Shown: positions 1 through 64,000 of the stretch, piece by piece | How the letters are laid out: the number at the start of each line of letters is the position of its first letter | How positions within the stretch are numbered: the first letter of the stretch is position 1 | Assembly: GCA_031407385.1 (NCBI GenBank) | Contig: JANOIH010000004.1 | Coordinates: 4,104 to 68,103 of the forward strand | Direction of reading: 5' to 3' | Origin: Candidatus Altimarinota bacterium | GTDB taxonomy: Bacteria; Patescibacteriota; Gracilibacteria; BD1-5; UBA2023 | Length of the DNA: 64,000 nt | Translations under genes and position numbers: made by a program | The notes under the pieces: generated by a model | What the model was told of the DNA's origin: nothing | What the model saw: only the letters and a program-made list of their open reading frames with translations | Database searches by the model: none

Positions 1-277
1 CGTGAATCCGAAGATGAAGATCGAGACCGAAGCAGATGGACTCGACGCACTCCGCTTCGCGCTCCCACTCATCGAATCTGCTGACTATAGTTCACTCGAC
101 GCGCTGAAGACAGGGATCCTCGAGGCGATCGCAACCGCAGGGAAGAAAAACGGACAGATCCTCTGGCCACTACGAGTAGCCCTCTCTGGTGAAGAGTTCT
201 CACCATGAGCGTTCGAACTCGCATATATCCTCGGTCGTGATGAATCCATCCGCAGAATACAAAAAAATCTCGCATAA
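1..277 (+). CDS. gltX: Glutamyl-tRNA synthetase, C-terminal fragment (5' end outside window)
   Basis: ...ILWPLRVALSGEEFSP-(TGA 206-208 = G)-AFELAYILGRDESIRRIQKNLA. Matches the GltX C-terminal SPG.FE motif. Real stop TAA 275-277. Confidence 0.75.
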
Positions 278-313
278 GTCCTCCTAAAGACGAATACACT
301 TACTCAAAAACAT

Positions 314-703
314 ATGCAATATATATTCCTCAAGAACATCCTCGAAACCGTCCTCGCCAACTATGTCTGCCATAACTGTCAGAACCAGACCAACGAGCAA
401 TCCCTCCAAGTCACTGGTATCAGTTCCAGTGGTGTCGATCTGCATATCCACTGTCATGTCTGTGGGAACCATGCTCAGCTTGGTGCTGAGGTCAACACGC
501 TCGCAGCCCAGATGCTCGAGAGTGAGAATGGACGCAGATACTTCGAAGAATTCCTCTCTCAGGGTGGGAAGATCGGAGCCACTCTCGCGAACAAGTCAGG
601 AGAGCAACTCACTGAGGGCAATGGAAAAATCAACGATGCTGATATCATAAAAATCCACAACGACCTGAAAAATGCGAAAAGCGTAGAAGACCTCATGAGA
701 TAG
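314..703 (+). CDS. Hypothetical protein with CxxC...CxxC zinc-ribbon
   Basis: Intact 129-aa ORF with CHNC...CHVC cysteine pairs. Stop TAG. No family assigned. Confidence 0.5.
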   Translation: MQYIFLKNILETVLANYVCHNCQNQTNEQSLQVTGISSSGVDLHIHCHVCGNHAQLGAEVNTLAAQMLESENGRRYFEEFLSQGGKIGATLANKSGEQLTEGNGKINDADIIKIHNDLKNAKSVEDLMR

Positions 704-787
704 TAGGAAATAGATGAAACAAAGGATATAGGAGATAGAATAAAAACTCCAAAAATCTTCTTGACTTCTTCTCTATTACAGCAAAAT

Positions 788-822
788 CCTCCTACCTCCT
801 ACCTCCTACCTCCTACCTCCTA
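788..822. repeat. Five perfect tandem copies of heptamer CCTCCTA abutting the ATG of the next gene
   Basis: Direct reading: cctccta x5 at 788-822. The last A is the A of ATG 822-824. Confidence 0.9.
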
Positions 823-1220
823 TGTTCTCCAAGTTCATCGCTTTCATCCTCCTCTTCGCTGGACTCTATATCGTAGCGGTGTTCGTCCTCCCGGTACAGG
901 CTGATCAGTATGGGGATACTGAACTCAATGCAAAGATCCGCAATATAAAAGACATGAGTCTCAGTTATGCATCAGGATCAGAATCTCCTGCATCACTCGC
1001 GGATAAGCTCATGATCACAGGCAAGTCTGTCATCGACGAGACCACAAAAACGGCAGATCATATCCAGTCCACTCTCACCGAGAAAACCGAACAAGCCAAA
1101 AGAGCTGCAGAGTCAGCACAGAAGGCGTATGATGCAGTAGAACAAGCCAAAAGAGATTTCCAGAACCTCACGAACTTCTCGGGAAGCACACAAGTGAGTG
1201 TAAGTGGATCAATTCGATAA
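822..1220 (+). CDS. Membrane-anchored hypothetical protein (N-terminal TM, coiled-coil-like tail)
   Basis: 132-aa ORF. N-terminus FIAFILLFAGLYIVAVFVLPV is hydrophobic. Stop TAA. Confidence 0.55.
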   Translation: MFSKFIAFILLFAGLYIVAVFVLPVQADQYGDTELNAKIRNIKDMSLSYASGSESPASLADKLMITGKSVIDETTKTADHIQSTLTEKTEQAKRAAESAQKAYDAVEQAKRDFQNLTNFSGSTQVSVSGSIR

Positions 1221-1293
1221 GATGTGTCATTTCGAGCGAGTGGATCATTCCTCAGCCTCACTCTGTATAGTGCCTGTAGTGTCTGAGGTTTCC

Positions 1294-1367
1294 GTCATCC
1301 TGGGGTCTCTGAAGCTCAGGATCTCTATAGAATCTAGATCCCGCGGCACGAGATACCACGGGATGAC
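1294..1367. repeat. Divergent GTCAT...ATGAC double-hairpin element (MITE-like)
   Basis: gtcatcctg...caggat hairpin and atcccg...cgggat hairpin, bounded by inverted GTCAT/ATGAC. Same architecture as the 103-bp family. Confidence 0.4.
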
Positions 1368-1474
1368 AGAAACAGAAGAACTATACAGATCCAGAGAAAC
1401 AAACATTACAGAGATACAGAACGATAACTGTCTCCACTATTTACTATCTCTATCCACTATCTCTATCTTTTCTT

Positions 1475-2518
1475 ATGTCCTCTTCTTTTCGTTCTGAGCG
1501 CATCTCTCGTCACCAGACTCGCAAGTCACCTATCACGAAGAGTATCCAATTCTTCATGATTGGTATTTTTGTTATAGGAATACTTCTCTACATGCTCGTG
1601 CGCAATACTGGGAATACTGAGATCAATCCCAAAACCTACCTCATCGATAAATGAGCTTCTGTCCTCTCTCTGAACTCGGGATTGAAGTGGGGAGTCCCTT
1701 CATGGAGATATACTCTCTATGTTCGGTTCTTTGCACCACGTGATATCGTGCTCCAGGCAGGAGAATATGTGGCTACACGTGGCAGTACGATCGACTCCTT
1801 CCTCACCAAGACGATCGCGACACCAGTTCATAGTGATATCACGATCACGATCCTCCCAGGATGGAATATGTACGATATCGATGCATACCTCAGCGAGAAG
1901 AATATCATAGCGACGTGAGACTTTCTTCGCGTGGCTGCAGATCGATTCCGTGAGTATCAGGGAGCTTTCCCTTGGCTCTCGGGAGTCGAGAGTCTGGAGG
2001 GTTTTCTCTACCCAGATACCTATAGGGTACTCAAAAGTGCTACCGCACACGACGTGATCATGGTGCTCCTGCGAGAGTTCGATAAGAAGATCGGAGTGAG
2101 TTATACGGCACAGTGAGCAGGTGCATACAAGAAGCTCATCCTCGCATCGATCGTCGAGCGAGAGGAGCGCATCGATGCCAATCAACCGATCGTCGCAGGG
2201 ATACTGGAGAAGCGAGTACGTGAGGGGATTGCGATGGGCGCAGATGCGACTGTCTGTGTCGGCTACGCCAAGACTCAGAAGCAGTGTACTCCGAGTTTTA
2301 TCGGGAGCATCATCGCTGAGAAAAATCCATACAATACTCGAGTCAAGCAAGGATATCCACCAACTCCGATCGCCAATGTACCACTTCCAGCATGGAACGC
2401 AGCGATATCACCAGAAGACTCCCCCTATTATTACTACCTCCATGACAATGACGGCATTATTCACTACGGACGAACGAACTCAGAACATGTAGCGAACAAA
2501 AATAAATACCTCCAATAA
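1475..2518 (+). CDS. mltG: Endolytic murein transglycosylase MltG (YceG-like)
   Basis: N-terminal TM, LEGFLYPDTY, ASIVEREE and NPYNTRVKQGYPPTPIANV...HYGRTNSEH motifs. Three in-frame TGA join four track fragments. Stop TAA. Confidence 0.85.
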
Positions 2519-2536
2519 ATCTTCACTATCTATCCT

Positions 2537-3154
2537 ATGATCACAACTATCAATACTGCTCTCTTGCCTCTGGAGAACATGGTAAAAAAATACCGAACAT
2601 ATATCGGATATGTGATTATATTATTAGCTTGTCTGGCTCCAATCTTCTTATACGGACAAGAGACACTGAAGTCGAGTGGAGAGAAGTCGATCCTCATACT
2701 CTGGATCATCCTCTGGATGCCGATATTGGCTCGTGTTCTCTGACTGCGTATCGTTGCTCAGATGCTCCCCCTGCGTAAGGAACTCGGTATCCTCATGGGA
2801 GTCCTCGCACTCGTCCATGGATTCTCTTTTATCATACCGAATCAAGCATATCTGGCTAGTGGAACTGCGTTCTGGGTAGATGGATCTCCGACATTCCTCT
2901 TGTTCGGTATACTTGCTATGTGGCTCTCGGTTCCCCTCACACTGACATCGTCTACATGGGCGATGCGTAAGATGGGCCGTCACTGGAAGACTCTCCATCG
3001 TCTCGTCTATATTGTCATCATATTCGCTGTGACTCATGTCGTGATACTGAAGTCGATGAGAGACTTCGAGATCACACCTATCATATTACTCGCGCTGTAC
3101 TTCGTATTCAAGGTGCTGGAGTGGAGAGGTTACAGCTTCGCAAAAAAAGAATAG
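2537..3154 (+). CDS. Ferric-reductase-like transmembrane protein (MsrQ/YedZ-like)
   Basis: Two fragments joined over TGA 2741-2743. Multi-TM, with the WKTLHRLVYIVIIFAVTHVV motif typical of the YedZ family. Confidence 0.6.
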
Positions 3155-3250
3155 AAAATATAAGGATATAGTCAATGTTGAAGCATCATTTTATTGACAA
3201 TAATAATATACTGAGTATATATACTCAGTTCCAACAACAGGGAGGTCAGA

Positions 3251-3394
3251 ATGATAGTATCTATTATTTTCTGTGCCTTCTTGGCATGGATGTTTGCTGA
3301 TAAGGTATTTGAGCGGCCAACCTTCTGGAAGAGGCTCGCTCTCATGGTGTTTCTTGTCATATCAGGACAAGTGGCATTCCAATATCAGTATTAG
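3251..3394 (+). CDS. Small (47 aa) membrane protein
   Basis: ATG preceded by GGAGG (3241-3245). Hydrophobic MIVSIIFCAFLAWMF. Followed by a terminator. Below the track's 60-aa cutoff. Confidence 0.4.
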   Translation: MIVSIIFCAFLAWMFADKVFERPTFWKRLALMVFLVISGQVAFQYQY

Positions 3395-3426
3395 ATCTTC
3401 GCATAAAAACGAAGATCTTTTTCTTT
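3393..3426. terminator. Bidirectional intrinsic terminator
   Basis: agatcttcg-N8-cgaagatct stem followed by a T-run. Lies between convergent genes. Confidence 0.6.
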
Positions 3427-3442
3427 TAATATGTTATAAAAA

Positions 3443-3697
3443 CTAGAACCCAATCTTCTCCATCAGTTCCCCTTTTTCATGGAGTGCTGCGATATCCGTA
3501 TATCCACCGAGACAAGTATCTCACACGAATATCTGTGGAACAGTTCGCAACCGCGACTTCGCGACGATCTCCATAAGGAGCTCATGATTATCTGTGACAT
3601 CAACCTCTTCGTACTCGGCACCGAGGGATGTGAGGAGATTCTTCGCGAGGACGCAGTATGGGCAATTGTCTTTGCTGTAGAGGGTGATTGTTTTCAC
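3443..3697 (-). CDS. Glutaredoxin (CPYC active site)
   Basis: VKTITLYSKDNCPYCVLAK...TVPQIFV-G(TGA)-DTCLGGYTDI...; 84 aa; GTG start; stop TAG. Confidence 0.75.
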
Positions 3698-3707
3698 TGT
3701 TTTTGGA

Positions 3708-4418
3708 TTATTGTTGGATCTGATCGAGTCCGAGGTGCATATTGGCGGGGAGTGCGATATCGATATATTTCGGATAGTCGAGCCTGACGGCTTGCATCGT
3801 CTCTATGAATTCTGTTACTGTAGTGGTATCCTTGATTCGAGTGTTGTATTTTTTCTCTTCTCCGACCGTACTCATCGTCTGTCCCGTGTAGTCATGCCCT
3901 GGGTAGATTCTCGTGGTATTGGGGAGTGTGTATATTTTTTGTTTGATTGACTCATAGAGTTGCTCTGCGGATCCTCACTGGAAGTCAGTCCGTCCCGTCT
4001 TGCGGATCAGGAGTGCATCACCTGTGAATATCATATCCGCAATCAAGAAACTGGTACACCCATCCGTATGTCCTGGAGTGGCGATAGCCTGGATCTGTAT
4101 TGCTCCAATAGTGAATATTTCTCCATCTTCGAGCAATATATCGGGTTTGGCAATCTGAGCTCACATTCACATCGCGATCTTGGCACCTGTTTTGGTACGT
4201 AAGAGTCCTGATCCAGTGATATGATCGGCGTGGATATGTGTATCGAGGATGTACGAGAGAGTGAGTCCGAGCTCCGAGAGCAGCTTGATATCACGATCGA
4301 TCTGATCCCGCACTGGATCGATGATGAGAGCGAGTTGCGTAGTCGCATCACCTATGATATAGGTGTATGTCGAACTCTTCTCGTCGAAGAGCTGGCGGAA
4401 GATGAGAGGAGAATCCAT
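3708..4418 (-). CDS. MBL-fold persulfide dioxygenase (ETHE1-like)
   Basis: YTYIIGD...DTHIHADHITG...ATPGHTDGC...GRTDFQ-G(TGA)-GSAEQLY...IYPGHDY. 236 aa with three in-frame TGA. Confidence 0.8.
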
Positions 4419-4424
4419 AAAAAT

Positions 4425-4769
4425 CTAGTTAAAATAGCTCGGTCTGAACGCCTCAGTGATCTTGATGATATCTGATTGGTCTCGATAGAGTTCTGCGATA
4501 CTGCCTGCTATATTGGTCGCCGTTTTACCTTGTCACTCGAGCCACGCACAGACTTGACCACTTCGCCCGCCAGTCCGACAAAATATATAGACAGGTCGAG
4601 AAAAATCAATCTCTCAAACACGAAACTCGATCGATGAGAGGGGAATCAGTTTGGCTCCTGGGATGCGTATCTGTGCCCACTCTCTCTGCTCACGGACATC
4701 GATGAGTTCGATATCTGTTGAATTCTTGAGAAGTATTTCGAGTTCTTTTGAGGATATTTCTTTATACAT
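4425..4769 (-). CDS. Rhodanese-like sulfurtransferase
   Basis: Active-site loop CRTGGRS. 114 aa with two in-frame TGA. Stop TAG. Confidence 0.8.
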
Positions 4770-4770
4770 A

Positions 4771-5196
4771 TTATTTTGAGGTCAATTTTTTATAGAAGAG
4801 CATACTCACTATCATCGAGACGAGGAATACGAGAATGTATGGATCGAGGAATACGATGCTCCCGATCGCTGGACCCGGACAGAGTCCGCCGATGCCCCAT
4901 CCGATACCGAATAGTGCTGATCCGATGATGAGCTTGGAGTCGATGATTCCTTTTTTTTCCCAAGGGAAGTGCCATCGGTCTGAGAAGTGTGGAGTTTCTT
5001 TTTTGGAGAGGAAAAAATGCCCGATCACCGATACCGTGACGGCTCCGATCATCACAAAAAGGAGCGTCGGATCCCAGCCATAGGCGATATCGAGAAATCC
5101 TCGAACTCGATCTGGCGAGGTCATATCCGAGAGTGTGAGGGCAAATCCGAAGAGGATACCCGAGATGAGGGAGACGATGTTGGTGACTGTGGACAT
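4771..5196 (-). CDS. YeeE/YedE-family sulfur-compound transporter half (DUF6691-like)
   Basis: 141-aa multi-TM ORF with GWGIGGLCPGPA motif. Stop TAA. Confidence 0.75.
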   Translation of the reverse strand: MSTVTNIVSLISGILFGFALTLSDMTSPDRVRGFLDIAYGWDPTLLFVMIGAVTVSVIGHFFLSKKETPHFSDRWHFPWEKKGIIDSKLIIGSALFGIGWGIGGLCPGPAIGSIVFLDPYILVFLVSMIVSMLFYKKLTSK

Positions 5197-5202
5197 AGTG
5201 TG

Positions 5203-5619
5203 CTAGACGATAAAATGAGTAACAAATACAGCGATCATACCGCTCGTGACGAAGACGAGAGTAGCGACGATAGAGCGGAGAGAGAGTCGACCGATACCGC
5301 AGACAGCGTGACCGCTCGTACATCAGTTTGCCATACTGGTACCGACTCCGACGAGTATCCCTGCGATGATGGCGATGATGTATGAGGGGTTCGTATTGCT
5401 GATGTGATATCCGGGTACGATGTAGCTATAGAGTGCGACACCGAGCATGAGCCCCACGAGGAAGTAGTATCTCCAGTATTCGCTTTTGGCGAGCTTGCCC
5501 AGTATTCACTTCACGATGCCAGATACACCCATCACACGCCCGAGTCCTCATGCAAAAAGAAGTGCCGAGAGTCCGATGAGGGCTCCGCCGATGAGAGCGT
5601 TGATATAGAGTGGATTCAT
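5203..5619 (-). CDS. YeeE/YedE-family sulfur-compound transporter half
   Basis: ...SMAN-G(TGA 5323-5325)[17 protein letters not shown]. 138 aa with three in-frame TGA. Confidence 0.8.
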
Positions 5620-5630
5620 AGGTAGTGGGA

Positions 5631-5927
5631 TTATTCGCAATAGATAGTAGAGAGCGATGAGAGGAGCGTGAGTATCTCTGGATTGCTGATGCGGTAGGTG
5701 ATATAGAGTCCTGACTTCTCAGATCCGAGGATTCACTCGTGTCGCATCTTGGTGAGGAACTGTGAGAGTTGGGATTGTGAGATATTGCAGGTTCTCTCGA
5801 GTTCACCGACCGTCTGCGGTCACTCCGCGAGCCGACAGAGTATGATGAGTCGCTTGGGATGTGATATGGCCTTGAGGATTTTGGATACGGTTTCTGCTTG
5901 AGTCTCGAGATCCGATAAGGTTTTCAT
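5631..5927 (-). CDS. ArsR/SmtB-family transcriptional regulator
   Basis: ILKAISHPKRLIILCRLAE-G-PQTVGELERTCNISQSQLSQFLTKMRHE-G- ; winged HTH; 98 aa. Confidence 0.8.
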
Positions 5928-5950
5928 AGTTTTTATATATATGTTTCGAC

Positions 5951-5972
5951 TATATTATGAATATATAATATA
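5951..5972. promoter_or_regulatory. Candidate operator: 8-bp inverted repeat TATATTAT-N6-ATAATATA in the divergent ArsR/ppk2 intergenic region
   Basis: Perfect inverted repeat read directly, 24 bp upstream of the ArsR start. Function is inferred. Confidence 0.35.
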
Positions 5973-6081
5973 ATGTCAAAAGATTTTTGTTCTATTTTGC
6001 AAGTGATTTTCTCAGGTTTTATTTTGTGAAAAGAGAGAAACCTATACTATAGGGACTATTATCCGACTCATCTCACCACCT

Positions 6082-7248
6082 ATGAAACTCTTCAACATCA
6101 CCGATATATTCAACAACATCATAACTATGAGTCCCGAGACACTCGAGGCGTTCCATGATGAGCTGCACACCAACTACAAGAAGCTCCGCAAAGATCTCGA
6201 CGTGGACAATCTCCGTGTCCTCGGCAATCGTATCCAGACGGTCATCGATGGCAATATCAAAAAACTCGGACACAAAGAGCAACACAAGCTCCACAAGCTC
6301 GAGACACTTGCTCGTGAGATCAGCGAGACCGTGATCGAGATCGAGACCGCGCAGAAGAACGCCATAGAACTCGTAGATCTGGAGAAGAAGTTCGACAAAA
6401 AATACAAAGCCCTCAAAGAGCTCCCAAAAGAAAAAGCGAAAACTCATGTCCTCATCGCCATGAAGAAGTCTGAGATCAACTATGAAGAAGAGATGCTCAC
6501 CCTCCAGATCGAGCTCGTGAAGCTCCAGAAGTATATCCAAGAGTCAGGGAAGAAAGTACTTATCATATTCGAGGGACGTGATGCAGCAGGGAAGGGTGGC
6601 AATATCAAGAGATTCACTGAGTCACTCAATCCTCGCTATGCGAAGGTGGTTGCCCTCATGAAGCCGAGTGAGATCGAGAAGTGACAGTGGTACTTCCAGA
6701 GATATCTCGCACACCTTCCGAACGCAGGTGAGATGGTATTTTTTGACCGATCATGGTACAACCGTGCCGGTGTCGAACCAGTGATGGGATTCGTCGGGAA
6801 GCGCGACTATGAGAAGTTTATGGATGATGTACCACTTCTGGAGAAGATGCTCGTGAAGTCCGGGATCAAGATCATCAAGTTCTACTTCTCAGTATCCAAG
6901 ACCGAACAGGCAACACGATTCCACGAACGTCGTACGAACCCACTCAAGCAGTACAAGCTCTCTCCTATCGATCAGTTCTCTCAGAAACTCTGGGATCGCT
7001 ATACTCTCGCGGAATATGAGAACTTCTCCCGGACGCACTCAGACCATGCCCCATGGACGATCATCAACAGCGATGACAAGGAGGCATCTCGTATCAACTC
7101 GATCAAGTATATCCTAAACCAGTTCGACTATCCTGAGAAGATCGATGCGAGCAAGATCGAAGTCGATGACAAGATCGTCCATACAGGACGAGAGAAGGTT
7201 CGCCTCCTCGAGAAGGATGTAGATATGGCGAAGAGTCTGTTTGAATAG
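6082..7248 (+). CDS. ppk2: Polyphosphate kinase 2 with ~150-aa coiled-coil N-terminal extension
   Basis: GRDAAGKGG Walker A, ...EIEK-G(TGA 6682-6684)-QWYFQRYLAHLPNAGEMVFFDRSWYNRAGVE. 388 aa. Confidence 0.85.
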
Positions 7249-7269
7249 TATTTGTGGTTGACAATTTAT

Positions 7270-7301
7270 AAAAAACTATATTATATATAATATAGTTTTT
7301 T
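7270..7301. terminator. Intrinsic terminator (perfect palindrome)
   Basis: aaaaaactatattatatataatatagtttttt. Confidence 0.6.
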
Positions 7302-7313
7302 ATTTCAATCATT

Positions 7314-8090
7314 ATGCCATCGTATGATAGTATCACAACTGATATTTTGACCCCTATGTTTGAGGGAAAGTATCCTAATCCTCTTGCTGTCGGTCAGCTC
7401 GCGGATTGAGTAATAAAGACCGTTGCTCAACAAGTTAGTGGAACATTACTTGTTGCAGATATTTGATGTTGAACAGATCCTATATCACCAAGAATTTTTT
7501 TAAGAAATGAGGCAAAATTTCTTTTAGTCGATAATAATCCTACAATTGAACTAGAAAAATCTCACCTCCCTGAATATGTATCATTGGCACAGGTTGATAT
7601 GAACGATGCAAAGGCCATGAATGCAGCAAAAAGAGAGTTCTTTCATACTCACAAATCTCTCGGAAAAGGTAGTTTTGACGTTGTTCTCCTGTCAAATATA
7701 CTAAATTACTTTACTGATTGAACTACTCCTTTGAAACCATGAGAGATATCTCCTGTGATGCGGAACTTTTGGGTTAACTTCGTAGAAAAAAATCTCTCAA
7801 AAAAAGGAGTAGTAATTATCCAAAACGGTGATAAGGGTGCACGGTATGAAAATTTAAAAGAAGAACAAGTAAATGATTATTTTAGTCCTGCAATGGAAAA
7901 TTTGATTACAAAAAATTTCATTGATTCGTACTATTTTTGAATAGCATTTACATGAACGTCTTCATCTAATGAAAATATATCACTTGAAGCGTCACCTTGA
8001 TTTTGTTCATTGAAGGAATACCAGGTAATTAAGAATGAATGAAAATTATTAAAAGCAGTGAATCTACGAGTATTAAGAAGAAAGTCGTAG
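7314..8090 (+). CDS. Class I SAM-dependent methyltransferase
   Basis: Motif I LLVADI-G-C-G-TDP, with both Gly encoded by TGA (7464-7466, 7470-7472). Under code 25 the ORF runs to TAG 8088-8090. The last ~50 aa are uncertain. Confidence 0.65.
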
Positions 8091-8102
8091 GATCTAGTAG
8101 CA

Positions 8103-9542
8103 TTATATCTTATCAACTATATTCCTCCCCGCCACATACCCACTCGCCCAACATATCTGTAAACTGAATCCACCAGTATACCCATCCACATTGAGCACCT
8201 CTCCTGCGAAGTAGAGATTTTTGCTGATTCTAGACTCCATAGTCTCTGGATCGATCTCATCTGTATTCACGCCTCCCGCGGTCACGAACTCATCCCCTGG
8301 TCGACGCTCGATTAGAGTTATGGGTATTCATTTTCAGAGGAGCTCTGCTATATGTTCGCGGTCTTTTTTGCTGATAGATGCCGCATATGTTTCGCGAATC
8401 AGAGGGAAGTGTTCATCAACGAATCCATCCACGAATCTTCGAGGAAGCTTATCTGCGAGGATACTCGTGATGAGCTTCTTCGGGTGTTCTTGGAACTCTC
8501 TCTTGAGGAACGTCTCCCACAGAGGTGTATCCATATCTGCGAGAGGCGCGAGATGGATGATTTTTGGACTATTGCTTCCGAGCTTCTCCCAGGCAATCCG
8601 AGATGAGTACATGAAAGACAGCGGCCCAGAGATCCCGAAGTGCGTGAGGAGGATCGGTCAAGTGAGTTCTCCTATCCTTGCTTCTGGGAATGCGAGACCC
8701 GAGAGCTCATGTGTCCACTTCTCCCGCGAGAGAAAGCTCGATAGCGATGGTCCGAGTGGTGTGATCGTATGCCCGAGTGCGCGAGCGAAGGCATAGCCAT
8801 CACCAGTAGAACCAGTATGGCTATATGCGCTCCCACCTGTCGTCACGACGACGATATCTGCGGTATAAGAGCCTTTGGGCGTAGTGATTGTATATTTCTG
8901 AGTTTTTTTTGTTTCTCATTGTTTTCTTTCCTGGTGTTCCTGTCATTTCGACCAAAATCCATCTGCTTCTGTGAAAGATGAAGCGGAGAAATCTTGCCCG
9001 ATTAGAGCAGGATTTCTCGATTCCGAAAATCACGGATACAGATTTTCTTCACTCGAAATGACAGAATCAACACCTTCCCCATAATGCAGAGTCACTCTAT
9101 CGCGATACTTCGCAAATACTCGCTCGAACACATTCACTATATCATGTCCGTCATCTGAGATGGGGAATACTCGCAGATCCTCTTGCACCTTCAGTGGGAC
9201 GCCATGCGACTCGAACCAATCATACACTTTCTGTGGTCAGAACTTGCCCATCGCCTTGCGGATGAACTCCCACCCTCGAGTATACTTGCTCGCGAGGATA
9301 TGCTTATCGGTGATACTCGTTGTCACATTGCACCGACCACCTCATGAGATGATAACTTTATTCCCTGGGGTTTTGTTTTTCTCGAAGATATGGATCTCAT
9401 ACTCCTCCCCTTGTAGGGGAGGTTGGGTGGGGTACCCCCTCTGGCTCCCCCTAGAAGAGGGAGAATCAGACAGAGACTCCAGTATCGTCGCAGCAGTCAT
9501 GAGTCCTGCAGCGCCTGCTCAGATGATAGCTATCGTTTTCAT
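8103..9542 (-). CDS. HI0933/BaiN-like NAD(P)/FAD-dependent oxidoreductase
   Basis: IAII-G(TGA 9519-9521)-AGAAGL, ISGGGRCN, TGGSAYSHTGSTGDGY, THFGISGP and TAGGVNTDE...LYFAGEVLNVDGYTGGF. 479 aa assembled from 5 track fragments. Carries two in-frame repeat insertions. Confidence 0.85.
8942..9062. repeat. GTCATTTCGA...TCGAAATGAC MITE-like element inserted in frame in the flavoprotein CDS
   Basis: 10-bp terminal inverted repeats at 8942-8951 and 9053-9062. Translates without TAA/TAG as VISSEENLYPGFSESRNPALIGQDFSASSFTEADGFWSKGQ. Confidence 0.6.
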
Positions 9543-9650
9543 GTGTGGAGTATATGGATTTTGCCCGCTTTCTAAAGTGAAAATATGAAAATCGAGTGTA
9601 TTTGTCACCTTTTTTGCATATAATCGTCCTAACACTTGTATATACACACG

Positions 9651-10217
9651 ATGGCCGAATCCCTCATACAAAAAGCAAAATCCTGAGATCTTCTCGCTTT
9701 TGGAGATCTCTATGATACTTCATACGATCGCGTGTACCGCTTTCTCTTTTACCGTACGCTCGATACCGTCGCCGCCGAAGATCTGATCTCTGACGTCTAT
9801 ATGAAGGCACTGAAGGGTATCTCACGGTTCCGCTGAGAGAGTGAGTGAGAGTGGTACTCCTGGATACTCCAGATAGCCTATACGACACTCATAGACTCCA
9901 CCCGCAGACACACCGATACCAGTCTCGACGAGCTCATCTGGGAGCCATCATATACGACAGATGTGGACGCGAGTATCGACGACCGAGACACACTCGCTCG
10001 CGTGCTCGACTACATGACCACTCTCCCCGAGCGGGATCGTGCCATCGTCATGATGCGTATCTGGGACGACCTCTCCTACGACGAGATATCGGCTATCACT
10101 GGAGAGTCAGTGTCCAACAGCAAGCAGATCGTCTCTCGCACACTCCAGAAGATATCGGCCAACGTCTCTGTCCTCTCACTCATCATATTCCTCTCTCTCC
10201 ATGCCCTCAACAAGTAA
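9651..10217 (+). CDS. ECF-type RNA polymerase sigma-70 factor
   Basis: Region 2 (FGDLYDTSYDRVYRFLFYR) and region 4 (LPERDRAIVMMRIWDDLSYDEISAITGESVSNSKQIVSR). In-frame TGAs. 188 aa. Confidence 0.8.
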
Positions 10218-11163
10218 CGACATATCCCGAGATATCACCTCACATCTCTCTCCCGAGTCACGCACTCCCGAGATGGAGGAGCTGATCCGTGTCGTCTCTA
10301 CAGTGCGGCCACAGGTACACATCGATCGCACCTATCAGAAGGAGCTCCGATCTCGTCTCATGAGCAAGACGTCCAAGAGATATATATTCTCCCTTCCTAT
10401 CTGGACAGGAGTCGTCTCGACTGTATTCGCGGCACTCATATGAGTATTCGCCCTATCGAGTATCTGGACTCCCCGTGAGGTGAGCAACGAGATCGATCCT
10501 ATCAGCTCCATGATCTCCGATACCCCTCAGACGTCCAGTACGACTGCCACACTCTCACAGAGTGAGATGCCGACAGTACGTGATATCCCATGAGAGTCGC
10601 AGAAAATCCTACACTCAGAGATCGTCACTCAGTCTACGCCCAAGTCTCTGAGTACAACAGAGACAGATATGCCCACGCCTGATATGATGATGCGCAGTAC
10701 TGAAGCTACCCCAACTGATATATCAGTTCCCATCGAGTGAGCTGCTATGATGACATCTATAGCACCATCACCTACTCTGGATACGACGCCTCTCGATACC
10801 GAGATCACGGATATGATGTCAGAGATCAGCTCGATCATCCATCCTCCGACTGTGACTATCGTGATCCCACCGTATCCTCGCCAGATGACTCTCTATGAGC
10901 AGGGTGTCGCCTTCACTCCAGCGGAGATCAGTTCCCAGACTGGTACATCACTCACTGTCCGCACCGTCGATACGATCTCTGATACCGCTCTGCTCCGCAA
11001 AAAAATCACCGCACTCACAACATGAGATCAGATCGTATGAGAAGGTCAGGTGATCTATCAGGAATTCACACGATCAGGTATCCATACTCTCGTCCCAGTC
11101 CTATCATATACTCTCACATCAGAGAAGGTGATATCGGTGAGTCTGGTGGTAGGATATGAGTAG
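10201..11163 (+). CDS. Putative anti-sigma factor (single-pass membrane protein)
   Basis: Overlaps the sigma gene by 17 nt. One TM (IFSLPIWTGVVSTVFAALI) and a Thr/Ser/Pro-rich extracytoplasmic part. Frame checked open with 5 TGA. Assignment is by position only. Confidence 0.45.
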
Positions 11164-11279
11164 GAGAATATATGCCGAGGATCCTCTTCGCTAGGAGGGG
11201 ATTTTCTTTTGACAAAAGGAGAAACTGGATAGAATAATGGCAGTACTCAGAGGACTATTTACAACACTAGCACTCCAAT

Positions 11280-12155
11280 ATGACTGATAAGATCTCTATT
11301 CGTTTTTTCGACAATCGTGAAGTGCGTGCCATCTGGGATGAGACCAATTCCAAGTGGTGGTTCAGTGTGCTCGATATCGTAGCTGTCCTCACAGATCAGG
11401 ATGACTATGCCAAGACTCGCAACTACTGGAAATACCTCAAGGCCAAACTAAAAAAAGAAGAAAATCAAGTGGTGAGTGCTACTACCCAGTTCAAAATACT
11501 TGCACCAGATGGAAAAAGTCGTCTGGCTGATATGCTCGATTACGATGGCATTATTACTCTCGGCAAGACCTTCCCTGGGACGAAGGCTAATCGGTTTATC
11601 GAGTGGTTCACCTACAGTGACGAGAGTATCGACGGCAAGAGCAAGTCAAAAGCCTATGCACTCTTCGAGAGCTCACTGATAGACAATATCGAAGTCGGAA
11701 CCATCACAGGATTGCAACAGATCCATGCCTATCTCTTCGGTGGACTCTATGGCTTCGCTGGGCAGATCAGGCAGAAAAATATCTCAAAATGAGGTTTCCA
11801 ATTCGCAGTAGCTCAGCATCTCGATACAACGCTCAGAGGGATAGCAGAGATGCCAGAGGACACATTCGAGAATATAGCACAGAAGTATATCGAGATGAAC
11901 ATTGCTCATCCATTTATGGAGGGCAATGGACGCAGTGCTCGTATCTGGCTCGATCTCATGCTGAAGAAAAATATAGAAAAATGTATCGACTGGAGCAAGA
12001 TAGGGAAGGATGAATATATGCATGCCATGATCGAGAGTCCGTCAGAGAGTAAAGAGATCATACAACTCCTCAGAGATGCCCTCACTGATGAGATCCACAG
12101 CCGTGAGATGTATATGAAGTGAATCGATTATTCGTATTATTATGAGGAGAACTAG
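11280..12155 (+). CDS. Bro-N DNA-binding domain fused to Fic (AMPylase-type) domain
   Basis: N-terminus [32 protein letters not shown] (Bro-N-like). Fic motif [15 protein letters not shown] at 11790-11792 and 12120-12122. Stop TAG 12153-12155. Confidence 0.8.
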
Positions 12156-12245
12156 GTTATAGCAAAAAGCCTAAACACTCCTCACATAGACTTCGCATAA
12201 TACTCAGTTCTCCCACCATATCATATGGTGAGGTAACCATTTTGG

Positions 12246-12270
12246 GGCTCGCTTGCGAGCCTCTTTTTTT
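12246..12270 (+). terminator. Intrinsic terminator
   Basis: ggctcgc-tt-gcgagcc followed by tcttttttt. Confidence 0.55.
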
Positions 12271-12345
12271 ATGATTCATATATTCGCGAAGAAATAGTTG
12301 GAAAAAGTGGAGAAAATCATAGAATAGGGCAAACAGTAAAAAAAA

Positions 12346-13499
12346 GGCTTAATGAACAAAAGTTGGTAGGTTTTTCATCTCAATTTACTCCTTCCAAAGA
12401 AGACTCAGTGCTAAACTGAGTCTTCTTTCTTTAGTGAGTCCACGATGAAGTTTTACCTTTGGTTTAAGATGAGAGAATATTCACTCTATTCGGTTACTCG
12501 TATTGATGATAGGATTCTTAAGTACAGAATGGTTCTTCTGTAGTGTTTGGATGAAATCCAAACACACGAAAAGCTGATCTCTACTTCTCACGAGTGAGTT
12601 ATATGCAAGATGCAATCGCGGGTGAATATACTTATCTTTGAGAGTTTTAGTGTCCAATTCTTGTTGCCTGAAGTCTGCATCATATTTTTTTCTGAACTCT
12701 GTGAGTTGTCACAAAAATGTAGATCTATCTGTATTTACCATTCCATGTGTTATCTCTTTGAGTTTTTTGTAGGATTCTATTCTGGGATATTTGAGGAGGT
12801 ATCTATCTATAGTAGCTATCTTGTGTGCTTGGCAGAGTTGTATTGGTAATCCATGGTAGTATTTGTGTATGGCAGTATCTATACCATTTCTTCCATCGAT
12901 CACTGCAAAGTGAGGATATGGATACCCGCCACGAGAGAGATAATGAAGGAGTACTTCGTAATCTTCTTTTGTTTCCTGAAGGATATGCTTGGATGCGAGT
13001 ATATCTCCAGTAATACCATCTATGGCTACAAGAAGTCACCACTGAGTATCTGAACCCTTTCGTCCGAAGAATGTGGCATCGAGGATGAGGACTGATGAAA
13101 CATATGAATCCAAAAGCGGATTGAGACGAATGTTGTGTTGCTCTTTGGATACTACTATCTTTCCTCTGAAGATAGTAGTCAGTTTTCTATGTATTGTTTT
13201 GATCGATACTCAAGCATCATTTGCAAGTTCAGCAAGGGTTTGCTTGTGGAGAGAATAAGAGAGGAAGAGTTGATGATTTTCTTGTATTTTTACCCCAGAT
13301 ACTCTTCTGGAACTCCGAAAGATATAATTACAATTCATACACTTATACCGTTGTCTTCAATCCATTTTACCAAACTTCTGAATCGATTTTCCCTGACATT
13401 TCTTACAGATTTTAATCATAAAAATAAAATAGAGAGGATAAACCTCTCTATTATGCGGAAAACTCAAGAAAAAACCTACCAGGAAATGTCCATTAAGCC
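12346..13499 (-). mobile_element. IS1595-like insertion sequence (1,154 bp)
   Basis: Imperfect ~30-bp terminal inverted repeats: ggcttaatgaac...ggtaggttttt (12346-12375) versus the reverse complement of 13470-13499. Flanked by A8/A7 runs, a possible 8-bp target duplication. Single transposase ORF. Confidence 0.75.
12385..13419 (-). CDS. DDE transposase with N-terminal zinc ribbon (IS1595/IS1-like)
   Basis: CKKCQG...RYKCMNC zinc ribbon; LDATFFGR, VIDGRNG and TSNRIE-G-IFSHLK motifs. 344 aa. Frame checked open with 5 in-frame TGA. Confidence 0.8.
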
Positions 13500-13529
13500 A
13501 CAAAAAATCCCCTTCGGAGGAAGAGGGGA
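13500..13529 (-). terminator. Intrinsic terminator of the R-M gene
   Basis: atcccct-N10-aggggat. The T-run on the minus strand is where the IS is inserted. Confidence 0.6.
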
Positions 13530-13548
13530 TATATAGATAGATGATAGA

Positions 13549-16500
13549 TTAGAGATATTTCTTCAGGATTGCCTCTTTCTGAGCTGGGATATTCGCGAGT
13601 TCTGATTCGAGTACAGAGATCTCTACATCTATCTGCTCGATCTCTGTGACTATACGCTGTTGTTCTGAGAGAAGAGGAAGTGGGATTTCAAAAGATGAAT
13701 ATTGTTGAGCATTGATATTTGGCTGAGCTGTTCCAGCTCTATTGTTCAATACCCAATTCTTATAGTAATCAGCTTTTAGTATAAAATTCAGAAAACTCGC
13801 ATCAAGAATATCTTCTTTGGTTCTAAATCGAATTAGATATCCTGCATATAATGCTTTGCCGAATTCTTCCCTATAGAAGAATGTCTTTCCTGCTGTTGCT
13901 CATGATCGTGCAAACAAAAAATCTCCATCACTTAGTATATATTTTTCTGCCACTGTTTCTGCTGTTTTCCATTCATTATTGAGCTTCCCACTATCGTTTA
14001 TATCTGTGATTCTGATATATCGATAATCTTTTTCTGGATTTCATTCTGTGGCACTTTCATTGGCTCCATACATTGGTTCGTGACATACCACACCAAGTTT
14101 GCAAAGATTATATTGTCCATAATAGCCATTAGCCCTCTTAACGATATCAGACTTATGTACTCCTAATTTCTCCTTGTTCTTAGCCTCTTTCTTCTCTAGT
14201 ATCTCCATCTCATCGATGATCTGTTGTTGTGTATCGAGAGATGGGAGTGGGATTTTGATATTTGATAAATCCTCACCATATACATGAGGCTGTGCCTGTC
14301 ATCTCTGCAATCCATATACCTCTGACTGAACTGTTTTCAGAAAAAGAGATATCAACTTTGTTGATATTATCGACTCATCTTTCGACTGTACTGTATTGCA
14401 ATCTGATGCAAAAATAGGAGTCGTGAAATAGTTCACAAAACCTGCATATGCACCTGATGCACTTATTGTGATAATATCACCTGTTCGATTGGACTCATTA
14501 TGAAAATAAGCTTCTTGTTGTCCTCATGCAATGACAGGAATAATTCAATCTTTGATTTTATCCTTTGTTATTGAAGTTCATTTCCATATCTTAGCGACTT
14601 CTCCGAGGGAGACTAATTTATTACTTTTCCAGATATCCTCATATTTAACTTTTTTTTTTACGGAAAGTGATATCGTTTTCTCAAACTCAGCTCGATCGAG
14701 CGTGAGCATATCGACGAGACTAACATGAGATATATACTGCTCTAGACTCGCAACTATAGGTCGATCATGGCGACCTGAGAATGCATCGAGGATATATGTA
14801 TTGACTCGCTCAGGACTCTCTACATCGGCAGGATCGAATAGGAGTGTACACTCATCGATCGTCTTGCCACGACGGATCGGATGGATACCCTCATCTCACT
14901 TGCGGTTCGAGAACTCATATCCGAGGAAATTTTTCTCATCTTGCTTGTCTCCGCTCTTCACAAGGACGATCTCTTGTCCGTATGCGAGGATATAGTAGAG
15001 TATCTTCTCTCGTTCAAGAGTGATGACCTGAGCGAGCCAGTCCTTTGGATTTTTGGATCTTATCTTTTTCTGGTAGTCGGTGTATATTTCATGGCTCTGC
15101 ATAGCCTCACTCGGCTCTCCAGATATGAGGCTGATATAGTCATCGAGCGATATCGTCTGCCAGACATGAGAGACATATTTCGAAATCCCATTTTCGAGGA
15201 CAGTATTATTTGTGAAGTTTGTCTTGATATTGATATCCTTATGATTCTGGAAAAAGTTCTTAATTCCAGTTTCGATACTTTCAAAATCATAGTTGCTCCG
15301 TCTCCTCAAGAATAATATCACTGTATTCGTCCCTGTTGCCATGAATGTCCCACTCCCGAGCTCGACGATCGCGACGAACTCAAAATACTTAAGAAGTATC
15401 TCACGAGTCTTGGTATATATGCCACCATTGGATAATATACTCGATGGGAGGATGATCGCAGCGATACCTCACTCTGCGAGGAGCTGCTTGGTCCGCTCGA
15501 TGAAGAGACTCTCTATCTGTGAGCTCTGATCCGTGAGGGCATCATAGAGGACGAAGTCTTTGTCTGCGGAGCGATTTTTCAAATTCCCTTTGCAAGCCGA
15601 TACGCTATACGGAGGATTGGAGAGAACAAAGTCAAATTGCCCGTTATCCTGAGTTCCTGGGATTATTTTTTTGAGCTTCTTCGAATAACTATCTGAATGC
15701 GTGAAACTATCGAGTCCGTCACCATGGATGACATTGGCGATACCATCACCATGGAGATAACACCCAACCTTGGTCGTCTTCACCAGACGATAGTCGAGCT
15801 CGACACCATAGATATACTCATACGCCCACTTGAACCCATGTCTTTGCCAGTCCTCGAGCTCTTGTCCTGCTGACCGAGGGAAATCCTTGACCTCTAGTGT
15901 CTGGATGATATTCTGGAGCTCTTCCATCGACTCAGTGAGGAAGTGTCCGCTCCCTGCAGCGTAGTCGATGATATTCGGGAGGAGCTCACCTCTGGCTCCT
16001 GACTTGAGTTTCTTCTCAGTGATCTGACGCATCGGGATACTCTTGCAGATGAATCTCGCGATCGGTACAGGGGTGAAGAATTGTCCTGCCTCTTGCTTGA
16101 GTCCTGTTGTGAGCAGGAGCTCGAAAAAGTCACCTAAAAATGGTTGTTTTTTTGCATAGCGAAACCTGTATCCCTGGAGAAGTTCGACTACTTCTTTGAG
16201 GACTTTTGCATTTTCTTCAAATGTCTCTTCATCGAATACTTCTTTGATAGCGAACTCGTTGTTCTTCTGGAGACGGATACGAGTGAATTCTCTGAGAATA
16301 TCTTGTTTGATCTTCTCATCAGTGATAGCCATACCGAACTTCCGATGGAAATCATCATCAGAAAGATCACTGATATCTTTTTCGAGAAAATCCTTCATTC
16401 CCTTCTTATAGAGGTCTGAGAGTCTCTTCTGAAATGATATCGAGTCATCTTCTCCTTCCTTCCACTGAAAATCTACTTCCTCGTCTTCGTCGGTACGATC

Positions 16501-17286
16501 TTCGTCTTTGATCTTGCAGAGAAAGAGTGTGAATATCTTATTGAATGCATTTGGCTTGTCAGATACAGCATTGTGACGGAGGATCTCGAGGAATCGATTG
16601 AAGATAAAAGAGCTATCCTCTTGTCGGATCTCTGCGAGATTGCCGAGGGAAAGTGCCTTGCTCTGGAAGTCATACGCTCGAGTCCAAGGCTCGAATATAC
16701 CATTCTGCTTGGAAAACTTGTTCCATCTATTGTAGAGATCCTCGGTATTGCTCGCCATCTGCCGATAGTCCTCTTCTACCTTGATGATCTCATTACGATA
16801 TTGTATTTCTTTGCCGTCGAACTGTGACGCATAGAGTACGAGGAACTCTGCACTACGATCTTGCTGAAGATATGAGAGGAGTTGTCCTCACTTTTTCTGA
16901 GTATTGAGCCATTCTTTATCGAACTCTCGTCCCCAGGTTTTGCACTCGATCATGAGATATGCCTGACCATCTCGACGGACAAGGATATCGAGCCATCCTC
17001 CTGCTGCACCATGTCCGACAGTGAATTTTTTCTCTAGAACGATATCTTCGGGACGATATCCCTTCTCAAGCAAACGATTCACGCACTCGAGTACAACCCA
17101 GTTCTCTTCTTGGGAAAAGTTGCGAGTCGTATCTCGTTCTGACTTGATCCGTTTGTTATAATCGATAGTTTCTTTTTCAAAATCTACTTCAATAGTATAA
17201 TTATCAAAAGATGTGAACTTCTTCACAAAAATCCCCGTAGTATTCTCTTTCGGTGTGAAACCAAGCTGTATGACGAATTTTTTCAT
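13549..17286 (-). CDS. Single-polypeptide restriction-modification-specificity enzyme (Type IIB/IIG, AloI/CjeI-like architecture), 1,245 aa
   Basis: One frame free of TAA/TAG for 3,738 nt, with 9 TGA. N-terminal PD-(D/E)xK-like GGWLDILV...LMIECK. gamma-N6A methyltransferase motifs FFTPVPIA, IIDYAAGSGHFL and LSNPPYS. C-terminal HsdS-like part has two TRDs and two conserved helices (LPSLDTQQQIIDEM, LPLLSEQQRIVTEIE). Confidence 0.8.
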
Positions 17287-17368
17287 ATAATGGAGTATAT
17301 GAATATGCTACAATAGTTCAAAAGAAAATGTATTCCGAAGTATACAACAATATGTATAATCTGTATAC

Positions 17369-17404
17369 AAAAAAATCTCCCTCTATTTCTAGAGAGAGAT
17401 TTTC
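17369..17404 (-). terminator. Intrinsic terminator downstream of the tRNA pair
   Basis: Minus-strand reading: gaaaatctctctctagaaatagagggagattttttt. Confidence 0.5.
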
Positions 17405-17420
17405 GCATATAGAGTATATA

Positions 17421-17496
17421 TGGTGGGCCCACCTGGACTTGAACCAGGGACCAATCGGTTATGAGCCGACTGCTCTAACCACTGAGCTATAGGCCC
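17421..17496 (-). tRNA. tRNA with CAU anticodon, most similar to tRNA-Ile2 (lysidine type); could be elongator Met
   Basis: Cloverleaf GGGCCTA/TGGGCCC, anticodon loop CTCATAA, encoded CCA. D and T arms resemble E. coli ileX. Confidence 0.85.
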
Positions 17497-17517
17497 GTTT
17501 TTTGAAGATCTGAAACA

Positions 17518-17610
17518 TGGCGGTGGATGAGGGATTCGAACCCTCGCGGCACCTTGCGGCACCCTACAGGTTTAGCAAACCCGCCTCTTCAGCCACTTGA
17601 GTAACCCACC
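17518..17610 (-). tRNA. tRNA-Ser (GCU)
   Basis: Anticodon loop TTGCTAA, long variable arm, encoded CCA. Confidence 0.85.
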
Positions 17611-17656
17611 GTGTGCGCGGATTATAGAAATAATCCGCGAAAATGCAAAAGAATTT

Positions 17657-19528
17657 TTACTGAACTACAACCACTACCTTCGGCTCCTTCCCTGCCTCAT
17701 GCAACATCACATCACATGCCTTGCGCTCGAGGTATTGGGAGAAGGCCATAGCATCCTTGAATCCTGAGAGATCCTTGAGTACTGAGTGTACACACTCATC
17801 GAGAGACTTCTCGAGTCCTGGCACAGTGGCGACTGGGGGAAGACCAACGGTATCGTACTTGATATGATAGCCGGTTGTCTTCTTCGAGATACCGATGACG
17901 AGGACTCCCTGAGAGGAGATCTGGTAGCGATCATGGAGCTCTTGCTCCTGAGTATAGCCGACCATACGACCATCGATGGTGATGAGCTTCTTCGAGACGT
18001 ACTGATCCGTCTCGCGCATCTCAGTCGCGGTGAACTCGAGGAGTTTTCCGTTACGCAGGATTGGGACGTTTGCTTTTGCGTAGCCGAGGTCATACGCGTT
18101 CCGTGCGTTCCCACGCAGCATATGAGGGAATCCATAGACAGGTACGTAATACTCTGGCTGGAGCATGGTGATCATCTTCTTGGTATCCTCTTCCTTCGCA
18201 TGTCCACCCGCGTGGATCTCGGACTCCTTGTAGTGGTGGATGCGTGGACCCTGCTGTGTGATGAGGTCGAAGAGTCCCTGTACGGCACGCTCGTTCCCCG
18301 GGATCACAGATGATGAGAATATGATCGCATCGTTCGGCTTCAGAGTCGTATCCTTGGATTCACCCGTGACGATACGCATGAGAGCCGCATAGCGCTCACC
18401 CTGCGCACCTGTACAACAGATAGTCACTTCGTTGTCTGGGAGCTTGGCCGCCTGTTCCATACTGATGATCGTCCCTGGTTGCGGTCGGACGTATCCGAGC
18501 TTGATGGCGATATCTATATAGTTGTTCATCGAGCGACCGAGAAGGACAACCTTGCGGTTGTACTTCTCAGAGGTCGAGATGATGAGCATAACACGATCGA
18601 TGATAGAAGAAAAGGTTGCCGTGATCACGCGACCTGGTGACTTCTCAAAAATCTCTTCGATCGAGTGGATAACTGCAGACTCCGAGATAGAAGAACCGAG
18701 GAGATGCGCATTCGTCGAGTCAGAGAAGAGTCCACGGACTCCACGCTTCCCGAGGGCTTCGATCCACTCATAGTTCGTCGATGGACGATTCGGGAGTGGA
18801 GTCTTATCGAACTTCCAGTCACCAGTATGGACGAATCGACCTACTGGCGTCTCGATGAGGAGACCGACTGAGTCAGGGATCGAGTGATCCACGACGAATG
18901 GAGTCACTTGGAAGTGCTTGCCCATCTGGACTGGACGATAGCGGACATACTCGGAGAGGTTCGTGAGAGTTGCCTTCATATCTCCTTGCTTCATCTTGAT
19001 GAGCTCGTATGCCATCGCGGTCGCATGGATCGGAGTATTGCGTCCGAGTTGTTCCATGAGGTAGTAGATCGCACCGATATGATCGATATGACCGTGGGTG
19101 ATACAGGTTCCCACGATCTTCTTCCCACGACAGTAGGTGAGATCTGGGATCGAACAGTTGATACCGTACTGGTACTGATCAGCGAACTGGAGACCCATAT
19201 CGATGATGAGCATCTCATCTTCGTATTCGAATCCCATACAGTTCAGACCGACTTGCTCAGTTCCACCGAACGGGATCACACGAAGTGTCCCCTTCTCGAG
19301 TGGCTTCGCTCGCTCCTCTGGGATATGGAGGAACTTCCTGAGTGCCTGAGTTGGCGTGAGGAATGGATATGACCTCTTCGGTCGGAAGCTATCCTCGAAG
19401 ACAAAAGAGTCACCAGGACGAAGGTTAGGGTTGATGTTTTTTCATGAGTCAAAGAAATTCCGGAATCCCGGTTTTCTCTCTCATTGTGGAGCAGTTCCAC
19501 TATTACTCTGGAAGCGTTTGTTACGCAT
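17657..19528 (-). CDS. rnj: Ribonuclease J (active MBL/beta-CASP enzyme)
   Basis: LRVIPFGG, CITHGHIDHIGAIYYL and beta-CASP/C-terminal domains. The 83-aa basic N-terminal extension is readable across two TGA. ATG 19526-19528. Confidence 0.9.
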
Positions 19529-19743
19529 AGGTTATATTGGTTATAGTATTATTAAAAGTTTGATTGTTTTTTGGTTTCTTTTGCTTCTTTCTTTGTATGA
19601 GTTTTATAATTCTGCTCTTACTTGTTTCTTGTCGAAGAGAGTGAACTCAGCGGGGTTTGGGGGAAGGAACTGTTTGGGTCGGATGAGAAAAAGAAAAAAG
19701 ATGAGCGAAGCGTTCCGAGTTTTTCTTCCCCCAATGCTTTTGA

Positions 19744-19763
19744 TACTTTTGGCACCAAAAGTA
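19744..19763. repeat. Hairpin repeat TACTTTTGG-NN-CCAAAAGTA (copy 1 of 3)
   Basis: Near-identical hairpins at 19744-19763, 41021-41040 and 62659-62679, each inside a larger mosaic intergenic repeat. Confidence 0.6.
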
Positions 19764-19825
19764 TGGAGAATGGTGTTAGAAATTAGCAAAACATGGATTG
19801 CTTCGTACCTCGCGGGTGACGGCGA

Positions 19826-21187
19826 CTATCTCTCGATCACGATCGGCATGACGACAGGAGTGCGACCAGTGAGGAGATAACAGTACTTGGTGATCTCGCG
19901 GCGCAGTGCCTGGACGAGAGTTCCACGATCCGTCTTCGGATTCTCAGTAATGATCTTCTCATAGGTGAGGCGGATCCCCTTCAGGATCTCCTTGTGTACC
20001 GCCATCATCTCATGTGAGTGGACGAATCCTCGTGAGTCGATAAATATGTGTCCAGCAATAGTGCGGGCACGCATATCTTCTTCGAGGGTGAATATGAGAA
20101 CTCCACTCTCAGAGAGCTGCTCACGATCACCGAGAGTATATCCGGCAACCACTCCGATCGAGTTCTTATCGAGAAAAAATGTATCGAATGTGAACTTCAG
20201 ACTATGACGAGTCATATCTGCTCCACGCAATGAGAGGATCTCTCCAGCCTCGATACGATCAGCACCGAGAGTATATCCGTCTGGTGTGCGGGCAAAAACA
20301 ATCGCTGAATCAGAGATCGTCCCTGAGAGAGGAAGATGAGAGAATACGATCTCTGTCGTTCCTGACTGGAGTGTGAGAGCACCTGCAGACTCGAAGGAAA
20401 GTGTCCCGAGTGTACGGCTACTCGTCCCATCAGCAAAGAGCTCAAAGAATCGGCACTGATCAAGAAACTCTGTGTCTGTTATGCTATTGCGGAACTTCGC
20501 GATAATATCACGAGTCGCATATATAGGAGGAAATCCGATGCCAGGCAGGATCGTCTGGAATGGACGAACATCGATACTGCCGTCCATGAGGATCCATGCC
20601 GAGAGTCGAGATGACTCTGATGCCACGAGCCGCATATCAGGGAATGTGACATACTCTTGGCCGAATCGGTTCATCGTACCAAACCCTGAACCCACGAGCA
20701 CTGTCGTATCATCACGAGTGATGAGGATCAGTGGATCGAGGGTCTCGACTGGAGAGAGTACTGTAAGACGAGTGACAGACATATCGTCTTCGCGAGGAAG
20801 AAAAGAAGACTTCATCCCGTCGATGAGACGACGAAGTGCCGGAGTCGTCGGTGCCTCTGGGGCAGTAGTTGCTCGCTGAACTGGGCGCTCGGCTCGCTCG
20901 ATCTGGGGCCTCGGTGCGCGCATCTCGGGACGAGGTGCATCGACAGGAGGACGAGGAGTAAAGACACGTGGTTCACGTGCTTCTACAGGACGTGAAACCT
21001 GAGGACGAGGTGCAGGTGTGCGCACAGGCGGACGTGCTGTACCAGGTGCATCGAGATCTCAGAAGTCATCAGTTCGCATCACACGAGCACTAGGCTCATC
21101 GGTGGGAGTAGTGGGAGTATGTGGAGTCCGAGAGTTCGAAGTCGCACCAAAAGCTATATCATGGCTATCGCCAAAAATATGATCCAT
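19826..21187 (-). CDS. RNase J paralog lacking the HxHxDH metal site (probable pseudo-enzyme) with Pro/Arg-rich N-terminus
   Basis: C-terminal part aligns to RNase J (SRGFVHSHEMM...TGRTPVVMPIVIE). The position of ITHGHxDHIG reads ILMDGSIDVRPF. Start uncertain: ATG 21185-21187, alternatives 21079 or GTG 21025. Confidence 0.7.
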
Positions 21188-21413
21188 AAAAAAGAAAAAT
21201 ATAAGGAGAAACAGTTTCCTCGGAGTGAGGACATATTTCCAGAATGTAAAATATCTATAAGAGATCACTCCACGTACCTTGGGAGGAATTCGAGATATAT
21301 ATGAGGAATCCTCACAACTCACTATCTTCTCTAAGAAAACACTGAGCTAGGGGGATATGGTGCACCTATAATATACCCACTTGTACCGTTCAACTTTTCG
21401 ATGAGTATATCGA

Positions 21414-22109
21414 TTAATTCAGAGAATACAAATATTTTTGCAGGGAAACGGATAGTTTGGTAGTATCCCACAGGTATGCAGGCACCTTACCAAGAGAGAA
21501 ATCTGTATCCACAAAAGATCCTGATGGGAAAACTATCGTCTGAAAGAAGAGATACTTTGCGCGCATGACATCATCTCGCATCGCTCGTTCCTCGAATACT
21601 CGGTTATGGAACATATAGAAGACGAATGACTCAGCAAAGTCCTCATACTGATTCGAGGCAGCATAGCCTGAGACGAAGTTTCTCTGTTTTTGTCAGGCGA
21701 GCTTCGTCGTAGTATCGCTCCAGCTGATAGCGTAGAATCGTCATGATGGATCCGTCCTCGCATCACCCGTGAGCACATATATATCTATGAAGTGTGCGAG
21801 CTCATGCGCAAAGAGCTGGAGGAACTCACTATCGCGAATAACTCATGCCGAGAGTGATATGGAACGCTTCTGCATACGTCCACGTGGCTCTACGAGTGCG
21901 GCATCGATGAGGATATCGAGCGGTGCGCGAGCCGATGAGAGGAGAGCCGATGACATGAGGATACGCTCGATCATCTTCTCGCGAGAGAGTGACTGCTGTG
22001 TCTGTGGAGAGCTCGATAGAGATACCCCCTGAACTCAGAGTGCAAAAACCGAAGACGAAGATCAGAGCATACAGATACAAGAGATGAATATCCAAAAAAT
22101 ACGTCGCAT
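21414..22109 (-). CDS. Secreted/membrane-anchored HExxH metallopeptidase-like protein
   Basis: N-terminus MRRIFWIFISCICML, motif FAHELAHFID...EDFAESF. 231 aa. Frame checked open with 6 in-frame TGA. Confidence 0.6.
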
Positions 22110-22119
22110 ATTATGCTAT

Positions 22120-22545
22120 CTAGGTTCCGAGATTATAGATAAAGTTCACGAGAATATCTACCAGTGGGAATGCTGTGAGGAGGAGGATGAGACCGATGAT
22201 TGCATATATAGCTGTGTTTTTGGCTGACTTGAGCTTCTCGTCATCACCTGCAGAGGTCGTATAGCGAATACCTGAGAATACGATCGCACCGATGGCAAAA
22301 AGCGCACCGAATGAGAGAACTCTCTCTGCGATCTTCACGATCAATTCCTTGACTCATTCTTTATTGGCTCATGATCCGAGTCCTACGGCGAGTTGTTTAT
22401 CGATTGATGTCTTTGAACATTTTTCCAAAAATTGACTAGCCGGGAGTCCTCATGTAGGATTACAATCAGGTTCTACTGCAAAAGTCGGCACGAGTGCCGT
22501 GAGAGCAAAAAGGGATACAAAGATGAAGAGGAGGAATCGAGACAT
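22120..22545 (-). CDS. T4SS-pilin-like small membrane protein (TrbC/VirB2-like), paralog 1
   Basis: Signal peptide MSRFLLFIFVSLFALTALVP, two TMs flanking TSAGDDEKLKSAK. 141 aa. Confidence 0.6.
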
Positions 22546-22549
22546 AATA

Positions 22550-22903
22550 TTATAGTGAGATGCGAGAAACAACAGATACGAAGGCGTATGATACTGCGAT
22601 ACAGACGAGACCAATAGCTGTGAAGGTGACGCTCTTCCATGCACGCTTCATCTTGGTCTCATCACCATCGGCAGTGAAGAGCTCATATGCGATATAGAGT
22701 GACCCGCCGATCACGACGATCGGGAGGACGACCTTCAGGAGGACTCACTGGATGAGAGAGAGTACTGCTATGAGTGTCATATCCTGGGTTGTCACTATGG
22801 TTCCATCAGGATACGTGCCAAACTGTGGCGCTACTGCAAAAGCAGATACAGTCGACAGTACACTCGCAAGCAATGTGAAGATGATATGTGTAACTATTTT
22901 CAT
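22550..22903 (-). CDS. T4SS-pilin-like small membrane protein, paralog 2
   Basis: Signal peptide plus two TMs flanking TADGDETKMKRA. 117 aa. Confidence 0.6.
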
Positions 22904-22915
22904 AATGGACATGGA

Positions 22916-23272
22916 TTAGAGTTCGATCTTGGTGATGATCTCGACGATCGAGTATGCGAGTCCTGCGACGACGAGACCGACGAACGCATAGATAACAGTG
23001 TATCGGGCCTTCTTCATCTTCTCATCATCTCCTGTGGAGAGGACAAACTTGATACCTCCCCACGTGATCGCCATGACAGCAAGTATGCCAGTCAGGAGGA
23101 TGAAGTACTGAATAATAGCCGCAATGGTGGCTCCTGGAGTAATAAGGGTATCTGTATATGGAAGTAAACTCTGTATCTTAGTATTTTCAAATCATGCTGG
23201 CATGACTTCAATAGCATATACAGATCCCACGGATAGTAGAGCACATATACAGATGAGAAGAAGTTTCTTCAT
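22916..23272 (-). CDS. T4SS-pilin-like small membrane protein, paralog 3
   Basis: Signal peptide plus two TMs flanking STGDDEKMKKA. 118 aa. Confidence 0.6.
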
Positions 23273-23280
23273 AAAAAAGT

Positions 23281-23691
23281 TTAGAAAAATTTGGCAATAA
23301 GATTCACTATACTATAGGAGAGAAAGGCGATAATCATAGCAATGATGTTCCACTTGATGATAGTCTTCGCCTTGGTGGTCTTCTCAGAGTCTCCAGCTGA
23401 GAATATATAGAAGTATCCCGCCACGAGCAGTGATATCACGGCGATCACCGGGACGATGAAGAGGAGAACATCAGCGATACTGCCAAGTAATATCTTGAAT
23501 ACTTCTATTCACCCTGTACCTGGGGCAAGTTTCCCACCATGACTTCCCCCCATAGGATCCATATTACCGAGATCAAGCTCAAAGGTTGGACAGGTAATAT
23601 TCACCTTACTAGTACATGGGGTCGCTGCAGCAAAAACTCCAGAAGTCCCAGAAAAGAGCAATATCAGGATGAGGGAAAAGATACGAAGCAT
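23281..23691 (-). CDS. T4SS-pilin-like small membrane protein, paralog 4
   Basis: Signal peptide plus two TMs flanking SAGDSEKTTKAK. 136 aa. Confidence 0.6.
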
Positions 23692-23831
23692 AAGCGAAAC
23701 GAATAATATAGAGCTATCTTATCTGAAAACTCATAAAAAAGCAAAAAAATAAGGAAACTTGCAAAATAGTGATTTTTTTATATCATAGTGTCGATCAAAA
23801 ATAATACATCTCCCTAATCTCACAACCATAT

Positions 23832-24035
23832 ATGACTATCCTCATCGTGATACTCGCACTCATCATCATCGTCGTCGTTGGCCTCCAGTCTAAGTGAGCT
23901 GGACTCTCTATCATACCTGGTTCTGGTGACTTCGGTAAGTTCGAGCGCCGTGGCGGAGAGAAGGTTCTCCACACAGCAACTATCGTCCTCGTGGTAGCAT
24001 TCGTCGTGCTCTCTCTCGTCTCATACCTTATATAA
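23832..24035 (+). CDS. secG: Preprotein translocase subunit SecG
   Basis: MTILIVILALIIIVVVGLQSK-G(TGA)-AGLS...FGKFERRGGEKVLHTATIVLVVAF. 67 aa. Confidence 0.75.
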
Positions 24036-24114
24036 GGATGATCTCGTCCCTAGTATACCCATGGATATCTCTCTCGTGTTCTCTCGAACTGAGAGCGCGT
24101 CCCTTGTCTCTATT

Positions 24115-26253
24115 ATGCGTAATACTCTCTCTCCTTCACATATTCGCAAGCCTGTACTTATTGGTATTGCGGTTGTTTTCTCTCTACTGCTCTTGCACCT
24201 CATCGGTGCCTATAGTTATATGGGATGACACTATGTAGGACTCCCTGGTGGGAGTACGAGTATCGCCATGATCGCGGATGCTCCAGATATGATGCAGCCA
24301 CTCTCTTATGGCAAGAACCCAACCGATGAGATGATCTATCGGTTCCTCTATCGTGGGCTCATCAGGTACAGTCCTGAGGATAATACTGCCCGAGGAGATC
24401 TCGCTCAGTGTGATATATCCCGTATAGAGAAGATCGTATGTACCCTCGGAAAGGGTAACCTCTGGTCAGATAATACACAGATCAGGGAAGAAGACGTCAT
24501 CGCGACATTTCGGGCTTTTACACTCACGGGATCGGATCAGAGTCTCAGGACTACGTTCCGAGATACTCGCGTCGAGAGAGTGGGAGATACTATCGTCTTC
24601 TCCAATCCTGACCGAGATCCCAAGGTACTCCAGCTCCTGACGTATCCGATCCTCCGCTCAGATATGATCGACCAGGTACGCACACTCAGGTTCTCGACAG
24701 GGAGTTATATCACGTCTGGGCAATATATGTTCTCAGAACAGACCAAGGATGCAGAATACGGGAACGATCGCATCACTCTCATACGCAATCCCAATACTTC
24801 GGGCAATAAGGCATGGTTCGATAAGATCCACTTCAAGTTCTTCGCGAGCGCATCCGCTATAGAGAACGCTGAAGATACACTTGGTATCATCATCCCTCCC
24901 GCGCGGAACGAACAACTCACTCTCTCAGAGAGGTTTCGTCCATATGCATATAGTACCTACGAATACTTCTCAGTATTTTTCCAGACGGATCGTGTGTCGA
25001 AGAGTCTGCGCAATACACTCCACTGGCAGATCGGAACCTCTCTCTCAGGAGCGATCGATACCAGTCATAGAGCAGTGAGCAATATATTCGCAGGAGGAGA
25101 TCCGATACTTCCTCGGGGCAATATCGGGAACTTCACCGACACGATGAAGAAAAACGGATATATGAAACGTGATGACTGGGTACGATCGATCGACGAGATC
25201 CCTACGACACTCACGGGAAATATAGTGTATGATAAACCTCGATTTTTTACGAATAAAGAGAATAGTAATGTTCTCTTCGCCGAGAGCGCGAGCGGAGGGA
25301 TCCTATTGTCTGGGGCTTTTGACGCATCGGTATCGAGTGTTATCATCAACGGATACCAGCTCAAGGAGTTCCCTGTCGGGAATAAGAAGTTCAGTTATCG
25401 AGTCTCCGTGGAAGATGGTACCATACAGGAAGGCAAGAACACCTACCTCCTCGAAGGCAAGATCGGCACCACGACAACATCCACAGGTGAGATCCTCACT
25501 CTCTACTATACCACTGACAAGGAGAAGCTTGCTACATACAAAAAAGAAGTCGATAGCGAATATACTGCTCGCGACAATACGCCTGCACTTGTAGCTGAGA
25601 GAGAACGCGCGAAAGAAGAGAAGAAAAAAACTGCACTTGCACTCGATCCACTCTACTACTATGATAAGGATGGCAAACCCTTCAGACTGAAGGTTGCATA
25701 TATCACAGGACCTCAGTCCACCGAGGCATATGCTCTCGCGATCGAGAAGACACTGAAGAATCTCTCTATCATGACTGATCTCACTCCTCTCGATCCGAAG
25801 GCACTCCAAGGCATGATCACCACTGGTAAAAAAGACTACGATATCCTCATCGCAGGAGTCAGTGCCGGAGAGACGATCTCTGGTATCGGTCAACTCTTCG
25901 CATCCAGTCAGGCTGGAAAGGGAGTCAACTTCTCGAATATAGAGAGTGAGAAACTGGATACCCTCTTCGCGACACTCCGCAGTGCCACGACTCCAACAGA
26001 TATAGAGAAGATACATCAGGGCATCCTGACCATCATGGAGACGGAGAGCTTCTTCCTACCGATATCGAGTCCAGTCCATGCGTTCTATACAGACCGCAAC
26101 CTGAAGTGAATCCGCGATATAAGTGTGATCGCAGGCCCTATGGCGATATACGATATCATCGAGTTCGCGAGTATCCGAGATGCATATATGTTCAACTCTG
26201 CTGGCAAGTCTTTTGCTGGATTCTGGGGTTGGATCGGCTGATTGTTATTCTAA
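24115..26253 (+). CDS. Extracellular solute-binding protein, family 5 (peptide/nickel type), membrane anchored
   Basis: 613-aa core ORF extended 5' to ATG 24115 (TM anchor) and 3' across TGA 26107-26109 to TAA 26251-26253. The family call rests on overall resemblance only. Confidence 0.6.
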
Positions 26254-26281
26254 CTACCTCCCTTCGCACTACGCCACTATC

Positions 26282-27382
26282 ATGAAAGAATCTATCGTCC
26301 TGAATGCTTGGGAACTCATAACACGATACCACTCACTAAAGAAGCTGAACTTTTTACCGTCTTTTGTCGGGATGCTCTGGCTCTTCATGATCCTCATCTA
26401 TCAGATCACGTTCACATACGTCTATGTATTCAAGAAAAAAGATGAGGTCCTCTCAGTACTCGCGAAGTTCGCCCATACAGACTACTTCACCGAAGTTATC
26501 ATAACTATGATTGCGATATTCATACTCTATATGATACTCGAACCGATAGCCAACGGTGGGATCATCCAGATGATCGACACTTATCGCAAAACGAACTGAG
26601 AACGAGCACACCGTGCGGTACAAGGATTCTTCGATGGACTCAGACACTTCCTCCCTATATTCGAAGTGCACAACATCACTGGAGTGTTCCGTCCTCTCTC
26701 GATCATCACGTTCTATATACTGCTTCTTCGACTTTTTGGCATACAGTATGCCTCATCCATCAGTATCGTCATGGGTGTATATCTCGTATTCTCCTTCTTT
26801 TTGAACATGTGTTTCGCGTATGCGAAGTTTTTTATCATATTCGAGCATCAGACGGCAATAGTTGCCCTCGGTAAGTCTACTGGTATGGCACTCCGCCATA
26901 TCTCCATCACGGGCAAGCTCTACTTCACGATGATACTGCTCTACCTCCGCACGATCGTGATCGCTCTCATATTCCTCGTGATCCCATTCGCGATATCTGC
27001 CATCATCGCGTTCTTTACCATCGTCTCGGTGAAGATATTTTTCTTGGTCATATTCGCCATCATCACACTCGTCCTCTTTATATTCATCGTACACTTGAAC
27101 TCGACACTGGAGATATTTGTCGAGGCGACATGGTACGAGGCATATCAGCTCTGCAAAAAAGAAGACAGTGAGATGTGAGACGACGCTCAACATGATGATC
27201 ACGGAAGTCATGATAGCCATGGTGGTCACGATACGCATACGGCCCATGCCAGTCATGGACATGACGATCATGGCCCTACTCACGATACGCATAAAGCTCA
27301 TGCAAGTACTCCGACACATACTGCCCCTACTCCACATGACACACATACGAGTCATCCTGCCCATGCTCCTGCCCACCACTAG
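26282..27382 (+). CDS. Multi-pass membrane protein with 68-aa His-rich C-terminal tail
   Basis: Fragments joined over TGA 26597-26599 and 27176-27178. Tail GDDAQHDDHGSHDSHGGHDTHTAHASHGHDDHGPTHDTH...HPAHAPAHH ends at TAG 27380-27382. Confidence 0.6.
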
Positions 27383-27424
27383 TCTCTATCTCCTCTCGTT
27401 TGTTTTGCTTCTTTGTTTCTGTTT

Positions 27425-27527
27425 GTCATTCCGCAGCTTGCGGAGGAATCCCTTTCAAGCTCATCTTAAGAGATATTGATTCTTTCTTTCTCATAAGTGG
27501 AAGAAAAAGGGATCTCTACGAGATGAC
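27425..27527. repeat. 103-bp GTCAT...ATGAC double-hairpin MITE-like element (copy A1)
   Basis: Nearly identical to 45306-45408 and similar to 34566-34674. Internal hairpins tccgca-gct-tgcgga and atctc-tac-gagat. Confidence 0.75.
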
Positions 27528-27981
27528 AAAAAAAAGAAGCCCTGAAGTTTTTACCTTTTACATTCTACTTTTCACTACTTTGTCTTCTGCAGATCTCATC
27601 ATCGAATACTCATCCAATCCTCCGAACAAGGGGATACTCGATCATGCGAATATTCGCTATAGAGAGACGAACCGTGTCTGTGCTGATGTGGTAGAGGTAT
27701 CACTCATCATACGAGACGATATACTCACAGAGTTCATGTTCGATGGATATATGTCGATCGTTGCTACTGCCTGTGTGTCGATAACTGGCGAGCTATTGGA
27801 ATGACAGAAAACTGAAGATATTCTCAAGCTCAATGAGTCATTCATCCATGAGCATATCGGAACAGATATATCGCCACGCCGTCGCTATGCCTCACTCATC
27901 GGACTCCTCGCAATCAAAAATGCCATCCACGAATATAGCCAAGATGGGAAAAAGGAGGATTTTAGTGATATCGTGGTGTAG
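27523..27981 (+). CDS. SufU/IscU-like scaffold homolog with degenerate Cys ligands
   Basis: LIIEYSSNPPNKGIL...NRVCADVVEV...FDGYMSIVATACVS. The in-frame ATG lies inside the MITE end; alternative TTG start at 27580. One in-frame TGA. Confidence 0.55.
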
Positions 27982-28021
27982 AAATATTTGATAAAATATA
28001 TCTTTTTCATATAAAATACAT

Positions 28022-28711
28022 ATGAATGAACAAAAATCTACTGAAGCATCATATGATATTCGCATGAATCGATGATCTTTCTGATTGGAATTAAATCTTC
28101 GTATACGAGGACTAATATTTCGTACACTTATAGAAAAATATCTCGACTCTATTCCTAAACTTCCTGATTGAGTTGTGGTTGATCTCTGATCAAATGCTGG
28201 CTACAAAATACCAAGTCTTCTCAGGGCTTTCCCTGAAAGGAAAATTATATGAATAGATAACCACTCTCCTTCAATCCAGAAATGAAAAGTTCTTTTTGCT
28301 GGAAATAGCAAAGTACAAATGAGAGTATGAAATGCTATGAAGCTCCAGGATAGCGTAGTAGAAAAAGTATCACTTATATTTACTTCTCAGATGCTCCATC
28401 ATTTTGATTTTGCAGAAAGAATGATGATTCTTAAGGAAACTATTAAAACTCTTCTACCGGGAGGCATATTGCTTGTCTCAGATACTTTTATAGATAAGGA
28501 TTCTATTCTGGGGAATCTACTGAAAACAGGATATAAGCATATAGCAAAATCTGATGCATATCATAATATACCACCGGAACAAATGAAATCAGAATGAGAA
28601 GAAATAGGTTATGATTTTATCTCAAGGCATGATACTACGTCATTTAAAAAAGTAGGATTTTATCCTTCAAGTTTGTTTGTTTTTCAAAAACCACTAGAAC
28701 AACCTATGTAA
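28022..28711 (+). CDS. Class I SAM-dependent methyltransferase
   Basis: VVVDL-G(TGA)-SNAGY motif I. 229 aa with 9 in-frame TGA and no TAA/TAG (checked). Confidence 0.7.
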
Positions 28712-29987
28712 TCTCCTTCATCTTCTCAACCAACCTCTCTATATCCTCTCTCGTATTGTAGAGATAAAGGCTCACTCGGAGTGATCCTCATATCCCGAGA
28801 GTAGTATGGAGTACATCGGTACAGTGATGACCCGATCTGACACAGATATCTGCATCAGCGAGCTGCTCAGCGATATCGTTCGGATGATGAGCGTCAAAAG
28901 CGAATGAAAATACTCCGAGGCGATTCTCAGGGTTTTTTGAACCGAGGAGTCGTATCGATGATGGGAGGGCGGAGAAGAGCTCCAGAGCATACGCTGTGAG
29001 TTCTTGCTCATATTTTTCTATAGTCGCAAATCCCCCGATAGAGTCGATATAGTCGAGAGCCGCGAGGAGTGAGACAGCTCCTGCGATATGTGGAGTGCCT
29101 GGCTCATGACGGAACGGGAGACCAGCAGGCATATATCACTCAGTTGTGACAGAGTTGATCGCACCCCCACCGCAGAACGCTGGATCCATCTTTTGCAATA
29201 GATCCTTGCGACCATAGAAAAACCCAATCCCAGTATCACTCATCACCTTGTGTCCAGTTGCTACGAAGAAGTCGATCCCATATTGCACGACATCCGTCTC
29301 CATATGTGGGAATCGCTGTGATCCATCGAGGATGAAGATAGGTCTCGTGAGCTCCTTTGTAAAGGAGCTGTCACGGAGTGACTGAGGATTTTTTTCAGCA
29401 ACCAAATCCCCCCTGCCCCCCTTTACAAAGGGGGTATCCAAACCATCAAACATCCCCTTCACCCGATCCAAATTCAACACCTCTCCTGTCACATTCGATG
29501 CTCCTGTGATCGAGAGGACTTTAGCATGAGGTAACTTGGCCTCCAGTGAGTCATAGTCAAGAGTCCCATCTGGATGGAGCTCAACCCAATCGATGAGAAT
29601 CCCGTACTCAGTGGCGATGATCTGCCAGGGGACGATATTGGCATGATGCTCGACTTTTGAGAGGAGAACCGTGTCCCCTTTTGTGAGATATCCTGACTTC
29701 ACGAGACCCTGAGCAATCAGGTTGAACGCGTAGGTCGCGTTGTAGGTGAATACGATCTCTGCTGGACTCGCATGGAGTTTGCTTGCTACAGCCGCCTTGG
29801 CTCGGTCATAGAGCAATGAGCTCTGTGTGGAGAGATCATATGCTCACCTATGTATATTGGCATAGTCAGTCGCAAAAAAATGCGATATTGCATCGATGAC
29901 TTGTTGCGGCTTTTGTGCAGTGGACGCAGAGTCGAGGTAGACAAGCTCGGGATGAGTGGTGAATATGGGGAAGTCAGATCGGAACAT
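28704..29987 (-). CDS. sufS: Cysteine desulfurase (SufS/class V aminotransferase)
   Basis: YLDSASTAQKP, ANIHR-G(TGA 29844-29846)-AYDLS, ATGHK, HEPGTPHIAG and RSGHHC. 427 aa. Contains a ~37-aa hairpin-repeat insertion. Confidence 0.85.
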
Positions 29988-30022
29988 AGAGTATGAAAGG
30001 TGAAGTTAGAAGATGGAGAGGA

Positions 30023-31462
30023 TTATCTCCACCACGTATCTCATGTGGGCTGAGTCTCGTCTTGACTGCCTGTATGCGTCTCTCTATCTCTCTGGATCTC
30101 TTCGATATAGTGACTCGCCTCGAGGGAAAAGTCAGCTGTCGGATCGCTATCGCGTACCTGTGTGAACAGAGAGAGTGCTGTCAGAGTATCGCCAGTCTCC
30201 AGAGTCGCGATCCCCTTCTCGAGGAGGACGATAGGTGAAGTGGCGACAGATGACGAGAGTGTATCGAGGTATGCGCGAGCATCGTCTGTCTTCCCGACGA
30301 GGCGCATACTCGTGAGCGCAAGGGCTGCTATAGTAGACGAATCCTTGTACCTGGTTTGTGCATTGCTAGCCCAGACGTAGGCCTTCAGATTCTCACCGTT
30401 CTGCAGAGCGAGTGAGATCGCAACAGCGGTGTCATCTTCGGTAGCATCGGGCTCTGCGATGAGATAGGCGAGCACACGCATCATGCCTGGTACGTCTGAG
30501 AGTCTGGAGTAGCTATAGGCGAGCCGACGTTCGATGGCGGTCTTCGGTGTATATCCTGCGAATATCGCATTGTTATAGTAGAGATTCGCTGTGGAGTAGT
30601 CATGTTCTGCGAATGCGATCTCTCCGAGCCTCAGGATAGTCTCAGCATCTGTAGGTGACTTCTCCAGATAGGCGAGGAGATTCTTCTTGGATTCCGTGGA
30701 GTTCCCGAGCTCATAGAGGGAGAATCCGAGAAGCTTCTCTACTCACTCATAGTCAGGACGGGCCACGAGGATCTCGCGAGCGAGGATCGCACTCGCACGG
30801 TAGGCACCATACTCATAGAGCTTCGCTGCTGTGGTGAAGTTACGATACTGATAGTCTGGCGATATCTTCGCCGCGTCACGGATGCCAGACTGGAGTGACT
30901 TCACTTGGGTACTCGTACCAGAATATGCCTCGATGGAGACGATACAGTTGTGTATCCCTGTATGACAGGTATCGAGTATCACGTAATAGTCGTGCGTACC
31001 TGTCGCGGTCGGTATACGTGAGAGTTCTCCGATACGATCGAACTGTGACTCATCAGAGAAGAGTGAGGTGAGCATCTCCTTCTGTTCACTCTCCGTGAGC
31101 TCATCGATAGGAGTACGCACGTAGGCTGCATAGGCATTTTTCCAGTCTCGCTTCTGTGCATAGGCATGGCCGATCTTCTTCTGTATGACGACATCCTCTG
31201 GGAGCTTCTCAGCCACTGCGAGGTAGTATGCGAGGGCTTCATCGGGATTGTTCTTGAGGGTGAAGTAGTCCCCTTTTCGTATAGAGTCGAGTTCCTTGCG
31301 TCTATCGCGGATGAGTGCGATCCGCTCCGCATCGGTGAGTTCTTTGGCGTACTTCTCTCAGGAAGCGAGCACTCATGAGTCCGCACTCCCAGGGAGAGTG
31401 ATACTCGTACACGCCGTGAGGAAGAGAAGTGGTACACAGATGAGGAGGATATATCGATACAT
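30023..31462 (-). CDS. TPR-repeat lipoprotein
   Basis: Lipobox LLFLTAC followed by TPR-like repeats. 479 aa joined across 5 TGA. Stop TAA 30023-30025. Confidence 0.7.
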
Positions 31463-31554
31463 GCGCACCATGATACACAACGAGTGGATTCACACAAGGG
31501 GAAAAGTGAGAAAATATTGACGACATCATCACTTCTCGTATACTCACGCCCATT

Positions 31555-32898
31555 ATGTTCAATCTAAGTGACTACACATACTCGCTTCCTAGCGAACTCA
31601 TCGCCGAGACGGCGATCCATCCACACCATGATGCACGACTCATGGTGATCGACCGAGCAAGTGGACACCTAGAGGCAGAGTCGACTTTCTGGCATCTGGA
31701 TGAGTTTCTCGGAGAGGATCGGGTGATATTTCTGAACAACTCCCGAGTACTGCGTGCCCGTATCGCACTCTCAGCTACCCTGTACACGAGTCCAAGTTGA
31801 GAGTCCAAGATACTGAGCGAAGGAGAGATATTTTACCTCAAAACGAATACACCAGATACCTTCGAGGCACTCGTCAGGCCGGGCAACAAGTTCAAGATCG
31901 GGACAATATTTGAGATCTGAGAATATAAAATAGAGGTTATCGGGATCACGGATTCTGGTAGAATCCTCAAAATTAATAATTCACAATTAATAATTAATAA
32001 TTTACTTGCTACTCACGGTGCCCTCCCGCTCCCTCCATATATCGAGTACAGTAGAGAAAAGGAAGCTGACTACCAGACGAGTTTTGCTGAGAAAGATGGC
32101 TCAGTGGCCGCACCGACTGCATCTTTGCACTTCACGAGCGAACTCATGGAGAAGATAGAGAATCAGAAAGAATACATCACTCTCCATGTGGGACTTGGGA
32201 CTTTTAAGGGGATCGACACCACCGATATCCGAGAATATGCGATCCACTCGGAAGTGGTCGAGGTTCCTACGGAGATATTCGCGACTATCGCCGAACTGAA
32301 GCAGTCATGAAAACGTATCGTCGCCGTCGGAACCACCGCATGTCGTACACTGGAGTCGCTTCCATCACTCTGGCGGGCACTCGATACAGATATGAAAAAT
32401 ACTATTGATGCGAATATTCGCGATTATTGGGATGCCCTGATTGGAGACTTGGAAGAAAATACCTGGATACAGGATATTATTCCAAGTAAAACCAATACTT
32501 CTTTTTCAGATTCAGAGATTTCTCAAAAACAAGAAATTCCCGAGATTATCCGTAAAGAAGAATGATTTACTGATAAGATCGCATGCAGAAAAATTTTTTC
32601 TAACGATGAAGTTCCGAGATTATCTGCAAACTGCAAAGCAGATGCTGATAAGATCGCATGCAAGGCTCGCAGTTTTTCAGAAATCTCCTTTTCTACTTCT
32701 ATCTATATCACTCCAGGATACATATTCCGCGTCGTGGATGATCTGATCACCAACTTCCATATCCCAGAGTCGTCACTGCTCGTCCTCGTGAGTGCGTTCC
32801 TCGGATACGAAGCAACGATGGAGATCTATGAGCAGGCGATATCAGGCAGATATCGATTCTATAGTTTCGGCGATGGGATGTATATACGATGAAAATAA
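31555..32898 (+). CDS. queA: S-adenosylmethionine:tRNA ribosyltransferase-isomerase
   Basis: [43 protein letters not shown] and [11 protein letters not shown]. 447 aa with 5 in-frame TGA. Carries a 58-codon repeat insertion. Confidence 0.9.
32515..32687. repeat. Inverted-repeat-bounded element inserted in frame in queA
   Basis: gagatttctcaaaaac (32515-32530) versus gtttttcagaaatctc (32672-32687). Internal direct repeat ctgataagatcgcatgca x2. Confidence 0.55.
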
Positions 32899-32977
32899 AG
32901 CGAAACGCAAGCATCTTTATTTGCAGATTGTTCCCCTTTCTATAAAATAGACACGCTCGACTCTTAATAACTCTCCT

Positions 32978-33625
32978 ATGATAAAGATCCTCCTCGCAAC
33001 ATCACTGTTGTTCGTGCTCGCTTCTTGCGGTATGTCAGACACACCGACTCCCCCTATTACAGATACGACACCGATCCAGACAACAACCATGACCAAGAAC
33101 TACGAGACCACTCTCGAGACTGCGTCATCGAAGATCAAGTGATCTGATGAGTTCCGATCATGTATGGATATGAACGTGAATATGTGTATCCAGAACGCTG
33201 GGATGCAACTCGCACAGAAGAACAAGTCTGCAGAGTTCTGTAAGGAACTCACTTCTCCCGACCAACAGGAGAGCTGTACCTTCGCAGTCACTATGATGAA
33301 TGCTCAGGAGAAAAAAGATAAATCCCTCTGTGATACCCTCTCTGACACCTATAAGAAGCAGTGTACTATGAGTATGATCCGCAGCGAAGCCTCAGAGAAA
33401 AAAGATATCGTCATCTGTGAGCAGATCCCACAGAGTAGCTCTGGAGCTATAGTCGGCATGAGAGATACAGGACGCGATGACTGCAAGATGAACGTCATCA
33501 TGATGGATACGACAGCTACAGCGAAGTCATGTGATGCTATCGACGATACCCAGATCCAGAAGATGTGTACTACCATGATGGGAAGTCGCAATAGTCTCCC
33601 TCCTTCACCAACTCTTCCTCGATAA
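32978..33625 (+). CDS. Cys-rich lipoprotein
   Basis: Lipobox LASC. 12 further Cys in a 215-aa Met/Thr/Asp-rich protein. One in-frame TGA. Confidence 0.6.
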
Positions 33626-33644
33626 CACCAGATAATCTCCTATT

Positions 33645-34529
33645 ATGTCACATATCATCCGTAAGTGTATCATACCAGCAGCAGGATTCGGGACTCGGTT
33701 CCTCCCTGCGACCAAGGCCCAACCCAAAGAGATGCTCCCCATCGTCGATAAGCCAGTCATACAGTATCTCGTCGAGGAAGCAGTAGCTGCAGGTATCACT
33801 GATATCATGATCGTGACTGGTCGTGGCAAACAGGCGATCGAGAACCATTTTGATGCTTCGTTCGAACTCGAGAAGACTCTCGTAGAAAAAGGAAAAATCA
33901 AAGAACTCGAGCTCGTAGAAAAGGTATCAAGTCTTGCCAATATCGCCTATGTCCGTCAACCACTCCCTCGTGGAGATGGAGATGCTCTCCTACATGCTCG
34001 TTCATGGATCGGAGATGAGCCATGCCTCGTCCTCTTCGGTGATGATCTGATCAAGTGAGAGGTCGGTGGTGCAGCGCAGCTCGTGTCTGCTTTTGCCACG
34101 TATGGTTCCCCTGTTATCGCTCTAGAGAAGGTGGCAGATAAGCGTGTGAGCTCATACGGTATCATCGAGAGTGTGACCTCTGATGGCCGAGTGCACCAGG
34201 TGAGCAAGTTCCTAGAGAAGCCGACGGCCGAGGAGACTACCTCACGCCTCGGTGTCATCGGGAAGTATATCATCACACCGGAGGTGTTCGAGTATCTGGA
34301 GAAGGGTGGCACAAGTGCATCCAAGGATGGAGAGATCAGATTGGCTGATGCCTTCGCCGAGATGGTCCAAGATGGCAAAAAAGTCTATGGACTCGAGATG
34401 GAGTGAGATCGCTACGATACAGGTGATAAGTTCGGATTCTTGAAGGCAACCATCGACTACGCCCTCGACCGTGAGGACCTCGGCGAGCAGATGAGAGAAT
34501 TCTTGAAGAAAAGAGTGAGTGGGTTTTAG
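33645..34529 (+). CDS. galU: UTP--glucose-1-phosphate uridylyltransferase
   Basis: [35 protein letters not shown]...; 294 aa; two in-frame TGA; stop TAG. Confidence 0.9.
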
Positions 34530-34565
34530 TGGCTCATGGTTTTTCCATGTATCTGTATCTTCTTT

Positions 34566-34674
34566 GTTATTCCGCAGTGAAAAGAAGGAATCCCTTTCAA
34601 ACTCATCTTACGAGATATTGACTCTTTCTTTCTCATAAGTGAAATAGATAGGGATCCCGAGTACTCGGGATGAC
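34566..34674. repeat. GTTAT...ATGAC double-hairpin MITE-like element (copy A2, diverged)
   Basis: Shares ggaatccctttcaaactcatctta-gagatattga-tctttctttctcataag with copies A1 and A3. Confidence 0.7.
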
Positions 34675-34727
34675 AAACAAAAAAGTAAAGAATATAAGTA
34701 TTAGATTCTGTAAAATATTTGTTATCT

Positions 34728-35090
34728 ATGGCACAATCTCGTCGTTCCATCTGAGATGCCTGAGAGGATATCGCAGCACGATATCTCAGTGAGAAGTGAC
34801 TCCAGATCGTGGAGAGGAATTATCAGATCAAGTGAGGAGAGATCGACATTATCGCAAGAGATGGCGATTTTTTTGTTTTTATAGAGGTGCGCTATCGTCG
34901 AGATGAGTCACATGGACACCCGCTCGATACCTTCGGCGTGATGAAGAGACGCACACTGAAGCGAACTGCCTTCATGTACGTGCATAAATACAAAATCGAC
35001 CCGGATATGATGCGGATCGATTTTGTGGGGATCATGCCGAAGTCCGAATGAGGACATAAGGTATGGTGGGTACGGGGGGTGGGAGTGTAA
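34728..35090 (+). CDS. yraN: YraN-family (UPF0102) endonuclease
   Basis: G-D-A-G-EDIAARYL...NYQIK-G-GEIDIIARDG...FIEVRYR. 120 aa with 5 in-frame TGA. Confidence 0.8.
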
Positions 35091-35092
35091 GA

Positions 35093-38000
35093 CTAGTGAC
35101 CACCGGAATCAGAAGAGTCAGATCCATGTGAATCTGGATCACCGAGTCCTCAGCTATCATCAATCTGCGAAGCTCCTCCAGGATTTGAGCCATCAGAATC
35201 TGGATTAGGATCTCCTTTTTTTGGTCAAATTTTTCCTCATGTTTTCTTTGGTGGAACAAAATTTGGTGGAGTTTTATCTAATCTGATTTTTTCTGCTTTT
35301 CCCGTCACTTCTGCACGTATATCTGTTGCATGCTTTGTTGATAATGTTGTAGTACTACCACCACTTTTCCAACTCTGGTAGTCTGATTCAGTATTGGTGC
35401 GCTCAGTATCAGCACTAAAGATACCATATGGATCAATACCCATTTTTTTCATCTCCTGGAAATATTCACTATTATCGATCAAGCTTGTAGCAAATTGCTT
35501 CTTTTGCTCTGGTGTTGTCCCTCCTCACTTATCTGTACGAGCACCGATCTGTTCTTGGAAATAATGAATAATCTCCCTCCTATATGCGAGATATTGCGCT
35601 CTCTGAAGAGTCACATCTCCATCAAAATACTTCTCATCGCGTAGTGCATCCATAGTTTTGATTACATATGCCCATATTTTCTCTTTACTCTCTTGATCCA
35701 TAGGCTTTCATCATCCACTATAACCAGAGAATTTTATCTTATTAAGCATGGAATTCATACTATTAAGACCATTTTCTCATCGAGCCAAGAGAATATTCTG
35801 ATATCCATGTTCGTCAAACCAGTCCTTACCGAAGTCGCTTCCAGGAATACTAGGATTCTTGAGCATCTCTGAATGTCACTCGGTCAACTTGTCTTGATAT
35901 CACTTCACTGTGACATTCTTATTTCATGCACGTTTGACCAACCAGCCATTTTGTCCTTGTAACATATCATGGAGTCATCTTCCTTGGTTGGCCTGCCAGA
36001 ACTTCATCATCGCTGTTGCTGGAGTCTCTCATTTATACTTTCCATCAGTAATTTTTTTATCTTCTGGACCATTGAGCATGCGATCACAGATACTATCGAA
36101 CTCACTGACAGCATTAGCAGATACTCGTCCTTGCTTGGCGAGATCATGGAGAGCAAGACGTACAGTATTACGATAGAGAGTATTAGATTCTTCGTTACGT
36201 AAGAAGCTGAATGCATGAAAACTCATCCCTCATCAAGCATATCACTTGAGTTTCTGGAGTGCAGTGTGTGAAGCATGTCGTGAATATCATCCACATGCCC
36301 AGATAAATGGCATAGCTTGAAATTCTGGGGATTTGATCTTACCAGCTACTGCTTCCATAGCCCCCATAGCCTTGTATATCTCATGTGTATTAAAATATCA
36401 TACTCATTTATTAAGGCGTCATTGAGCGCTTACCATCTGAGTCTGGTCCTTTCATTTTTTATGCGCGTTGTCAAATCCCTCGAATTTCCAAGTCTTCTCA
36501 AATCCTCCAGGTCATCCAATTGCCTTCACCACACCAGCAGCATAGGGATAATCACTCCAGTTCCCATCAATAATCTTCGTCAATGCATGCATGAGCTGTT
36601 CTTCTGTTGGCTCGTTTTCATGATCATCCATACTTCCCATCTCTTCTATAGCTTTTTTATAAGCCTTTTTTCTCCAGAAATTCAAATTTCCGATCTTAGA
36701 TGTAATGATGAACCCATCAAGGAATGCAAAATATCCAGGATCTGCAGTTTCAATATTATGTTGTGTAACTTTTGACTGATAATGCTTCACATCCTCGGCG
36801 TAGAAGTGACCATAATTCTTCAGCATATAGTTCATTGCGGCAACAACTTCTTCTGGACGACCATCGCGGTTATGTGCGATATGGATAGCTTTCAATCGAC
36901 CTGCAGGGCCAGGTATACCAAAGAGCTTATCCTCAATTTTCTGAACAATCTCCTTACTTCCATTGGTAATATCAGCATAGATCTGAGCGCCAACAGATGT
37001 CTCATCGAGCTTGAGAAACTTGGCAGTTCCCATGGCGAATCTCGCCGCATCGAGCTTGGCTCACTTCTCTAAGGTATGTTCGATACCGTGATACACCATC
37101 TCAAGTCATTTCCATATACTGGCAGGGTTCTGCCACTTCATCATACGACCAAAAAAGCTCCCTGTCATATGCGCATGTTCATGGTGATCTCCATGGAGAT
37201 CATGACTCGCTTCAGGAACGATGAGATCTTTGGTTGTTGCCTCAAGTTCTTGTTCCTGGAGATACCTTAGGAATGCCGGATAACTCATCGTACGCCATTT
37301 ATAGAGTTTCTTGAGTTTCTTATCAGCTCAGTGCTTCTTGGCATATGCCTTGATCTCTTCTATAGTATTCCCATTCTCATCGAACTCACCGAATCTGACA
37401 ATACCTCACTTTATGTACTCCATGCGGATATGTCCTCACTTTTTAGATTCGAAACATGTGATCTTTTTCTCTATCTCATGACCATGATCATCCTTTTCTT
37501 TGACGATGAGCTGTCCATCGTTGAGTTCTCAGGCAGTACCAAGTCCGAATTCTTTGAGCTGATCCGTCATCTCCTTATCTGTATCAACCTTGCCGATACG
37601 AGTGAATCCTGGAGTCTCAGAGAGTACGGCATATACATCAGATATCTTCTGATTGCGTAGTATATACCCATTACCTGCCATGAAGCTAACCGTGTCACCT
37701 ACGATCTCTCGTACTTGCCAGATTTCATTACTTTCTTTTTTTCCTGTTCCGATCTCAGTCGATGGTGCGATGAACGATGTCCCAGGCTCAAATCCAAATC
37801 CTCGTCATGTATCATCTATTACATTGAGCTTGGTCGCAATATTGGCTGCCGTAACAGGCTCTGCATCGATAGTTGGCCGTGCGTCATAAAACTTAGTGCC
37901 GTTACTATTCTCGGCAACCTCCTGATCTTCTTCAAGAAGTGAATTAAACTCAGTACTCGTCATCATTGATGCTCACTTCATCTTCTTCAGGGAAGCTGCG

Positions 38001-39376
38001 AGATCATCATACGAGAGGCTGAAGTGCTGAGAGCTCCTCAGGGCGCCCCCATCGACAGGAAGTCACTCTAGTTCCACTCCATAACCATGATTGTCTCCTA
38101 CCTCAATAGGATTTCCATCTGCATCTCGTACCTTTTTGATACGCATGAATTGTGCCCCTCACTTACTATCTTGGAATCGTATAACTGGATTCGATGTTTT
38201 GAGGAGATCGATATTCTCTATGCTCGTTCCTCCATCTGCAGTTCTCAGTCCGGTAGTGAGTGAGTCGATGAATCCTTCATACCGATCCCATGTATCATCA
38301 TACTCTTCTCATCTTTTGCGCGCTTCTGCCTGTTTTTGTCTTTTGATATTTCCGAGAATATCAGTTCATCTAGGATCTATAGATTCTGGCGCATCTATGA
38401 CAATCGTTCGAAATATTTCTTGCGAGAGTTTTCTACGAGCAGTATCGTTCGCGATAATGGTACCGATTTTTGTAGCATCAAAATCTGAGGCCGCTATCAT
38501 ATATGTCGTACTCGCCTCAAGTCCACGGATAAAAGAGTCCTGCTGATCTGGCATAAGGCTCGTGTATCATTTTCCCATCTCTTTTTCAGCAAATAACCTC
38601 AGGAAGTCTGGTGGTATCAATCCTGTGTCGTTCGCATGCTTGATAGTGATACTTGCTCACAGTGCTGACAGAACTTCTTTCTTGCGATCATTTGAGGCTC
38701 CTTGATACACCCCCAAGATAAAGTCGATATCAGAGCCATCTGGCACTTGATTAAATTCATGATAATTTTTATGGATCCCCCTGAATCGTGACTTCTGTTC
38801 AGGAGTGGTAAGATACATATTCTTATCATAAAATATCTGTTCAAAATCTCTTTTTTCTGAGGGATTCTCTCACTGAAGACCGGGAAATGTCTTATAAACT
38901 AATTTTCTCATGAGATGAGTACGTGAAGCATAGTTCTTGAGTTCATCTTCATCGAGATCACTCAGACTCGTGCTGAGGATAGTGCTCCAGTCAGCTCGTT
39001 GTGTTCTGATATTCGGGAAGAGTTCAAGTGCACGATCATGGGTCCGTTTTCTCATAAAAACAAGATCTATTGCCATTCGTAAGATCCTCTCTCCGATAAT
39101 ATTATCTCATGAATTCGTCGCAATATCCGCCTCTTTGATAGTATCCCACTCTGTTGAATTTTCACGACGAAGATCATTCATGTGAGTGCGGACTTTGTTA
39201 TGATATTCATCTCGCTTTGCCTTATAGGTATCAAATTTTTCTGGCTGAATTGGTTGACCAAATTCTCGAAAAATACCTTCCTTAAGAAGGTTTTCCACTG
39301 TATTTCCTGTTTTCTTTTTTTTCAGTACTTCAGATGACTCTGGAGATCATTCTGCTGCACTATTTAGTCCTGTCAT
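35093..39376 (-). CDS. Giant orphan protein (1,427 aa), no recognisable domain
   Basis: Every codon of the frame checked: 38 TGA and no TAA/TAG over 4,284 nt. ATG 39374-39376 (alternative 39401-39403), stop TAG 35093-35095. Joins 7 same-frame track fragments. Confidence 0.75.
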
Positions 39377-39481
39377 AATTGGTAGAGTTACTTTCCCTTG
39401 CATAATAGCAGAAAATACGAAAAAACACAAATAAAAAATCCATCTTTTAGATGAATTTTTTGAGATTCTTTTTTGAATGAA

Positions 39482-39558
39482 TGGTGCCAATGAGTGGGCT
39501 CGAACCACCGACCTCGGCGTTATGAGTGCCGTGCTCTAACCAGCTGAGCTACATTGGC
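39482..39558 (-). tRNA. tRNA-Met (CAU), elongator type
   Basis: Acceptor GCCAATG/CATTGGC fully paired, loop CTCATAA, GGTTAGAGCAC as in elongator Met, encoded CCA. Confidence 0.85.
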
Positions 39559-39643
39559 GAATATCTGATTATTTTGAGGACTTTCCTCCTGTTTTCTGTA
39601 CCGTAAACTATTACTTTTTAGTTTTTAACTACTATCTACCTGA

Positions 39644-39724
39644 TGGTTGCGGACGAGTGAATCGAACACCAGTTACGACCTTCGGATTATGAGCCTCATG
39701 AGACTCGCTAGACTATACTCCGCG
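39644..39724 (-). pseudogene. Degenerate duplicate of the initiator tRNA (tRNA-fMet-like)
   Basis: Shares CGCGGAGTA...GGCTCATAATCCGAAGGTCGTA...TTCGATTCA...TCCGCAACCA with the neighbouring tRNA-fMet. The D arm, anticodon stem and acceptor no longer pair. Confidence 0.5.
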
Positions 39725-39747
39725 ATACAGGCACTTCAGAAACTATA

Positions 39748-39822
39748 TGGTTGCGGAGGTATGAATCGAACATACGACCTTCGGATTATGAGCCCGACGA
39801 GCTACCACTGCTCTACTCCGCG
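39748..39822 (-). tRNA. Initiator tRNA-fMet (CAU)
   Basis: C1:A72 mismatch, GAGC/GCTC D stem, TCGGGCTCATAATCCGA anticodon arm. Close to E. coli tRNA-fMet. Encoded CCA. Confidence 0.85.
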
Positions 39823-39849
39823 ATATATTCTAGAAAAGTTGTGCGGTGA

Positions 39850-40842
39850 TTATATAGAAAACTCATGAGAGTCAATACCTTTTTTGATTTCTGTGATCAG
39901 ATTTTGTGTACGAGGTACCTGACATGTCTGATCCTGCTGATACCTGATGAGCTCTGAGAGTGCTACTGATATGGGTTTCTGAGCGTTGAGCCTGAGATGC
40001 AGGTCACGATACGACTCATCTGCATGAGCAAACGAGAGGAAGTCGTCACTCTGCGCATCATGATATCCTCCGATCTCCTTATACATATCCCAGAACGCGA
40101 GCCGACCACGCACGAGCGCTGCCATCGCGCTCACTTCCCCGCGCGCGATCACCCACTCACTCGCATCGATACATGCATGCCACGTCGCGATATCTACCCA
40201 CGGCATCAGATGATATCCAGATGGGAGAACTATATCTGCATGACCCCACACAAGCACCTCAACGTTATCAGGAATTGGATCAAATATGAGTGAATTCGCG
40301 AGAGTATCTGAGTATACAAAGATTGAGATCCAGTTTTTGTCGCTATCGAGTCCGTATTGGCGAGCGATATCTGTGCGTGACATGCAGGGTGGATAGGCTG
40401 GAATCAGTCCAGCTCATGCAGGAAGTGGCGATGGTATGACTTCGATGATCTGTCGATATGGTGTCGAACTGATATGTTCTCTCCCATGATGCAGAACCCA
40501 TAGAGGATCGAACGAGAGATAGTCGATACGCAGTACGAGTGAGTGCTCTGTGAAAAACTCTAACCCCGGAATAACTGCATGAAAGAGAGAAAAGGCAAGC
40601 TGAGAGAGTCTCTTGGTACCAAAGTCGGCAATCGGATCGACACTATATCTCCCGAGGATATCATGATTCTGAGAGACGAATCCAAGCACCAGATCGACAT
40701 GGTCTGTCCAGATGGCGAACTCATAGAGACCCGGATACTCACGCTCGATCCCGGCTATGAGCTCCGAGCAGAATCCCATATCGCCAGAGTTGTCGATCAC
40801 TGAGAGCAATATATCGATCGTAGTTGGATGGTTATGATTCAT
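39850..40842 (-). CDS. earP: EF-P arginine rhamnosyltransferase EarP-like (DUF2331)
   Basis: N-terminus IDILLSVIDNSGDMGFCSEL (EarP has VVDNYGDIGV); C-terminal ARGEVSAMAALVRGRLAFWDMY. Two fragments joined over TGA 40414-40416. 330 aa. Confidence 0.7.
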
Positions 40843-41020
40843 ATGGTTTTACGATTCTAGATGAAAATCATGTAATGGGAGACGGAGGGGAACAAACTGT
40901 CCAAAAATTTTACCATCAAAAATAAGAAATAGAGAAAATTTTCGAGCGATGATGAAAACAGTGAAAGTGGTAAGCGGAGCGAACTCTGAGTGAGTTTTTG
41001 TTCCCCTCGGGACTTTTGTT

Positions 41021-41040
41021 ACTTTTGGTCACAAAAGTAA
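41021..41040. repeat. Hairpin repeat TACTTTTGG-NN-ACAAAAGTA (copy 2 of 3)
   Basis: tacttttggtcacaaaagta, embedded in the mosaic repeat region 40865-41165. Confidence 0.6.
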
Positions 41041-41209
41041 AGAGCAACTGGCTCTGAGAAGGAATGGAAGATCCTGAAATACATTCAGAACCTGTCCAGA
41101 GGAAAGCGTGGGAACGAGAAAGACACTGGATTCCTATATACACAGGAATGACAGAGACTCATCTGTACTTTTCTTTGCAATTGTATCTATTTTTCATAAT
41201 ATACAAGCT

Positions 41210-41788
41210 ATGTACTGATATATCGCAGGGAGCATCCTCGCCATCGATGGCATCACCGTCACACTCCTCGCCACAGGCACGGGGATCGGTTTCGACATAC
41301 TCGTATCACCGACAGTTCTGACGAGCCTCCACGGCCGAGAAACACTCGAACTCTGGATCCACCATCATATCACGGACGCTGGACAGACTCTGTTCGGATT
41401 CTCGACGCCAAGTGAGCGTGGTCTCTTCAGACAATTGCTAAAAGTAAACGGCATCGGTGGCAAGTCAGCTCTTGCACTCCTCGGACTGGGCGAAGAGAAT
41501 CTCGTACGAGCGATCCAATTCGAGGATGATACACTCCTCTCCAGTGTCCCAGGTATCGGGAAGAAGACAGCACAGAAGATCATCGTCGATCTGAAGGGAT
41601 CTATCGACCTGACGAGGAAGACAGCAGGTGAGAAAACCCCCAAGAATACCACAGATATCACCCTCATCACGTCTCTTATCGGCATGGGCTATGACAAGTC
41701 TCGTGTCGAGGAAGTAGTTGGCGATATCGACACTACTCTCTCCATCGAGATCCGCACAGTAGAAGCGATACGCAGACTCGCGAAGTAA
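41210..41788 (+). CDS. ruvA: Holliday junction DNA helicase RuvA
   Basis: MY-G-YIAGSI...GIGFDILVS...LFGFSTPSERGLFRQLLKVNGIGGKSALALL...VPGIGKKTAQKIIVDLK. 192 aa. Confidence 0.85.
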
Positions 41789-41789
41789 T

Positions 41790-42518
41790 ATGCAAAAATA
41801 CCAGAAACAATTCGACACTCTCATCTGAGTCAAAACTGAACCCAACACTCATGAATTGGGTCTTTTCGCACGGGCAGAGCTCTATATCGCCAAGCTCGCA
41901 TGGATACCAGGGATCGAGATGGTTGCCGTGGTAAACTCTCTGTCGATGTATGCCACGCATGAGGACTCAGATATCGATCTTTTTATTATAACAAAAGCAG
42001 ATACGCTCTGGCTCGTGAGACTTCTGGTGACTCTCACTTTCTGGAGACATGGCGTGTGGCGACATGGTGAGGATATCGCTGGGAACTTCTGCCTCTCGTT
42101 CTTCGTGACAACAGATGCGATGGATATGAGTCATATCGCTCTAGAACAAGATATCTATCTGTATAACTGGATATACTATCTCAAGCCCATCTTCACACGC
42201 GGTGACATCTATGAGAGGTTCTTGCAAGCGAACAGCTGGATCCACATGGATGAAAAGCAGAAACAGGAGAATAAGAGATTTGAGATTCAGGATATATCAT
42301 CTGTCATGGTAGCAAAAAATTCCTATTACCTGTTATCTATTAGTTATTACCTGAACTATCTTATTCGCTTCTTCTGGCTACCAAAGACTCTCAGAAGCCA
42401 TGCACGACTTGGGCGTCCAGAGTGAGTGATCATCTCAGATGACATGCTGAAGTTTCATGATCAGGACAGGAGAAAACAAATCCGCGATACAATTCTCGAA
42501 AAAGATTTTGACAAATAG
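41790..42518 (+). CDS. Nucleotidyltransferase-domain-like hypothetical protein
   Basis: VVNSLSMYATHEDSDIDLFIITK motif. 242 aa across two TGA. Stop TAG 42516-42518. Confidence 0.5.
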
Positions 42519-42553
42519 ACTCACTTCCCTATACTCTGCTCTACCACACATCC

Positions 42554-42641
42554 GGAGGGATGGCAGAGTGGTTGATTGCAGCAGTCTTGAAAACTGCCGT
42601 GCCGCAAGGTACCCAGAGTTCGAATCTCTGTCCCTCCGCCA
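42554..42641 (+). tRNA. tRNA-Ser (UGA anticodon)
   Basis: Anticodon loop CTTGAAA, long variable arm, encoded CCA. Confidence 0.85.
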
Positions 42642-42686
42642 TTTGATAATACAAGCTGTCTTAAGAAATTAAGGCAGTTTTTTGAT

Positions 42687-42743
42687 GGAGGACTGCCTCT
42701 CTACCGCAAGGTAGCAGAGTAAGAATCTCAGTCCCGCGTGGCA
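42687..42743 (+). other. Degenerate copy of the 3' half of tRNA-Ser
   Basis: ...ccgcaaggta-cagagt-aGAATCTC-GTCCC... is about 70 percent similar to 42598-42641, 46 bp downstream of the intact tRNA. Confidence 0.35.
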
Positions 42744-42753
42744 TTTGATTCAC

Positions 42754-42789
42754 AAAAAATCCCATCCGCCTAAACGGATGGGATTTTTT
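42754..42789. terminator. Bidirectional intrinsic terminator
   Basis: aaaaaatcccatccg-cctaaa-cggatgggatttttt. Confidence 0.6.
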
Positions 42790-42791
42790 CT

Positions 42792-43400
42792 TTAATGTTG
42801 TGTCACCATGAAGTAATACGAGCTCCCGAGTGTCGTATCAGAGATTGTTCCCTTGTAACTCGCCTTCATATTCTGGAGGTTTGCGAGAGAGACAACCCCA
42901 TCAGATCCGATGTCGCTCCCTGTCAGATAGTTCCCGTTGGTGAGTACACTCATACGAGCGCCGAGAAGTGAATACTTATTCCCATCCTCTATCGCAGTGA
43001 AACTACTATAGAGATATGATCCGCTGCGTGTACATGGTCCTATGGGTAGTGTTAACTTGAGAGGATCTCTCATCGGCTTATTAAAAAGAAGCTCTCGGAG
43101 ATCGACGAATTGTTGATCTTTATTTTGAGCAATACTTGGTCGCTCGAAGAATACTTCGTCAGCACAATAGCCAAAAGCACCGACACTTGCATCATTGCTT
43201 GGCAGCATATCATGATCTTTGTAGTAGAGATCCACTACACGATCATAGTGTGAGAGGTCAGTGAATCGGGCAACATCTCGTGATCGATTCAGATATGGTC
43301 ACCCCATATAAAAAGCACCCGCAGCAAGAATCCCTATCATTGCAATTACGAGCATTATTTCAATAAGTGTAAATGCTTTAGCGGAGAATGTGTATTGCAT
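42792..43400 (-). CDS. Type IV pilin-like protein (prepilin N-terminal motif)
   Basis: MQYTFSAKAFTLIEIMLVIAMIGILAAGAF. 202 aa with one in-frame TGA. Confidence 0.75.
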
Positions 43401-43495
43401 AAGAGAAGTATAAGTAAATATATCTAGAGTATAGTCAACTTCCCTAAAAATCAAAAAGATCTTCGATTATACGAAAATCTTTTTGATCAGATGAG

Positions 43496-43987
43496 TTAGC
43501 GTGCCATGATATAGCCTATACCATAATTTTTCTGAAACAAACCATAATTATCCATATTTTGAGAACCTGACTGAAAACTCGAAAGTACTCATCCCGTATT
43601 ACCGTTACCCTGATTTTCCATAACTGCAGAGAATACAACAGAGTATGAACCACGTGTCAGTCATGTACCAGCACCATAAGAATTTGCTACACCACAGTGT
43701 GTTTTGTTCTTATCAACTGGTGTTGATCAGCCCATATATATACCCAGAGCGGCATTACTGACACAAGCATTGGTGGTGCCAGACATCACGAGATCATAAC
43801 TCCCTTTATCTAGAAAGAGGGCAGAAGCTGCCGTCATAATCTGTCCAACGTGAGATACACGAGCAGTATCACGAGACCTAGAGAGGTATCCAGAGATAGC
43901 TGGGAAGAGAGCGGCAGCGAGTACACCGATGATCGCGATCACGATCATGAGTTCGACGAGGGTAAATCCACGAGTAGTAAGCTTCAT
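43496..43987 (-). CDS. Type IV pilin-like protein
   Basis: MKLTTRGFTLVELMIVIAIIGVLAAALFPA. 163 aa with 3 in-frame TGA. Confidence 0.75.
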
Positions 43988-44126
43988 AGAATAAAGGTAA
44001 GAGTAGTAAGATAGCTAGAGTATACTACCCTGAGTAACTTCTCCAAATCAAAAAATACAGACTTATTGTTATCGATACGTATAACTAAAAATCCCAGTTT
44101 TCACTGGGATTCTGAAGAAGGAATAA

Positions 44127-44630
44127 TTATCTTGCGACCACGTAACCACCTGTAGCAGTAGTTACTCCTGGTGGATTTTTTACAAATGATCCTACAGTAT
44201 CCAATAATGCTGCTGGAGTTCCTTGATAACTAGTAATAACACCCGTATTAGCTGTACCCTTATTCTCAAGTACTGCAGATATCGCAATAGCCTGAGCACC
44301 ACCGATAGTCCCACTACCAGCACCATATGCTCCAACTTCTGTGGCACAATGTGTTGCAGCTCCATTTGTTGGAGTCTTACCACCCATATACTTATTCAGC
44401 TGACCACTATTTACACATGTTCCGTTAATTGCACCATTATAGGTTTCATTATCTTGAAAGAATGTAGAAGAAGCTGTAATGAGTTGTCCAACGTGAGATA
44501 CACGAGCAGTATCACGAGACCTGGAGAGGTATCCAGACATAGCTGGGAAGAGTGCAGCAGCGAGTACACCGATGATCGCGATAACGATCATGAGTTCGAC
44601 GAGGGTAAAACCACGAGTGGTAAGTTTCAT
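44127..44630 (-). CDS. Type IV pilin-like protein (paralog; first ~50 aa nearly identical to 43496-43987)
   Basis: MKLTTRGFTLVELMIVIAIIGVLAAALFPAMSGYLSRSRDTARVSHVGQ. Start taken at the Met 11 codons inside the track ORF. Confidence 0.75.
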   Translation of the reverse strand: MKLTTRGFTLVELMIVIAIIGVLAAALFPAMSGYLSRSRDTARVSHVGQLITASSTFFQDNETYNGAINGTCVNSGQLNKYMGGKTPTNGAATHCATEVGAYGAGSGTIGGAQAIAISAVLENKGTANTGVITSYQGTPAALLDTVGSFVKNPPGVTTATGGYVVAR

Positions 44631-44975
44631 AGAAGAATGAATGAAGAAATAAAACATCGGCATTATATACTCTAGGACTGCTTTACCAAATCAAAGAATA
44701 CAGACTTTTGTATATTCGTATGTATAGATACCAGAAGTAGATATAACACATTATTCACTCGATATCCCAGAGAAAGCTTGTCTGAGACAAGAACGTATGT
44801 TGTATATTTTACTCGAGAAATAAAATATGAATTGTCTATTTTTTCTTCTCATAGCCACGGAAGTTCGATATTTTCTATGATTTTGATATCTATAATAGCT
44901 AGATCTCTATACTCCCATGATCATATATATACAAAAACTCCCGTTCTTGCGAACGAGAGTCTTATAATAATCAGA

Positions 44976-45059
44976 TGGTGCCCGAGGGGGGACTTGAACC
45001 CCCACACCTTTCGGCATACGCACCTCAAGCGTACATGTCTACCATTCCATCACCCGGGC
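44976..45059 (-). tRNA. tRNA-Leu (GAG)
   Basis: Anticodon arm TACGC-TTGAGGT-GCGTA, long variable arm, CCA. Confidence 0.85.
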
Positions 45060-45067
45060 GGATTATC

Positions 45068-45144
45068 TGGTGCACCCAGTAGGGGTCGAACCTACAACCA
45101 ACGGTTTCGAAGACCGCTACTCTATCCAATTGAGCTATGGGTGC
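45068..45144 (-). tRNA. tRNA-Arg (UCG)
   Basis: Anticodon arm GCGGT-CTTCGAA-ACCGT, CCA. Confidence 0.85.
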
Positions 45145-45305
45145 ATGTTGCCTACTTCTGGAGCAAGTGAGGCGGATTATAGAGAGGAAGTGAGAAAACG
45201 CAAACTTTTTTTAGAGATTTTGATATGTTCTCTATTTTTGTTGTATTCCACTGGGTTTGCATTGCATCTTTCAGAGTATTCATATTGTGAACTCGCCCTC
45301 CTTTT

Positions 45306-45408
45306 GTCATTCCGCAGCTTGCGGAGGAATCCCTTTCAAACTCATCTTAAGCGATATTGATTCTTTCTTTCTCATAAGCGTAAGGAAAAGGGATCTCTAC
45401 GAGATGAC
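45306..45408. repeat. 103-bp GTCAT...ATGAC double-hairpin MITE-like element (copy A3)
   Basis: About 95 percent identical to 27425-27527. Confidence 0.75.
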
Positions 45409-45522
45409 AAAAAAGGAACCAAGAATACAACAGAAACGTTGGATTCCTACCTACGCAGGAATGACAGAGCAAAGAAACAAAAAAATCCCCCCGAATAAAC
45501 GGATGGGATTTTTGCGAAGCGA

Positions 45523-46644
45523 TTATGCCTCGAGTGCCTCAGCTGGGATCTCTACGATCTCAGATGGCACGTAGTTCGGGTCGAGTGCCTTGAGTGAGAG
45601 ACCGATACGCTTTCCGATAGAATCGAAGGTGATAATACGAGCCTTCATCATCTCACCGGTGCGGACTTTTCCTTCGATACCTTCGAGCATATCTGCTGGG
45701 ATCTCAGAGAGGTGGATGAGACCTGAGATACCACCGTCGAGTTCGAGGAATATACCGAACTGAGAGAGACGGAGGATCGGAGCCTCGACGATATCACCAA
45801 CCTGATACTTATCAGCGAGGACTTGCCAAGGGTTTGCCTTGAGTCTCTTGATAGAGAGGGAGATCTTCTCTCCTTCGATACCGATGATCTGTACTGTTAC
45901 CTTATCACCGAGCTTCGCGTGCTTGTGTGGGTTGTTCACGTGACCCCAATCGATCTCAGAGACGTGTACGAGACCCTCGACACCGTGGAAGGTGATGAAG
46001 AGACCGTATGTGAGGATACCAGAGACGACACCCTCGACGACATCACCGACCTTGATAGTCTGGAGAGCCTGTGAGCGCTGTTCTTCGATCGCTGCCTTCT
46101 CAGAGAAGATGATCTTCTTCCCTCCTTGGTCGACGTTGATAACGCGAACTTGGAATGGCTTTCCGACGAGCTTGTTGAGTTGTTCGAGGATCTTCTCTGC
46201 GTTGGCGTTCTCCACACGTGGATAGTGAACTGGAGTGAGCTGAGATACTGGGATGAAACCCTTGATCCCGTCGAGATCGATAAGAAGACCTCCCTTGTTC
46301 GCTTCGTTCGGTACGACCGTGATGATCTCCTTTGTGTCGAAGTTCGAGTGGAGCTTCTCGATGAGCTTGACCTGAGAAGCCTTGCGAAGCGAGAGGTGGA
46401 TGAGACCTGAGTGAGCATCATCACCGATGATGATACTCTCGATACGATCACCTGGAGCAATAGTAGTCGTGTCTTCAGTAGACGACTGCATGTGGTTACC
46501 AGTGATGATACCAGTGAACTGACCTTCGAGATCCACGAGGATCATCTTCTGGTTCGATACGACAACTGTACCTGCAACAACCTTACCTACATTGTAGGAT
46601 TGGATTGGAGCAGCCGTTGCGAGATCTTTTGCAAAATCTGACAT
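45523..46644 (-). CDS. rpsA: 30S ribosomal protein S1 (four S1 domains)
   Basis: Intact 373-aa ORF with repeated G.V.G.V..I...G.FV S1 motifs. Stop TAA. Confidence 0.8.
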   Translation of the reverse strand: MSDFAKDLATAAPIQSYNVGKVVAGTVVVSNQKMILVDLEGQFTGIITGNHMQSSTEDTTTIAPGDRIESIIIGDDAHSGLIHLSLRKASQVKLIEKLHSNFDTKEIITVVPNEANKGGLLIDLDGIKGFIPVSQLTPVHYPRVENANAEKILEQLNKLVGKPFQVRVINVDQGGKKIIFSEKAAIEEQRSQALQTIKVGDVVEGVVSGILTYGLFITFHGVEGLVHVSEIDWGHVNNPHKHAKLGDKVTVQIIGIEGEKISLSIKRLKANPWQVLADKYQVGDIVEAPILRLSQFGIFLELDGGISGLIHLSEIPADMLEGIEGKVRTGEMMKARIITFDSIGKRIGLSLKALDPNYVPSEIVEIPAEALEA

Positions 46645-46698
46645 AGATAAAAAATTAAGAAGTAAACATTACAAAATAAAAGAATTGTAATTGTAGTA

Positions 46699-46776
46699 TG
46701 GGGCGGCTAAAGGGGCTCGAACCCTCGACCTTCGGATTCACAGTCCGACGCTCTAACCAACTGAGCTATAGCCGCC
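46699..46776 (-). tRNA. tRNA-His (GUG) with G-1
   Basis: Anticodon arm TCGGA-CTGTGAA-TCCGA, extra 5' G, CCA. Confidence 0.85.
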
Positions 46777-47180
46777 ATATTTCTAGGAGCCCCGGCAGTA
46801 TAGAGAAAAAGTACAGTTTTGCAAAATTTTTTTGTGTTTTTGTAAAAGTTGACTAAGATAGGCCGTCTATAGGGGAAAATAGGCTCGTAAAATAGTCGAA
46901 CTCTTCCCATAGGTATGCGGAAACCATCATATATCATGTGAGGTGACGCATACGGAGATCCTGAGCACTATGTGTGTACATCGATACATACAACACCAAC
47001 GTCAAGGCTAAATCCTTGCATCCGGTTGGTACATTGTGCTATGATTCTTCTAGTTGGCGCCCGTCTCATGGAGAGAGATCCTACTGGATCGATCACAGAG
47101 ACACTCGACCTATATCGCAGCAGCTCTTTATACAGCAACGTAAAACGATATCTCTCGAGCTTTATCCATAAAGTATATTC

Positions 47181-48428
47181 ATGTATTCATTTTCTCTCTC
47201 AGTCGAAACGTTCACGGTCAAGAATCAGATCCATGAACAGGTATTCTCTCTCCTTGGCAATGCAGGTAAAACCCTCTTCGCCACAGAGTCATATCTCTAC
47301 ACTGAGCTCCGCTCTCCTTGGTATCAGAAGGCTCTCGCCACTTTCGCTGATATCTGGAACACTCCATACAAAAAAGTACTCACATATATAGGTATCATCC
47401 TCGCATCCACTCTGATGGCGCCTCCGGCAACATCATTTGCGAACTCTGTTCAACCAACTACATTCATCGTCACCGCGTATTACTCTCCACTTCCAGGGCA
47501 ATCTTTTTACCTCAAGGGCAACTTCGAGGCTGAGAAGAGACTCAATGGAAATGGGACACACGGTGCCAGTGGCAAGCCTGTATTCGCAGGCATGATTGCG
47601 GCTCCGAAGTCTTACAACTTTGGGACGCAGATTTTTTTTGAGGGGATGGGAGTCGGAACAGTATCAGATAGAGGTGGTGCGATCGTCGAAGCATGGGATC
47701 GTGGTCAGGCATACGACCGTATCGATATCTGGATGGGATCTGGAGAGTCTGGGCTCCGCCGTGCGATGGCATGGGGACGTCGAGAAGTGAAGGGAACTAT
47801 CATCACGACAGAAGACACGAGCAATATGAATACCATAGATATCTATGGTATCGACAACGGTCGGGTGAATCTCTCACTCTATCCATCAGTCAGATCCAGT
47901 GGAAACGGAGGAATATCATCCGACGTCCTCTCTGCCTTCGCAGATCTCGGATATATAGTAATGGGCGGGGACGTGAAGAAAATGATCACAACGTTCCAAC
48001 TGGATCACGCGATCATCGCAAGTGCGGCTGATGAGAGTGCTGGTAACTACGGACCCAAGACCAAGGCAGCACTCAAAGATGCTCATGACAAGTTTAACGC
48101 AATCCAGTCTGATGAACTCAAGGCCATAGAAAAAGCTCGCCAAGAGATGCTCGATGAGCGAACTGCCTGGGAGACTCGCTACAAGCAAGCGCAGAACTCA
48201 GTTCTCTCACTCTCGACGATCAAGAAGGGAGAGAACAGTTCCAAGGTACTCACTCTCCAGTCTGTCCTCTCAAGCGAGGGATTCTACAAGGGAGTGAAGA
48301 ACGGGCAGATGAAGTCGTCTACTATCCTCGCCCTCCGCAAGTATCAGAAGGCTCGTGGACTCACACAAACTGGAGTCATCGATACTTCGACACGAGAGGC
48401 TCTCATCGTCGATATGCTCGAGGCATAA
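47181..48428 (+). CDS. 3D-domain cell-wall protein with two peptidoglycan-binding (PG_binding_1-like) repeats
   Basis: TAYYSPLPGQ...NGNGTHGASGKPVFAGMIAAP...VSDRGGAI (3D domain). C-terminal LQSVLSSEGFYKGVKNGQM...ALRKYQKARGL. Confidence 0.75.
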   Translation: MYSFSLSVETFTVKNQIHEQVFSLLGNAGKTLFATESYLYTELRSPWYQKALATFADIWNTPYKKVLTYIGIILASTLMAPPATSFANSVQPTTFIVTAYYSPLPGQSFYLKGNFEAEKRLNGNGTHGASGKPVFAGMIAAPKSYNFGTQIFFEGMGVGTVSDRGGAIVEAWDRGQAYDRIDIWMGSGESGLRRAMAWGRREVKGTIITTEDTSNMNTIDIYGIDNGRVNLSLYPSVRSSGNGGISSDVLSAFADLGYIVMGGDVKKMITTFQLDHAIIASAADESAGNYGPKTKAALKDAHDKFNAIQSDELKAIEKARQEMLDERTAWETRYKQAQNSVLSLSTIKKGENSSKVLTLQSVLSSEGFYKGVKNGQMKSSTILALRKYQKARGLTQTGVIDTSTREALIVDMLEA

Positions 48429-48440
48429 TCCAATCCATAC

Positions 48441-48473
48441 AAAAAAACACCAGAAATTCTCTGGTGTTTTTTT
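48441..48473. terminator. Bidirectional intrinsic terminator
   Basis: aaaaaaacaccag-aaattct-ctggtgttttttt. Confidence 0.65.
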
Positions 48474-48475
48474 CA

Positions 48476-48685
48476 TTATTTCTGCTTTGGTCTCATACGG
48501 TTCGAGACTCAGATGAGTGCATCTGCAGCCCGAACTCTATTCTCATATATAACTCACCCTGGAGAGTTCATTCGTTTTACAGAATCAGACAATCTCCATA
48601 AAACAGGCATTTCCAATCTATTACTTTCATATGGATTTGAAAGTTCCTTTGGATCAATATTTGGAAGCTGTTCTGTGTGAGACAT
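48476..48685 (-). CDS. Small hypothetical protein (69 aa)
   Basis: ATG..TAA frame open with 2 TGA. No motif recognised. Confidence 0.3.
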
Positions 48686-48793
48686 ATAATTGAAGATATA
48701 TTAGAATGTAATAATAATATATTCTATCTGATATGTCAACTTTTTCTCTCACTTTCCGTTGTTTTCATACATAAGAATCATATACTCTCTCTC

Positions 48794-49393
48794 ATGCTAC
48801 AATCACTCCTCACACTCGATACCTCTCTCCTCCTCTGGGCACGCACACTCGTCGGACCCGAGTACTCCACTCTCATCCAGATCGTATGAGAGTCGGTCGT
48901 CGTCGCAGGAGCGCTGACACTCCTCAGTATCTGGCTTATGGGCGTCGCAAGGTGAGATAACGAGTACAAAAAAAATGCACTGCGAATATTTATGACGATC
49001 GTTGGAGTTTTTGTCATATACAGTGTGGTGAATCTCGGCATCCCTCAGTGGAGAGACAGCCCGATCACGGTCGCAGGCGGGATCACGCCGCTCATCCCAC
49101 ACCCGATCGACAACTCGTTCCCTTCTGGACATGCGCTCTTCTCAGCGGCACTCCTCGTGGGACTACAGAGATACTATAGGAAGTCATGGCTCATCGTCCT
49201 GATCGCCGTCCTCGCGATATTCACCACCACAGCACGCGTGATCGGTGGAGTGCACTATGTCGGAGATATCCTCGGTGGATTCCTCTTCGGTGGGATCGGA
49301 GCCATATACCTGGAGAAGCTAGTACAAAGTGAGCTCATGGAAAAATACGTCTATCCAGTCTGTATCAGGATCGCCAGTTGGATGCGGCTCTAA
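48794..49393 (+). CDS. PAP2-family phosphatase (undecaprenyl-diphosphatase-like)
   Basis: FPSGHALFS and ARVIGGVHYVGDIL motifs. N-terminus extended over two TGA. 199 aa. Confidence 0.75.
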
Positions 49394-49537
49394 AAACTTG
49401 CATTCTACAAAATAATCATATAATAGGCGTAAGTGAAACAAAGACCTGCCCATTGGGCGAGTCTTTTTTTTGACCAGAGTTGCCTCTTGTTTCTAGAAGT
49501 TCCATCCATCCAACTAATATCTAACCTACTATAATAT

Positions 49538-50647
49538 ATGTTCGACATATCCAAGATCGAAGCCGCCATCAACGTGATCGCCGCTGAGAAAAAAATCCCA
49601 AAAGAAAAGCTCGTCGAGATCATCGAGCATGCGATCAAAACAGCATACAAAAAAGACTACGCCAGCAAAGACGCCAATGTGAATGTAAAACTCGACATGG
49701 CAAGTGGTAAGTTCGATATCTCTATCGAGAAGACGATCGTCGCTGAAGTGACAGATCCAAGTATCGAGATCAGCTACGAAGATATCGGTGGTGATGAATC
49801 AGGATTTGCTCTCGGTGATACTGTCGAGATAGACGTCACTGATGAGGTCACCTCCTCAGAAGGATTCGGTCGTATCGCTTCTCAGGCAGCGAAGCAAGTC
49901 ATCGTCCAGAAGATCGGCGAGACTGAGAAGGAGAAGCTCTACCACCTCTTCAAGGACAAGGAAGATACGATCGTGAGTATGCGTGTGGAGCTCGTGGAGA
50001 AGAACCGTGTGGTTTTTGACTACAATGGGAACCAGGTCGTCCTCCCGAAGAGTGAGCAAAACCCGAAGGATAAATATATCCCAGGACAGCGTATGTACCT
50101 CTACGTCCGTAGTTGTGAGATCGATCCAGTCACTGGTCCTCGTGTGAATCTCTCTCGTAAGGATAAGGAACTCGTGGTGAAGCTCTTCGAGAACGGAACT
50201 CCAGAGCTCGAAGATGGTGTCGTCGAGATCGTCTCACTCGCTCGTATGCCAGGTGTAAAAACAAAAATCATCGTCGCCTCAGATGACGAAGATGTCGATC
50301 CAGCTGGATGTCTCATCGGACCCAAGGGTATGCGTGTCCGTACTATTGTCGATGAGCTCTTCGGTGAGAAGATCGATATCCTCAACTATACGACCAACCA
50401 AGAGGAGATGGTACGCCGAGCCCTCGTCCCTGGTATTGTAGAAAAAATCGAAATCGACGAAGAGAATAACATCATCCGCGCAACTGTGAAGGATGAGGAG
50501 AAGGCAAAGGTCCTGGGACGTGGTGGAACCAATATCAACATCGCCGGTGAACTCCTCGGATATCGTATCTCTCTCACGACTATAGAGGGTGAGAAGGTAG
50601 AGCCTACAGAAGCAGCAAGAGAAGTCGCTCTAACGCCTGCAATATAA
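49538..50647 (+). CDS. nusA: Transcription termination/antitermination factor NusA
   Basis: Intact 369-aa ORF with N-terminal, S1 and KH domains (GPKGMRVRTIVDEL, LGRGGTNINIAGELLG). Confidence 0.9.
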   Translation: MFDISKIEAAINVIAAEKKIPKEKLVEIIEHAIKTAYKKDYASKDANVNVKLDMASGKFDISIEKTIVAEVTDPSIEISYEDIGGDESGFALGDTVEIDVTDEVTSSEGFGRIASQAAKQVIVQKIGETEKEKLYHLFKDKEDTIVSMRVELVEKNRVVFDYNGNQVVLPKSEQNPKDKYIPGQRMYLYVRSCEIDPVTGPRVNLSRKDKELVVKLFENGTPELEDGVVEIVSLARMPGVKTKIIVASDDEDVDPAGCLIGPKGMRVRTIVDELFGEKIDILNYTTNQEEMVRRALVPGIVEKIEIDEENNIIRATVKDEEKAKVLGRGGTNINIAGELLGYRISLTTIEGEKVEPTEAAREVALTPAI

Positions 50648-50663
50648 TCCAGAACATCACAAC

Positions 50664-50694
50664 AGTCCTCCTAGATACTCGGGAGGACTTTTTT
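50664..50694 (+). terminator. Intrinsic terminator after nusA
   Basis: agtcctcc-tagatactc-gggaggact followed by tttttt. Confidence 0.6.
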
Positions 50695-50767
50695 GGTATA
50701 CAAAATATCCCAATATTTGACAGAACTCACACACTTATGATATGCTGATCTTATATAACTCTATCTC

Positions 50768-52063
50768 ATGAGGCAATCATTGATACATATCATTCGCAAA
50801 CCACTCTACCAGTGACTCTTGATCCTGAGTTGCATGGCTATCGGAGTATCATCTCTGGTGGCATGATTCGACATATCGTTGGATGGTATATTCGGTACAA
50901 TTCAAGCTCCTGGTACTTTCATAACATCTGGCAATGCTGGTCAGATCATCATCTCATCATGAGGAGCAACATGTGATCCCAATATAGGACTCTGTTATGA
51001 TAGCGTCACTCAGTCATTCTCTGGTTGAGTTTTTGCAGAAACGGTTGGATGGGTACAGTTCGGTGTCACTGGTCATCCTGTCACAGCGATCCTCCCAACA
51101 GATATCAATAGTCTCGCACCATGGACTCTCACGGGGTACGCCTGGAGTGACAATGCCGGATGGATCACACTCGGTTGTCTGGGTGACTGTAGTTACAGTG
51201 GAGTTGCCTATGTACCTAATAGTACCGTGAGCTTCACTGGTACTGCGTGGAGTGATACTCTAGGATATATAGAACTCACCTCGGGAACTGCCGACTTCAC
51301 CAACAAGGTAAAAGTGATCGGTAGTACCGCTGGAGGCAGTGCATGGAGTGTGAACTATGATATCGGAAGTACGTATGATACGGTGAAATTGGCACCATTC
51401 CTCTCTCAGGTTCGCAAGAATATAGCACTCCTAACACGGAATACTGGGACGGCCGCAGTCAATACAACTACCACTACAACCAAAGAATTCGGGAATATCA
51501 GATACTATAAGCTCACAGGCCAGACACTCAGAGTTATCGATGGAGCCTTCAGTACTGTAGATAGTATCATCGTCGAGTGAGGAGATATCGAGATAGAGGA
51601 TGACGTAGTAAAAGAAAGTACAAGATCACCCAGATCTATCATCGCAATCCAGAATAGCAGTGGGAGTGGTGGCAATATTTTTGTAAACAATAGTGTCAAA
51701 AATATATATAGTTCTCTCATCGCTGAATGATCGGTCTACTCTGGAGAAGATGCTACAACTCTCTATAACGATACGAGAGCCAAGATCGCCAATCTCCCGA
51801 AGACTCAACTCTATATCTATGGGAACGTCATATCTCGCAATACGATCGGATGAGCACTCACAGATACTCCGAGTTGTCCATATACGGTTGCGAATTGTAC
51901 CTATGATCTCGCAATCCGCTATGATCTCAACTACTTCAGATCATACGATAGACAAGTCATCAACAAGTCTGATACAACTGGATATGATGCATACTCAGTG
52001 ATCATCGAACGAGATCCGCGAAGCATAATCGATCCACCTCCAGGTATGAAAAATCTCCAATAA
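50768..52063 (+). CDS. Membrane-anchored surface protein with G.AWSD..GWI.L repeats
   Basis: TM LLILSCMAIGVSSLVAGF; repeats GYAWSDNAGWITL and GTAWSDTLGYIEL. 431 aa. Frame checked open with 8 in-frame TGA. Confidence 0.65.
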
Positions 52064-52102
52064 CACTATCTCATCCTCTTCGTCTTCCTAACCCTCCCTC
52101 CT

Positions 52103-53965
52103 ATGTCTCGCAACTCCTTCATCTGAGTCTCACTCATGGCGATGATCGCCATGAGTACTCTCGTCACGACGATATCAGCAGCTCCACCGATCAATCCTAT
52201 CGATCAAAGCCCGAATGTTCAAGGATTATTCGCTACCTATTTCCAGAATATGATCAACACACCCTGTGCTCTTGGATCTGTGATCTCAGGATTCTCATCT
52301 AGTGCAACTGATTATGGCAAGAATACGTGTGTATCTATCGTAACTACTCTCACAAACACGTATCCGACGCTCTTCGATATCACTTGGCTCAAAAATGGAG
52401 CCAATATCTCCTATATTGGAGGCAATGTGGGTATCGGAATAGCGAATCCTACAGCCAATCTCGAAGTTGCTGGTCAGATAAAGGTCACTGGAGGTGTGCC
52501 AGGGTTAGGCAAGTTCCTCACCTCAGATGCAACTGGTCTCGCGAGTTGGACAACATTCACGAGCGGATTGCCAGCAACAGCACTCTTTGGTCAGACTCTC
52601 AGATATGATGGTCTCTCTTGGGTTGCCAATAGTAATATATATGACAATGGATTCAACATCGGTATCGGTACGCTCTCCCCTCTCTACAAGCTCGAAGTCA
52701 ATGGTAAGATATGATCTCACACCACACTCTCCACAGACAACGATAATACAGTGACTACCAAGAACTATGTCGATGCGAGACTCGCAAGTCTCTGTACGAG
52801 TCTAGGTGGTACATGGAACAACGCCACAGACATATGTACTCCTGCAGTGACCTATAGTTGGCAATTGGGAACAACATATGGAGCATGTAGTGTTACTTGT
52901 GGTGGTGGGACACAGAGTGCACCAGCAGTATGCAAGCAGAGCAATGGAACTATAGTTGCTGATGCTCTCTGTGCTGGAGCCAAGCCTGCAGCTATGAGTC
53001 AGAGCTGTAACACACAGGCATGTATACCAGTAGTCAATGGAGGATGGTCAGTATGGGGAGGAGGATCATGTAGTGCGAGTTGTGGAGGGGGTACTATGAC
53101 ACAGACTCGTACTTGTAATAATCCTGCACCATCAGGTGGTGGGGCTAATTGCGGAGGATCATCAACACAGTCTATTAGCTGCAATACTCAAGCATGTGTC
53201 GTAGCAGTCAATGGATCATGTGGAGGATCAGCCAATACTTGTGGAGCTGGTAGTCCATCTGCATACTCAGCTGGAAGCTGTGGAGGATCTCAGACATGGA
53301 GTTGTCTCGGTTCAGGAGGAGGAACAAATGCTACAAGTTGTAGCATTGCCAATGCTGCATGTGCACTTGCTTCGTGTACCTATCCAGGTGGAACTGAATA
53401 CTGGGGTTCATGTGGCGTATCCATATGAGCGACTACTATTGCTCATGGAGGAAGTGCATGACCATTTACGAATACAGCCTGAGGATATGTGGGAAGTATT
53501 TCTTACTGATGTAATAATGGTACGTTTACTGTAGCGAGTCAATCTTGTAGTCCGGCTCCTGTGAATGGTTCATGTGGTGGTGGGGCCAATACTTGTGGGG
53601 CTGGTAGTCCATCTGGATACTCAGCTGGTTCGTGTGGAGGATCTCAGACATGGAACTGTCTCGGCTCAGGAGGAGGGAGTAGTGCTAATTGTAGTATTGC
53701 CAATACTGCATGTATCAACTATACTTATACGGCCTTCTCTGCTGCATCTGGGCAGGCATGTAGTGCGAGCCATCCTGGATATATAGAGGTAGCAATATGA
53801 TGTAGACGTGATGCAAATGGTGTATTCGACGGGTATGATCCATGGCCTATGCCAAATTGTCCATGAGCAGCAGATATGGCTGGTACACGGTTCCGACATT
53901 GTAAAGATCCCGATGTACCTGGCAGTTGGGATCAGTCCTTTGATGGAAATTGGATAGTATTTTAG
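52103..53965 (+). CDS. Secreted protein: tail-fibre-like NVGIG repeats, two thrombospondin type-1 repeats, two Cys/Gly-rich repeats
   Basis: 620 aa across 9 in-frame TGA. TSR consensus GGWSVWGGGSCSASCGGGTMTQTRTCNNPAPSGGGANCGGSSTQSISCNTQAC. Stop TAG 53963-53965. Confidence 0.7.
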
Positions 53966-53980
53966 AATACCCTAGAGTGC

Positions 53981-54015
53981 AAAAAATCCGTCCCGAATAC
54001 TCGGGACGGATTTTT
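53981..54015 (+). terminator. Intrinsic terminator
   Basis: aaaaaatccgtcccg-aatac-tcgggacggattttt. Confidence 0.65.
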
Positions 54016-54195
54016 AATATGATACACTAATTGACCTTGCATTCAACTCCCTCGATCACATTATTATCGATAGAGGGTGCATTAATCATGAGTCATACCT
54101 CTGTGATTCGAACGATACGATATCACCCACCTTCGAGAATCAGTTCACCACCTGGCAAGTGAGCAGAGAACACGCTAGATAAAAAGAAGACTCAG

Positions 54196-54312
54196 GTCTT
54201 AGGGCCTGGTAGAACCAATATCAACATCGCCGGTGAACTCCTCGGTTATCGTATCTCTCTCACGACGATCGAAGGGAGTCAGGTCGATCCAACAGAAGTC
54301 GTTGCAGAATAA
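54196..54312 (+). pseudogene. Orphan duplicate of the nusA 3' end (last ~38 codons)
   Basis: 54212-54266 matches nusA 50526-50580 at 54 of 55 positions. Reads ...GPGRTNINIAGELLGYRISLTTIEGSQVDPTEVVAE-stop. No upstream nusA body. Confidence 0.75.
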
Positions 54313-54424
54313 TGGACATGCCACGTATGGCATGTCTGACGTTCCAAAAATCCCCTCAGAATAATTCTGAGGGGATTTTGTATGGATGAAAGGTTATTCA
54401 AGTCTACCTATATAGAAACAAATA

Positions 54425-54808
54425 TTAAATAAGTCCTGGTGCAATATCTAAGATATCACCCTCCTCAATTTTTCTTCCTGCTGGAACTTCGTATATTGAA
54501 ACCATATTTCAATCTTCCGTATTTTGTTGAATGAGTAACTGTAATCTTCCGTCAATATTTGTAAGTTTCATTGCCGTGGCTGATATATCATTATATCCGA
54601 TGGCATTATCAATAAGATTTCGATTATCTCAGTATACATCTGCAAGAAAATCTAAATTTAGAAATTTAGAAACTTTCTGATCTGATCAGCTAATCCAATT
54701 ATCCATAATGGCATTGCGAAAACTCTTGTTTCCTATAATGTTATCCTTGAATTTCATACGATTCACAGTTGTTCAGTCATGGATAGCTTGTATGATATCC
54801 GCTGCCAT
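54425..54808 (-). CDS. Hypothetical protein (127 aa)
   Basis: ATG..TAA frame open with 5 TGA. Overlapped at its 5' end by a second 69-aa frame (54733-54942). Confidence 0.4.
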
Positions 54809-55025
54809 CTGCTTTCATAAGGTATCTTTTGTATCTTGGATACTAGTTCAAGAGCAGGTGTGTCTTGTTGTAGTCAGCTGGTTTTAAGTTGTTCTTTAGC
54901 ACGTTCATACATTGAGGGTTCAAATTTTGGAGATTCTGACATATTGGTAAAAAATAAGTGATAAAGTAAAAATATCTTATCATATGTTGCCCCCACCCCG
55001 TCAAATCCTGAACATCTTTTGTCAC

Positions 55026-55058
55026 AAAAATCCCCAACTTTTTACGGTTGGGGATTTT
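55026..55058. terminator. Intrinsic terminator of the adhesin gene
   Basis: aaaaatccccaac-tttttac-ggttggggatttt. Confidence 0.6.
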
Positions 55059-55073
55059 CTTATACTAGAACTT

Positions 55074-58000
55074 CTACAGACTCATGATATACTTCATAAC
55101 TTCGACACTTTTCTCGATCTTCACACGCTCACGCTGCATGATGCGGATGATGTAGGCGAGAGCGCGAGATTCACGAGATGGGACGTTGAGAGTCTGGAGA
55201 GTAGTGGCATCAGAGTAGGCACCTTGGAGTGCTTCTGATTTTTGCGGAGCTAAGAGTATCAGAGAGCGAGTGATATTCTGTATGAGCTGACGTCCTGACT
55301 GTCGTATCATCTGGGCTCGATCAACAGATGATACTTGATCAGCCTGGGCTGATACGACTGCATCATGGATCGGAGCAAACAGGGAGATATATGAGTTGAG
55401 GAGGTATCCAACTGGCAGAGTCGTACCTGAGAGAGTTCGCTTCGAGAGGAAGAGTTCTGATACAAGTCCTGGAGTTGTATTAGTAGGAGAATTGGTATTT
55501 ACTGTATTCGGGAGATTCACCGTTGGGAATGATTGTGATCCTCCTCCGCCACCTCCTGGACCAGCTACTGGAATGGTCGAGATAACTGGTGGATGTGGAT
55601 CGATCACTGTGATCATCACAGTTACTGGAACTGTAGTAGATATGCCATCAGTCACCGTATAGGTGAAGTTGTCTGATCCAACATATCCGAGAGCTGGAGT
55701 ATAGACGAGGAGTCCTGTCGATGAGAGAATACCAGTCCCATACAGAGCTGGTGTCACGAGTGTGAAGGTGAGTCCGACACTATCGACATCAGTTGCGGTG
55801 AGTGAGCGAGTCAGTGAGTTATTGGTCTCGAGGTATCCAGTCAGTGAGCCTCCAGAGAGGGTCGTTCCTGAAGAGATCACCATGTTCCCTGTGACACTCG
55901 AACTCGATGGGAGAGAGACTGGAGTATCGTTCACACAAGTGACATCACTGATCGTCACCGTGGTGACTGCCGAGAGTGCGAGAGCCGTATCTCGTGCCTG
56001 GTAGGTAAATGTTACAGGGCTTACAGTACATGCATTCGCGGTAGGAGTAAATACCACTCCAGTTCCGACAACCGCGACACTTCCCCCTGATGCAGGTTGA
56101 GTGAGTGATGTGATCGAGAGGGGGTTATTTTCTACATCCGTGTCATTGGCAAGGACTGTGATCATAAGTGGTGTGTCCTCCGTTGCGGAGACAGACTCTC
56201 CAGTTGCAACTGGGGCATCGTTCACACAGGTGAGAGAGACAGAGATTGTTCCCGTATTGGAGAGCCCTCCGAGTGGATCTGTGATACGATAGTCCACTGA
56301 GTCAGCACCACAGGCGTTCGCGGTTGGAGTATAGACGAGGTTATTTCCTGAAGCGGTGACGGATCCGTTAGAACCATTGGTAAAGGTCGAGAGCGTGAGA
56401 ACTCCTCCTTCGACATCCGTGTCATTGATGACTGGTGAGATGATGAGTGTCGTATCTTCAGTTCCGGTAGTAGTATCGTTATTGGCGACTGGGAGATCGT
56501 TCATAGCGGTGATCGAGATACTTCCTGTGACGACGAGTGAGTCATTGACTCCGTCAGAGACATGGAAGGTGAAGGTATCTGAACCGTTCGTATTCGCAGT
56601 TGGCGTATATGTGAAGGCACCTGTTGATGAGAGAGTGAGTATTCCTTGTGTTACGTTGGTATCAAGGATATATGTGAGTGGAGTTCACTCGATATCTGAC
56701 CCCGTGAGGACATCCGCAAGTGGGGTATCTTCGGAGGTAGTGAAGGCTCCTGAATATGCTGTTGGAGGAGTATTATAGTTGTTTGGTTGGACTGTGATAT
56801 CTACAGTACTCGTGAGAGAGAAGAGGACCCCATCAGAGACATGGAAGGTAAAACTCTCAGCTCCCGTATATCCAACTGGTGGTGTATATGAGAATACACT
56901 TCCTGTGATGACCAGTGATCCAGTTGCAACAGGAGTATCGATGATATAGCTAAGTATATCTCCATCGATATCTGTCGCTGAGAGTGTCCCCGTGAGGACA
57001 TGTCCACTATCCGTCTCGATATTGCCTGTGACATTGTATGTTGATCCTGTGGATGTCGGAGCATCATTGACACAGGTGACAGTCATAGTCACGATACCCG
57101 TATTCGACAGAGATCCTGAGAGATCCGATATACTGTATGAGAACGTATCTATTCCACAATAGTTCGCGACTGGAGTATACGTCAGGAGATTCCCTGAGGC
57201 ACTAACACTTCCGGATGCAGCTTGTGAAAAAGCAACAAGACTCATGCTGTCTCCGAGATCTGGATCAGTGTCATTACCAAGTGGGGTTGTGTCGAGTGTT
57301 CCATCTTCTCCTACCGTGAAGCTATCTGCGATTGCTGTTGGAGCATCGTTCACAGCGGTTATCGTGAGAATTACGGTCTCGGTACTCGAGTTCAGGACAC
57401 CATCTGTGACATGGAAGGTAAAACTATCTGAACCGTTATAGTTCGCATCTGGCGTATAGGTAAAGATCCCTGTTGATCCGAGTGAGAGTGTACCGTTCGA
57501 TACATCTGCATCGAGGACAAAAGTCACTGGTGTCAGATCTGGGTCAGATCCGGAGAGAGTGGTATTGATCGCGACATCTTCTGTCGTGAGGAACGATCCT
57601 GAGTCAGCGACTGGAGCCTGATTCGTAGTAGATACAGTGATATTGACGACTCCAGTATTGGAGATATTCCCATCTTGATCGATGATCGAGTACTGTATTG
57701 TATCTGGCCCGAGGTAGAGAGAGTTCGGCGTATAGCGGATCTGATTCGCTACGATAGAAGCAGTCCCGCTCGTTGGAGCGGTGAATCCTGTGATCGTGAG
57801 CGTCTGTGCTCCATATGGTTGATCTGCATCGGTATCATTGGCGATGACGTCTATATCTGCAGTCGTATCCATCTGCACATTGACCGTGTCATCTGTCGCA
57901 ACTGGGACATCCTGTACAGCCGTGACGGTGAAGGACATCGTGGCTCCTGATGAGTCCACGATACCATCATTGGCGACGAAGTTGAAGCTATCTGAACCAT

Positions 58001-60329
58001 TGTAGTTTGCGTTCGGAGTATATGTGAATCCTGATCCTACGATCGAGAGTGTTCCGTTGGTTGGGAGAGTCGTTGCAGAGAACGAGAGGGTATCTCCATT
58101 GATATCTGATCATGAGAATACATCCATAACAGCCATATCCTCAGAGACAGAGAAACTACCAGAAGACACCTCAGGAGCAAAGTTAGAACCTGGGGCGACG
58201 GTGATATATACAGTTCCTGTATTCGAAGTAGCACCTGACTGATCGGTGATCGTATACATGAAGCTATCAGCTCCCATGTAAGCAATCGATGGAGTATATT
58301 CGAACTGAGTACCATTGACTGCGAGAGTACCATTGGATGGCAGAATAATACCAGTGATACTAAAAGTCTGAGACTCATACCCACTATCTATATCTGTATC
58401 ATTCGCGAGGACATCGAATGTTGCCATGACACCTCCTGTTGCGTTCATATTATCATCGATCGCGACTGGAGTATCGTTGGTACAAGTAGTAGTCACCGTT
58501 GCTGTAACTGGATCTGAGTATCGGAGAAATTGGTCAAATGCTCTCCAGTCAAACGCATCTACTCCACAGAAGTCTGGATTCGGCGTATATTCCACGAGAC
58601 CTGAGACTCCATCGACTGTTATTGTTCCATTGGTTGGATCGGTGAACTTCTCGAAATAGACAGTATCTCATGATGAGTCTGTCGCCATCATCGTACCGGA
58701 GAACATCATATCTTCTGATCCAGTGAGAAAGAGTGGAGCTGTAACAGGTGGCTGATTCTGTGTCGTGATATCCGCGGTACAGATATTATCTCCGATATTG
58801 TTCGTAGCAGTGAGGATATAGTTGTTCACACTATCGTTGAGTGGTGGATAGTATACTCCTGATCAGACAGCTGATACAGAGGTATCCATACTACCACCTG
58901 TTGCTGTTGGTTCGGTGAGGATGGTCGAGAGTGTATTGGTGACATTCCATGAGAGTGTGACAGACTCACCATTGGCGATACTTCCAGCAGAAGTATTGAA
59001 GCTACACACAGGTGGACGGAGAATATTAGGAGCATTGTTCCAGAATACGATCTTTGCACTATATGCATTGACATTGGTTGGCCAAGCGACCGTTGTATTG
59101 TTGGTATCGACATACTGTGGACAGACTCCACCTGGACACGCCTTATTCACAGCACTGGCTCCAGTATTGACGAGGAGATGAGCTTCATTGGTTCGTGGAT
59201 TGAGTACTCCAGTACTGATATAGTTCTTATAACCGAAGTGAGTAAAAGTAACGGCGCTCGTATCCAAACTAAGGATATCATCCTTATTATAGGTCGTCAT
59301 ACCTCCTGAAGCAGTCTGGATCTCTACGATTGGAAGAATTGCCTTATACGTATTGAGATATGTATTTGCTGAGACTGTAGCAAGTGTGCCGACCGCATCG
59401 AACTGATCATGAGTCGATATCATCGGATGATCTGGATGCCAAGTGAGGATCGTATTCGAGTCGATCGTATTGTTTTCAGCGCTTCCGAGGGTTGTCGATA
59501 TGATAGAGATCGCAGACTCCTGTGGATTGTAGAATGTATTACTGTTGATAGTGTTCGTATCCGTATCAGTGAGTACTATAGACTTGTTTCCGCCTGAGAA
59601 GATATTGCCCGTGATAGCATTACCAGATGATGTAGCACCAAGAGCAACCCCAAGAGTTGAACCAGTGAGATTGGATACGAAGTAGTTCTCGACTATAGAG
59701 GTATTGTAGGCTCATTCTACTGAGATACCTGCATTGATCGTATTTTTGAACGTGTTGTGTGTGATAGATACATCCGTATTGGCACCCAGGAGGATACCAG
59801 TACCACCAGAGGTAAAATCCGAATCCTGGATGATGATATTCGTTCCACCGAGTGAGAGATCTACTTGGGTAAGAGTTGTACTTGGGAATGTGATACCTGA
59901 GAGAGTCACGTATGAAGCTCCTGAGAGGAATGATATATTGGTCGCTCCGGTAGACCCAAGTACTGGCTTATTGTTCGCGGTACAACTACTATATGAACCC
60001 ACGACGATCTGAGATCCTGAGATACCAGAGTCATCTATAGCGAGTGGATCCGTCCACGTCTCTCCACACTTCAGGAGGATCTGATCTCCAGGGAGGAAGG
60101 CCTGCGCACTCACATGTGTGAGCGACTGCCATGGAGTCCCGAGAGTGAGTCCATTGTTCGCATCACTTCCGAGTGTCGCATCCACATAATAATTAGTATT
60201 ATTCGCGAACGTGATCTCTGTGAGTGGAGAGAAGAGTTGGAGAGTGAGAGAGACGAGCGTTATCAGAGCGACAGCTCGTGATGGTGATGACTTTTGTAAC
60301 ATAGGGAGAGAAGTAAAATACTCTCTCAT
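55074..60329 (-). CDS. Giant surface adhesin (~1,751 aa): signal peptide, right-handed beta-helix, ~11 cadherin/VCBS-like repeats
   Basis: Five same-frame track ORFs joined over TGA at 56685, 58110, 58668, 58863 and 59712; gaps checked free of TAA/TAG. Repeats of NDAP.A..D......ED....I.VL.NDTD.D. Stop TAG 55074-55076. Start ATG 60329 or 60302. Confidence 0.8.
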
Positions 60330-60451
60330 TTGATCACAATTATCACATACAAGCAAAATATTCGCCTTGCCGAGCAAGAGAAATATTTTGTTATAATTGA
60401 ATTGCGGCCTTCATCACTTGCTTTTGATCTCGCTTTCTATATCATACTCTT

Positions 60452-61558
60452 ATGACAAGTGTCAAAAAGAAAAAAATCCTCATCATGACCGCGACTGGGA
60501 AGTCCAATCTCGGAGATGAACTCATCCTTCGGGAGGAGATCCGATTTTTGCGTAGCCGTTATGGCGACGTCACTATCACTGTGTGTACGTATAACCAGAA
60601 GACCAACCTGATAGCAGATCAGACCGGGATCAAGTTCATCTCCTACTTTCCGAATCATCTCTTGACGAGACCATTTCAGAACATCTGGTATTTTTTCGTG
60701 AATATTTTTACCATCTACCGCTCAGATATCGTCATCATCGGTGGTGGTGGGATCGTATTCGATAACGAACCTGGAGTATCCTTCAACAACCTTATCCGTC
60801 AGTGGTACTTCCGCACCAAGATCGCCCGTATAGCAGGATCGCTCCTTCTCTTCTGGGGGATATCGCTGGAAGTGACGATGATATCGAGCAAGCTCGCACT
60901 GAAGTCCCTCTTTGTACCTGGAGATTTTATCCTCGTGCGAGACACTCGTAGCAAGGAACTCCTCGAGGCCCTCGAGGTACCAAGTGTCGTGATACATGAT
61001 ATAGTATTCCTCTATGAGAACGAGGGACTGAAGGCTCTCCCAGGGGTCAAGAAAAAACGTGTCGGAATCTCTGTACGTGGAGGGTTCCTCGAAGGGACAG
61101 AAGAGGCTATCCCACAGATCTATGACTACCTCGTCGCGGATGGATACGAACCGATATTCCTCGTGTTCTCGACCGAGTGAAGTATCGAGCAGAACGATAG
61201 TCTCTATATCAAGAAGCTCATGTCCGGACGCACGTACAACGTGACCAAGACCATCGACCAGACACTGAACGTGTTTCCTTTTCTCTATGCGAGTATCGCG
61301 ATGCGGTTCCATGCCTGAGTCCTCTCATGCGTCCATGAGACCCCTTGTATCCATATGTCGTATGGACCGAAGACGGATGAGCTCGTGAACCTCCTGGAGG
61401 CTGAGCACCTCACGATACGGCCGAACGAACTTTCTCTTGCTATTTTCCAGAAGATGTGGCAGAATCTCACTACCCGCTATGATGATGAGTCTGATCGACT
61501 CAAGCAGAGGAACTCCTATATCAAAAAAGAGCTCCGTCATAGTCTCGAAACTCTCTAA
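60452..61558 (+). CDS. Polysaccharide pyruvyl transferase family protein
   Basis: GKSNLGDELI and DIVIIGGGGIVFD motifs. 368 aa over TGA 61178-61180 and 61316-61318. Confidence 0.65.
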
Positions 61559-61570
61559 CTCTCATACTAT

Positions 61571-62110
61571 ATGGACTGGAAGACACTCACAGCAAAAGCA
61601 CAACCATGGATCGATAAAACGAAGCCATGGATCGATAAAACGAAGCCACTCGTCGAAAAGGCAAAAACCTATGGATCGAGTGCTGTCTCTCTGGTCGCGA
61701 AGCAGATCGAAGCGACTCCGATGTTCCTCACGACCGAAGAGGCATATACCAACCACATCACCGCACGACGCTCTATCCTGATCGCCTATGATAGCCGAGA
61801 TCCTCTGAGTGAGTCCATCCGCCTCATGATGCCGATCTGGGCAACACAGGCATGGACGGATGCAGCAGAACTGAAGTATATCGAGATATCAGGCAACGAG
61901 GAACTCGCCCGTAACCTCCACATAGTCGGTCCACTCGAGATGCGTATCTCCTACATCGGTGATGAGTATGCCCGTCTGCATACTGAGACTGAGGTATCGA
62001 ACTGGTGGAAGGCACGATGTTATCGCAAAAATACTGAAACGGTCGCACAAGAACCCGAAGAAGCAACTCAGACCGATCCACTCGCATGAGTCCAACCTAC
62101 GAAGAAGTAA
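61571..62110 (+). CDS. Hypothetical protein with tandem PWIDKTK duplication
   Basis: 172-aa ORF extended over TGA 62087-62089 to TAA 62108-62110. Confidence 0.5.
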
Positions 62111-62147
62111 GATATAGTATACTTTTTACTTGTAACTCTCATACTCT

Positions 62148-62357
62148 ATGACTATCACTCCCCTCGAACTCCTCTACATCGCACTCACGATCGCAACCAT
62201 ATCACTCACCATCCCACTCTCGATGATCCTCTGGCGGACCTATCGGATGATGGACCGTGTCGAGGATATCCTCGCCTTCGTAGACCGTATCGTCGGTTAT
62301 GGGAAGGAGATCGAGAAGATCCCGATGGCGATCATCGAGAAGATCATGGGGAAGTAA
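62148..62357 (+). CDS. Small membrane protein (69 aa)
   Basis: TM LELLYIALTIATISLTIPLSMILW. Stop TAA. Followed by a terminator. Confidence 0.5.
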   Translation: MTITPLELLYIALTIATISLTIPLSMILWRTYRMMDRVEDILAFVDRIVGYGKEIEKIPMAIIEKIMGK

Positions 62358-62360
62358 TTC

Positions 62361-62396
62361 AAAAATCCCTCCTGAACACTCGGGAGGGATTTTTTT
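62361..62396 (+). terminator. Intrinsic terminator
   Basis: aaaaatccctcc-tgaacac-tcgggagggattttttt. Confidence 0.65.
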
Positions 62397-62658
62397 GATT
62401 TTTCGGAGCTTTGCCTCTGATTTCTTTTTTGCTTCTTTCTTTTTGTGAATTTCGTAGTACCAATTGCTTCTTCCGTTATGTTGAATTTTGACTATCTGTC
62501 AGCGAATATTTTCGTAAAAATTCCGAACGTTTCTTAGTCTTTGGAATTTTAGAAAATGAGCTGGAAACAGATAGCAAAATGAGGCATGGAAGATCTGGAA
62601 GGCTTTTTTGGAGATTATCTGGCGAGAAACGAGCCCGATAAGATCCTATGCAGAGCTG

Positions 62659-62679
62659 TTACTTTTTGCCAAAAAGTAA
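62659..62679. repeat. Hairpin repeat TTACTTTTTG-CCAAAAAGTAA (copy 3 of 3)
   Basis: Lies inside mosaic repeat region 62400-62800, which also shares ggattgcttc and cctcgcgggtg-cgg segments with 19790-19825. Confidence 0.55.
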
Positions 62680-62803
62680 GGGGAATGGGTTCTAGGAACC
62701 TGGATTGCTTCACCCCAAGGGTACTTCTCCCCCAGGAGGACTTCCATACTTCGCAAGGGGCGCAGCTTCGCAAAGGGGCGCGACCTCGCGGGTGGCGGGA
62801 TCT

Positions 62804-63232
62804 TTATTTTTGCTTCAGACTCGTATCGATAGACTGGAGTGTCCTCTCCATACGTTCGAAATTAGATCGATAGTTCGTCGCCTCAGTATACTTGGAGAAC
62901 TCTGCCTGAACCTGATGTATATATGGCTCGATGCGTGATCCGATAAGTGGCAGATCGATGAGGAGTGAGAGTGTCCAACCGATGAGCGCGATGACGATAG
63001 TGACACCCACGAGCGCACCGAACCCACGTGCGACCCCGGCGACGAAGTTGGGCCAGAGCATCTTCCATGGGGATCTGATATACTCCATGAACTCATCGAG
63101 ACCAGTGGACTCGATCGCATCGATGAGTCACTCGATCTTGAGGATCTCTGATTGACTGAGAGACTCGATCGTCCTCTCTTTTTTGGTACGCATTTTCTTG
63201 ATCTGTGTTTGTTCAGTGACACTTTTTTCCAT
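62804..63232 (-). CDS. Small membrane protein (possibly DUF5665-like)
   Basis: WPNFVAGVARGFGALVGVTIVIALIGW. 142 aa over TGA 63128-63130. The DUF assignment is from memory only. Confidence 0.5.
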
Positions 63233-63340
63233 ATATATTGGGATTATATAGTGATTCTATACAAAGGGGTGAAAATCGCAAATGAGAAAATATTTGCAAA
63301 TAATAGAAAACTCCTATAATTATGCATAGAAAAAGTACTG

Positions 63341-64000
63341 TTGATTTCCAACGTTCTACTTTATACTTTATACTCTTTACTCTTCCTTCCTTTGGACCCC
63401 AATCAAATATTAATTTTTATAGGACTTATTATACTTTCAGCTTTCTTTTCAGGCACAGAGATTGCATTTTTGAATATATCCAAACATACAGTTCAGGGAC
63501 TCTTACGAGATAAACGGTTCGGTGCAAAGTCACTCGAAATTGTAAAATCTGATATGGATAAGCTCCTTATTACTGTGATGATCGGGAATAATCTCGTCAA
63601 TGTTGGAGCATCTGCTCTGGGGACACTTGCGAGTCTCTCCCTAGCAAAATCCCTCTCACTTCCTGATGAGTATGGAATACTGATAGCAACAGGAGCCGTT
63701 ACGATGATAATCTTATTATTCGGTGATATCACACCGAAGACTATATTTGCTCGTTATAGTGCCCCGATTGCACTCGTCGTTGCTCCGATATATAGAGTCC
63801 TGATTCCTCTATTTTGGCCACTTTCCTTCTTTCTCAACATATTTGTGAAGTTTGTAGCAAATCTGCTTGGCAATGGCGACTATGTGACGAAGATTACGGC
63901 ATCTGAAGTTGAAGCTTTTATCGATATGTCTCATGAAGGTGGTGCGGTGGAGGAGGACGAGCGTCGCCAGATCAAGAATCTCCTCTCTCTCCCAGATATG
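63341..64000 (+). CDS. CNNM/DUF21-family (hemolysin/CorC-like) membrane protein, 3' end outside window
   Basis: LSAFFSGTEIAF...VMIGNNLVNV...FGDITPKT...GAVEEDERRQIKNLL. No in-frame ATG; putative TTG start at 63341. Confidence 0.7.
   Translation, partial: MISNVLLYTLYSLLFLPLDPNQILIFIGLIILSAFFSGTEIAFLNISKHTVQGLLRDKRFGAKSLEIVKSDMDKLLITVMIGNNLVNVGASALGTLASLSLAKSLSLPDEYGILIATGAVTMIILLFGDITPKTIFARYSAPIALVVAPIYRVLIPLFWPLSFFLNIFVKFVANLLGNGDYVTKITASEVEAFIDMSHEGGAVEEDERRQIKNLLSLPDM

Follow-up and report, generated by a model that had tools for sequence, protein, structure and literature searches.

Glycine decoding of UGA in a Gracilibacteria-type genome, a further instance of translation table 25

The window, i.e. 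the whole stretch of 64,000 nucleotides analysed here, contains a series of recognizable genes that are interrupted by in-frame TGA codons. At its left edge lies the C-terminal anticodon-binding domain of GltX, a fragment open at its 5' end (2-274, + strand; Pfam Anticodon_2, 3.4e-21), followed by a YeeE/Sulf_transp membrane protein (5203..5616, - strand; Pfam Sulf_transp, 1.4e-10) with three in-frame TGA (5548-5550, 5506-5508 and 5323-5325). The polyphosphate kinase PPK2 is encoded by one gene (6082..7248, + strand; Pfam PPK2, 9e-91) that table 11 splits at TGA 6682-6684 into two ORFs (6082-6684 and 6733-7248). Next to it are a methyltransferase-like ORF (7314..8090, + strand) and an HI0933-like FAD flavoprotein (8103..9542, - strand; Pfam HI0933_like, 2.5e-66), each with nine in-frame TGA. 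Four further genes on the - strand are a restriction-modification fusion of 1245 aa combining N6_Mtase and Methylase_S domains (13549..17286; nine TGA, several ORFs under table 11), an RNase J of 623 aa with two TGA near its N-terminus (17657..19528; Pfam RNase_J_b_CASP, 1.6e-40), the SufS cysteine desulfurase of 427 aa with three TGA (28704..29987; Pfam Aminotran_5, 1e-104), read under table 11 as 28788-29132 and 29136-29816, and a surface protein of 1767 aa with Big_9, cadherin-like and beta-helix domains, whose five TGA break it into five ORFs (55074..60377).

The initial annotation had singled out seven of these TGA as sitting on invariant glycines. All seven are indeed TGA on the strand given and in frame within identifiable genes, whereas their invariance holds only in part. 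Glycine is borne out in YeeE, where TGA 5323-5325 (- strand; N-G-CTSGH) corresponds to the G of the GGC motif in both repeats of YeeE (PDB 6leo) and lies opposite GGG, GGA, GGT or TGA in relatives, and in the flavoprotein, where the first Gly of GxGxxG (9519-9521, - strand) is G in the standard-code genome G050, as is the residue at TGA 9237, while TGA 9342-9344, in the SGGGRCN motif, faces G in PDB 4cnj, 2i0z and G050. In SufS, alignments to PDB structures continue across the TGA sites, and the HR-G residue (29844-29846) is G in the Bacillus subtilis enzyme (5j8q) but A in 6a6e. The two remaining families with homologues at hand do not bear out the claim: the Gly proposed in SP-G-AFEL of GltX (206-208, + strand) is Ser in G050, and that in EK-G-QWYFQRY of PPK2 (6682-6684) is N in the Francisella enzyme, the site being occupied in relatives by TGA (8), GGN (8), Thr (6), Ser (3) or Lys (2). 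The alignment of PPK2 to PDB 5ll0 (1e-86) crosses the TGA, with Asn at that position. The weakest case is the methyltransferase-like ORF, which scores 26.1 bits against Pfam Methyltransf_31 (just below the cut-off of 27), found no homologue in a PDB search and does not adjoin PPK2 in relatives; TGA 7464-7466 and 7470-7472 are putative glycines by virtue of the textbook motif I (D-I-G-C-G-T-D). As TGA thus also occurs at variable sites, and single PDB positions are informative only in conserved columns, the question has to be settled statistically.

Genome-wide, reading TGA as a sense codon transforms the ORF landscape. Under table 11, greedy ORF coverage is 72%, with a median ORF of 106 aa and 107 ORFs of at least 300 aa; with TGA as sense these values become 92%, 236 aa and 412. 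The gain is specific to TGA, for the controls in which TAG or TAA was made sense change almost nothing (coverage of about 80%, median of 112-122 aa, 130-147 ORFs of at least 300 aa). Supported in-frame TGA are found on 40 of the 46 contigs, representing 97.6% of bases and including the contigs that carry the tRNA(UCA) and RF1 genes discussed below. TGA makes up about 12% of glycine codons (some 9 per 1000 codons), which is why most window genes carry at least one (34 of the 39 ORFs with 150 aa or more) and look like fragments or pseudogenes under table 11. It had also been stated that the re-joined genes all end in TAA or TAG, never in TGA, which is true but circular, being so by construction. 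A non-trivial form of this statement holds as well: in 181 alignments reaching the C-terminus of the homologue, the TAA or TAG stop comes a median of 3 residues past it.

The meaning of TGA emerges from a codon tally against one complete standard-code CPR genome, based on 322 best-frame alignments (99,992 codons) in which only the best-scoring frame per locus was kept. The 837 in-frame TGA face Gly in 39.1% of cases against a background of 7%, a 5.4-fold enrichment, while Trp (3/837, 0.36%) is depleted to 0.43-fold and Cys likewise amounts to 0.36%, in agreement with the glycine assignment put forward initially. Of the 62 codons scored, TGA alone departs from table 11 in the partner that it faces most often and with the highest enrichment. 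GGN codons face G more often in the same comparison (56-62%, i.e. about 58% versus 39%), partly because the X used for TGA adds no alignment score and partly because TGA is commoner at less conserved sites. Homology is not lost at these codons either, since the alignment extends for 30 residues or more beyond 751 TGA in 215 genes.

The statistical equivalence of TGA to glycine codons is also seen between congeners. In 97 alignments of the source genome (G000) with G126, at 74% identity, the 146 TGA of the former lie opposite TGA in 43 cases and GGN in 62, and the 287 TGA of the latter opposite GGN in 189, TGA in 43 and TGG in none. Conversely, none of 188 TGG is opposite TGA. TGA and GGN are therefore interchanged synonymously between these genomes, and TGA is never interchanged with TGG. 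First tallies had displayed a 7% TGG-to-TGA interchange together with Arg and Cys partners, a spurious signal that arose because antisense frames of homologous genes align with each other when stop-to-stop ORFs from all six frames are used, and which vanished with the best-frame filter.

A tRNA suited to this decoding, as the initial annotation had anticipated, is encoded in the same assembly. This 79-nt tRNA with anticodon UCA (contig C6, 6650-6728; 44.2 bits as a tRNA in Rfam) has the GCGGGGG acceptor stem and U73 of the genome's own tRNA-Gly(GCC) and tRNA-Gly(UCC), and thus G1:C72, C2:G71, G3:C70 and U73, the rule given for glycine tRNA(UCA) (PMC8629427). It differs from the genome's tRNA-Trp (acceptor AGTCCCA..., G73), a tRNA-Trp(CCA) that is otherwise alone in serving the UGN box in the tRNA set of the assembly. 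The same 79-nt tRNA was recovered in all seven same-order genomes searched, with compensatory, both-sided changes at five stem pairs and 99% of cells paired. Throughout the order its anticodon stem is strictly invariant and 6 bp long, the anticodon loop reads C32-U33-UCA-A37-C38 and the 10-nt D-loop is without the G18G19 pair. The recoded sister family has a different tRNA(UCA); no description of the 6-bp anticodon stem and GG-less D-loop was found in the literature searchable here. This atypical structure might conceivably be a lineage-specific means of keeping the U34 anticodon off UGG, a proposal that we consider rather improbable.

The wobble capacity of U34 also bears on the best surviving alternative, in which UGA would be mainly glycine but decoded ambiguously, the U34 tRNA reading UGG or tRNA-Trp(CCA) reading some UGA, with low-level mixing of Gly and Trp. 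Such a wobble risk has been raised previously (PMC8629427; PMC13092985), and the unusual, strictly conserved anticodon arm could be taken in the same sense. It is nevertheless very unlikely, because TGA and TGG are not interchanged even once in the cleaned congener alignments and an apparent signal of mixing, the 7% mentioned above, disappeared with the antisense-frame alignments.

Termination in this genome is consistent with UGA being free for glycine. A single gene with an RF-1 domain is present and encodes RF1, as judged by its PET and GGQ motifs and by its scores of 452 bits against the prfA equivalog (cut-off 423) and 258 bits against prfB (cut-off 370). RF2 (prfB), the absence of which had been predicted, was not found in the source assembly, an absence that is not absolute at 91% completeness and 46 contigs. 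The order as a whole points the same way: none of its 41 genomes has a prfB above cut-off, including the single-contig genomes G145, G147 and G153, whereas across the phylum 114 of 121 do.

The lengthening of ORFs and the loss of RF2 would fit equally well with table 4, the code of Mycoplasmatales and several insect endosymbionts, in which UGA encodes tryptophan. The alignments refute this reading, which we hold to be vanishingly improbable: Trp is depleted opposite TGA, in the congener TGA is never found opposite TGG, a codon just one transition away, and the UCA tRNA shares its acceptor stem and U73 with tRNA-Gly and not with tRNA-Trp, whose sole anticodon is CCA. Equally negligible is the notion that the TGA are real stops in pseudogenes, in selenoprotein genes or in genes affected by sequencing or assembly errors, even though table 11 does yield many short neighbouring ORFs in the same frame and ARAGORN labels the UCA tRNA 'SeC', for the effect is TGA-specific and genome-wide, homology runs on past the codons, relatives keep TGA positions or swap them for GGN, no RF2 for UGA termination was found in the 91% complete assembly, and both the rarity of Cys opposite TGA and a frequency of about 9 per 1000 codons are foreign to selenoproteins. 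Canonical tRNA-Sec has an 8-bp acceptor stem and a long variable arm. The tRNA(UCA), in contrast, combines an acceptor stem of 7 bp with a variable region of 4 nt and U73, and matches the general tRNA model, with no match to tRNA-Sec reported.

That TGA encodes glycine in the source genome, according to table 25, is hence as good as certain, as is the reality of the TGA pattern originally pointed out, and the biology involved is already known. The host is a member of the CPR, of the Gracilibacteria (BD1-5 type), in which a dedicated tRNA with anticodon UCA would decode UGA as glycine. Glycyl-tRNA synthetase would charge this tRNA because the glycine identity set G1:C72, C2:G71, G3:C70 and U73 has been retained, and UGA would never be read as a stop because RF2 has been lost, leaving RF1 to terminate at UAA and UAG only. 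Charging of tRNA(UCA) with glycine and actual incorporation of Gly at UGA are presumed here by analogy with published work on SR1 and BD1-5.

The lineage concurs with the table 25 signature of Gracilibacteria/Absconditabacteria that had been invoked. The closest relatives are MAGs under the name Candidatus Gracilibacteria, whose RNase J orthologues are 78-89% identical. A placement of the order outside the classic recoded clade had been suspected from the presence of RF2 in all five same-class genomes sampled, and was discarded since an RpoB tree (a single marker; G140 and G148 were left out owing to a wrong frame and a branch length of 10) groups it with the recoded family f81 with a support of 97/96. 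With wider sampling of the class, RF2-positive families are mixed with three recoded lineages. A separate tRNA(UCA) of 74 nt, likewise bearing Gly identity elements, is encoded in family f81; no tRNA(UCA) was found in family f93 with a covariance model built from the tRNA of the window's order.

Table 25 has been described in BD1-5/Gracilibacteria (Rinke et al. 2013, as cited in PMC8629427; Hanke et al. 2014, PMC4032931) and in the GTDB class JAEDAM01 (PMC13695967). No essential difference from the BD1-5/Gracilibacteria code is apparent: sense UGA aligns to Gly, the tRNA-Gly(UCA) has the same identity set, RF2 is lost and RF1 kept in a CPR-type genome of about 1 Mb, and the GC content of 45% lies between the published extremes of 0.21 and 0.53. 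The SR1/Absconditabacteria code (Campbell et al. 2013, as cited in PMC8629427) likewise has UGA as Gly through tRNA(UCA) without RF2, but an additional change of CGA and CGG to Trp has been proposed for Absconditabacteria (Shulgina and Eddy 2021). In our tally, where these codons are common (895 CGA and 317 CGG), Arg remains the partner of both (35% and 37% R) and Trp gives no signal, and this extra reassignment is therefore absent here. The resemblance to table 4 in Mycoplasmatales and insect endosymbionts is limited to the capture of a stop codon after RF2 loss in a reduced genome; table 4 involves another amino acid and another tRNA identity.

The novelty of these findings is thus low, the source genome being one further well-supported member of a reassignment known since 2013, and more precisely a table 25 member without the CGA/CGG-to-Trp step proposed for Absconditabacteria. 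Their practical weight, on the other hand, is large, and they are essential for annotating the window. Table 11 loses about one-fifth of the coding sequence and presents most window genes as fragments, gene pairs or pseudogenes, and all other findings in the window need to be read with TGA as glycine.

The initial annotation held that UGA encodes glycine (translation table 25), and for the window's genome this reading is almost certainly correct as far as sequence comparison goes: it is backed by the alignment of TGA with glycine, a UGA-reading tRNA with glycine identity, RF1 without RF2, and Gracilibacteria as relatives. In the window's own assembly (G000; 1.09 Mb in 46 contigs, GC 45%, completeness 91%), where the window spans C36:4104-68103, TGA is present on the given strand at all seven cited coordinates (window 206, 5323, 6682, 7464, 7470, 9519 and 29844). 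Once TGA is translated, these codons lie in frame in Pfam-recognised genes, namely GltX (anticodon-binding domain), Sulf_transp/YeeE, PPK2, an HI0933-like flavoprotein and SufS, and in a methyltransferase-like ORF whose Pfam score is marginally below cut-off. The reported breakage of the ORF track is real and TGA-specific: in greedy non-overlapping ORF sets computed for the whole genome under alternative codes, coverage is 72% in the standard bacterial code (table 11; median 106 aa, 107 ORFs of at least 300 aa) and 92% with TGA as sense (236 aa, 412 ORFs), while controls in which TAG or TAA is sense reach ~80% (112-122 aa, 130-147 ORFs). As anticipated, window genes split into several ORFs in table 11 (PPK2, SufS, a restriction-modification fusion of 1245 aa and an adhesin of 1767 aa) become single in table 25. 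Of the 46 contigs, 40 carry supported in-frame TGA, among them those with the tRNA(UCA) and RF1 genes, and the bin is therefore coherent.

Individual sites are less uniform than had been claimed. Comparison with solved structures placed TGA at the G of the SGGGRCN motif in the flavoprotein and at a G of the GGC motif in YeeE (where relatives have GGG, GGA, GGT or TGA at 5323), but opposite G or A in SufS and opposite Asn of the Francisella protein in PPK2, a mixed outcome that is expected for single columns. At 6682 in PPK2, 16 of 27 relatives have TGA or GGN and the remainder Thr, Ser or Lys codons, so that the description of this glycine as invariant is wrong and needs correction, as it does for the GltX site. 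Elsewhere in the flavoprotein gene (window 8916-9032, minus strand), TGA at 9030, 8943 and 8916 all fall inside a stretch of ~40 residues with no counterpart in PDB homologues or in G050, a standard-code CPR genome, which fits an in-frame insertion. The methyltransferase-like ORF (window 7314-8090, plus strand; nine TGA) adjoins PPK2 in none of 29 relatives and found no homologue in a PDB search; it may be specific to the strain or evolving fast.

Since the structure checks were mixed, codon meaning was assessed at genome scale against G050, which is complete (1,136,458 bp) and has RF2. All stop-to-stop frames of G000 were compared with it, TGA being written as X so as not to bias the alignment, and only the best-scoring frame per locus was kept (322 alignments, 99,992 codons). 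The 837 aligned TGA face Gly in 39.1% of cases (background 7%, a 5.4-fold enrichment) and Trp or Cys in 0.36% each; for comparison, GGN codons face Gly in 56-62% and TGG faces Trp in 37%. For no codon but TGA does the most frequent and most enriched partner depart from table 11; TGA makes up 11.6% of glycine codons. CGA, CGG and AGG are still arginine, and the further reassignments reported in some Absconditabacteria (PMC8629427) are thus absent from G000. Downstream of 751 TGA the alignment continues for at least 30 residues. The argument that genes never end in TGA was circular and is the second point to need correction; in the 181 alignments that reach the homologue's C-terminus, the TAA or TAG stop lies a median of 3 residues past it. 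Independently of this, 380 kb of sequence from a congener, G126, served for a second test (97 coding alignments, 74% identity). TGA in G000 stands opposite TGA in 43 cases and GGN in 62, and the 287 TGA of G126 stand opposite GGN in 189 and TGA in 43; TGG was never found opposite TGA in these alignments, although the two are one transition apart.

The decoding machinery is in accord. ARAGORN detected in G000 one tRNA with a UCA anticodon (C6:6650-6728, locus L139:1501-1579), besides tRNA-Gly(GCC), tRNA-Gly(UCC) and a single tRNA-Trp(CCA). It carries G1:C72, C2:G71, G3:C70 and U73, which is the glycine-identity rule of PMC8629427, and scores 44 bits with the general Rfam tRNA model. A tRNA-Sec is ruled out by its 7-bp acceptor stem and short variable region. 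All seven genomes of the order that were searched contain this 79-nt gene (86-94% identity), with both-sided changes in the acceptor, D and T stems and an invariant anticodon arm. That arm, with a 6-bp stem (CTAAGG/CCTTGG) and the loop CUUCAAC, and the 10-nt D-loop without GG are odd features of the tRNA(UCA) of this order. In the same-order relative G146, 5 nt separate the tRNA(UCA) gene from that of tRNA-Gly(GCC).

The predicted lack of RF2 was likewise found. The only RF-1-domain gene of G000, on C27, has PET and GGQ motifs and is a prfA equivalog by score, its prfB score being far under cut-off. Across the phylum prfB exceeds cut-off in 114 of 121 sampled genomes, and in none of 41 from the window's genus, family and order, whose RF1 genes contain up to 17 in-frame TGA. 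Within the class, RF2 is present in 70 of 91 sampled genomes and missing from the window's order and families f81 (7/7) and f93 (2/2). Elsewhere in the phylum, G120, a 100%-complete 0.7-Mb CPR genome of another class, yielded only a single release-factor match, and none for prfB above cut-off; no TGA was found in frame in its RpoB, nor a tRNA(UCA) among its best tRNA-Gly-like matches. G178 (family f90, 81% complete) is without RF2, yet has no TGA in RpoB. A tRNA-like gene in this genome (L179, ~1501-1576, minus strand), not called by ARAGORN, combines TCA in the place of the anticodon with U73, CCA and a GCG acceptor stem; its position 33 is G and its T-loop (GGCAGTA) is aberrant.

In-frame TGA in RpoB are confined to exactly three lineages, all lacking RF2: the window's order, f81 and f93. 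The RpoB tree unites the window's order with f81 (support 97/96), and this clade fits the known sister pair of BD1-5 and Absconditabacterales (GTDB class JAEDAM01; PMC13695967). Family f81 encodes a tRNA(UCA) of its own that carries glycine identity elements. The nearest RNase J loci (78-89% identity) are from MAGs named Candidatus Gracilibacteria bacterium. Family f93 (G185 and G196; loci L263 and L264), with 58-79 in-frame TGA in RpoB, groups instead with RF2-bearing families (96/93), and a covariance model built from the tRNA(UCA) of the window's order found no match in it. An AU test of whether the recoded lineages form one clade gave p = 0.033, post hoc and on compositionally biased data. 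In these respects f93 is like the table-25 lineages that PMC13695967 mentions as misplaced or separate, and it may represent a second origin of the code.

TGA usage varies between genes. The rpoB gene of G000 (C10:16637-19945) has no in-frame TGA and contig C8 only 25 in 42 homology-supported genes. Some conserved genes, which are probably highly expressed, thus seem to avoid TGA, whereas in relatives such as G145 RpoB contains 57. At window 35093-39508 (minus strand), a 1471-aa frame open in table 25 contains 38 TGA, ~3 times the mean genome density, and no Pfam domain. Code and lineage were both already known and novelty is accordingly low, but reading TGA as glycine has a large practical effect on all other readings of the window.

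Follow-up and report, generated by a model that had tools for sequence, protein, structure and literature searches.

The gene at positions 8103..9542 on the minus strand of the window, by which we mean the whole 64-kb stretch of Gracilibacterium DNA that was analysed, raises the question of what kind of palindrome has lodged inside a conserved coding sequence, how the protein tolerates it, and how it came to be there. Translation, Pfam, PDB homologues and orthologues identify the gene as coding for an HI0933-like, aminoacetone-oxidase-family FAD flavoprotein, in agreement with a preliminary description of the locus. Read with genetic code 25, the protein has 479 residues, nine in-frame TGA codons and a TAA stop. 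It matches the Pfam family HI0933_like with E 2.5e-66, contains the HI0933_like and HI0933_like_1st domains and the three-domain fold of the flavoprotein family, and carries the GxGxxG and SGGGRCN motifs, on whose glycines TGA codons sit. Its PDB homologues by sequence and structure comparison are 4cnj, 2i0z, 3v76 and 2gqf, against which the model core scores a target-normalised TM of 0.83-0.85; the AF2 model used is that of database protein P0001, which is the same protein with W written for TGA and a false 260-residue N-terminal extension. Between the window gene and its orthologue P0002, amino-acid identity is 89% but third-position identity only 61%, which points to purifying selection on the host gene; together with the intact family motifs, this speaks against a pseudogene.

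Compared with the solved homologues and with many orthologues, the segment is inserted. In phmmer alignments to 4cnj and 2i0z, the query jumps from residue 146 to 212 and the chain only from 124 to 138, so that about 66 residues here stand against about 14 in solved homologues. The preliminary description had suggested comparing orthologues that lack the element and mapping the insert on a structure model, and both comparisons bear the insertion out. A short turn occupies the insertion point in orthologues including P0016, P0010 and the proteins of L001 and L002, and the net gain over empty orthologues is about 48 residues, composed of a 41-residue element and a variable tail; the preliminary description had put the gain at about 40 residues. 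In the AF2 model, the insert has low confidence (pLDDT 38-70) and is set between well-modelled core strands (pLDDT above 90). As part of the best overall explanation, the insertion site is probably a hairpin turn in the FAD-binding domain. Gracilibacteria proteins of this family range from 396 to 567 residues, and inserts account for much of that heterogeneity.

The element occupies positions 8940..9064 on the minus strand, measures 125 nt between the outer ends of its terminal repeats and encodes residues 161-201. Its terminal inverted repeat is 12 bp long and perfect, with CTGTCATTTCGA at 8940-8951 and 9053-9064. The 10-bp repeats first noticed, GTCATTTCGA at 8942-8951 and TCGAAATGAC at 9053-9062, are present and fall short of this true length; the palindrome itself was likewise recognised correctly, and its first size of about 121 bp, not a multiple of three, was not. 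In the gene sense, the 5' arm CTGTCATTTCGA (9053..9064, minus strand) is read (S)VIS and the 3' arm TCGAAATGACAG (8940..8951, minus strand) is read S-K-G-Q with TGA as its glycine, and both arms are conserved throughout the six copies. An inverted repeat alone is weak evidence, because repeats of 10-12 bp occur by chance at such spacing: the window holds 33 perfect 10-bp inverted repeats within 200 nt (about 17 expected) and three of 12 bp (0.9 expected). The full 125 nt, folded as RNA, forms one long imperfect hairpin with a minimum free energy of -52.7 kcal/mol (z = -6.8; none of 200 shuffles as stable), and as DNA a hairpin with z = -6.0. Inside it lies a central hairpin, GAGAAATC...GATTTCTC (8986..9018, minus strand), with 12-nt arms at 8986-8997 and 9007-9018 that are 92% complementary; it is the best-conserved inner module of the family, its pairs are invariant in the six-copy alignment, and it recurs in copies from IMG/VR. 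Rfam has no family matching the element.

On the minus strand, the frame through the element reads VISSEENLYPGFSESRNPALIGQDFSASSFTEADGFWSKGQ (residues 161-201) and contains neither TAA nor TAG, so the segment is predicted to be translated, as first proposed; NPALIGQDFSASSFTEADGFWSK is an example of a peptide encoded by the insert. Two TGA codons fall within the element, one for Gly171 at 9030-9032 and one for Gly200 at 8943-8945, the latter part of the 3' terminal repeat itself (AA-TGA-CAG; both minus strand). A third, at 8916-8918, lies in the A/G-rich, Gln/Lys-rich tail EHQERKQGETKKTQ that follows the element on its 3' side (8898..8939, minus strand); the length of this tail differs among copies, and similar CAG/AAA-rich flanks also follow other GTCAT elements. 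With three TGA codons in the chosen frame, one of them supplied by the terminal repeat, the insert can be tolerated only through the reading of UGA as glycine, which sustains the earlier argument that the frame depends on UGA being a sense codon. Four of the element's six frames are open under code 25, and on this ground either orientation would be tolerable.

Five further Gracilibacteria orthologues hold a member of the same family in this loop, two of them in the window's orientation and three reversed. The six copies can be aligned at full length, with those of the window, L032 and L033 in the gene sense and those of L037, L038 and L039 in antisense. A covariance model built from them gives the window element 139.7 bits on the gene strand as against 77.2 on the opposite strand, and the gap between strands is about 60 bits among the six. 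The two orientations encode unrelated peptides (VISSEENLYP... versus VISTELPVSV...), and the reading frame is open, free of TAA and TAG, in every copy and orientation seen. Nucleotide identity among the elements is 89-92% (85-88% at third positions), whereas the rest of the gene reaches 69-82% (46-61%); amino-acid identity inside the element does not exceed nucleotide identity. The window and P0006 elements, for instance, differ at about ten positions, five of them third positions, with the differences spread evenly over codon positions. More broadly, 45 of 120 orthologues have at least 12 extra residues at this site, and 26 of the 45 end their insert in WQ or GQ, where the TGA of the terminal repeat is read in frame; the commonest frame of the inserts links them to the genetic code by reading the repeat's own TGA as glycine. 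At this spot other orthologues have unrelated repeats or no more than decayed remnants. Across the Gracilibacteria, this loop acts as a hot spot for insertions.

In a neighbour-joining tree, P0004 and P0005, the closest orthologues without the element, are sister to the window protein and P0002, and P0006 falls in another clade. Informative sites and sliding-window identity delimit a mosaic tract, residues 153-217 (8892..9086, minus strand), in which the window groups with the distant P0006 and not with its sister P0002. Informative sites divide 14:2 in the flanks and 62:233 elsewhere in the gene (Fisher 8e-8), a figure to be read with the tract's boundaries having been picked after seeing the data and with its right flank being of low complexity and containing indels. 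The mosaic short flanks point to lateral exchange; a long recombination tract is ruled out, as raised identity is limited to about residues 150-217. Speculatively, P0004 and P0005 may retain a trace of an insert: their SIFDKETE could be what is left of an end of the type ...AATGACAAAGAG.

Related repeats occur elsewhere in the window and in other DNA. Hairpins bounded by GTCAT number 12 in 156 kb, where 2.35 are expected; repeats at 27425, 45306 and 1294 have near-canonical GTCAT, stem and ATC ends, and two 103-nt GTCAT-bounded repeats of the window are identical at 98 of 103 positions, their similarity ending exactly at the termini. In-frame inserts are also present in SufS and QueA of the same window, and the SufS insert is similar (E 1e-9) to an insert at the N-terminus of another HI0933 orthologue, which indicates that such repeats colonise different genes. 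In IMG/VR, the terminal-repeat pattern has matches in seven contigs against roughly 0.1 expected, a rough estimate, and the covariance model adds further copies in those contigs (at least seven in L045), a similarity that follows in part from having chosen these loci by the terminal repeat. There the terminal repeat and inner hairpin occur in multiple copies in unrelated, mostly intergenic settings of high-GC contigs. The element is therefore likely, within the best explanation taken as a whole, to belong to a wider class of palindromic repeats bounded by (C/T)GTCAT...ATGAC(A/G).

The window's own subfamily has so far a narrower distribution. Searches with blastn and the covariance model showed a single copy in the 64-kb window, and none turned up in 92 kb of DNA from related Gracilibacteria. 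A composite peptide query covering all variants and frames returned only known HI0933 orthologues from 5.8 billion proteins, in which the 41-residue peptide by itself had no candidate with enough shared words; with the antisense-frame peptide, which contains no TGA, an exhaustive HMMER search produced a single weak match. These results do not support mobility of the subfamily within Gracilibacteria genomes. The 20-mer GGAATCGAGAAATCYTGCTC had no match in IMG/VR, and an exact 21-mer of the central hairpin recurred in JGI metagenome contigs only in two GC-rich contigs that share nothing beyond it, a coincidence. No target-site duplication was found in the flanks of the six copies, where the CT and AG beside GTCAT and ATGAC are complementary and hence part of the palindrome. 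No linked transposase, RAYT or GIY-YIG gene was found. Among the window ORFs scanned, the sole transposase-like one (12388-13548) has a sub-threshold match to the Mutator family and no flanking element repeats; a crude regular-expression scan detected no GIY-YIG or Ssn-like gene in the window or the other loci, and the SRM search pattern (PMC11893778) gave 0 matches in the window against 0.46 expected. We found no account of MITEs, palindromic elements or in-frame elements in the Gracilibacteria literature; a paper on 'hypervariation' in a Gracilibacterium concerns a PTD tandem repeat and is unrelated.

We consider it likely that the element is a repeat of the GTCAT...ATGAC class, similar to Rickettsia palindromic elements (RPEs) or to intragenic REP-like repeats, that has lodged in the hairpin turn of the Gracilibacterium flavoprotein. 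A repeat of non-coding type would then be transcribed and translated within the flavoprotein mRNA, and its product would form a largely disordered or partly helical excursion that leaves the fold undisturbed. The same family would have reached this loop, or been retained at it, in several lineages and in both orientations. Its spread was presumably at least partly lateral, the insert and very short flanks passing between orthologous genes by homologous recombination. By analogy, candidates for the first mobiliser are a terminal-repeat-binding transposase, a hairpin-specific HUH transposase and a GIY-YIG Ssn-type nuclease acting on single-stranded DNA. A bolder extension, which we regard as possible but doubtful, is that in UGA-recoded Gracilibacteria the GTCAT palindromes are exchangeable in-frame cassettes at a few fixed protein loops, swapped, inverted and passed laterally by short-tract recombination, with UGA as glycine opening the frame that contains the repeat's TGA. 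Exchange between diverged lineages would explain, on this extension, why the elements remain about 90% identical while silent sites of the host gene saturate.

Several other explanations compete with the RPE- or REP-like repeat, and the evidence does not weigh equally on them. The one with the best claim, although unlikely, takes the hairpin to be a resident of this site that is kept for a DNA or RNA role at the locus, such as mRNA stability, translation control or an NTS-like signal, as in Neisseria, for recombination or transformation, and not an active selfish element. It would account for nucleotides far more conserved than those of the host gene and substituted evenly over codon positions, for a subfamily seen by DNA and protein searches at this gene site only, and for a recombination tract that ends near the element; in Neisseria, recombination is modulated by NTS hairpins. 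The insert is dispensable, however, being absent, decayed or replaced by unrelated repeats in orthologues; its two orientations are hard to square with a function in the mRNA, and a recombination signal of the NTS kind has against it the lack of strict SRM motifs in the window and of an Ssn-like gene in the window and loci.

That the segment is instead an ancient lineage-specific loop extension, selected for a protein function such as an interaction surface and palindromic only incidentally, seems very improbable. The open frame of the six copies and 45 insert-bearing orthologues and the helix modelled for part of the insert (P0001 residues 451-470) would suit it, but selection on the protein sits poorly with unrelated peptides from opposite orientations, with amino-acid identity no higher than nucleotide identity, with low pLDDT, and with the recurrence of the terminal repeat and inner hairpin in unrelated, mostly intergenic DNA of high GC content. 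We give just as little credence to an insert that is never translated, whether in a pseudogene or by RNA processing or ribosomal hopping, the latter known from mitochondrial byp elements. So stable a hairpin in a coding region could indeed stall ribosomes or attract RNases, yet skipping the segment would leave no need for an open frame in every copy; purifying selection acts on the host gene, whose motifs are intact, and 125 nt are far too few for a group I or II intron, just as intein motifs are absent. That the inverted repeat arose by chance in a loop that varies naturally is effectively refuted: chance would supply about 1 to 17 such repeats of 10-12 bp at this spacing per window, but not a hairpin over the whole length with z = -6.8, nor six homologous copies from independent assemblies, nor related multi-copy repeats elsewhere.

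In-frame 'protein-coding palindromes' have been described as a peculiarity of Rickettsia, and the same behaviour in a CPR bacterium with an altered code makes it more general. Should the cassette reading be true, the loss of a stop codon would directly widen the tolerance of proteins for selfish palindromic DNA. The conserved insert in a saturated host gene, together with its mosaic flanks, offers a concrete example, open to testing, of lateral exchange over short tracts in bacteria that are uncultivated and probably naturally competent. For annotation, such segments should be taken neither for novel domains nor for assembly errors.

Among known systems, the RPE likeness proposed in the preliminary description is apt as regards behaviour. 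RPEs (Ogata et al. 2000, 2002, summarised in PMC10969869 and PMC3184786) are palindromic repeats inserted in frame in conserved genes, with no transposase known. The shared features are a palindrome of about 105-150 bp in frame in a conserved housekeeping gene, a few tens of added residues with the protein intact, insert-free orthologues, and no transposase. The 125-nt hairpin falls within the RPE range of about 100-150 bp and lies in frame in a conserved gene whose fold accommodates it; many copies across unrelated genes and spacers were not seen in the 64 kb and 92 kb of related DNA, which are less than a whole genome. Unlike RPEs, which it resembles in behaviour, the element lives in a CPR host of the Gracilibacteria, depends on UGA as glycine, shares one hot-spot loop with many repeat families in both orientations, and belongs to a subfamily seen in no other gene.

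The term 'MITE-like' used at first holds for the terminal inverted repeats, 12 bp and perfect in the window and conserved across the six copies; the strict sense of MITE is not supported, as no target-site duplication and no second subfamily copy were found. Bacterial MITEs with in-frame fusions, such as Coxiella QMITE1/2 (PMC5896051), Correia/NEMIS, BOX, RUP and ERIC, share the size class (70-300 bp), terminal repeats, strong secondary structure and, occasionally, in-frame insertion into ORFs; unlike them, the six copies lack target-site duplications, and among the scanned window ORFs none pointed to a parent insertion sequence sharing these terminal repeats. REP/BIME-RAYT and IS200/IS605-derived palindrome-associated elements are likewise hairpin repeats without target duplications and possibly mobilised as single strands. 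The element differs from them in having no GTAG tag, in being much longer than a REP unit, and in that no HUH or Y1 transposase was found in the window.

CGTC-tagged REPs, which include Neisseria dRS3 and R. conorii RPE-4 and RPE-6 (Di Nocera et al. 2013, PMC3733652), have a unit with a stem of 8-9 bp, a loop of 4-5 nt and a 3-bp tail (Table 1, PMC3733652), and NTS or Ssn-related motifs are cut by the GIY-YIG nuclease SsnA (PMC11893778). The window element differs from the CGTC-REPs in its TGTC tag (CTGTCAT / ATGACAG), although the L039 copy has CGTC at one of its ends and the window's 1294 element also carries it; in a terminal unit, ATTTC...GAAAAT, that pairs over only 4-5 bp and not 8-9 bp with a 4-5-nt loop; and in being a 125-nt composite with a distinct central hairpin. 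With these repeats and NTS it shares a hairpin preceded by a (C)GTCAT tag, a frequent head-to-head pairing of units, in-frame intragenic copies, the lack of a dedicated transposase and a wide taxonomic spread. The kind of element is already known; the variant, the setting and the phylum are new.

The flavoprotein gene that carries the palindromic element reads from 9542 to 8103 (minus strand) as a single open frame of 479 codons, provided that TGA is sense. Of the nine in-frame TGA codons, two occupy positions where the family motifs GxGxxG and SGGGRCN have glycine, which identifies the code as table 25 (UGA = Gly). The product matches Pfam HI0933_like (E 2.5e-66) and HI0933_like_1st (E 7.6e-17). 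Its nearest solved relatives are the aminoacetone oxidase 4cnj plus 2i0z, 3v76, and 2gqf, and its closest database proteins and loci belong to Candidatus Gracilibacteria. Outside the element, the window protein and its orthologue P0002 share 89% amino-acid identity, far above the 61% identity at third positions, which marks the host as a working gene. This constraint and the stop-free frame speak against a pseudogene, one of the two conditions under which the preliminary description would have been abandoned. The public call of the locus, P0001 (739 aa, 8106-10331, minus), reads TGA as Trp and, owing to the scarcity of stops, begins 260 codons upstream of the actual start (MKTIAII at 9542). 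When TAA and TAG alone end a frame, 336 ORFs of 100 codons or longer run from stop to stop in the window, which makes naive ORF calling untrustworthy for this DNA. The strongest 120-nt fold of the whole window (MFE -54.3 kcal/mol) lies within 8391-8560 of the same gene, in the C-terminal half conserved across all homologues, and is thus not an insertion.

The element occupies 8940-9064. The 10-bp terminal repeats originally described are present on the plus strand (GTCATTTCGA, 8942-8951; TCGAAATGAC, 9053-9062), but their length needs correction, as the perfect inverted repeat measures 12 bp (CTGTCATTTCGA, 8940-8951 / 9053-9064). On its own, this repeat is weak evidence for an element, because chance alone, in simulated sequences with the dinucleotide make-up of the window, gives about 17 perfect 10-bp inverted repeats up to 200 nt apart per window (33 observed) and 0.9 perfect 12-bp inverted repeats (3 observed). 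The feature is real because the entire 125 nt forms one long imperfect hairpin, with an RNA MFE of -52.7 kcal/mol versus -29.3 +/- 3.5 for shuffles (z = -6.8; z = -6.0 under DNA parameters). Its central stem is GAGAAATC.../...GATTTCTC (arms 8986-8997 and 9007-9018). No Rfam family was found on the window element.

Alignment with homologues establishes that the segment is an insertion, as first claimed: in the phmmer alignment to 4cnj, query residues 146 and 212 correspond to chain residues 124 and 138, so that ~66 residues face ~14. The element-encoded peptide, aa 161-201, is identical to the one given in the preliminary description. In orthologues such as P0016 (GVDSILSGNSAFQITT), P0010, and the proteins of loci L001 and L002, a short turn takes the place of the insert. 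Relative to such empty orthologues, the window protein gains the 41 element residues and a Gln/Lys-rich tail (EHQERKQGETKKTQ, 8898-8939), a net gain of ~48 residues. The suggested structural mapping was made on an AlphaFold model of P0001, whose sequence renders TGA as W and begins with 260 spurious residues. In this model, pLDDT exceeds 90 across the flavoprotein core, and the insert (P0001 421-470) has block means of 38-70, with a minimum at 434-451 and a helix predicted over 451-470. Target-normalised TM scores of 0.83-0.85 against 4cnj, 2i0z, 3v76, and 2gqf indicate that the predicted fold is kept and that the insert is an excursion from it. Three in-frame TGA codons cross the insert region (9030-9032, 8943-8945, and 8916-8918), and the palindromic insert is in frame and stop-free only with UGA as sense, in line with the original claim. 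The codon at 8943-8945 lies within the 3' terminal repeat (TCG AAA TGA CAG), so the repeat itself supplies a TGA in this frame. Four of the six element frames are open under code 25.

The same loop carries the element in other orthologues. In P0002 and P0006 (overall identity 82% and 67%), the element has the same orientation as in the window, and P0012, P0029, and P0060 have 100-112-nt relatives in reverse. Terminal repeats and central hairpin align in all six copies, whose flanks yielded no target-site duplication. A covariance model built from the six favours the gene strand for three of them and the antisense strand for the others, with wide gaps between strands (139.7 vs 77.2 bits for the window; 110.7 vs 50.9 for L037, an antisense copy). 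In either orientation, the reading frame crosses the repeat in the same phase and gives VIS...SK[TGA]Q. Between the window and P0006, nucleotide identity is 91.9% in the element (87.8% at third positions) versus 69.3% (46.2%) in the rest of the gene; for P0002 the figures are 89.4% (85.4%) versus 82.2% (61.3%). Within the element, amino-acid identity does not exceed nucleotide identity, so conservation acts at the nucleotide level.

Neighbour-joining on core columns of the flavoprotein places the window and P0002 as sister to P0004 and P0005, both without the element, and P0006 in a separate clade, adjoining a protein with a different insert. The raised identity is limited to ~aa 150-217. At informative sites, where the window matches just one of P0002 and P0006, the ratio of matches to P0006 over matches to P0002 is 14:2 within the short flanking segments (aa 153-160 and 202-217) and 62:233 elsewhere in the gene (Fisher 8e-8), with boundaries picked post hoc and a low-complexity right flank. 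P0002 has the element with flanks typical of its own clade. These mosaic flanks are most simply explained by recombination that carried the insert, together with very little adjoining sequence, laterally from one orthologous gene to another. Alternatively, the insertion may have happened once, long ago, and later have been inverted at its terminal repeats, decayed, and been lost, but this history would require strong constraint on the nucleotide sequence. The site in P0004 and P0005 (L034 2997-3125 for P0004) reads GTTTCC ATC TTTGAC AAAGAGACAG, or SIFDKETE. This 'empty' site could be the remnant of an almost wholly deleted element (...AATGACAAAGAG), in which case the ancestor of the clade already had an insert.

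The loop is a frequent target. At least 12 extra residues occur at the element site in 45 of 120 orthologues; further sites lie after residue 291 (~21 orthologues) and near the N-terminus (~17). The insert peptides are diverse (VIARNEAIQ..., VIPAKAGIQ..., LSSWGTKDL...DSSQTRNDK), and most start with VI or finish with [W/G]Q, NDK, or MT, which are three readings of GTCAT / ATGAC. The [W/G]Q ending is found in 26 of the 45, and P0069 and P0117 retain decayed short versions of the antisense type. The window flavoprotein has a second in-frame insert near its N-terminus (ESLSDSPSSRGSQRGYPTQPPLQGEEY, 9399-9479, minus, aa 22-48), consisting of a pair of small hairpins rich in G+C (RNA MFE -42.7, z only -1.9). 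It is shared with P0007, is lacking in most other orthologues, and has a weak sub-threshold Rfam match to whalefall-1 (E 0.39).

Two more conserved genes of the window contain in-frame inserts. A SufS-like gene (28707-30005, minus) has an in-frame insert of ~33 residues relative to solved SufS structures (aa 181-215, ...TPFVKGGRGDLVAEKNPQSLRDSSFTKELTR), overlapped by a perfect 12-bp inverted repeat (29354-29431). Its peptide matches the N-terminal insert of the HI0933 orthologue P0071 (BLASTP E 1e-9), which places at least one such repeat family in two different genes. QueA (31375-32895, plus, 507 aa) has a Pfam match split in two, and its extra segment is bounded by a 16-nt inverted repeat (32515-32530 / 32672-32687, 94% complementary), with a 74-75-nt tandem duplication inside (exact 18-mer at 32570 and 32645). 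Two dispersed 103-nt repeats of the window (27425-27527 and 45306-45408, also 45306-45465) are identical at 98 of 103 positions, and their similarity begins and ends exactly at GTCAT and ATGAC. Both appear intergenic, since stops occur in several frames, and their first unit, GTCATTCCGCAGCTTGCGGAGGAATCC, is dRS3/NTS-like. The spacer at 1294-1367 holds a 74-nt GTCAT hairpin, and 156 kb of Gracilibacteria DNA holds 12 GTCAT hairpins versus 2.35 expected. Seven IMG/VR contigs (G+C 41-62%) contain eight elements that match the pattern TGTCATTTCGA-N70-100-TCGAAATGACA (chance ~0.1, a rough estimate) and have a common inner hairpin, GGAGAAATC...GATTTCTC. The six-copy covariance model recovered extra copies outside the pattern selection on the same contigs (E down to 4e-8), mostly at gene ends. 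Dense arrays with TGTCATTTCGA ends and the GAGAAATC hairpin lie on three high-GC 'viral' contigs, with at least seven copies in 7 kb of L045 (IMGVR_UViG_3300029288_000501, 4244-11018) and four each on L042 and L044. A motif scan of these three contigs revealed no GIY-YIG gene.

Searches for mobility gave no second copy of the window-element subfamily in either the 64 kb of the window or a further 92 kb of related DNA, and, within the limits of the search, no subfamily peptide outside HI0933 orthologues in a 5.8-billion protein set. No linked transposase was found among the window ORFs scanned. An ORF at 12388-13548 (minus) has an N-terminal CxxC...CxxC motif and no more than a sub-threshold Mutator-family transposase match. 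It lies in a low-GC stretch (~11271-17307; GC 0.375 at 12001-14000) between a Fic/Bro-N protein (11271-12152) and a 1252-aa fused restriction-modification protein (13552-17307, minus; N6_Mtase, Eco57I, two Methylase_S); these three ORFs probably form a mobile island. Elsewhere, three neighbouring ORFs at 42795-44750 (minus) have type IV pilin-like N-termini in translation (FTLIEIMLVIAMIGILAA, FTLVELMIVIAIIGVLAA) and adjoin a tRNA gene cluster (44979-45144).

We propose that the hairpin is part of the transcript and that its translation yields an excursion with little order over most of its length, and that only in-frame, stop-free insertions in tolerant turns would survive. Code 25, with two stop codons, would enlarge the set of tolerable insertions. 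The cassette may then pass between orthologues by short-tract homologous recombination, with inversion in place perhaps contributing to its spread.

The finding is real, and the earlier interpretation holds. The element shares terminal inverted repeats with MITEs; the strict definition of a MITE fails because there is neither target duplication nor parent insertion sequence. MITEs that form in-frame fusions have been described from Coxiella and other bacteria (PMC5896051). Our literature search found no paper on elements of this type in Gracilibacteria or elsewhere in the candidate phyla radiation. RPE-4, RPE-6, and Neisseria dRS3 are CGTC-tagged REPs, which lie within genes, usually as head-to-head dimers, without a dedicated transposase (Di Nocera et al., PMC3733652). 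The GIY-YIG nuclease SsnA cleaves CGTCAT-tagged hairpins (NTS/SRM) in single-stranded DNA, and Rickettsia, Wolbachia, and Neisseria show enrichment of such hairpins (PMC11893778). The GTCAT tag and the hairpin logic of the window element are reminiscent of both, but it has TGTC instead of CGTC and a terminal stem of 4-5 bp, does not match the SRM pattern, and falls outside the formal definitions. Rickettsia palindromic elements (RPEs) measure 105-150 bp and comprise ten families, with 44 copies in R. conorii, almost half in frame within ORFs (Ogata and colleagues; PMC10969869, PMC3184786). The window element behaves as described for RPEs, an in-frame, stop-free palindromic insert of comparable size (125 nt), as the preliminary description had recognised. 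Judged from its sequence, it is of a known kind, the putatively translated palindromic repeat, in a new lineage, with a subfamily seen only at this gene site. To this kind it adds the dependence of the insert on a reassigned stop codon, a hot spot in the form of a single loop where many repeat families have settled in either orientation, and signs of probable lateral exchange of the insert.

Follow-up and report, generated by a model that had tools for sequence, protein, structure and literature searches.

A probable single-chain R-M-S restriction-modification enzyme encoded with nine in-frame UGA glycine codons in a Gracilibacteria-type genome

Single-chain Type IIB restriction enzymes are defined by an N-terminal PD-(D/E)xK nuclease, a gamma-class m6A methyltransferase and a C-terminal specificity (S) part with two recognition domains (PMC4081073); AloI, PpiI, TstI and CjeI, also classed as IIC/IIG, are of this kind. 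The two-chain BcgI/BsaXI type keeps S as a separate polypeptide, and in BsaXI (PDB 8w0p), a Type IIB enzyme of (RM)2S composition, two RM chains share one S subunit. Residues E73, D90, E105 and K107 of BsaXI are essential by mutagenesis, its connector comprises residues 193-348, and a ‘knob’ follows the methyltransferase both in BsaXI and in predicted single-chain RMS enzymes (PMC11997821). BsaXI also has a C-terminal ‘paddle’, two residues of which are required for its cleavage. Type I systems consist of an HsdR SF2 helicase/translocase with separate HsdM and HsdS.

We analysed a stretch of 64 kb of DNA (the window) and compared one of its minus-strand loci with these systems. Very probably, this region encodes one intact single-chain R-M-S enzyme of Type IIB/IIG in a Gracilibacteria-type host that reads UGA as glycine. 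The open reading frame (ORF) and its in-frame TGA codons are located as follows.

13549..17286, minus strand: R-M-S fusion ORF, 1,245 sense codons plus a TAA stop, with UGA = Gly
16888..16890, minus strand: first in-frame TGA, aa 133
15469-71, 14896-98, 14578-80, 14545-47, 14524-26, 14299-301, 14041-43 and 13900-02, minus strand: second to ninth in-frame TGA

Translation from 17286 to 13549 meets nine TGA codons (aa 133, 606, 797, 903, 914, 921, 996, 1082 and 1129) and no TAA or TAG before the terminal TAA at 13549-13551. The preliminary description had joined apparent hsdS, hsdM and hypothetical genes into one frame with exactly this count of TGA and no TAA/TAG, and our re-translation agrees. 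The four ORFs called under table 11 (16888-17286, 15469-16758, 14896-15342 and 13549-13749) all lie on the minus strand, and their upper coordinates are all multiples of 3, which places them in one common frame. In the two alternative frames of this interval there are 27 and 35 TAA/TAG codons. TAA and TAG together make up 1.7% of the trinucleotides in the window, so that 1,245 codons free of both would arise by chance with P ~4e-10; the longest such run in shuffled sequence (n = 30) was 306 codons. Internal stops that would yield separate subunits are absent from the window, RM and S being continuous throughout 13549-17286. The region is one continuous ORF, and its product can be divided into the following parts.

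16717..17286, minus strand: PD-(D/E)xK nuclease, N-terminal, aa 1 to ~190, boundary approximate
16150..16716, minus strand: helical connector between nuclease and methyltransferase, aa ~191-379, boundaries approximate
15286..16149, minus strand: gamma-class N6-adenine methyltransferase, aa ~380-667
14647..15285, minus strand: region from methyltransferase to S, presumed ‘knob’ plus linker, aa 668-880, family-conserved
14119..14646, minus strand: first target recognition domain (TRD1) plus conserved helix CR1, aa 881-1056
13552..14118, minus strand: TRD2 plus conserved helix CR2, aa 1057-1245

At the N-terminus, E85, D100, E114 and K116 align to BsaXI E73, D90, E105 and K107 (phmmer against RM.BsaXI) and are invariant across 88 sequences; the motifs LDILV and IECK are at aa 99-103 and 113-116. 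An AlphaFold model of the TGA-free residues 1-132 (pLDDT 91) has an alpha-beta-beta-beta-alpha core, and its best Foldseek match is BsaXI 8w0p_A (E = 6.9e-6), on which the modelled nuclease superposes. The Pfam family HSDR_N_2 was hit at the nuclease under its cutoff. With the residues essential in BsaXI all kept, the predicted nuclease is a BsaXI-type PD-(D/E)xK domain with a complete catalytic tetrad. The connector that follows aligns to the BsaXI connector region and carries the family-invariant SDKPNAFNKIFTLFLCK motif.

The methyltransferase motifs occur in the order X-I-IV, with FFTPVPIA at aa 403-410 (FFTP 403-406), DYAAGSGHFL at 441-450 (DYAAGSG 441-447) and NPPY at 557-560, and are invariant across the family alignment. 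All five motifs quoted in the preliminary description, two in the nuclease and three here, are thus present. Pfam assigns N6_Mtase (E = 1.6e-26) and Eco57I (E = 2.2e-14), and the domain matches RM.BsaXI aa 337-628 with E = 3e-39. By these signatures, the predicted gamma-class m6A methyltransferase has a complete set of motifs. The stretch aa 668-880 presumably corresponds to the ‘knob’ and a linker, as its position matches that in BsaXI.

The C-terminal part of the protein contains two stretches of Pfam Methylase_S. The first (890-1035), in TRD1-CR1, matches 7eew 468-613 and 1ydx, and its CR1 helix starts with LPSLDTQQQ at aa 1014; the second, in TRD2-CR2, matches 1yf2, EcoKI S, 3okg and S.BsaXI, and CR2 starts with LPLLSEQQ at aa 1203. 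The predicted TRD1-CR1-TRD2-CR2 arrangement is an HsdS-like module located on the same chain as RM. For predicting a recognition sequence from TRD similarity, the PDB matches to the S subunits of EcoKI and M. jannaschii are too remote. The R-M-S domain order proposed earlier is borne out by Pfam, by PDB sequence and profile matches, by the Foldseek match to BsaXI and by the PADLOC model REase_MTase_IIG.

Among the characterised enzymes that we compared, BsaXI is the closest relative. RM.BsaXI aligns over nuclease, connector and methyltransferase (E = 2.7e-47 with the single sequence, 1.9e-64 with a profile), and a profile search matches the S module to S.BsaXI; identity to BsaXI in the nuclease domain is only ~30%. 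The ‘paddle’ of BsaXI has no match in the window protein, the BsaXI alignment stopping at about chain residue 640. Whereas S is a separate subunit in BsaXI and the stoichiometry is 2 RM : 1 S, here S is fused to RM in one frame, giving 1:1:1, and the separate S polypeptide of the two-chain type is absent. In this respect the window protein resembles AloI, PpiI, TstI and CjeI, to which it is likened by architecture and size: the domain order is the same, and its 1,245 aa compare with 1,251 aa for TstI (PMC4027205), so that size and order both fit a single-chain Type IIB enzyme, as had been suggested. The gene also stands alone, without a partner methylase, like those of the AloI/TstI type. It differs from them in its nine UGA = Gly codons, with which it is not expressible as is in a standard-code host.

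One element at the boundary between RM and S deserves separate consideration.

14650..14659, minus strand: A10 homopolymer, candidate slippage site, GTA AAA AAA AAA encoding V-K-K-K, aa 876-879

This A10 tract is the longest homopolymer of the window and lies exactly at the RM/S junction. Of 26 family loci, which span phyla and are phylogenetically non-independent, 19 have at least nine consecutive A at the junction, while the 20 other KKK sites of these ORFs include no such run; another homopolymer of at least nine nucleotides occurs in only 2 of the 26 ORFs. Only 49% of the lysine codons of the gene are AAA, yet the junction reads AAA AAA AAA. Stops that split RM from S do occur in two close relatives, frameshifted at this tract. 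L001 (ERZ27314315), whose TRD1 is the same as in the window protein and whose RM part is 95% identical, has A9 there and a -1 frameshift, after which its S part stays open over 194 codons but lacks a start codon that could be used; the three-sample set L002-L004 is -1 frameshifted at the same tract, and the S part of L002 is truncated as well. With two close relatives broken at the A-tract, the ON state in the window may therefore not be stable.

These observations raise the question of whether the poly-A makes the enzyme switchable, either by replication slippage (phase variation) or by transcriptional slippage that mixes RM-only and RMS products. This would modify the main explanation and does not replace it, and we consider it rather unlikely. 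The linker motif KKK is itself conserved, and the genomes behind most homologues are AT-rich with an AAA usage of 75-90%, in which A9 is about what codon bias would lead one to expect. A one-base difference in a homopolymer of a metagenome assembly could be an assembly error, and the L002 copy, with its truncated S part, may simply be decaying. Cj0031 of Campylobacter jejuni has a poly-G tract. As reported for this enzyme (PMC4889913), phase-variable Type IIG enzymes exist, and an in-gene homopolymer toggles Cj0031 expression, which makes it a possible parallel to A10. The tract in the window differs in being poly-A and in its location exactly at the RM/S boundary, and switching is only a candidate role for it.

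Still more doubtful, in our estimate, is the broader proposal that A9-A10, conserved at the RM/S boundary family-wide, is a functional slippery site, acting through on/off replication slippage or through transcriptional slippage that gives RM-only plus RMS. If true, transcriptional slippage could restore the 2 RM : 1 S ratio of two-chain Type IIB enzymes and so address the ‘imbalance’ noted for single-chain ones (PMC4081073). Against a need for this, the TstI homotetramer obtained by expression of a synthetic gene is active (PMC4027205), and an RM-only isoform is therefore unneeded.

The intact single-chain reading is embedded in a large family. We found more than 5,000 homologues, and most of the best 120 of these matches are single chains of 1,206-1,268 aa with 97-100% of the query covered. 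Many single-chain homologues of 1,215-1,260 aa from standard-code bacteria are colinear with the whole query (100%) at 53-66% identity. Every near-full-length protein among the matches exceeds 1,200 aa, and those below this length are truncated; P0012 (1,125 aa) was rejected as a full-length homologue, as it begins inside the nuclease domain and is a code-4 mistranslation. The same architecture and invariant motifs appear in database entries from, for example, Flavobacterium, Leptospira and Pedobacter named ‘restriction endonuclease subunit S’, ‘N-6 DNA methylase’ or ‘type I restriction enzyme M protein’. A metagenome scan with the junction sequence returned 17 loci, three of which are true relatives (L035, L036 and L045), the others being chance matches. 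In IMG/VR only 7 loci were detected, with no sign there of the family being mainly phage-borne.

Within this family, the window protein falls into a Gracilibacteria-specific, UGA-recoded sub-clade whose RM parts are 71-94% identical to one another and ~60% or less identical to the rest. TRDs are reassorted among close relatives, which parallels the experimental use of TRD reassortment in AloI, PpiI and TstI. Two members of the wider family, P0003 and P0004, have both TRDs in common with the window protein. With TGA read as Gly, dN/dS against relatives at 95% identity is 0.044-0.085, and the predicted R-M-S gene is under purifying selection.

Could the protein belong to a different class, namely Type I, Type ISP or a component of a methylation-associated defence system (MADS)? 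NCBIfam yields weak matches to MAD2 (E = 1.6e-35), MAD5, hsdM and hsdS, and the S module is Type I-like. However, the scores stay far below the respective cutoffs (122/720 for MAD2, 53/400 for MAD5, 42/243 for hsdM, TIGR00497), in the MADS cases equivalog cutoffs, and searches with Pfam, NCBIfam and PADLOC detected no helicase/ATPase domain in the protein or in the adjoining genes (tRNAs, RNase J and the IS), leaving it outside the HsdR-based Type I definition. The match to PADLOC PDLC03624 REase_MTase_IIG is far stronger (E = 4.7e-251, covering aa 2-1040, 1,271-position model). Membership in another class is accordingly very improbable. As judged from these sequence matches, the window protein is a further member of a known, very large single-chain Type IIB/IIG family.

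The single-chain reading depends on the meaning of UGA. All nine TGA codons align to columns with a Gly majority among homologues not visibly recoded: Gly is present in 44-51 of 52 homologues at seven of the columns, and in 28/39 and 33/52 at the two inside the variable TRD2. Of 121 pairings at TGA-holding columns among six Gracilibacteria relatives, 85 are with GGN and none is with TGG. TGA thus swaps with GGN and never with TGG, which identifies UGA as Gly (code 25). The SufS gene of the window has three TGA, of which one, the first, is informative; it lies in the HRG motif, at a position occupied by G in the B. subtilis enzyme and by A in the best PDB match. Both TGA of RNase J are in a non-conserved N-terminal extension and are uninformative on the code. 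The nearest genome is a ‘Candidatus Gracilibacteria bacterium’ with 94% identity. No tRNA-Gly(UCA) is among the 8 tRNAs of the window. Taking only TAA and TAG as stops increases the number of ORFs of 150 aa or more across the window from 43 to 130, in a redundant list that includes overlaps. The preliminary reading of UGA as Gly in one protein is upheld by the Gly-majority columns, the GGN pairing, the low dN/dS and the full-length single-chain homologues, and these comparisons point to UGA being read as glycine under code 25, as in Gracilibacteria.

Under the standard code, the region would instead hold hsdS, hsdM and hypothetical genes that are separate or in decay, that is, an R-M pseudogene broken by nonsense mutations. 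Table 11 does split the frame into pieces of 132, 429, 148 and 66 aa plus smaller ones, and public pipelines do mis-call genes of this kind. Random nonsense mutation is nevertheless hard to reconcile with nine interruptions out of nine being TGA and none TAA or TAG, all at Gly columns, with TGA at other Gly columns in relatives, with dN/dS of 0.04-0.09, with the window-wide gain in ORFs once TGA is not a stop, and with Gracilibacteria as the closest genome; we regard decay as extremely unlikely. Equally implausible is UGA = tryptophan (code 4), as assumed by several public pipelines for relatives and visible as W at TGA positions in the database translations of P0001, P0002, P0016 and others, because homologues not visibly recoded have Gly at the TGA columns, the few W there (0-4 per column) most probably stem from further relatives translated with code 4, TGA columns of recoded relatives pair with GGN and not with TGG, and W would displace invariant glycines such as G606. 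The W found at invariant-Gly columns in public translations of relatives is an artefact that reflects the use of code 4 by the source pipelines; at least 8 relatives among the best 120 database matches are mistranslated in this way.

By analogy with BsaXI, TstI and AloI, the S module of the proposed enzyme would read a bipartite asymmetric site, and the methyltransferase would add m6A to one adenine per half-site of the host's DNA. Foreign DNA that is unmethylated would be bound by oligomers bridging two sites, upon which the N-terminal nuclease would cleave a fixed, short distance away, probably to either side of the site; such two-sided cleavage of a bipartite site is suggested by the architecture. 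The gene would act alone, with its own promoter-like sites and terminator-like hairpin and with no need of a partner methylase.

Annotation of such genes under the standard code or code 4 leaves fragments in databases, or Trp in place of a catalytically conserved Gly. Gracilibacteria appear to keep and, through TRD shuffling, diversify a lineage-specific clade of combined R-M enzymes, and the R-M genes of this sub-clade would be locked behind a genetic-code barrier. A recoded version would be a candidate for a new Type IIB specificity in enzyme discovery. The enzyme leaves current understanding unchanged, the one lead being the poly-A run conserved where RM meets S.

The surroundings of the gene contain the following elements.

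17421..17610, minus strand: tRNA-Met(CAT) and tRNA-Ser(GCT), immediately upstream of the R-M-S gene
17367-17339 and 17321-17294, minus strand: two promoter-like sites just upstream of the ATG at 17286, consensus matches only
13509..13526, minus strand: terminator-like hairpin with T-run, starting 23 nt past the stop codon
12346..13499, minus strand: IS element with 30-nt terminal inverted repeats (12346-12375 / 13470-13499), 80% complementary
12385-13419, minus strand: transposase, IS256-family Zn-binding variant (NF048019, E = 1e-59, score 202 against a cutoff of 150)
11280..12155, plus strand: Fic protein adenylyltransferase with an N-terminal Bro-N-like domain (NF046029, E = 9.7e-77, score 257 against a cutoff of 230)

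The IS directly downstream and the Fic gene beyond it are both present as first described; Pfam supports Fic with E = 3.6e-13, and the Bro-N match is weak. The defence-island-like context that had been suggested is weak: the IS256-type and Fic/Bro-N genes are real, but they sit among housekeeping genes. No convincing direct repeat of the tRNA 3' end, such as would mark the border of an island, was found between 9800 and 17700, and no DNA methyltransferase gene adjoining the R-M-S gene was found within the window. The only methyltransferase-like ORF, at 7314-8090 and about 5 kb away beyond the IS and Fic genes, gives a weak generic match to Methyltransf_31 below the cutoff. The 8-nt flanks of the IS are A-rich (aaaaaaaa and acaaaaaa) and may represent a target-site duplication.

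Translated from 17286 to 13549 on the minus strand, the R-M-S gene comprises 1,245 codons with nine in-frame TGA and a terminal TAA, upstream of which neither TAA nor TAG occurs. The four minus-strand ORFs that the preliminary description had joined into one nuclease-methyltransferase-specificity (R-M-S) fusion are all present among the table-11 ORFs and share this frame.

14647-17286, minus strand: nuclease and methyltransferase (RM) part
13552-14646, minus strand: specificity (S) part, with two target recognition domains in the order TRD1-CR1-TRD2-CR2
aa 133, 606, 797, 903, 914, 921, 996, 1082 and 1129, minus strand: in-frame TGA codons

The remaining two frames of the same stretch contain 27 and 35 TAA/TAG codons. 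At this composition, the probability of 1,245 successive codons without TAA/TAG is ~4e-10, and the longest such run in shuffled windows spanned 306 codons, which confirms the earlier one-frame claim. Six of the nine TGA codons lie in the S part, within 30% of the gene length; its G+C content is 36.5%, compared to 44.3% in the RM part and 45.6% in the window.

The reading of UGA as Gly (code 25) is established for the R-M-S gene by several lines of evidence. In an alignment of the protein with 52 homologues and three visibly recoded relatives, Gly was the majority residue at all nine TGA columns (44-51 of 52 at seven sites; 28/39 and 33/52 at the two that fall in the variable TRD2). Codon alignment of six Gracilibacteria-clade relatives yielded 28 columns in which one or more sequences carried TGA; of the 121 paired codons there, 85 were GGN and none was TGG. 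When TGA is taken as Gly, the RM part shows a dN/dS of 0.085 and 0.044 against two relatives of ~95% protein identity each (L001 and L005, respectively), and the closest genome record belongs to ‘Candidatus Gracilibacteria bacterium isolate GFS_11518’ (94% identity). Elsewhere in the window, the first of three TGA codons in the SufS gene falls in the HRG motif, where B. subtilis SufS carries Gly, and the number of ORFs of at least 150 aa rises from 43 to 130 with TAA and TAG as sole stops, in a redundant list that counts overlapping ORFs. The preliminary assignment of UGA to Gly is thus borne out for this gene, and the data are consistent with the same code across the window; no tRNA-Gly(UCA) was present among the eight tRNAs found in the 64 kb. 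A Trp reading (code 4) is rejected by the Gly columns and the absence of TGG pairing, and a pseudogene by the Gly columns, GGN pairing, dN/dS and ORF counts. Eight database proteins among the best 120 matches (P0001, P0002, P0008, P0009, P0012, P0013, P0016 and P0017) are truncated or have W in columns where Gly is otherwise invariant; this W stems from code 4 translation in the source pipelines.

The domain order that had been read from the sequence was recovered by profile and structure comparisons, with the following Pfam matches:

aa 383-708: N6_Mtase
Eco57I match
Methylase_S, two stretches
aa 61-150: HSDR_N_2, sub-threshold

Among proteins of solved structure, the closest relative is the RM subunit of BsaXI, a Type IIB enzyme (8w0p; E = 2.7e-47 with the single sequence, 1.9e-64 with the family profile); at the C-terminus, the similarity is to Type I S subunits (1yf2, 1ydx, EcoKI, EcoR124) and S.BsaXI. 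The BsaXI nuclease residues E73, D90, E105 and K107, essential by mutagenesis (PMC11997821), align with E85, D100, E114 and K116, four positions without variation across 88 family members. Modelled with AlphaFold, the first 132 residues, a stretch free of TGA, adopt an alpha-beta-beta-beta-alpha core (pLDDT 91), and the model's sole significant Foldseek matches in the PDB were three BsaXI entries (best E = 6.9e-6, probability 1.0). In the methyltransferase, FFTP, DYAAGSG and NPPY are invariant motifs that follow the gamma-class order, and the PADLOC model REase_MTase_IIG (PDLC03624; 1,271 positions) matched aa 2-1040 with E = 4.7e-251. No ATPase/helicase domain was detected in the protein, and membership in MADS or hsdM was rejected, as the NCBIfam matches fell far under their cutoffs. 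The main interpretation of the preliminary description is right: the protein is an ordinary one, a full-length representative of an R-M-S enzyme family that is very large and already modelled, and code-25 recoding of Gracilibacteria is also known.

The analysis shows that the recognition, methylation and cleavage parts all reside on one intact polypeptide under selection. Judging from the Type IIB definition and from TstI, AloI and BsaXI (PMC4081073, PMC4027205, PMC11997821), the two TRDs would read a bipartite asymmetric site and the methyltransferase would mark one adenine per half-site. On unmodified DNA, oligomers would bridge two sites, and the nuclease would cut at fixed short distances, probably on both sides of the site.

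More than 5,000 homologues were found at E ≤ 1e-10. Since most of the best 120 matches are single chains of 1,206-1,268 aa (97-100% query coverage, 53-66% identity), the single-chain form is the family norm and no coincidence of the window. Flavobacterium, Pedobacter, Leptospira and Bacteroidales are among the sources of these best matches, whose annotations go no further than ‘restriction endonuclease subunit S’, ‘N-6 DNA methylase’ or ‘type I restriction enzyme M protein’. On genome contigs, the family extends to CPR phyla, Omnitrophota, Elusimicrobiota, Bdellovibrionales, Vampirovibrio and DPANN archaea. Within the family, recoded sequences cluster apart: their RM parts are 71-94% identical among themselves and ~60% or less identical to standard-code members. 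Synonymous divergence between sub-clades is saturated; the gene has therefore long resided in the UGA=Gly lineage and was not recently imported. P0008 represents a separate recoded lineage. Specificity modules differ between relatives with ~95% identical RM parts: L001 (3620-4202) has TRD1 in common with the window (13552-14646) and a different TRD2, whereas L005 (4370-4637) differs in TRD1. Such differences in sequence point to TRDs having been recently reassorted within Gracilibacteria, in the modular manner already described for Type I and Type IIB specificity (PMC4081073).

At the RM/S boundary, V-K-K-K is encoded by GTA AAA AAA AAA, producing an A10 tract (14650-14659, minus strand) that is the longest homopolymer of the 64-kb window; AAA accounts for 49% of lysine codons in the gene. 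Among 26 family loci drawn from many phyla, 19 have a junction tract of at least nine A, a length reached by none of the 20 KKK sites elsewhere in these ORFs (Fisher p = 2.5e-7, with non-independent loci), and another homopolymer of at least nine occurs in two of the 26 ORFs. All in-frame Gracilibacteria relatives carry GTA AAA AAA AAG (A9). In L001, which shares the window's TRD1, the tract (~3611-3619) is one A shorter and the RM frame ends after 883 aa, with 194 codons of the S part open in a different frame and lacking a start codon. Three loci from independent samples (L002-L004; L002 tract ~12668-12676) are likewise at -1, with an S remnant cut short. In L055 (IMGVR_UViG_3300033142_002332, ~3001-5010), a decayed, frameshifted RM-part copy on a 60-kb IMG/VR contig stops at the same junction (SLSGKKK, A8), followed by unrelated sequence. 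These observations are compatible with a slippage-prone switch, acting by phase variation or transcriptional slippage, and also with conservation of a KKK linker in AT-rich genomes combined with occasional decay or assembly error; we consider the functional reading unlikely. A Type IIG enzyme subject to phase variation has been described in Campylobacter (PMC4889913). The conserved tract is the sole lead worth a cheap follow-up.

Promoter-like sites precede the R-M-S gene, a terminator-like hairpin lies 23 nt past its stop codon, and no partner methylase adjoins it. The surroundings are:

11280-12155, plus strand: NmFic-type Fic protein adenylyltransferase fused to an N-terminal Bro-N-like domain, beyond the IS; above the NCBIfam cutoff
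12346-13499: apparently complete IS of 1,154 bp downstream of the terminator, with 30-nt imperfect terminal inverted repeats (12346-12375 and 13470-13499)
Upstream of the R-M-S gene: tRNA-Met, tRNA-Ser, then RNase J
17421-17496, 39482-39558 and 39748-39822: three tRNA-Met(CAT) genes within 64 kb
17657-19528, minus strand: full RNase J, adjoining a second RNase J-related gene
19826-21322, minus strand: RNase J-related protein with only an RNase_J_C domain behind a proline-rich N-terminal region
22120-22686, minus strand: small membrane protein of the T4SS pilin / TrbC-VirB2 family (Pfam PF18895, E = 1e-10)
Further neighbours: YceG, ferric-reductase-like membrane protein, PPK2, HI0933-like flavoprotein, and the second RNase J-C and T4SS-pilin-like proteins

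The IS transposase belongs to the IS256-family Zn-binding-variant (NF048019, E = 1e-59) and contains five in-frame TGA; the A-rich 8-nt flanks (aaaaaaaa / acaaaaaa) may be a target-site duplication. The IS downstream and the Fic gene beyond it are as previously described. The locus is a small mobile-looking insertion adjoining tRNA genes and not the defence-island-like setting proposed.

Two further proteins of the window are repetitive in translation. The first (52103-53965, plus strand; 620 aa, eight in-frame TGA) is Gly/Cys-rich, has a hydrophobic N-terminus and contains an internal repeat that is nearly exact, NGSCGG.ANTCGAGSPS.YSAGSCGGSQTW.CLGSGGG. The second (55074-60329, minus strand; 1,751 aa, five TGA) is Thr/Ser/Asp-rich, with many ~100-aa tandem units discernible by eye, and may be a surface protein.

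Follow-up and report, generated by a model that had tools for sequence, protein, structure and literature searches.

A giant protein family of UGA-recoded Gracilibacteria-type genomes with a fixed locus, a conserved core and a hypervariable N-terminal half

The giant gene and its locus

The window analysed here, a contiguous stretch of DNA of 64,000 nucleotides, carries on its minus strand a complete coding sequence for a giant protein with a predicted mass of 159 kDa and a pI of 6.2. The gene and its neighbours are arranged as follows:

34719..35090, plus strand: yraN (UPF0102), convergent neighbour (Pfam match; synteny)
35093..39376, minus strand: complete giant-protein CDS of 4,284 nt (1,427 aa and a TAG stop; 38 UGA read as Gly)
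39482..39822, minus strand: upstream tRNA block, co-oriented with the giant gene (ARAGORN, Rfam, alignment and repeats)
39482-39558, minus strand: tRNA-Met (ARAGORN)
about 39643-39727, minus strand: diverged tRNA-Met-like copy (Rfam, alignment, repeats)
39748-39822, minus strand: tRNA-Met (ARAGORN)
39850..40842, minus strand: earP-like gene, conserved upstream neighbour (Pfam EarP; synteny)
about 41210-41788, plus strand: ruvA, beyond the earP-like gene (RuvA match; synteny)

The placement between yraN and a tRNA cluster given by the original prediction is thus accurate, with two tRNA-Met genes on the upstream side. The giant gene and yraN are convergent and only 2 nt separate their stop codons. 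In related genomes the order ruvA-earP-tRNA, giant gene, yraN-galU-queA is kept down to about 20-30% identity. The pairing with yraN is found in nearly all related loci, where the stops are 2 nt apart or overlap; it is lost in two loci (L014 and L017), both of which retain the giant gene. With a GC3 of 0.36, the giant gene differs from most of its neighbours (0.44-0.60), and it is among the largest genes of the window. Surface-type proteins encoded in the same window are a Big_9/cadherin protein of 1,767 aa and a TSP1 protein of 620 aa. Pilin genes are located within a few kb of the giant gene in several loci, and PrgI and TraC-like genes 8 kb from it in L014.

A genomic island inserted at the tRNA was considered and rejected, as no att repeat connects the tRNAs with the distal end of the gene and no integrase was found. 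An origin as a phage or mobile-element gene was likewise discarded on account of the missing PHROG match, the absence of relatives on IMG/VR contigs and the lack of an att-like repeat.

Coding status and reading of UGA

The frame at 35093-39376 starts with ATG and contains 38 TGA, no TAA and a sole TAG, which is the terminal stop. This codon count bears out the earlier description of 4,284 nt without internal TAA or TAG. Upstream of the ATG at 39376 the frame stays open to 39508, and an extension would enter the tRNA-Met at 39482-39558; ATG 39376 is the point where the N-termini of the homologues align. A public prediction of the gene (P0001) begins at ATG 39403, giving 1,436 aa. Read with the standard code, the frame falls apart into same-frame fragments, of which exactly seven reach 60 aa, the number originally reported, and 13 reach 40 aa. 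The nucleotide sequence of the gene is identical in an independent SRA assembly.

In 200 shuffles of the window the longest TAA/TAG-free run had a mean of 237 and a maximum of 337 codons, against the 1,427 codons observed, and the frame is indeed beyond chance, as first proposed. The step from a long open frame to a coding one was right in its outcome and insufficient in its argument: an antisense shadow frame of 1,654 codons with 66 TGA lies opposite a real gene in the same window (55335-60299, plus strand), so open-frame length alone is no proof of coding in this genome. The coding status of the giant gene follows from frame-specific conservation and dN/dS.

The meaning of UGA was read from a six-way family alignment, in which TGA codons pair with Gly 259 times, with TGA 192 times and with Trp 5 times, and TGG codons pair with Trp 462 times and with Gly twice. 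Internal TAA or TAG codons are missing from the window gene and from L001-L005; L008-L018 have open frames with 11-72 TGA, and in-frame TGA occurs in 18 of the 18 loci inspected. None of the eight tRNAs of the 64-kb window has the anticodon UCA, which a tRNA-Gly of a table-25 genome should carry alongside the loss of release factor 2; this count covers the window only. Judged from these codon pairings, all 38 in-frame UGA of the giant gene are shown to be glycine codons, in line with their earlier interpretation as sense codons of a code-25 lineage. Tryptophan and stop were rejected as readings of UGA by the ratio of 259 Gly to 5 Trp pairings.

The opposing view, that the frame is no gene at all (an antisense shadow or a pseudogene) or a gene with UGA as Trp (code 4) or stop, could draw on the shadow frame elsewhere in the window and on P0001, which puts Trp at UGA. 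It is refuted, with practically no probability left to it, by the codon pairings, by frame-specific conservation with low dN/dS and by intact full-length orthologues in at least 18 loci. The longest openings in the other five frames across the gene are 114-289 codons, and the opposite strand opens for at most 289, on which ground the shadow reading was dismissed. The gene is intact and protein-coding in a Gracilibacteria-type (translation table 25) genome, and the frame is almost certainly a real UGA-as-glycine gene of a conserved family.

Family and distribution

An exhaustive HMMER search recovered 194 relatives of the giant protein at E <= 1e-3, about 25 of which are full-length cluster representatives of 1,240-1,436 aa; six full-length homologues lie at 48-57% identity. 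These relatives, together with the syntenic full-length orthologues, rule out the status of an ORFan, and the original label 'orphan' has to be abandoned. The search for orthologues and synteny with dN/dS estimation that had been proposed alongside it yielded orthologues in Gracilibacteria MAGs, a fixed locus and purifying selection. Six loci are labelled Gracilibacteria in GTDB, one of them being Peribacteria according to its submitter. So far, relatives have been seen only in UGA-recoded genomes (18 loci inspected). The gene occurs in one copy per stretch examined and is present in every related UGA-recoded locus recovered; no paralogue was detected in the window, and no relative was found on viral (IMG/VR) contigs.

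The Gracilibacteria and related lineages are recoded, uncultivated bacteria that are believed to depend on hosts. According to PMC8406219, about half of their lineage-specific protein families are without annotation. The giant family resembles the unannotated families covered there in its apparent restriction to UGA-recoded CPR genomes, its conservation across deep lineages and its lack of functional annotation. It appears not to be described in PMC8406219 or PMC11452946, within a literature check that was not exhaustive. To this the present analysis adds the architecture of the family, its fixed locus, its hypervariable N-half and the exchange of its alleles.

Protein architecture

Conservation and AF2 models divide the protein into the following regions:

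38225..39376, minus strand: N-terminal region, residues 1-384, mainly helical and most variable (AF2 N-half model, sliding identity)
37214..38224, minus strand: three tandem beta-sheet+helix modules, residues 385-721 (AF2 pLDDT 70-89)
37166..37213, minus strand: His-rich linker EASHDLHGDHHEHAHM, residues 722-737 (AF2 pLDDT <50)
35357..37165, minus strand: all-alpha C-terminal core, residues 738-1340 (conservation profile; AF2 C-half all helices, pLDDT 52.8)
37076..37090, minus strand: HGIEH (HxxEH motif), residues 763-767, at the start of the conserved core
35096..35356, minus strand: disordered tail, residues 1341-1427, with a basic patch (PPKKTGGKIGPKK) followed by an acidic Gly/Asp/Ser stretch

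Residues 1-384 are only 25-50% identical even between sister genomes; a motif resembling M-x-x-P-N-T-P recurs at the extreme N-terminus of the family sequences. Each of the three beta+helix modules closes with an S-Y-x-x-F helix, and the module pairs match one another in pairwise hhalign comparisons (E = 4.6e-5, 3.6e-4 and 1.3e-3). The third module bears a His-rich loop (DDHGHE). The His cluster noted earlier near 37.2 kb could be located at nt 37169-37204 (HDLHGDHHEHAH); the linker has a lineage-dependent length and only its terminal H-x-H-[ML] is widely retained. The best-conserved part of the protein, residues ~750-1050, reaches 65-86% identity in the close clade. The acidic Gly/Asp/Ser tail described before is present at the C-terminus, where related clades have in common a motif resembling GG-x-A-D-A-x-D, without invariant columns. 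No TM segment was detected (the maximum Kyte-Doolittle 19-residue mean is 0.87) and the hydrophilic N-terminus contains no signal peptide, in agreement with the first reading on both counts. The product is predicted to be a soluble multidomain protein composed of a helical N-region, beta modules, a His linker, an alpha core and an acidic tail.

That no domain could be assigned also stands after a broad set of searches. The code-25 translation has no match in Pfam, NCBIfam, PHROGs or PADLOC even at E <= 1. Pfam searches with four separate segments at E <= 10 returned noise only, and isolated noise matches were all that Pfam and NCBIfam gave for 26 family members. Profile searches against PDB sequences, based on 6- and 26-sequence alignments, yielded nothing (PilF E = 7.8, coatomer E = 1.4). 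Foldseek on predicted structures of segments, as suggested at the outset, was run on half-models, the N-half against PDB and BFVD and the C-half against PDB, with no credible match (TM <=0.13); one match at E = 2e-4 has an rmsd of 26 Å. Spindlin, the best PDB match, contains three tandem Tudor/SH3-like barrels and in this respect resembles the three consecutive small beta modules of the giant protein, but the match is non-significant (E = 0.13, probability 0.15, TM 0.08-0.2) and is not accompanied by sequence similarity; the likeness between model and structure may be taken as a lead only. The best C-half matches, importin/HEAT-like helical-repeat scaffolds, also have long all-alpha regions and are uninformative, with E >= 0.66, a TM of about 0.1 and a low-confidence model.

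Confidence in the AF2 models is low to moderate (pLDDT 64.2 for the N-half and 52.8 for the C-half). The models were computed for P0003, a family member with fewer UGA, from six sequences with W at UGA positions, and the profile inputs likewise carry W there. With such model confidence, so few sequences and W at UGA, a hidden catalytic fold could be missed.

The HxxEH motif brings to mind the inverted zincins of the M16/pitrilysin type, which have it in common with the giant protein. A metal-dependent hydrolase, be it an inverted-zincin metallopeptidase or a His-cluster metalloenzyme, might be suspected from the position of HGIEH at the opening of the most conserved region, from conserved Glu residues downstream and from His-rich loops at two positions. 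Such an enzyme is nevertheless highly improbable. Only 15 of 26 family members have the motif in full, and several whole clades are without it. Its surroundings are predicted to be all-alpha, neither Peptidase_M16 nor any other peptidase matches even at E <= 10, and the His clusters are of unequal length or missing. Across the 26 aligned family sequences the only invariant residues are E925 and K934, both in the C-terminal core, and not a single His, Cys, Ser or Asp is kept throughout. This sparse set of invariant residues and the patchy HxxEH motif are the reasons to read the protein as non-enzymatic.

Selection and allele replacement

Synonymous sites are saturated between family homologues (pS 0.72-0.79, with pN 0.25-0.34). 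In L011 and L013, an unsaturated pair, omega is 0.115 for the giant gene, compared with 0.035 for galU, 0.14 for queA and 0.15 for yraN. The average omega of the giant gene is low (0.12-0.18) and a direct sign of positive selection on it was not seen. These substitution patterns show that the family is under purifying selection.

The history of the gene departs from that of its flanks. L008 and L012 are 94% identical in galU, 87% in ruvA and 79% in yraN, whereas their giant proteins share 42-43% identity overall and 25-29% in the N-half, and nucleotide identity falls sharply at the borders of the giant gene. These two loci group in 200 of 200 bootstraps of the flank tree and in none of 200 of the giant-gene tree, and the giant gene does not group them even within the conserved core. 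Similarly, the window and L016 are joined in 157/200 bootstraps by the flanks and in 0/200 by the giant gene. In L011/L013, dS forms a mosaic along the gene, and the low GC3 of the window gene relative to most neighbours is a further sign of exchange. The decoupling of the giant-gene tree from the flank tree indicates allele replacement by recombination at a fixed locus. Rate heterogeneity or long branches in the giant gene could make this conflict look larger than it is, for example in the grouping of L016 with L012.

Taken further, the latter point leads to a different explanation, according to which the protein is a core structural or scaffold component of the cytoplasm and takes no part in conflict, the N-half varies as a spacer-like region under relaxed constraint, and rate heterogeneity accounts for the tree conflict. 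Several features agree with it: export signals and TM segments are lacking, the gene sits at a fixed housekeeping locus across deep divergence and occurs only once in the window, it is under purifying selection of about the same strength as queA, yraN and earP, and viral contigs do not carry it. This explanation is possible, with a probability not much above one in four. It has to contend with the sister loci L008 and L012, fully supported by their flanks and never grouped by the giant gene, core included, with the dS mosaic inside a single gene and with the abrupt loss of identity at the gene borders; a supported topological conflict is not produced by relaxed constraint alone.

Bacterial surface proteins such as the streptococcal M proteins likewise combine a hypervariable N-terminal with a conserved C-terminal part and exchange alleles at a fixed locus. 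The giant protein differs from them in lacking a signal peptide, a cell-wall anchor and a coiled-coil rod. A polymorphic toxin was rejected, since the polarity is reversed (variable N-half, conserved C-core) and the place downstream, where an immunity gene would be expected, is taken by the conserved, convergent yraN.

Possible functions

The hypervariability of the N-half and the exchange of alleles are, at the level of sequence comparison, compatible with a role in interaction or conflict. One form of conflict would be an anti-phage or intragenomic-conflict defence protein that acts with the adjacent YraN-type PD-(D/E)xK nuclease. The tight convergent pairing with yraN in nearly all loci and the hypervariability and allele exchange typical of defence genes speak for this idea. 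It is very unlikely, given that no PADLOC model matches at E <= 1, that no NTPase or nuclease motif was found and that the gene appears universal, single-copy and fixed in position rather than patchy in islands. L014 and L017 keep the giant gene without the pairing, and yraN is a widespread housekeeping-type gene, which also counts against a defence function.

Another conceivable route, which takes up the host or prey role put forward as an inference in the first reading, is that of an exported or translocated host/prey factor without a Sec signal, which would leave the cell by, for example, a type IV secretion- or pilus-related pathway with the acidic C-terminal tail as signal. The notion of such a tail signal is modelled on Dot/Icm-type signals. 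A recombining, hypervariable N-half with exchanged alleles, the acidic disordered tail with its shared short motif, the pilin genes close by in several loci, the PrgI and TraC-like genes of L014 and the episymbiotic lifestyle inferred for these lineages in PMC8406219 and PMC11452946 would all suit a factor of this kind. It is rather unlikely, because signal peptide, TM segment, anchor and adhesin repeats are all lacking, the same window encodes classical surface proteins (the Big_9/cadherin and TSP1 proteins) and the linkage to secretion genes is inconsistent from locus to locus. A Sec/Tat-exported adhesin was rejected on the basis of the hydrophilic N-terminus and of the absence of any Pfam adhesin, Ig-like, cadherin or beta-helix repeat in the giant protein and 26 relatives.

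The explanation favoured here, tentatively and with somewhat less than even probability, is a non-enzymatic modular recognition or adaptor protein. In this model the task of the conserved alpha core would stay the same, for instance that of docking to a cellular partner that is itself conserved. Recognition of a quickly changing partner, most plausibly from a host, a prey or a phage, would fall to the exchangeable, fast-changing N-half and its beta modules. In some lineages metal would probably be bound by the His-rich loops. This adaptor model is weakened by two features that would equally suit a core cellular role, the location among housekeeping genes and the seemingly universal presence in one copy, as well as by the low average omega and the negative Foldseek and profile searches.

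Implications for recoded lineages

Public pipelines shatter the giant gene or render its 38 UGA as Trp, and profiles and structure predictions built on such public entries are degraded as a consequence.

In its most far-reaching and decidedly speculative form, to which only a small probability is attached, the recognition model would see in the family a determinant of specificity that defines the UGA-recoded, episymbiotic or predatory lineages of the CPR. The core would dock to the contact or translocation apparatus, exposure or delivery would be Sec-independent, possibly via the acidic tail, and the N-half with the three beta modules would recognise the surface of the host or prey. If this were true, allele swaps between lineages would alter host range.

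For a gene amid housekeeping genes the giant gene behaves unusually: it stays at one locus and keeps a conserved core, its N-half is hypervariable and its alleles are replaced. This combination makes it a concrete candidate, open to testing, for a role in interaction or recognition that is specific to these lineages.

A recoded gene under purifying selection

The frame under study is listed first, together with two long features of the same window.

35093-39376, minus strand: giant gene, 4,284 nt from an ATG start, 38 TGA, no TAA and a single TAG
55074-60377, minus strand: 1,767-aa surface protein with 11 Big_9, 10 cadherin-like and beta-helix domains
55335-60299, plus strand: 1,654-codon frame with 66 TGA, free of TAA and TAG

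Codon counting confirmed the open frame of the original prediction, the sole TAG being the stop, and recovered exactly its seven same-frame standard-code fragments (pieces of at least 60 aa). The His cluster (nt 37169-37204), the Gly/Asp/Ser tail, the upstream tRNAs and the convergent yraN, with 2 nt between the stop codons, are also as described there. The frame stays open to 39508, an extension that overlaps a tRNA-Met on the same strand (39482-39558). Homologue N-termini (M-x-x-P-N-T-P...) line up with a start at the 39376 ATG; the public prediction P0001 places the start of this gene nine codons earlier.

The longest run free of TAA and TAG in 200 shuffles of the window had a mean of 237 codons and a maximum of 337, and the other five frames of the region are open for 114-289 codons. 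The frame is not explained by chance. The original prediction took length as evidence of coding; the coding status stands but the length argument does not, because the 1,654-codon frame is the antisense shadow of the real surface-protein gene. Length alone is thus no proof of coding in a genome with two stop codons, and under code 25 a frame may be very long and rich in TGA and yet non-coding.

Searching 5.8 billion protein clusters turned up P0001 at 97% identity, which is this gene rendered with Trp at UGA, and five full-length homologues at 48-56% identity, none of them with a Pfam domain. At the DNA level the homologous genes are intact, 4.0-4.3 kb long and closed by TAA, with 18-35 in-frame TGA each, and the window gene recurs with identical nucleotide sequence in an assembly made from a separate sequencing run. 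UGA is established as a glycine codon in Gracilibacteria. In a codon-aware homologue alignment TGA stands opposite Gly 259 times, TGA 192 times and Trp 5 times, and TGG stands opposite Trp 462 times. Under table 25 the synonymous sites have reached saturation (pS 0.72-0.79), against a pN of 0.25-0.34. The dN/dS comparison suggested in the original prediction gave an omega of 0.115 for the closest, unsaturated pair (loci L011 and L013), next to 0.035 for galU, 0.14 for queA and 0.15 for yraN. The TGA/Gly pairing, pS against pN and omega together show that the frame is translated, with Gly at UGA, and that purifying selection acts on it, which upholds the coding and code-25 reading of the original prediction; the opposing view, that it is not a gene, is refuted.

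Family and chromosomal locus

Six more loci came from scanning GTDB at one genome per species; they lie in MAGs labelled Candidatus Gracilibacteria except for one submitter-labelled Peribacteria. Searched exhaustively with HMMER (E <= 1e-3), 1.84 billion cluster representatives yielded 194 relatives, about 25 of them full-length (1,240-1,366 aa) and reaching down to about 17% identity; the remainder are fragments arising from UGA called as stop. In-frame TGA occurs in the gene at every inspected locus (11-72; at least 2 in a fragmentary one) across genomes of 28%-47% GC, with the highest count at 28%. L010 (CAZDFE010000072.1), labelled 'uncultured Candidatus Peribacteria', carries the giant gene with 14 in-frame TGA, 90% identical to that of L009, a Gracilibacteria MAG; the label is probably wrong or from another naming scheme.

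With the gene set as plus, the neighbourhood reads ruvA (-), earP, [tRNA], giant gene (+), yraN (-), galU (-), lipoprotein, queA (-), TPR protein, iscS, nifU. The close clade and L016 (30% identity) keep this arrangement largely or completely, and the yraN-galU pairing persists in L018 (about 20%); two very distant members lie in different contexts. The ortholog and synteny search once proposed thus places orthologues at the same locus in Gracilibacteria-labelled MAGs, and the term 'orphan' no longer holds. Neither a paralogue within the 64-kb window nor an att-like repeat joining the tRNA block to the gene's far end was found. Three further features accompany the locus, two of them conserved neighbours.

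32978-33625, plus strand: 215-aa Cys-rich lipoprotein-like protein without Pfam family, between galU and queA, 32-43% identical in related loci
about 39643-39727, minus strand: diverged copy of an initiator-like tRNA-Met (39748-39822), in tandem with it
41790-42518, plus strand: 242-aa protein without Pfam family, adjoining ruvA, 50-58% identical across related loci

The tRNA-Met-like copy has an identical anticodon loop, a variable region longer by 5 nt and an altered D arm. It is called by neither ARAGORN nor Rfam (gathering threshold) and could be either a pseudo-tRNA or a tRNA of unusual form.

Protein architecture and class

The product is a soluble multidomain protein (159 kDa, pI 6.2) of a real, conserved, recoded gene; its alpha core is conserved, while its N-half varies and is exchangeable. 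AlphaFold2 models were built on the homologue P0003, which has fewer UGA, with a 6-sequence alignment. The N-half model (pLDDT 64) has a helical region followed by three beta-sheet and helix modules at pLDDT 70-89, weakly alike in profile-profile comparison (E = 4.6e-5, 3.6e-4 and 1.3e-3); the C-half model is all-helical (pLDDT 53).

Segments of the giant protein
Residues 1-384: helical, variable
Residues 385-721: three beta and helix modules
Residues 722-737: His-rich linker
Residues 738-1340: alpha core, conservation highest at about 750-1050
Residues 1341-1427: disordered tail, basic then acidic

Several deep clades end in -EAA, -EAV, -KAA, -RAA or -GAA, and the close-clade tail carries a basic patch (K-x-G-P-R-M-K-K) followed by D-E-D-x-x-Y-x-G-G-x-A-D-A-x-D; these endings and patches may be short linear motifs.

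Pfam, NCBIfam, PHROGs and PADLOC gave no match for the protein, its segments or 26 relatives, nor did PDB sequence profiles for the family, and Foldseek, proposed earlier as a check and run on the models, found none in PDB or BFVD (best TM about 0.1). No hydrophobic segment is present (maximum 19-residue hydropathy 0.87, N-terminus hydrophilic), in line with the predicted lack of a signal peptide or TM segment. Only E925 and K934 are invariant across 26 diverse members; none of the invariant positions is a His, Cys, Ser or Asp, and the His-rich loops are of variable length or missing. A metalloenzyme is hardly credible, and membership of the M16 peptidases fails on the HxxEH motif (residues 763-767), intact in only 15 of the 26. 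The empty PADLOC result speaks against a catalogued defence protein, and one acting together with YraN is very improbable. A polymorphic toxin does not fit a variable N-half with a conserved C-terminal core, nor a phage gene the lack of PHROGs matches and of relatives on viral contigs.

Conserved proteins without known function are common in these genomes. The family, present in public databases solely as 'hypothetical protein', probably belongs to a known kind, the lineage-restricted CPR protein families of unknown function, and is now better defined.

Allele exchange at a fixed position

Of all gene products in its neighbourhood, the giant protein has invariably diverged most, with a conserved C-terminal core as opposed to a hypervariable N-terminal half. 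Between L008 and L012, flanking genes are 94% (galU), 87% (ruvA), 79% (yraN) and 60% (earP) identical and the giant proteins 42-43% overall and 25-29% over the N-half; at the nucleotide level the flanks have identities of 0.7-0.88 and the inside of the N-half about 0.5, with the step at the gene borders. The window flanks are closest to L016 (galU 89%, ruvA 70%, queA 65%), whose giant protein is only 30% identical, a deeply different type from a separate old clade. A neighbour-joining tree of galU, ruvA and earP grouped L008 with L012 in 200/200 bootstraps and the window with L016 in 157/200; the giant-gene tree recovered each pair in 0/200. Between L011 (4725-8846) and L013 (4957-8997), dS takes values of 0.6-1.0 in codons 1-450 and 700-800 but reaches saturation in codons 450-700 and 850-1050, a mosaic that suggests intragenic recombination. 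GC3 of the window gene is 0.36 against 0.44-0.60 in most neighbours, and UGA makes up 27% of its Gly codons against 3-22% in most neighbours, yraN being the exception (38%). Taken together, the identity drop at the borders, tree conflict, dS mosaic and codon usage indicate that recombination has repeatedly replaced alleles, or parts of the gene, while the locus stayed in place. The tree conflict may look stronger than it is owing to rate heterogeneity, which does not readily account for it.

Possible function

Two other proteins of the window serve for comparison, the 1,767-aa surface protein and a second one; a restriction-modification enzyme is also encoded.

52103-53965, plus strand: 620-aa protein rich in Cys and Gly, hydrophobic near the N-terminus, with matches to thrombospondin type-1 repeats (TSP1_ADAMTS, TSP_1), an unusual domain in bacteria
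13549-17286, minus strand: 1,245-aa single-chain restriction-modification enzyme with HSDR_N-like, N6_Mtase/Eco57I methylase and two Methylase_S specificity domains

Export signal, anchor and adhesin repeat are all absent from the giant protein, which does not qualify as an exported adhesin; such features are present in the surface and TSP1-repeat proteins instead. A translocated host or prey factor is rather improbable. A plain housekeeping scaffold is a less unlikely alternative. Our tentative preference is a non-enzymatic recognition or adaptor protein, in which the alpha core would keep to one unchanging task, leaving recognition of a rapidly changing partner to the N-half and its beta modules. 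This partner could be a host, prey or phage component; if it belongs to host or prey, the role guessed in the original prediction would be partly right. The most interesting new element is the behaviour of the locus itself, with its fixed position, conserved core and swapped N-half.

Follow-up and report, generated by a model that had tools for sequence, protein, structure and literature searches.

Probable homology-anchored capture of a 3.6-kb chromosomal segment at the nusA 3' end of a Gracilibacterium

We analyzed the nusA 3' end in the window, meaning the whole 64,000-nucleotide stretch of Candidatus Altimarinota contig JANOIH010000004.1, and found a 3.6-kb segment between two copies of this gene end. 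The repeat and the insertion are confirmed as real. With a probability of about 0.7, the segment is a piece of the chromosome of another Gracilibacteria lineage that was captured by recombination anchored in nusA, and, judging from its content, it does not appear to be an integrative element. In the closest relatives (L001, L002, and L003), a terminator and then a convergent giant gene come immediately after PAP2-nusA, which represents an empty site, and in L002 and L003 it is 3D-PAP2-nusA that is directly convergent with the giant gene. Given these empty sites, and given that the L001 terminator directly after nusA (L001:2374–2405) is 94–97% identical to positions 54346–54379, past the orphaned gene end, about 3.6 kb were inserted and the native nusA terminus was displaced. 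The displaced end is orthologous to the intact end of the sister genomes, and the nusA body plus the orphan tail amounts to 362 amino acids, the length of the closest NusA. These results bear out the initial annotation, which had proposed that incoming DNA with a replacement nusA 3' end displaced the native terminus and had expected an empty site in sister genomes.

The duplicated nusA end

The region contains the following features.

49538–50647, plus strand: intact nusA, 369 amino acids, with Pfam domains NusA_N, KH_5, and KH_2
50526–50580, plus strand: left 55-nt core, codons 330–348 (TNINIAGELLGYRISLTT), 54/55 identical to 54212–54266
50664–50689, plus strand: intrinsic terminator A from a terminator scan, the present end of the nusA transcript; L082, L083, and L007 have homologous hairpins after nusA
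50717–50746, plus strand: sigma-70-type promoter of the c1-c2 unit, TTGACA-18-TATGCT with an upstream TG, 10/12 consensus match
50768–52063, plus strand: c1, 431 amino acids, N-terminal membrane helix and beta-rich body; 7 in-frame TGA (Gly)
52103–53965, plus strand: c2, 620 amino acids, secreted, Cys/Gly-rich, two thrombospondin type-1 repeats; 8 in-frame TGA
53982–54015, no strand: bidirectional terminator after c2, perfect 15-bp palindrome (inverted repeat I8), in the donor layout common to c2 and a convergent corC
54027–54142, minus strand: decayed corC/CNNM 3' stub (…GFSKVGDIVSF…, a frameshift, …IDNNVIEGVECKVN, stop), putative leftover of the donor gene after c2
54143–54177, no strand: 35-nt stretch between the corC stub and the nusA homology, putative illegitimate joint at or near the right edge
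54178–54211, plus strand: U', nusA-derived and decayed (DKKKTQVLGPGR versus the invariant DEEKAKVLGRGG), 17–23/34 identical to every functional nusA
54212–54266, plus strand: right 55-nt core, undecayed, 54/55 identical to the left copy, 0/35 conserved columns changed (Fisher p = 7e-4 versus U')
54267–54312, plus strand: displaced native nusA tail and stop (…IEGSQVDPTEVVAE, stop), in frame with the core; the tails of relatives are equal in length and form
54315–54336: further hairpin 3' of the orphan
54347–54379, no strand: terminator B, the native nusA terminator, 16-bp perfect palindrome (inverted repeat I7)

The 55-bp repeat with one mismatch that had first been noticed is present as described, the sole difference being A/T at 50560/54246. 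It lies within a longer in-register homology of the two nusA ends (50492–50612 versus 54178–54298; 121 nt, 81% identity), with 68% identity in the upstream 34 nt, 98% in the core, and 66% in the downstream 32 nt, and on either side of this homology identity drops to background levels (10–29%). Only 8 of 200,000 random 34-mers from the window reached at least 23/34 identity to the upstream 34 nt. A nusA 3'-end profile built from 47 loci matched 54177–54296 (E = 4e-23), and among 51 loci a second nusA match was found in the window and in L025 only. Both the profile and the in-register homology place the orphan start at 54177/54178 instead of 54196, the position given in the initial annotation, and local alignment and in-register comparison found no more nusA homology upstream of 54178. 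The second copy reads in frame to its own stop (…DKKKTQVLGPGRTNINIAGELLGYRISLTTIEGSQVDPTEVVAE) and is followed by its own terminators (54315–54336 and 54347–54379) with no nusA body upstream, in line with the earlier description.

Of the columns with 90% or higher conservation across 43 nusA genes, 7/23 were changed in U' and 0/35 in the right core. Given that decay ends so sharply at 54211/54212, this position probably marks a recombination breakpoint. The displaced tail was 25–26/32 identical to those of L012, L030, and L083; in the explanation that we propose, the native nusA end, composed of core, tail, and terminator B, would be an untranslated orphan.

The intact nusA is still a complete 369-amino-acid ORF with all domains, with 97% amino acid identity to P0001; an exact-product look-up of the window NusA returned no record. 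From about the 55-nt core on, its 3' end corresponds to the incoming haplotype and closes with a long tail (…EKVEPTEAAREVALTPAI, stop); only the last ~22 codons were swapped. L083 has the same long tail, stop, and TCCAGAACATCA, and the attached tail and terminator A belong to the L083/L082 haplotype, unlike those of L001–L003. Within the 3' third of the gene, identity to L083 declines (97% to 78%), and identity to L001 is patchy along nusA, indicating a mosaic.

The core is the best-conserved part of the nusA 3' end (84–96% between species; 53/55 to L001), and as direct repeats its two near-identical copies bracket the insert in an att-like manner. A near-perfect core between diverged arms also resembles an att site, which is a point against capture. 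A scan of metagenome contigs with the 55-nt core, allowing three degenerate positions, gave 0 matches.

The inserted genes and their relatives

The cargo forms a self-contained transcription unit, in which c1 and c2 would have roles as a membrane-anchored and a secreted adhesin-like protein, respectively. Both ORFs are open only with TGA as a sense codon, and the genome, like the cargo, reads TGA as glycine (code 25, Gracilibacteria). GC, GC3, and TGA-codon share did not set the insert apart from the remaining genome, and in the comparison with the flanks that the initial annotation had suggested, its GC resembled theirs. We found 62 homologues of c1, which belonged to no Pfam family; its AlphaFold model, although confident (pLDDT 82.9), had no PDB fold match by Foldseek at E below 0.1, and a look-up of P0121, the window c1 translated with code 4, returned no record. 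In c2, Pfam identified TSP1_ADAMTS (1.4e-7) and TSP_1 (1.9e-5), and the gene has an internal 136-nt repeat (D1).

Locus L082 was colinear with the window over nusA, terminator, promoter, c1, c2, and terminator at 77.6% nucleotide identity, aligning with window positions 49537–53198 in one piece of 3.7 kb and again with 53980–54070, and its gene after c2 is a convergent corC. We regard L082 as a donor-type relative at this level of identity, not as the actual donor. The same nusA-terminator-promoter-c1 order was found in L083 and L007, the promoter block is conserved in all three loci, and the N-terminal half of c2 is common to the L082 and L083 neighbors. The c2 terminator and its flank were 78–80% identical to L082:6632–6718 and L041:961–1045, and in L082 near-identical terminator hairpins flank c1-c2. 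Genes homologous to c1 adjoin the nusA 3' end in L007, L082, L083, L029, and L084. Contrary to the initial annotation, which considered the cargo unusual for this site, the c1-c2 pair is the ordinary chromosomal neighbor of nusA in other Gracilibacteria (L082, L083, and L007) and has no nusA repeat there.

By tblastn and DNA alignment, the stub downstream of c2 matched the corC of L082, L041, L022, L007, and L014, and it belongs to the L082/L022 type, whereas the corC that the window has of its own, starting at 63470, represents the other (L003) type. Pfam found no recombinase in the insert, which agrees with the earlier statement that it carries no integrase, and c1 and c2 were rightly listed as its only ORFs, but the decayed corC stub (54027–54142) had been overlooked. 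The insert had no match in phage or plasmid records, nor did a c1 query in IMG/VR contigs. Given the lack of a recombinase, the colinearity with L082, and the presence of a corC stub alongside the genome's own corC, the insert is probably a chunk of a relative's chromosome. The initial reading as an integrative element loses its footing on the same grounds, namely no recombinase, c1-c2 beside nusA elsewhere without a repeat, and a corC stub at the right end.

At this right end, the corC stub and the 35-nt spacer abut nusA codon ~319, as in a non-homologous joint: there was no DNA-level corC homology right of 54142, where a weak protein match ('PE' spacing) was judged unconvincing, nor was there any homology to nusA on the left of 54177/54178. 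A chimera of two co-occurring strains, produced in assembly or amplification, one with nusA-c1-c2-corC and the other with nusA-terminator-giant gene, could also place these sequences side by side. The window comes from a metagenome-assembled contig (69,038 nt), related strains with differing nusA-c1 haplotypes exist (L083), and the right junction is known from one assembly, L083 ending before it. However, a repeat-driven switch needs shared sequence, and corC and nusA share none at 54143–54178. Additionally, the frameshifted, diverged corC stub and the loss of invariant residues in U' are marks of age that would be unexpected when joining intact genes. The largest k-mers that metagenome assemblers commonly use also exceed the 55-nt repeat in length, and we consider a chimera very unlikely. 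A metagenome scan with the c1 alignment recovered only L088, a 1.7-kb fragment, and no conspecific contig with the right junction or an excised allele.

Route of capture and competing explanations

For the capture that we favor, the donor-type layout would have been that of L082, with nusA, terminator, promoter, c1, c2, shared terminator, and convergent corC, and the incoming fragment would have reached from the last ~150 nt of nusA to ~120–150 nt inside corC. The recipient would have carried PAP2-nusA-terminator and then the convergent giant gene. The left join would have arisen by homologous exchange inside nusA, either at the 55-nt core or upstream of it, and nusA would thereby have stayed intact with a donor-type tail and terminator; the right join would be illegitimate, setting the corC stub against nusA codon ~319 and leaving the native nusA end orphaned. 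Consistent with this route, the left end lies in nusA, where donor and recipient sequences are homologous, and the insert is colinear and includes a partial flanking gene.

Classical homology-facilitated illegitimate recombination usually deletes recipient DNA and does not duplicate it, and therefore a circle or a two-step history must be assumed. In a first version, a single crossover of a circularized fragment (Campbell-type insertion-duplication) would fit the duplication and not a deletion. In a second version, the joint would have formed once in an older genome and then spread by ordinary double crossovers in which the nusA body served as left arm and the orphan core plus downstream DNA as right arm; this history would account for a decayed corC stub and U' beside a fresh core, tail, and terminator B. 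We infer both the order of events and the circular intermediate.

A different explanation is an integrase-less, site-specific element, a cis-mobilizable cassette for which the nusA 3' end would be attB and the 55-nt core the crossover site, and which would bring a replacement nusA tail and be moved in trans by a recombinase encoded elsewhere. The 54/55 core between diverged arms, the abrupt identity change at 54211/54212, and the regeneration of the target gene would suit such an element, as would c1-type genes beside the nusA 3' end in six loci and both orientations. A second, independent duplication of the nusA end in L025, where a helicase gene lies between the two ends (empty site in L026), could be read in the same way. 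However, the L025 cargo is unrelated, its repeat has another start than the window's, and it has no identical core. Moreover, the window insert encodes no recombinase, its right end is the stub of a donor neighbor and not an element end, L082 and L007 carry c1(-c2) beside nusA without any repeat, and the core is the best-conserved nusA 3' stretch. We therefore regard a site-specific element as unlikely. The gene inserted in L025, considered as a candidate recombinase, is a ResIII/Helicase_C helicase.

In a local rearrangement without transfer, the nusA 3' end would have been copied on the spot, for instance through template switching during replication at the terminator hairpin, with c1-c2 already resident or moved within the genome. 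Strong hairpins occur at all joints, the insert has no compositional anomaly, and the two nusA-end copies of L025, spacer and terminator included, are closer to each other than to L026. Such a rearrangement is nevertheless very unlikely, given that the insert is colinear with the L082 nusA-to-corC interval, that a foreign-type corC stub is present and the own corC was kept, and that the L083/L082 haplotype, not the L001–L003 type, is seen in the attached tail and terminator A. The present data already point to another lineage for c1, c2, the stub, and the attached tail.

Relation to known systems and significance

Homology-anchored capture with 3'-end displacement is an already known type of event. 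Capture of this kind with orphaned 3' ends has been described for T6SS effector and rhs loci (PMC5361080), where homology-facilitated illegitimate recombination and the orphaned 3' pieces of rhs, cdiA, and T6SS effector-immunity loci are treated with reference to de Vries & Wackernagel 2002, Prudhomme et al. 2002, and Jackson et al. 2009. As in the rhs, cdiA, and T6SS cases (PMC5361080), a conserved upstream anchor would have received a relative's DNA with the other end joined without homology, the old 3' end was apparently pushed downstream as an orphan retaining a conserved piece, there is no recombinase gene, and the cargo is of a cell-surface or competition type. In contrast, the window has a housekeeping transcription factor gene as anchor in place of a toxin gene's constant part, its variable module consists of two separate genes with their own promoter, and the organism is a code-25 Gracilibacterium. 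A C-terminal displacement array of these families, with one ORF joining a constant 5' part to a toxic tip and with an immunity gene, was not found; the window locus works similarly but is not a member. Unlike the laboratory form of homology-facilitated illegitimate recombination, which usually deletes, the window has recipient sequence duplicated (89–135 nt).

The arrangement also resembles Campbell-type insertion-duplication, in that the target 5' part is followed by donor 3' part, insert, donor 5' stub, and target 3' part, and the homologous segment forms a direct repeat identical only at the crossover. However, the window contains no replicon or vector, and a circle would have to have formed by end-joining of a chromosomal fragment. 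According to PMC13626634, citing Hill et al. 1989, integration of e14 or phage 21 into the Escherichia coli icd 3' end leaves an icdC pseudogene. The window is similar in that the insert provides an alternative 3' end and the target is functional, the displaced native end persists at the far side, and deleting the stretch between the repeats would give back a chimeric gene. Unlike e14, a prophage that carries an integrase of its own and has defined att sites, the window insert has no integrase and a corC stub at its far end. An e14/icd-type insertion, a genomic island, and an ICE/CIME element were considered and set aside, as there is no integrase, the ends do not lie at the core, and the unit does not recur between the same repeats.

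As a clean, datable trace, the scar would record gene flow among lineages in an uncultivated candidate-phyla-radiation group with a recoded TGA (Gly), in which surface-protein genes have probably been brought in via homologous recombination anchored in a conserved housekeeping gene. Knowledge of recombination mechanisms is unchanged by it. The interval after nusA is a recurrent gene-gain site: four close relatives have three different inserts there, and L025 adds the second duplication. Annotators would do best to flag both the orphan nusA end and the corC stub as pseudogene fragments and to avoid the label genomic island or prophage for the locus.

It is improbable that the nusA 3' end and terminator serve as a dedicated swap site for Gracilibacteria surface-protein cassettes, with the orphan core maintained either as the right arm in recombination or as the att site of a trans-acting recombinase. 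If so, c1-c2 would be a portable cassette, subject to insertion, exchange, and deletion between lineages. Observations consistent with a swap site are the undecayed core next to the decayed U', the L025 duplication, the c1-type pairs at six loci in two orientations, and the near-identical hairpins of L082.

The duplicated nusA terminus and the genes between its copies

The end of nusA is present twice in the window. A 55-nt core at 50526-50580 recurs at 54212-54266 with a single-base difference, in agreement with the initial annotation, and the second copy continues in frame up to its own stop (…TNINIAGELLGYRISLTTIEGSQVDPTEVVAE*), is followed by two hairpins and has no nusA body upstream, also as annotated. 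Aligned in register, the arms around the core were 68% identical on the upstream side (50492-50525 vs. 54178-54211, 34 nt) and 66% identical on the downstream side (32 nt), and identity was at background (10–29%) beyond these arms on either side. The upstream similarity was non-random, as 23 matches out of 34 were reached by 8 of 200,000 random 34-mers from the window, and a profile of nusA 3' ends matched 54177-54296 (E = 4e-23).

Under table 11, only short ORFs could be read between the repeats; with TGA as a sense codon, this interval contained exactly two genes, here called c1 and c2. In code-4 translations of NusA relatives, W at TGA sites coincided with Gly in other sequences, and all of these relatives were Gracilibacteria MAGs, which establishes genetic code 25 (TGA read as Gly). 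TGA sense coding was seen throughout the window, with many genes split in table-11 ORF lists, and the public protein P0121 is the c1 of the window in code-4 translation, carrying W at 7/7 TGA positions.

Features from nusA to the right-hand copy of the core
49538-50647, nusA, complete, with NusA_N and two KH domains (Pfam)
50664-50689, terminator between nusA and c1
50717-50746, promoter (good match) between nusA and c1
50768-52063, c1, 431 aa, 7 TGA
52103-53965, c2, 620 aa, 8 TGA
54027-54142, minus strand, frameshifted corC C-terminus (GFSKVGDIVSF… IDNNVIEGVECKVN*)

The segment had been described as encoding two secreted proteins and no integrase. We recovered both genes and found no recombinase gene between the repeats, but the segment additionally holds the corC stub. 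The c1 product has a helix at its N-terminus and matched no Pfam family. Its AlphaFold model, built from 48 sequences, was confident (pLDDT 82.9, pTM 0.78) and had no PDB match with E < 0.1 in Foldseek; therefore, c1 may represent an undescribed fold family limited to Gracilibacteria. The N-terminus of c2 resembles a signal peptide, and two thrombospondin type-1 (TSP1) repeats exceeded Pfam cut-offs (window 52850-53200, residues ~253–365). This repeat is known mainly from animal proteins. Further downstream, c2 contains an internal direct repeat (53207-53342 vs. 53561-53696, 136 nt, 82%) encoding a Cys/Gly-rich module. The c2 of L082, another Gracilibacteria nusA locus, has the N-terminal half and TSP1 repeats in common with that of the window and differs in the C-terminal part, while the counterpart in L084 ends in a Peptidase_S74 domain.

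Empty sites in close relatives and a donor-type locus

The initial annotation had proposed that an insertion displaced the native nusA end and that sister genomes would reveal an empty site, which we found in the closest relatives' loci, L001, L002 and L003. The species representatives L002 (96%) and L003 (92%) kept the backbone of the window on both flanks, in the order 3D-domain protein, PAP2, nusA, convergent giant gene (~1730 aa) and then the next genes, with ~50 nt between nusA and the giant gene. In L001, which encodes the closest NusA (P0001, 97% aa identity, 362 aa), the hairpin directly 3' of nusA was 94–97% identical to window 54346-54379, the hairpin after the displaced nusA end, and the nusA body of the window plus this displaced tail sum to 362 aa, equal to P0001. 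Together, the empty sites, the L001-like terminator and the matching length show that ~3.6 kb entered the nusA 3' end in the lineage of the window and displaced the native end.

Homologues of c1 lie directly 3' of nusA in L007 (68% aa), L082 (77%) and L083 (76%). L082 aligned with window 49537-53198 in one continuous alignment (77.6% nt) comprising nusA, terminator, promoter, c1 and most of c2, and a second time at 53980-54070. The next gene in L082 is a convergent corC/CNNM gene, with the terminator in common. The corC family consensus reads GFPKVGDIVSF… VDDNVIERVECKxK*. By type, the stub belongs with L082 and L022, and it is redundant, since the window has its own corC/CNNM gene of the L003 type (SFPAVGDEVQF; 62% aa to that of L003) from 63470 past the window end. 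Given the colinearity with L082 and the foreign-type stub, we conclude that the insert derives from the chromosome of a relative, with one cut in nusA and the other in corC, and is no element with ends of its own. The attached nusA tail (…PTEAAREVALTPAI*), its stop and the next TCCAGAACATCA correspond to the L083 haplotype (…PTEGAEEATVPAIG*). Purely local duplication of the nusA end would leave this foreign-type tail and the stub unexplained. The proposed comparison of composition with the flanks was run and the insert proved unremarkable, both in GC (45.7% vs. 47–48%) and in the TGA share among Gly codons, as expected for a donor of the same group. No match to the insert was found in phage, plasmid and IMG/VR collections.

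Hairpin terminators flanking c1-c2 (window 50664-50689 and 53982-54015; L082:3694-3741 and 6632-6670) are all members of one sequence family; the two in L082 are nearly identical (CCTCCCGAATATTCGGGAGG), and those in the window resemble each other more loosely. The sole terminator of the cassette-free locus L041 is of the same family, and the terminator may be where the donor clade gains or loses the cassette.

The initial annotation had likened the event to integrative elements. We reject this reading because the insert lacks an integrase and does not end as an element would, its ends being those of a chromosomal fragment that stops inside nusA and corC of a donor-type chromosome. An integrase-less, site-specific cassette is improbable: the near-perfect core between diverged arms does look like an att site, and the nusA end was struck twice, but the right end carries a corC stub, a recombinase is missing, the nusA-c1-c2 loci L082 and L007 are repeat-free, and the core is merely the most conserved nusA 3' stretch (53/55 to L001). 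Every test run agreed with the capture, anchored by homology, of chromosomal DNA from a relative. The outcome matches published accounts of homology-facilitated illegitimate recombination and of 'orphan' 3' ends left at loci for T6SS effectors, rhs and cdi (PMC5361080). In architecture it resembles prophage e14 at icd/icdC, where a replacement 3' end displaced the native end as a pseudogene (PMC13626634). The kind of event is thus already known, and the new particulars are nusA as anchor, a code-25 CPR host and TSP1-repeat cargo.

Recombination junctions and possible routes

The displaced end combines two histories. Its left part (54178-54211) is nusA-derived, about equidistant (50–68%) from all 43 functional nusA genes, and lacks residues that are otherwise invariant, among them those of the KH GxxG motif (GRGG to GPGR), whereas its core and tail are as distant from other functional nusA genes as is typical between orthologues. 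Among columns at least 90% conserved in functional nusA genes, 7/23 were changed in the left part and 0/35 in the core (Fisher p = 7e-4). The corC stub is decayed as well. Position 54211/54212 thus marks a recombination breakpoint, which separates old, decayed DNA on its left from DNA on its right that looks fresh and native. The nusA gene of the window is a recombination mosaic too: against L083:1-953, identity was 96–100% over 49695-50078 and ~78% around the core, and against L001:1276-2364, it alternated between 82% and 99% blocks.

The left end of the insert lies in homologous sequence (nusA), and the right end joins unrelated sequences (corC stub and nusA codon ~319), with recipient sequence duplicated rather than lost and no mobility gene in the insert. 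An assembly chimera at the right junction, which is known only from this assembly, is unlikely, as corC and nusA have no common sequence at the joint and the region is marked as an aged pseudogene. In the simplest one-step route, a circularised donor fragment would have entered by a single crossover in the best-conserved 55 nt (Campbell-type insertion-duplication). Alternatively, the joint could have arisen once, long ago, in some genome, and the whole unit would then have reached the present backbone through an ordinary double crossover, its left arm in the nusA body and its right arm in the displaced core and beyond, leaving the recipient's own fresh tail and terminator (54347-54379) right of 54212. 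The decay pattern fits the two-step route better. Gene conversion by the left copy could likewise keep the core identical but would leave the fresh tail, which differs from that copy, unexplained.

Variability of the nusA 3' flank

A second nusA 3' match occurred only in the window and in L025, among 51 nusA loci. L025 repeats the final 75 nt of nusA and the adjoining terminator (11010-11126) at 13852-13968 (83%), the right copy being frameshifted. Between the copies lies just one gene, which encodes an 803-aa ResIII/Helicase_C protein and has 26 in-frame TGA codons; L026 is the corresponding empty site. This duplication is independent of the event in the window: the cargo and the repeat start differ, and the identical core is absent. 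The closest relative carries another insertion behind its nusA terminator (L001:2467-6971), with minus-strand genes for a NAGPA-domain protein and an S8 peptidase of 1212 aa, and L004 has an S8 peptidase homologue just 3' of nusA on the plus strand; therefore, another gene family recurs at this flank. Pairs of the c1 type adjoin the nusA 3' end in either orientation (convergent in L029 and L084). The interval 3' of nusA is generally variable and constitutes a hot spot.

Between the terminator at 54347-54379 and the giant gene's own terminator, the window has an AT-rich stretch of ~630 nt (54380-55009, 34% GC) that is absent in L001, L002 and L003 and seems to have been inserted separately into this intergenic site. 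It holds a frameshift-split ORF (approximately 54430-54960, minus strand; 69 + 127 aa) without a Pfam family.
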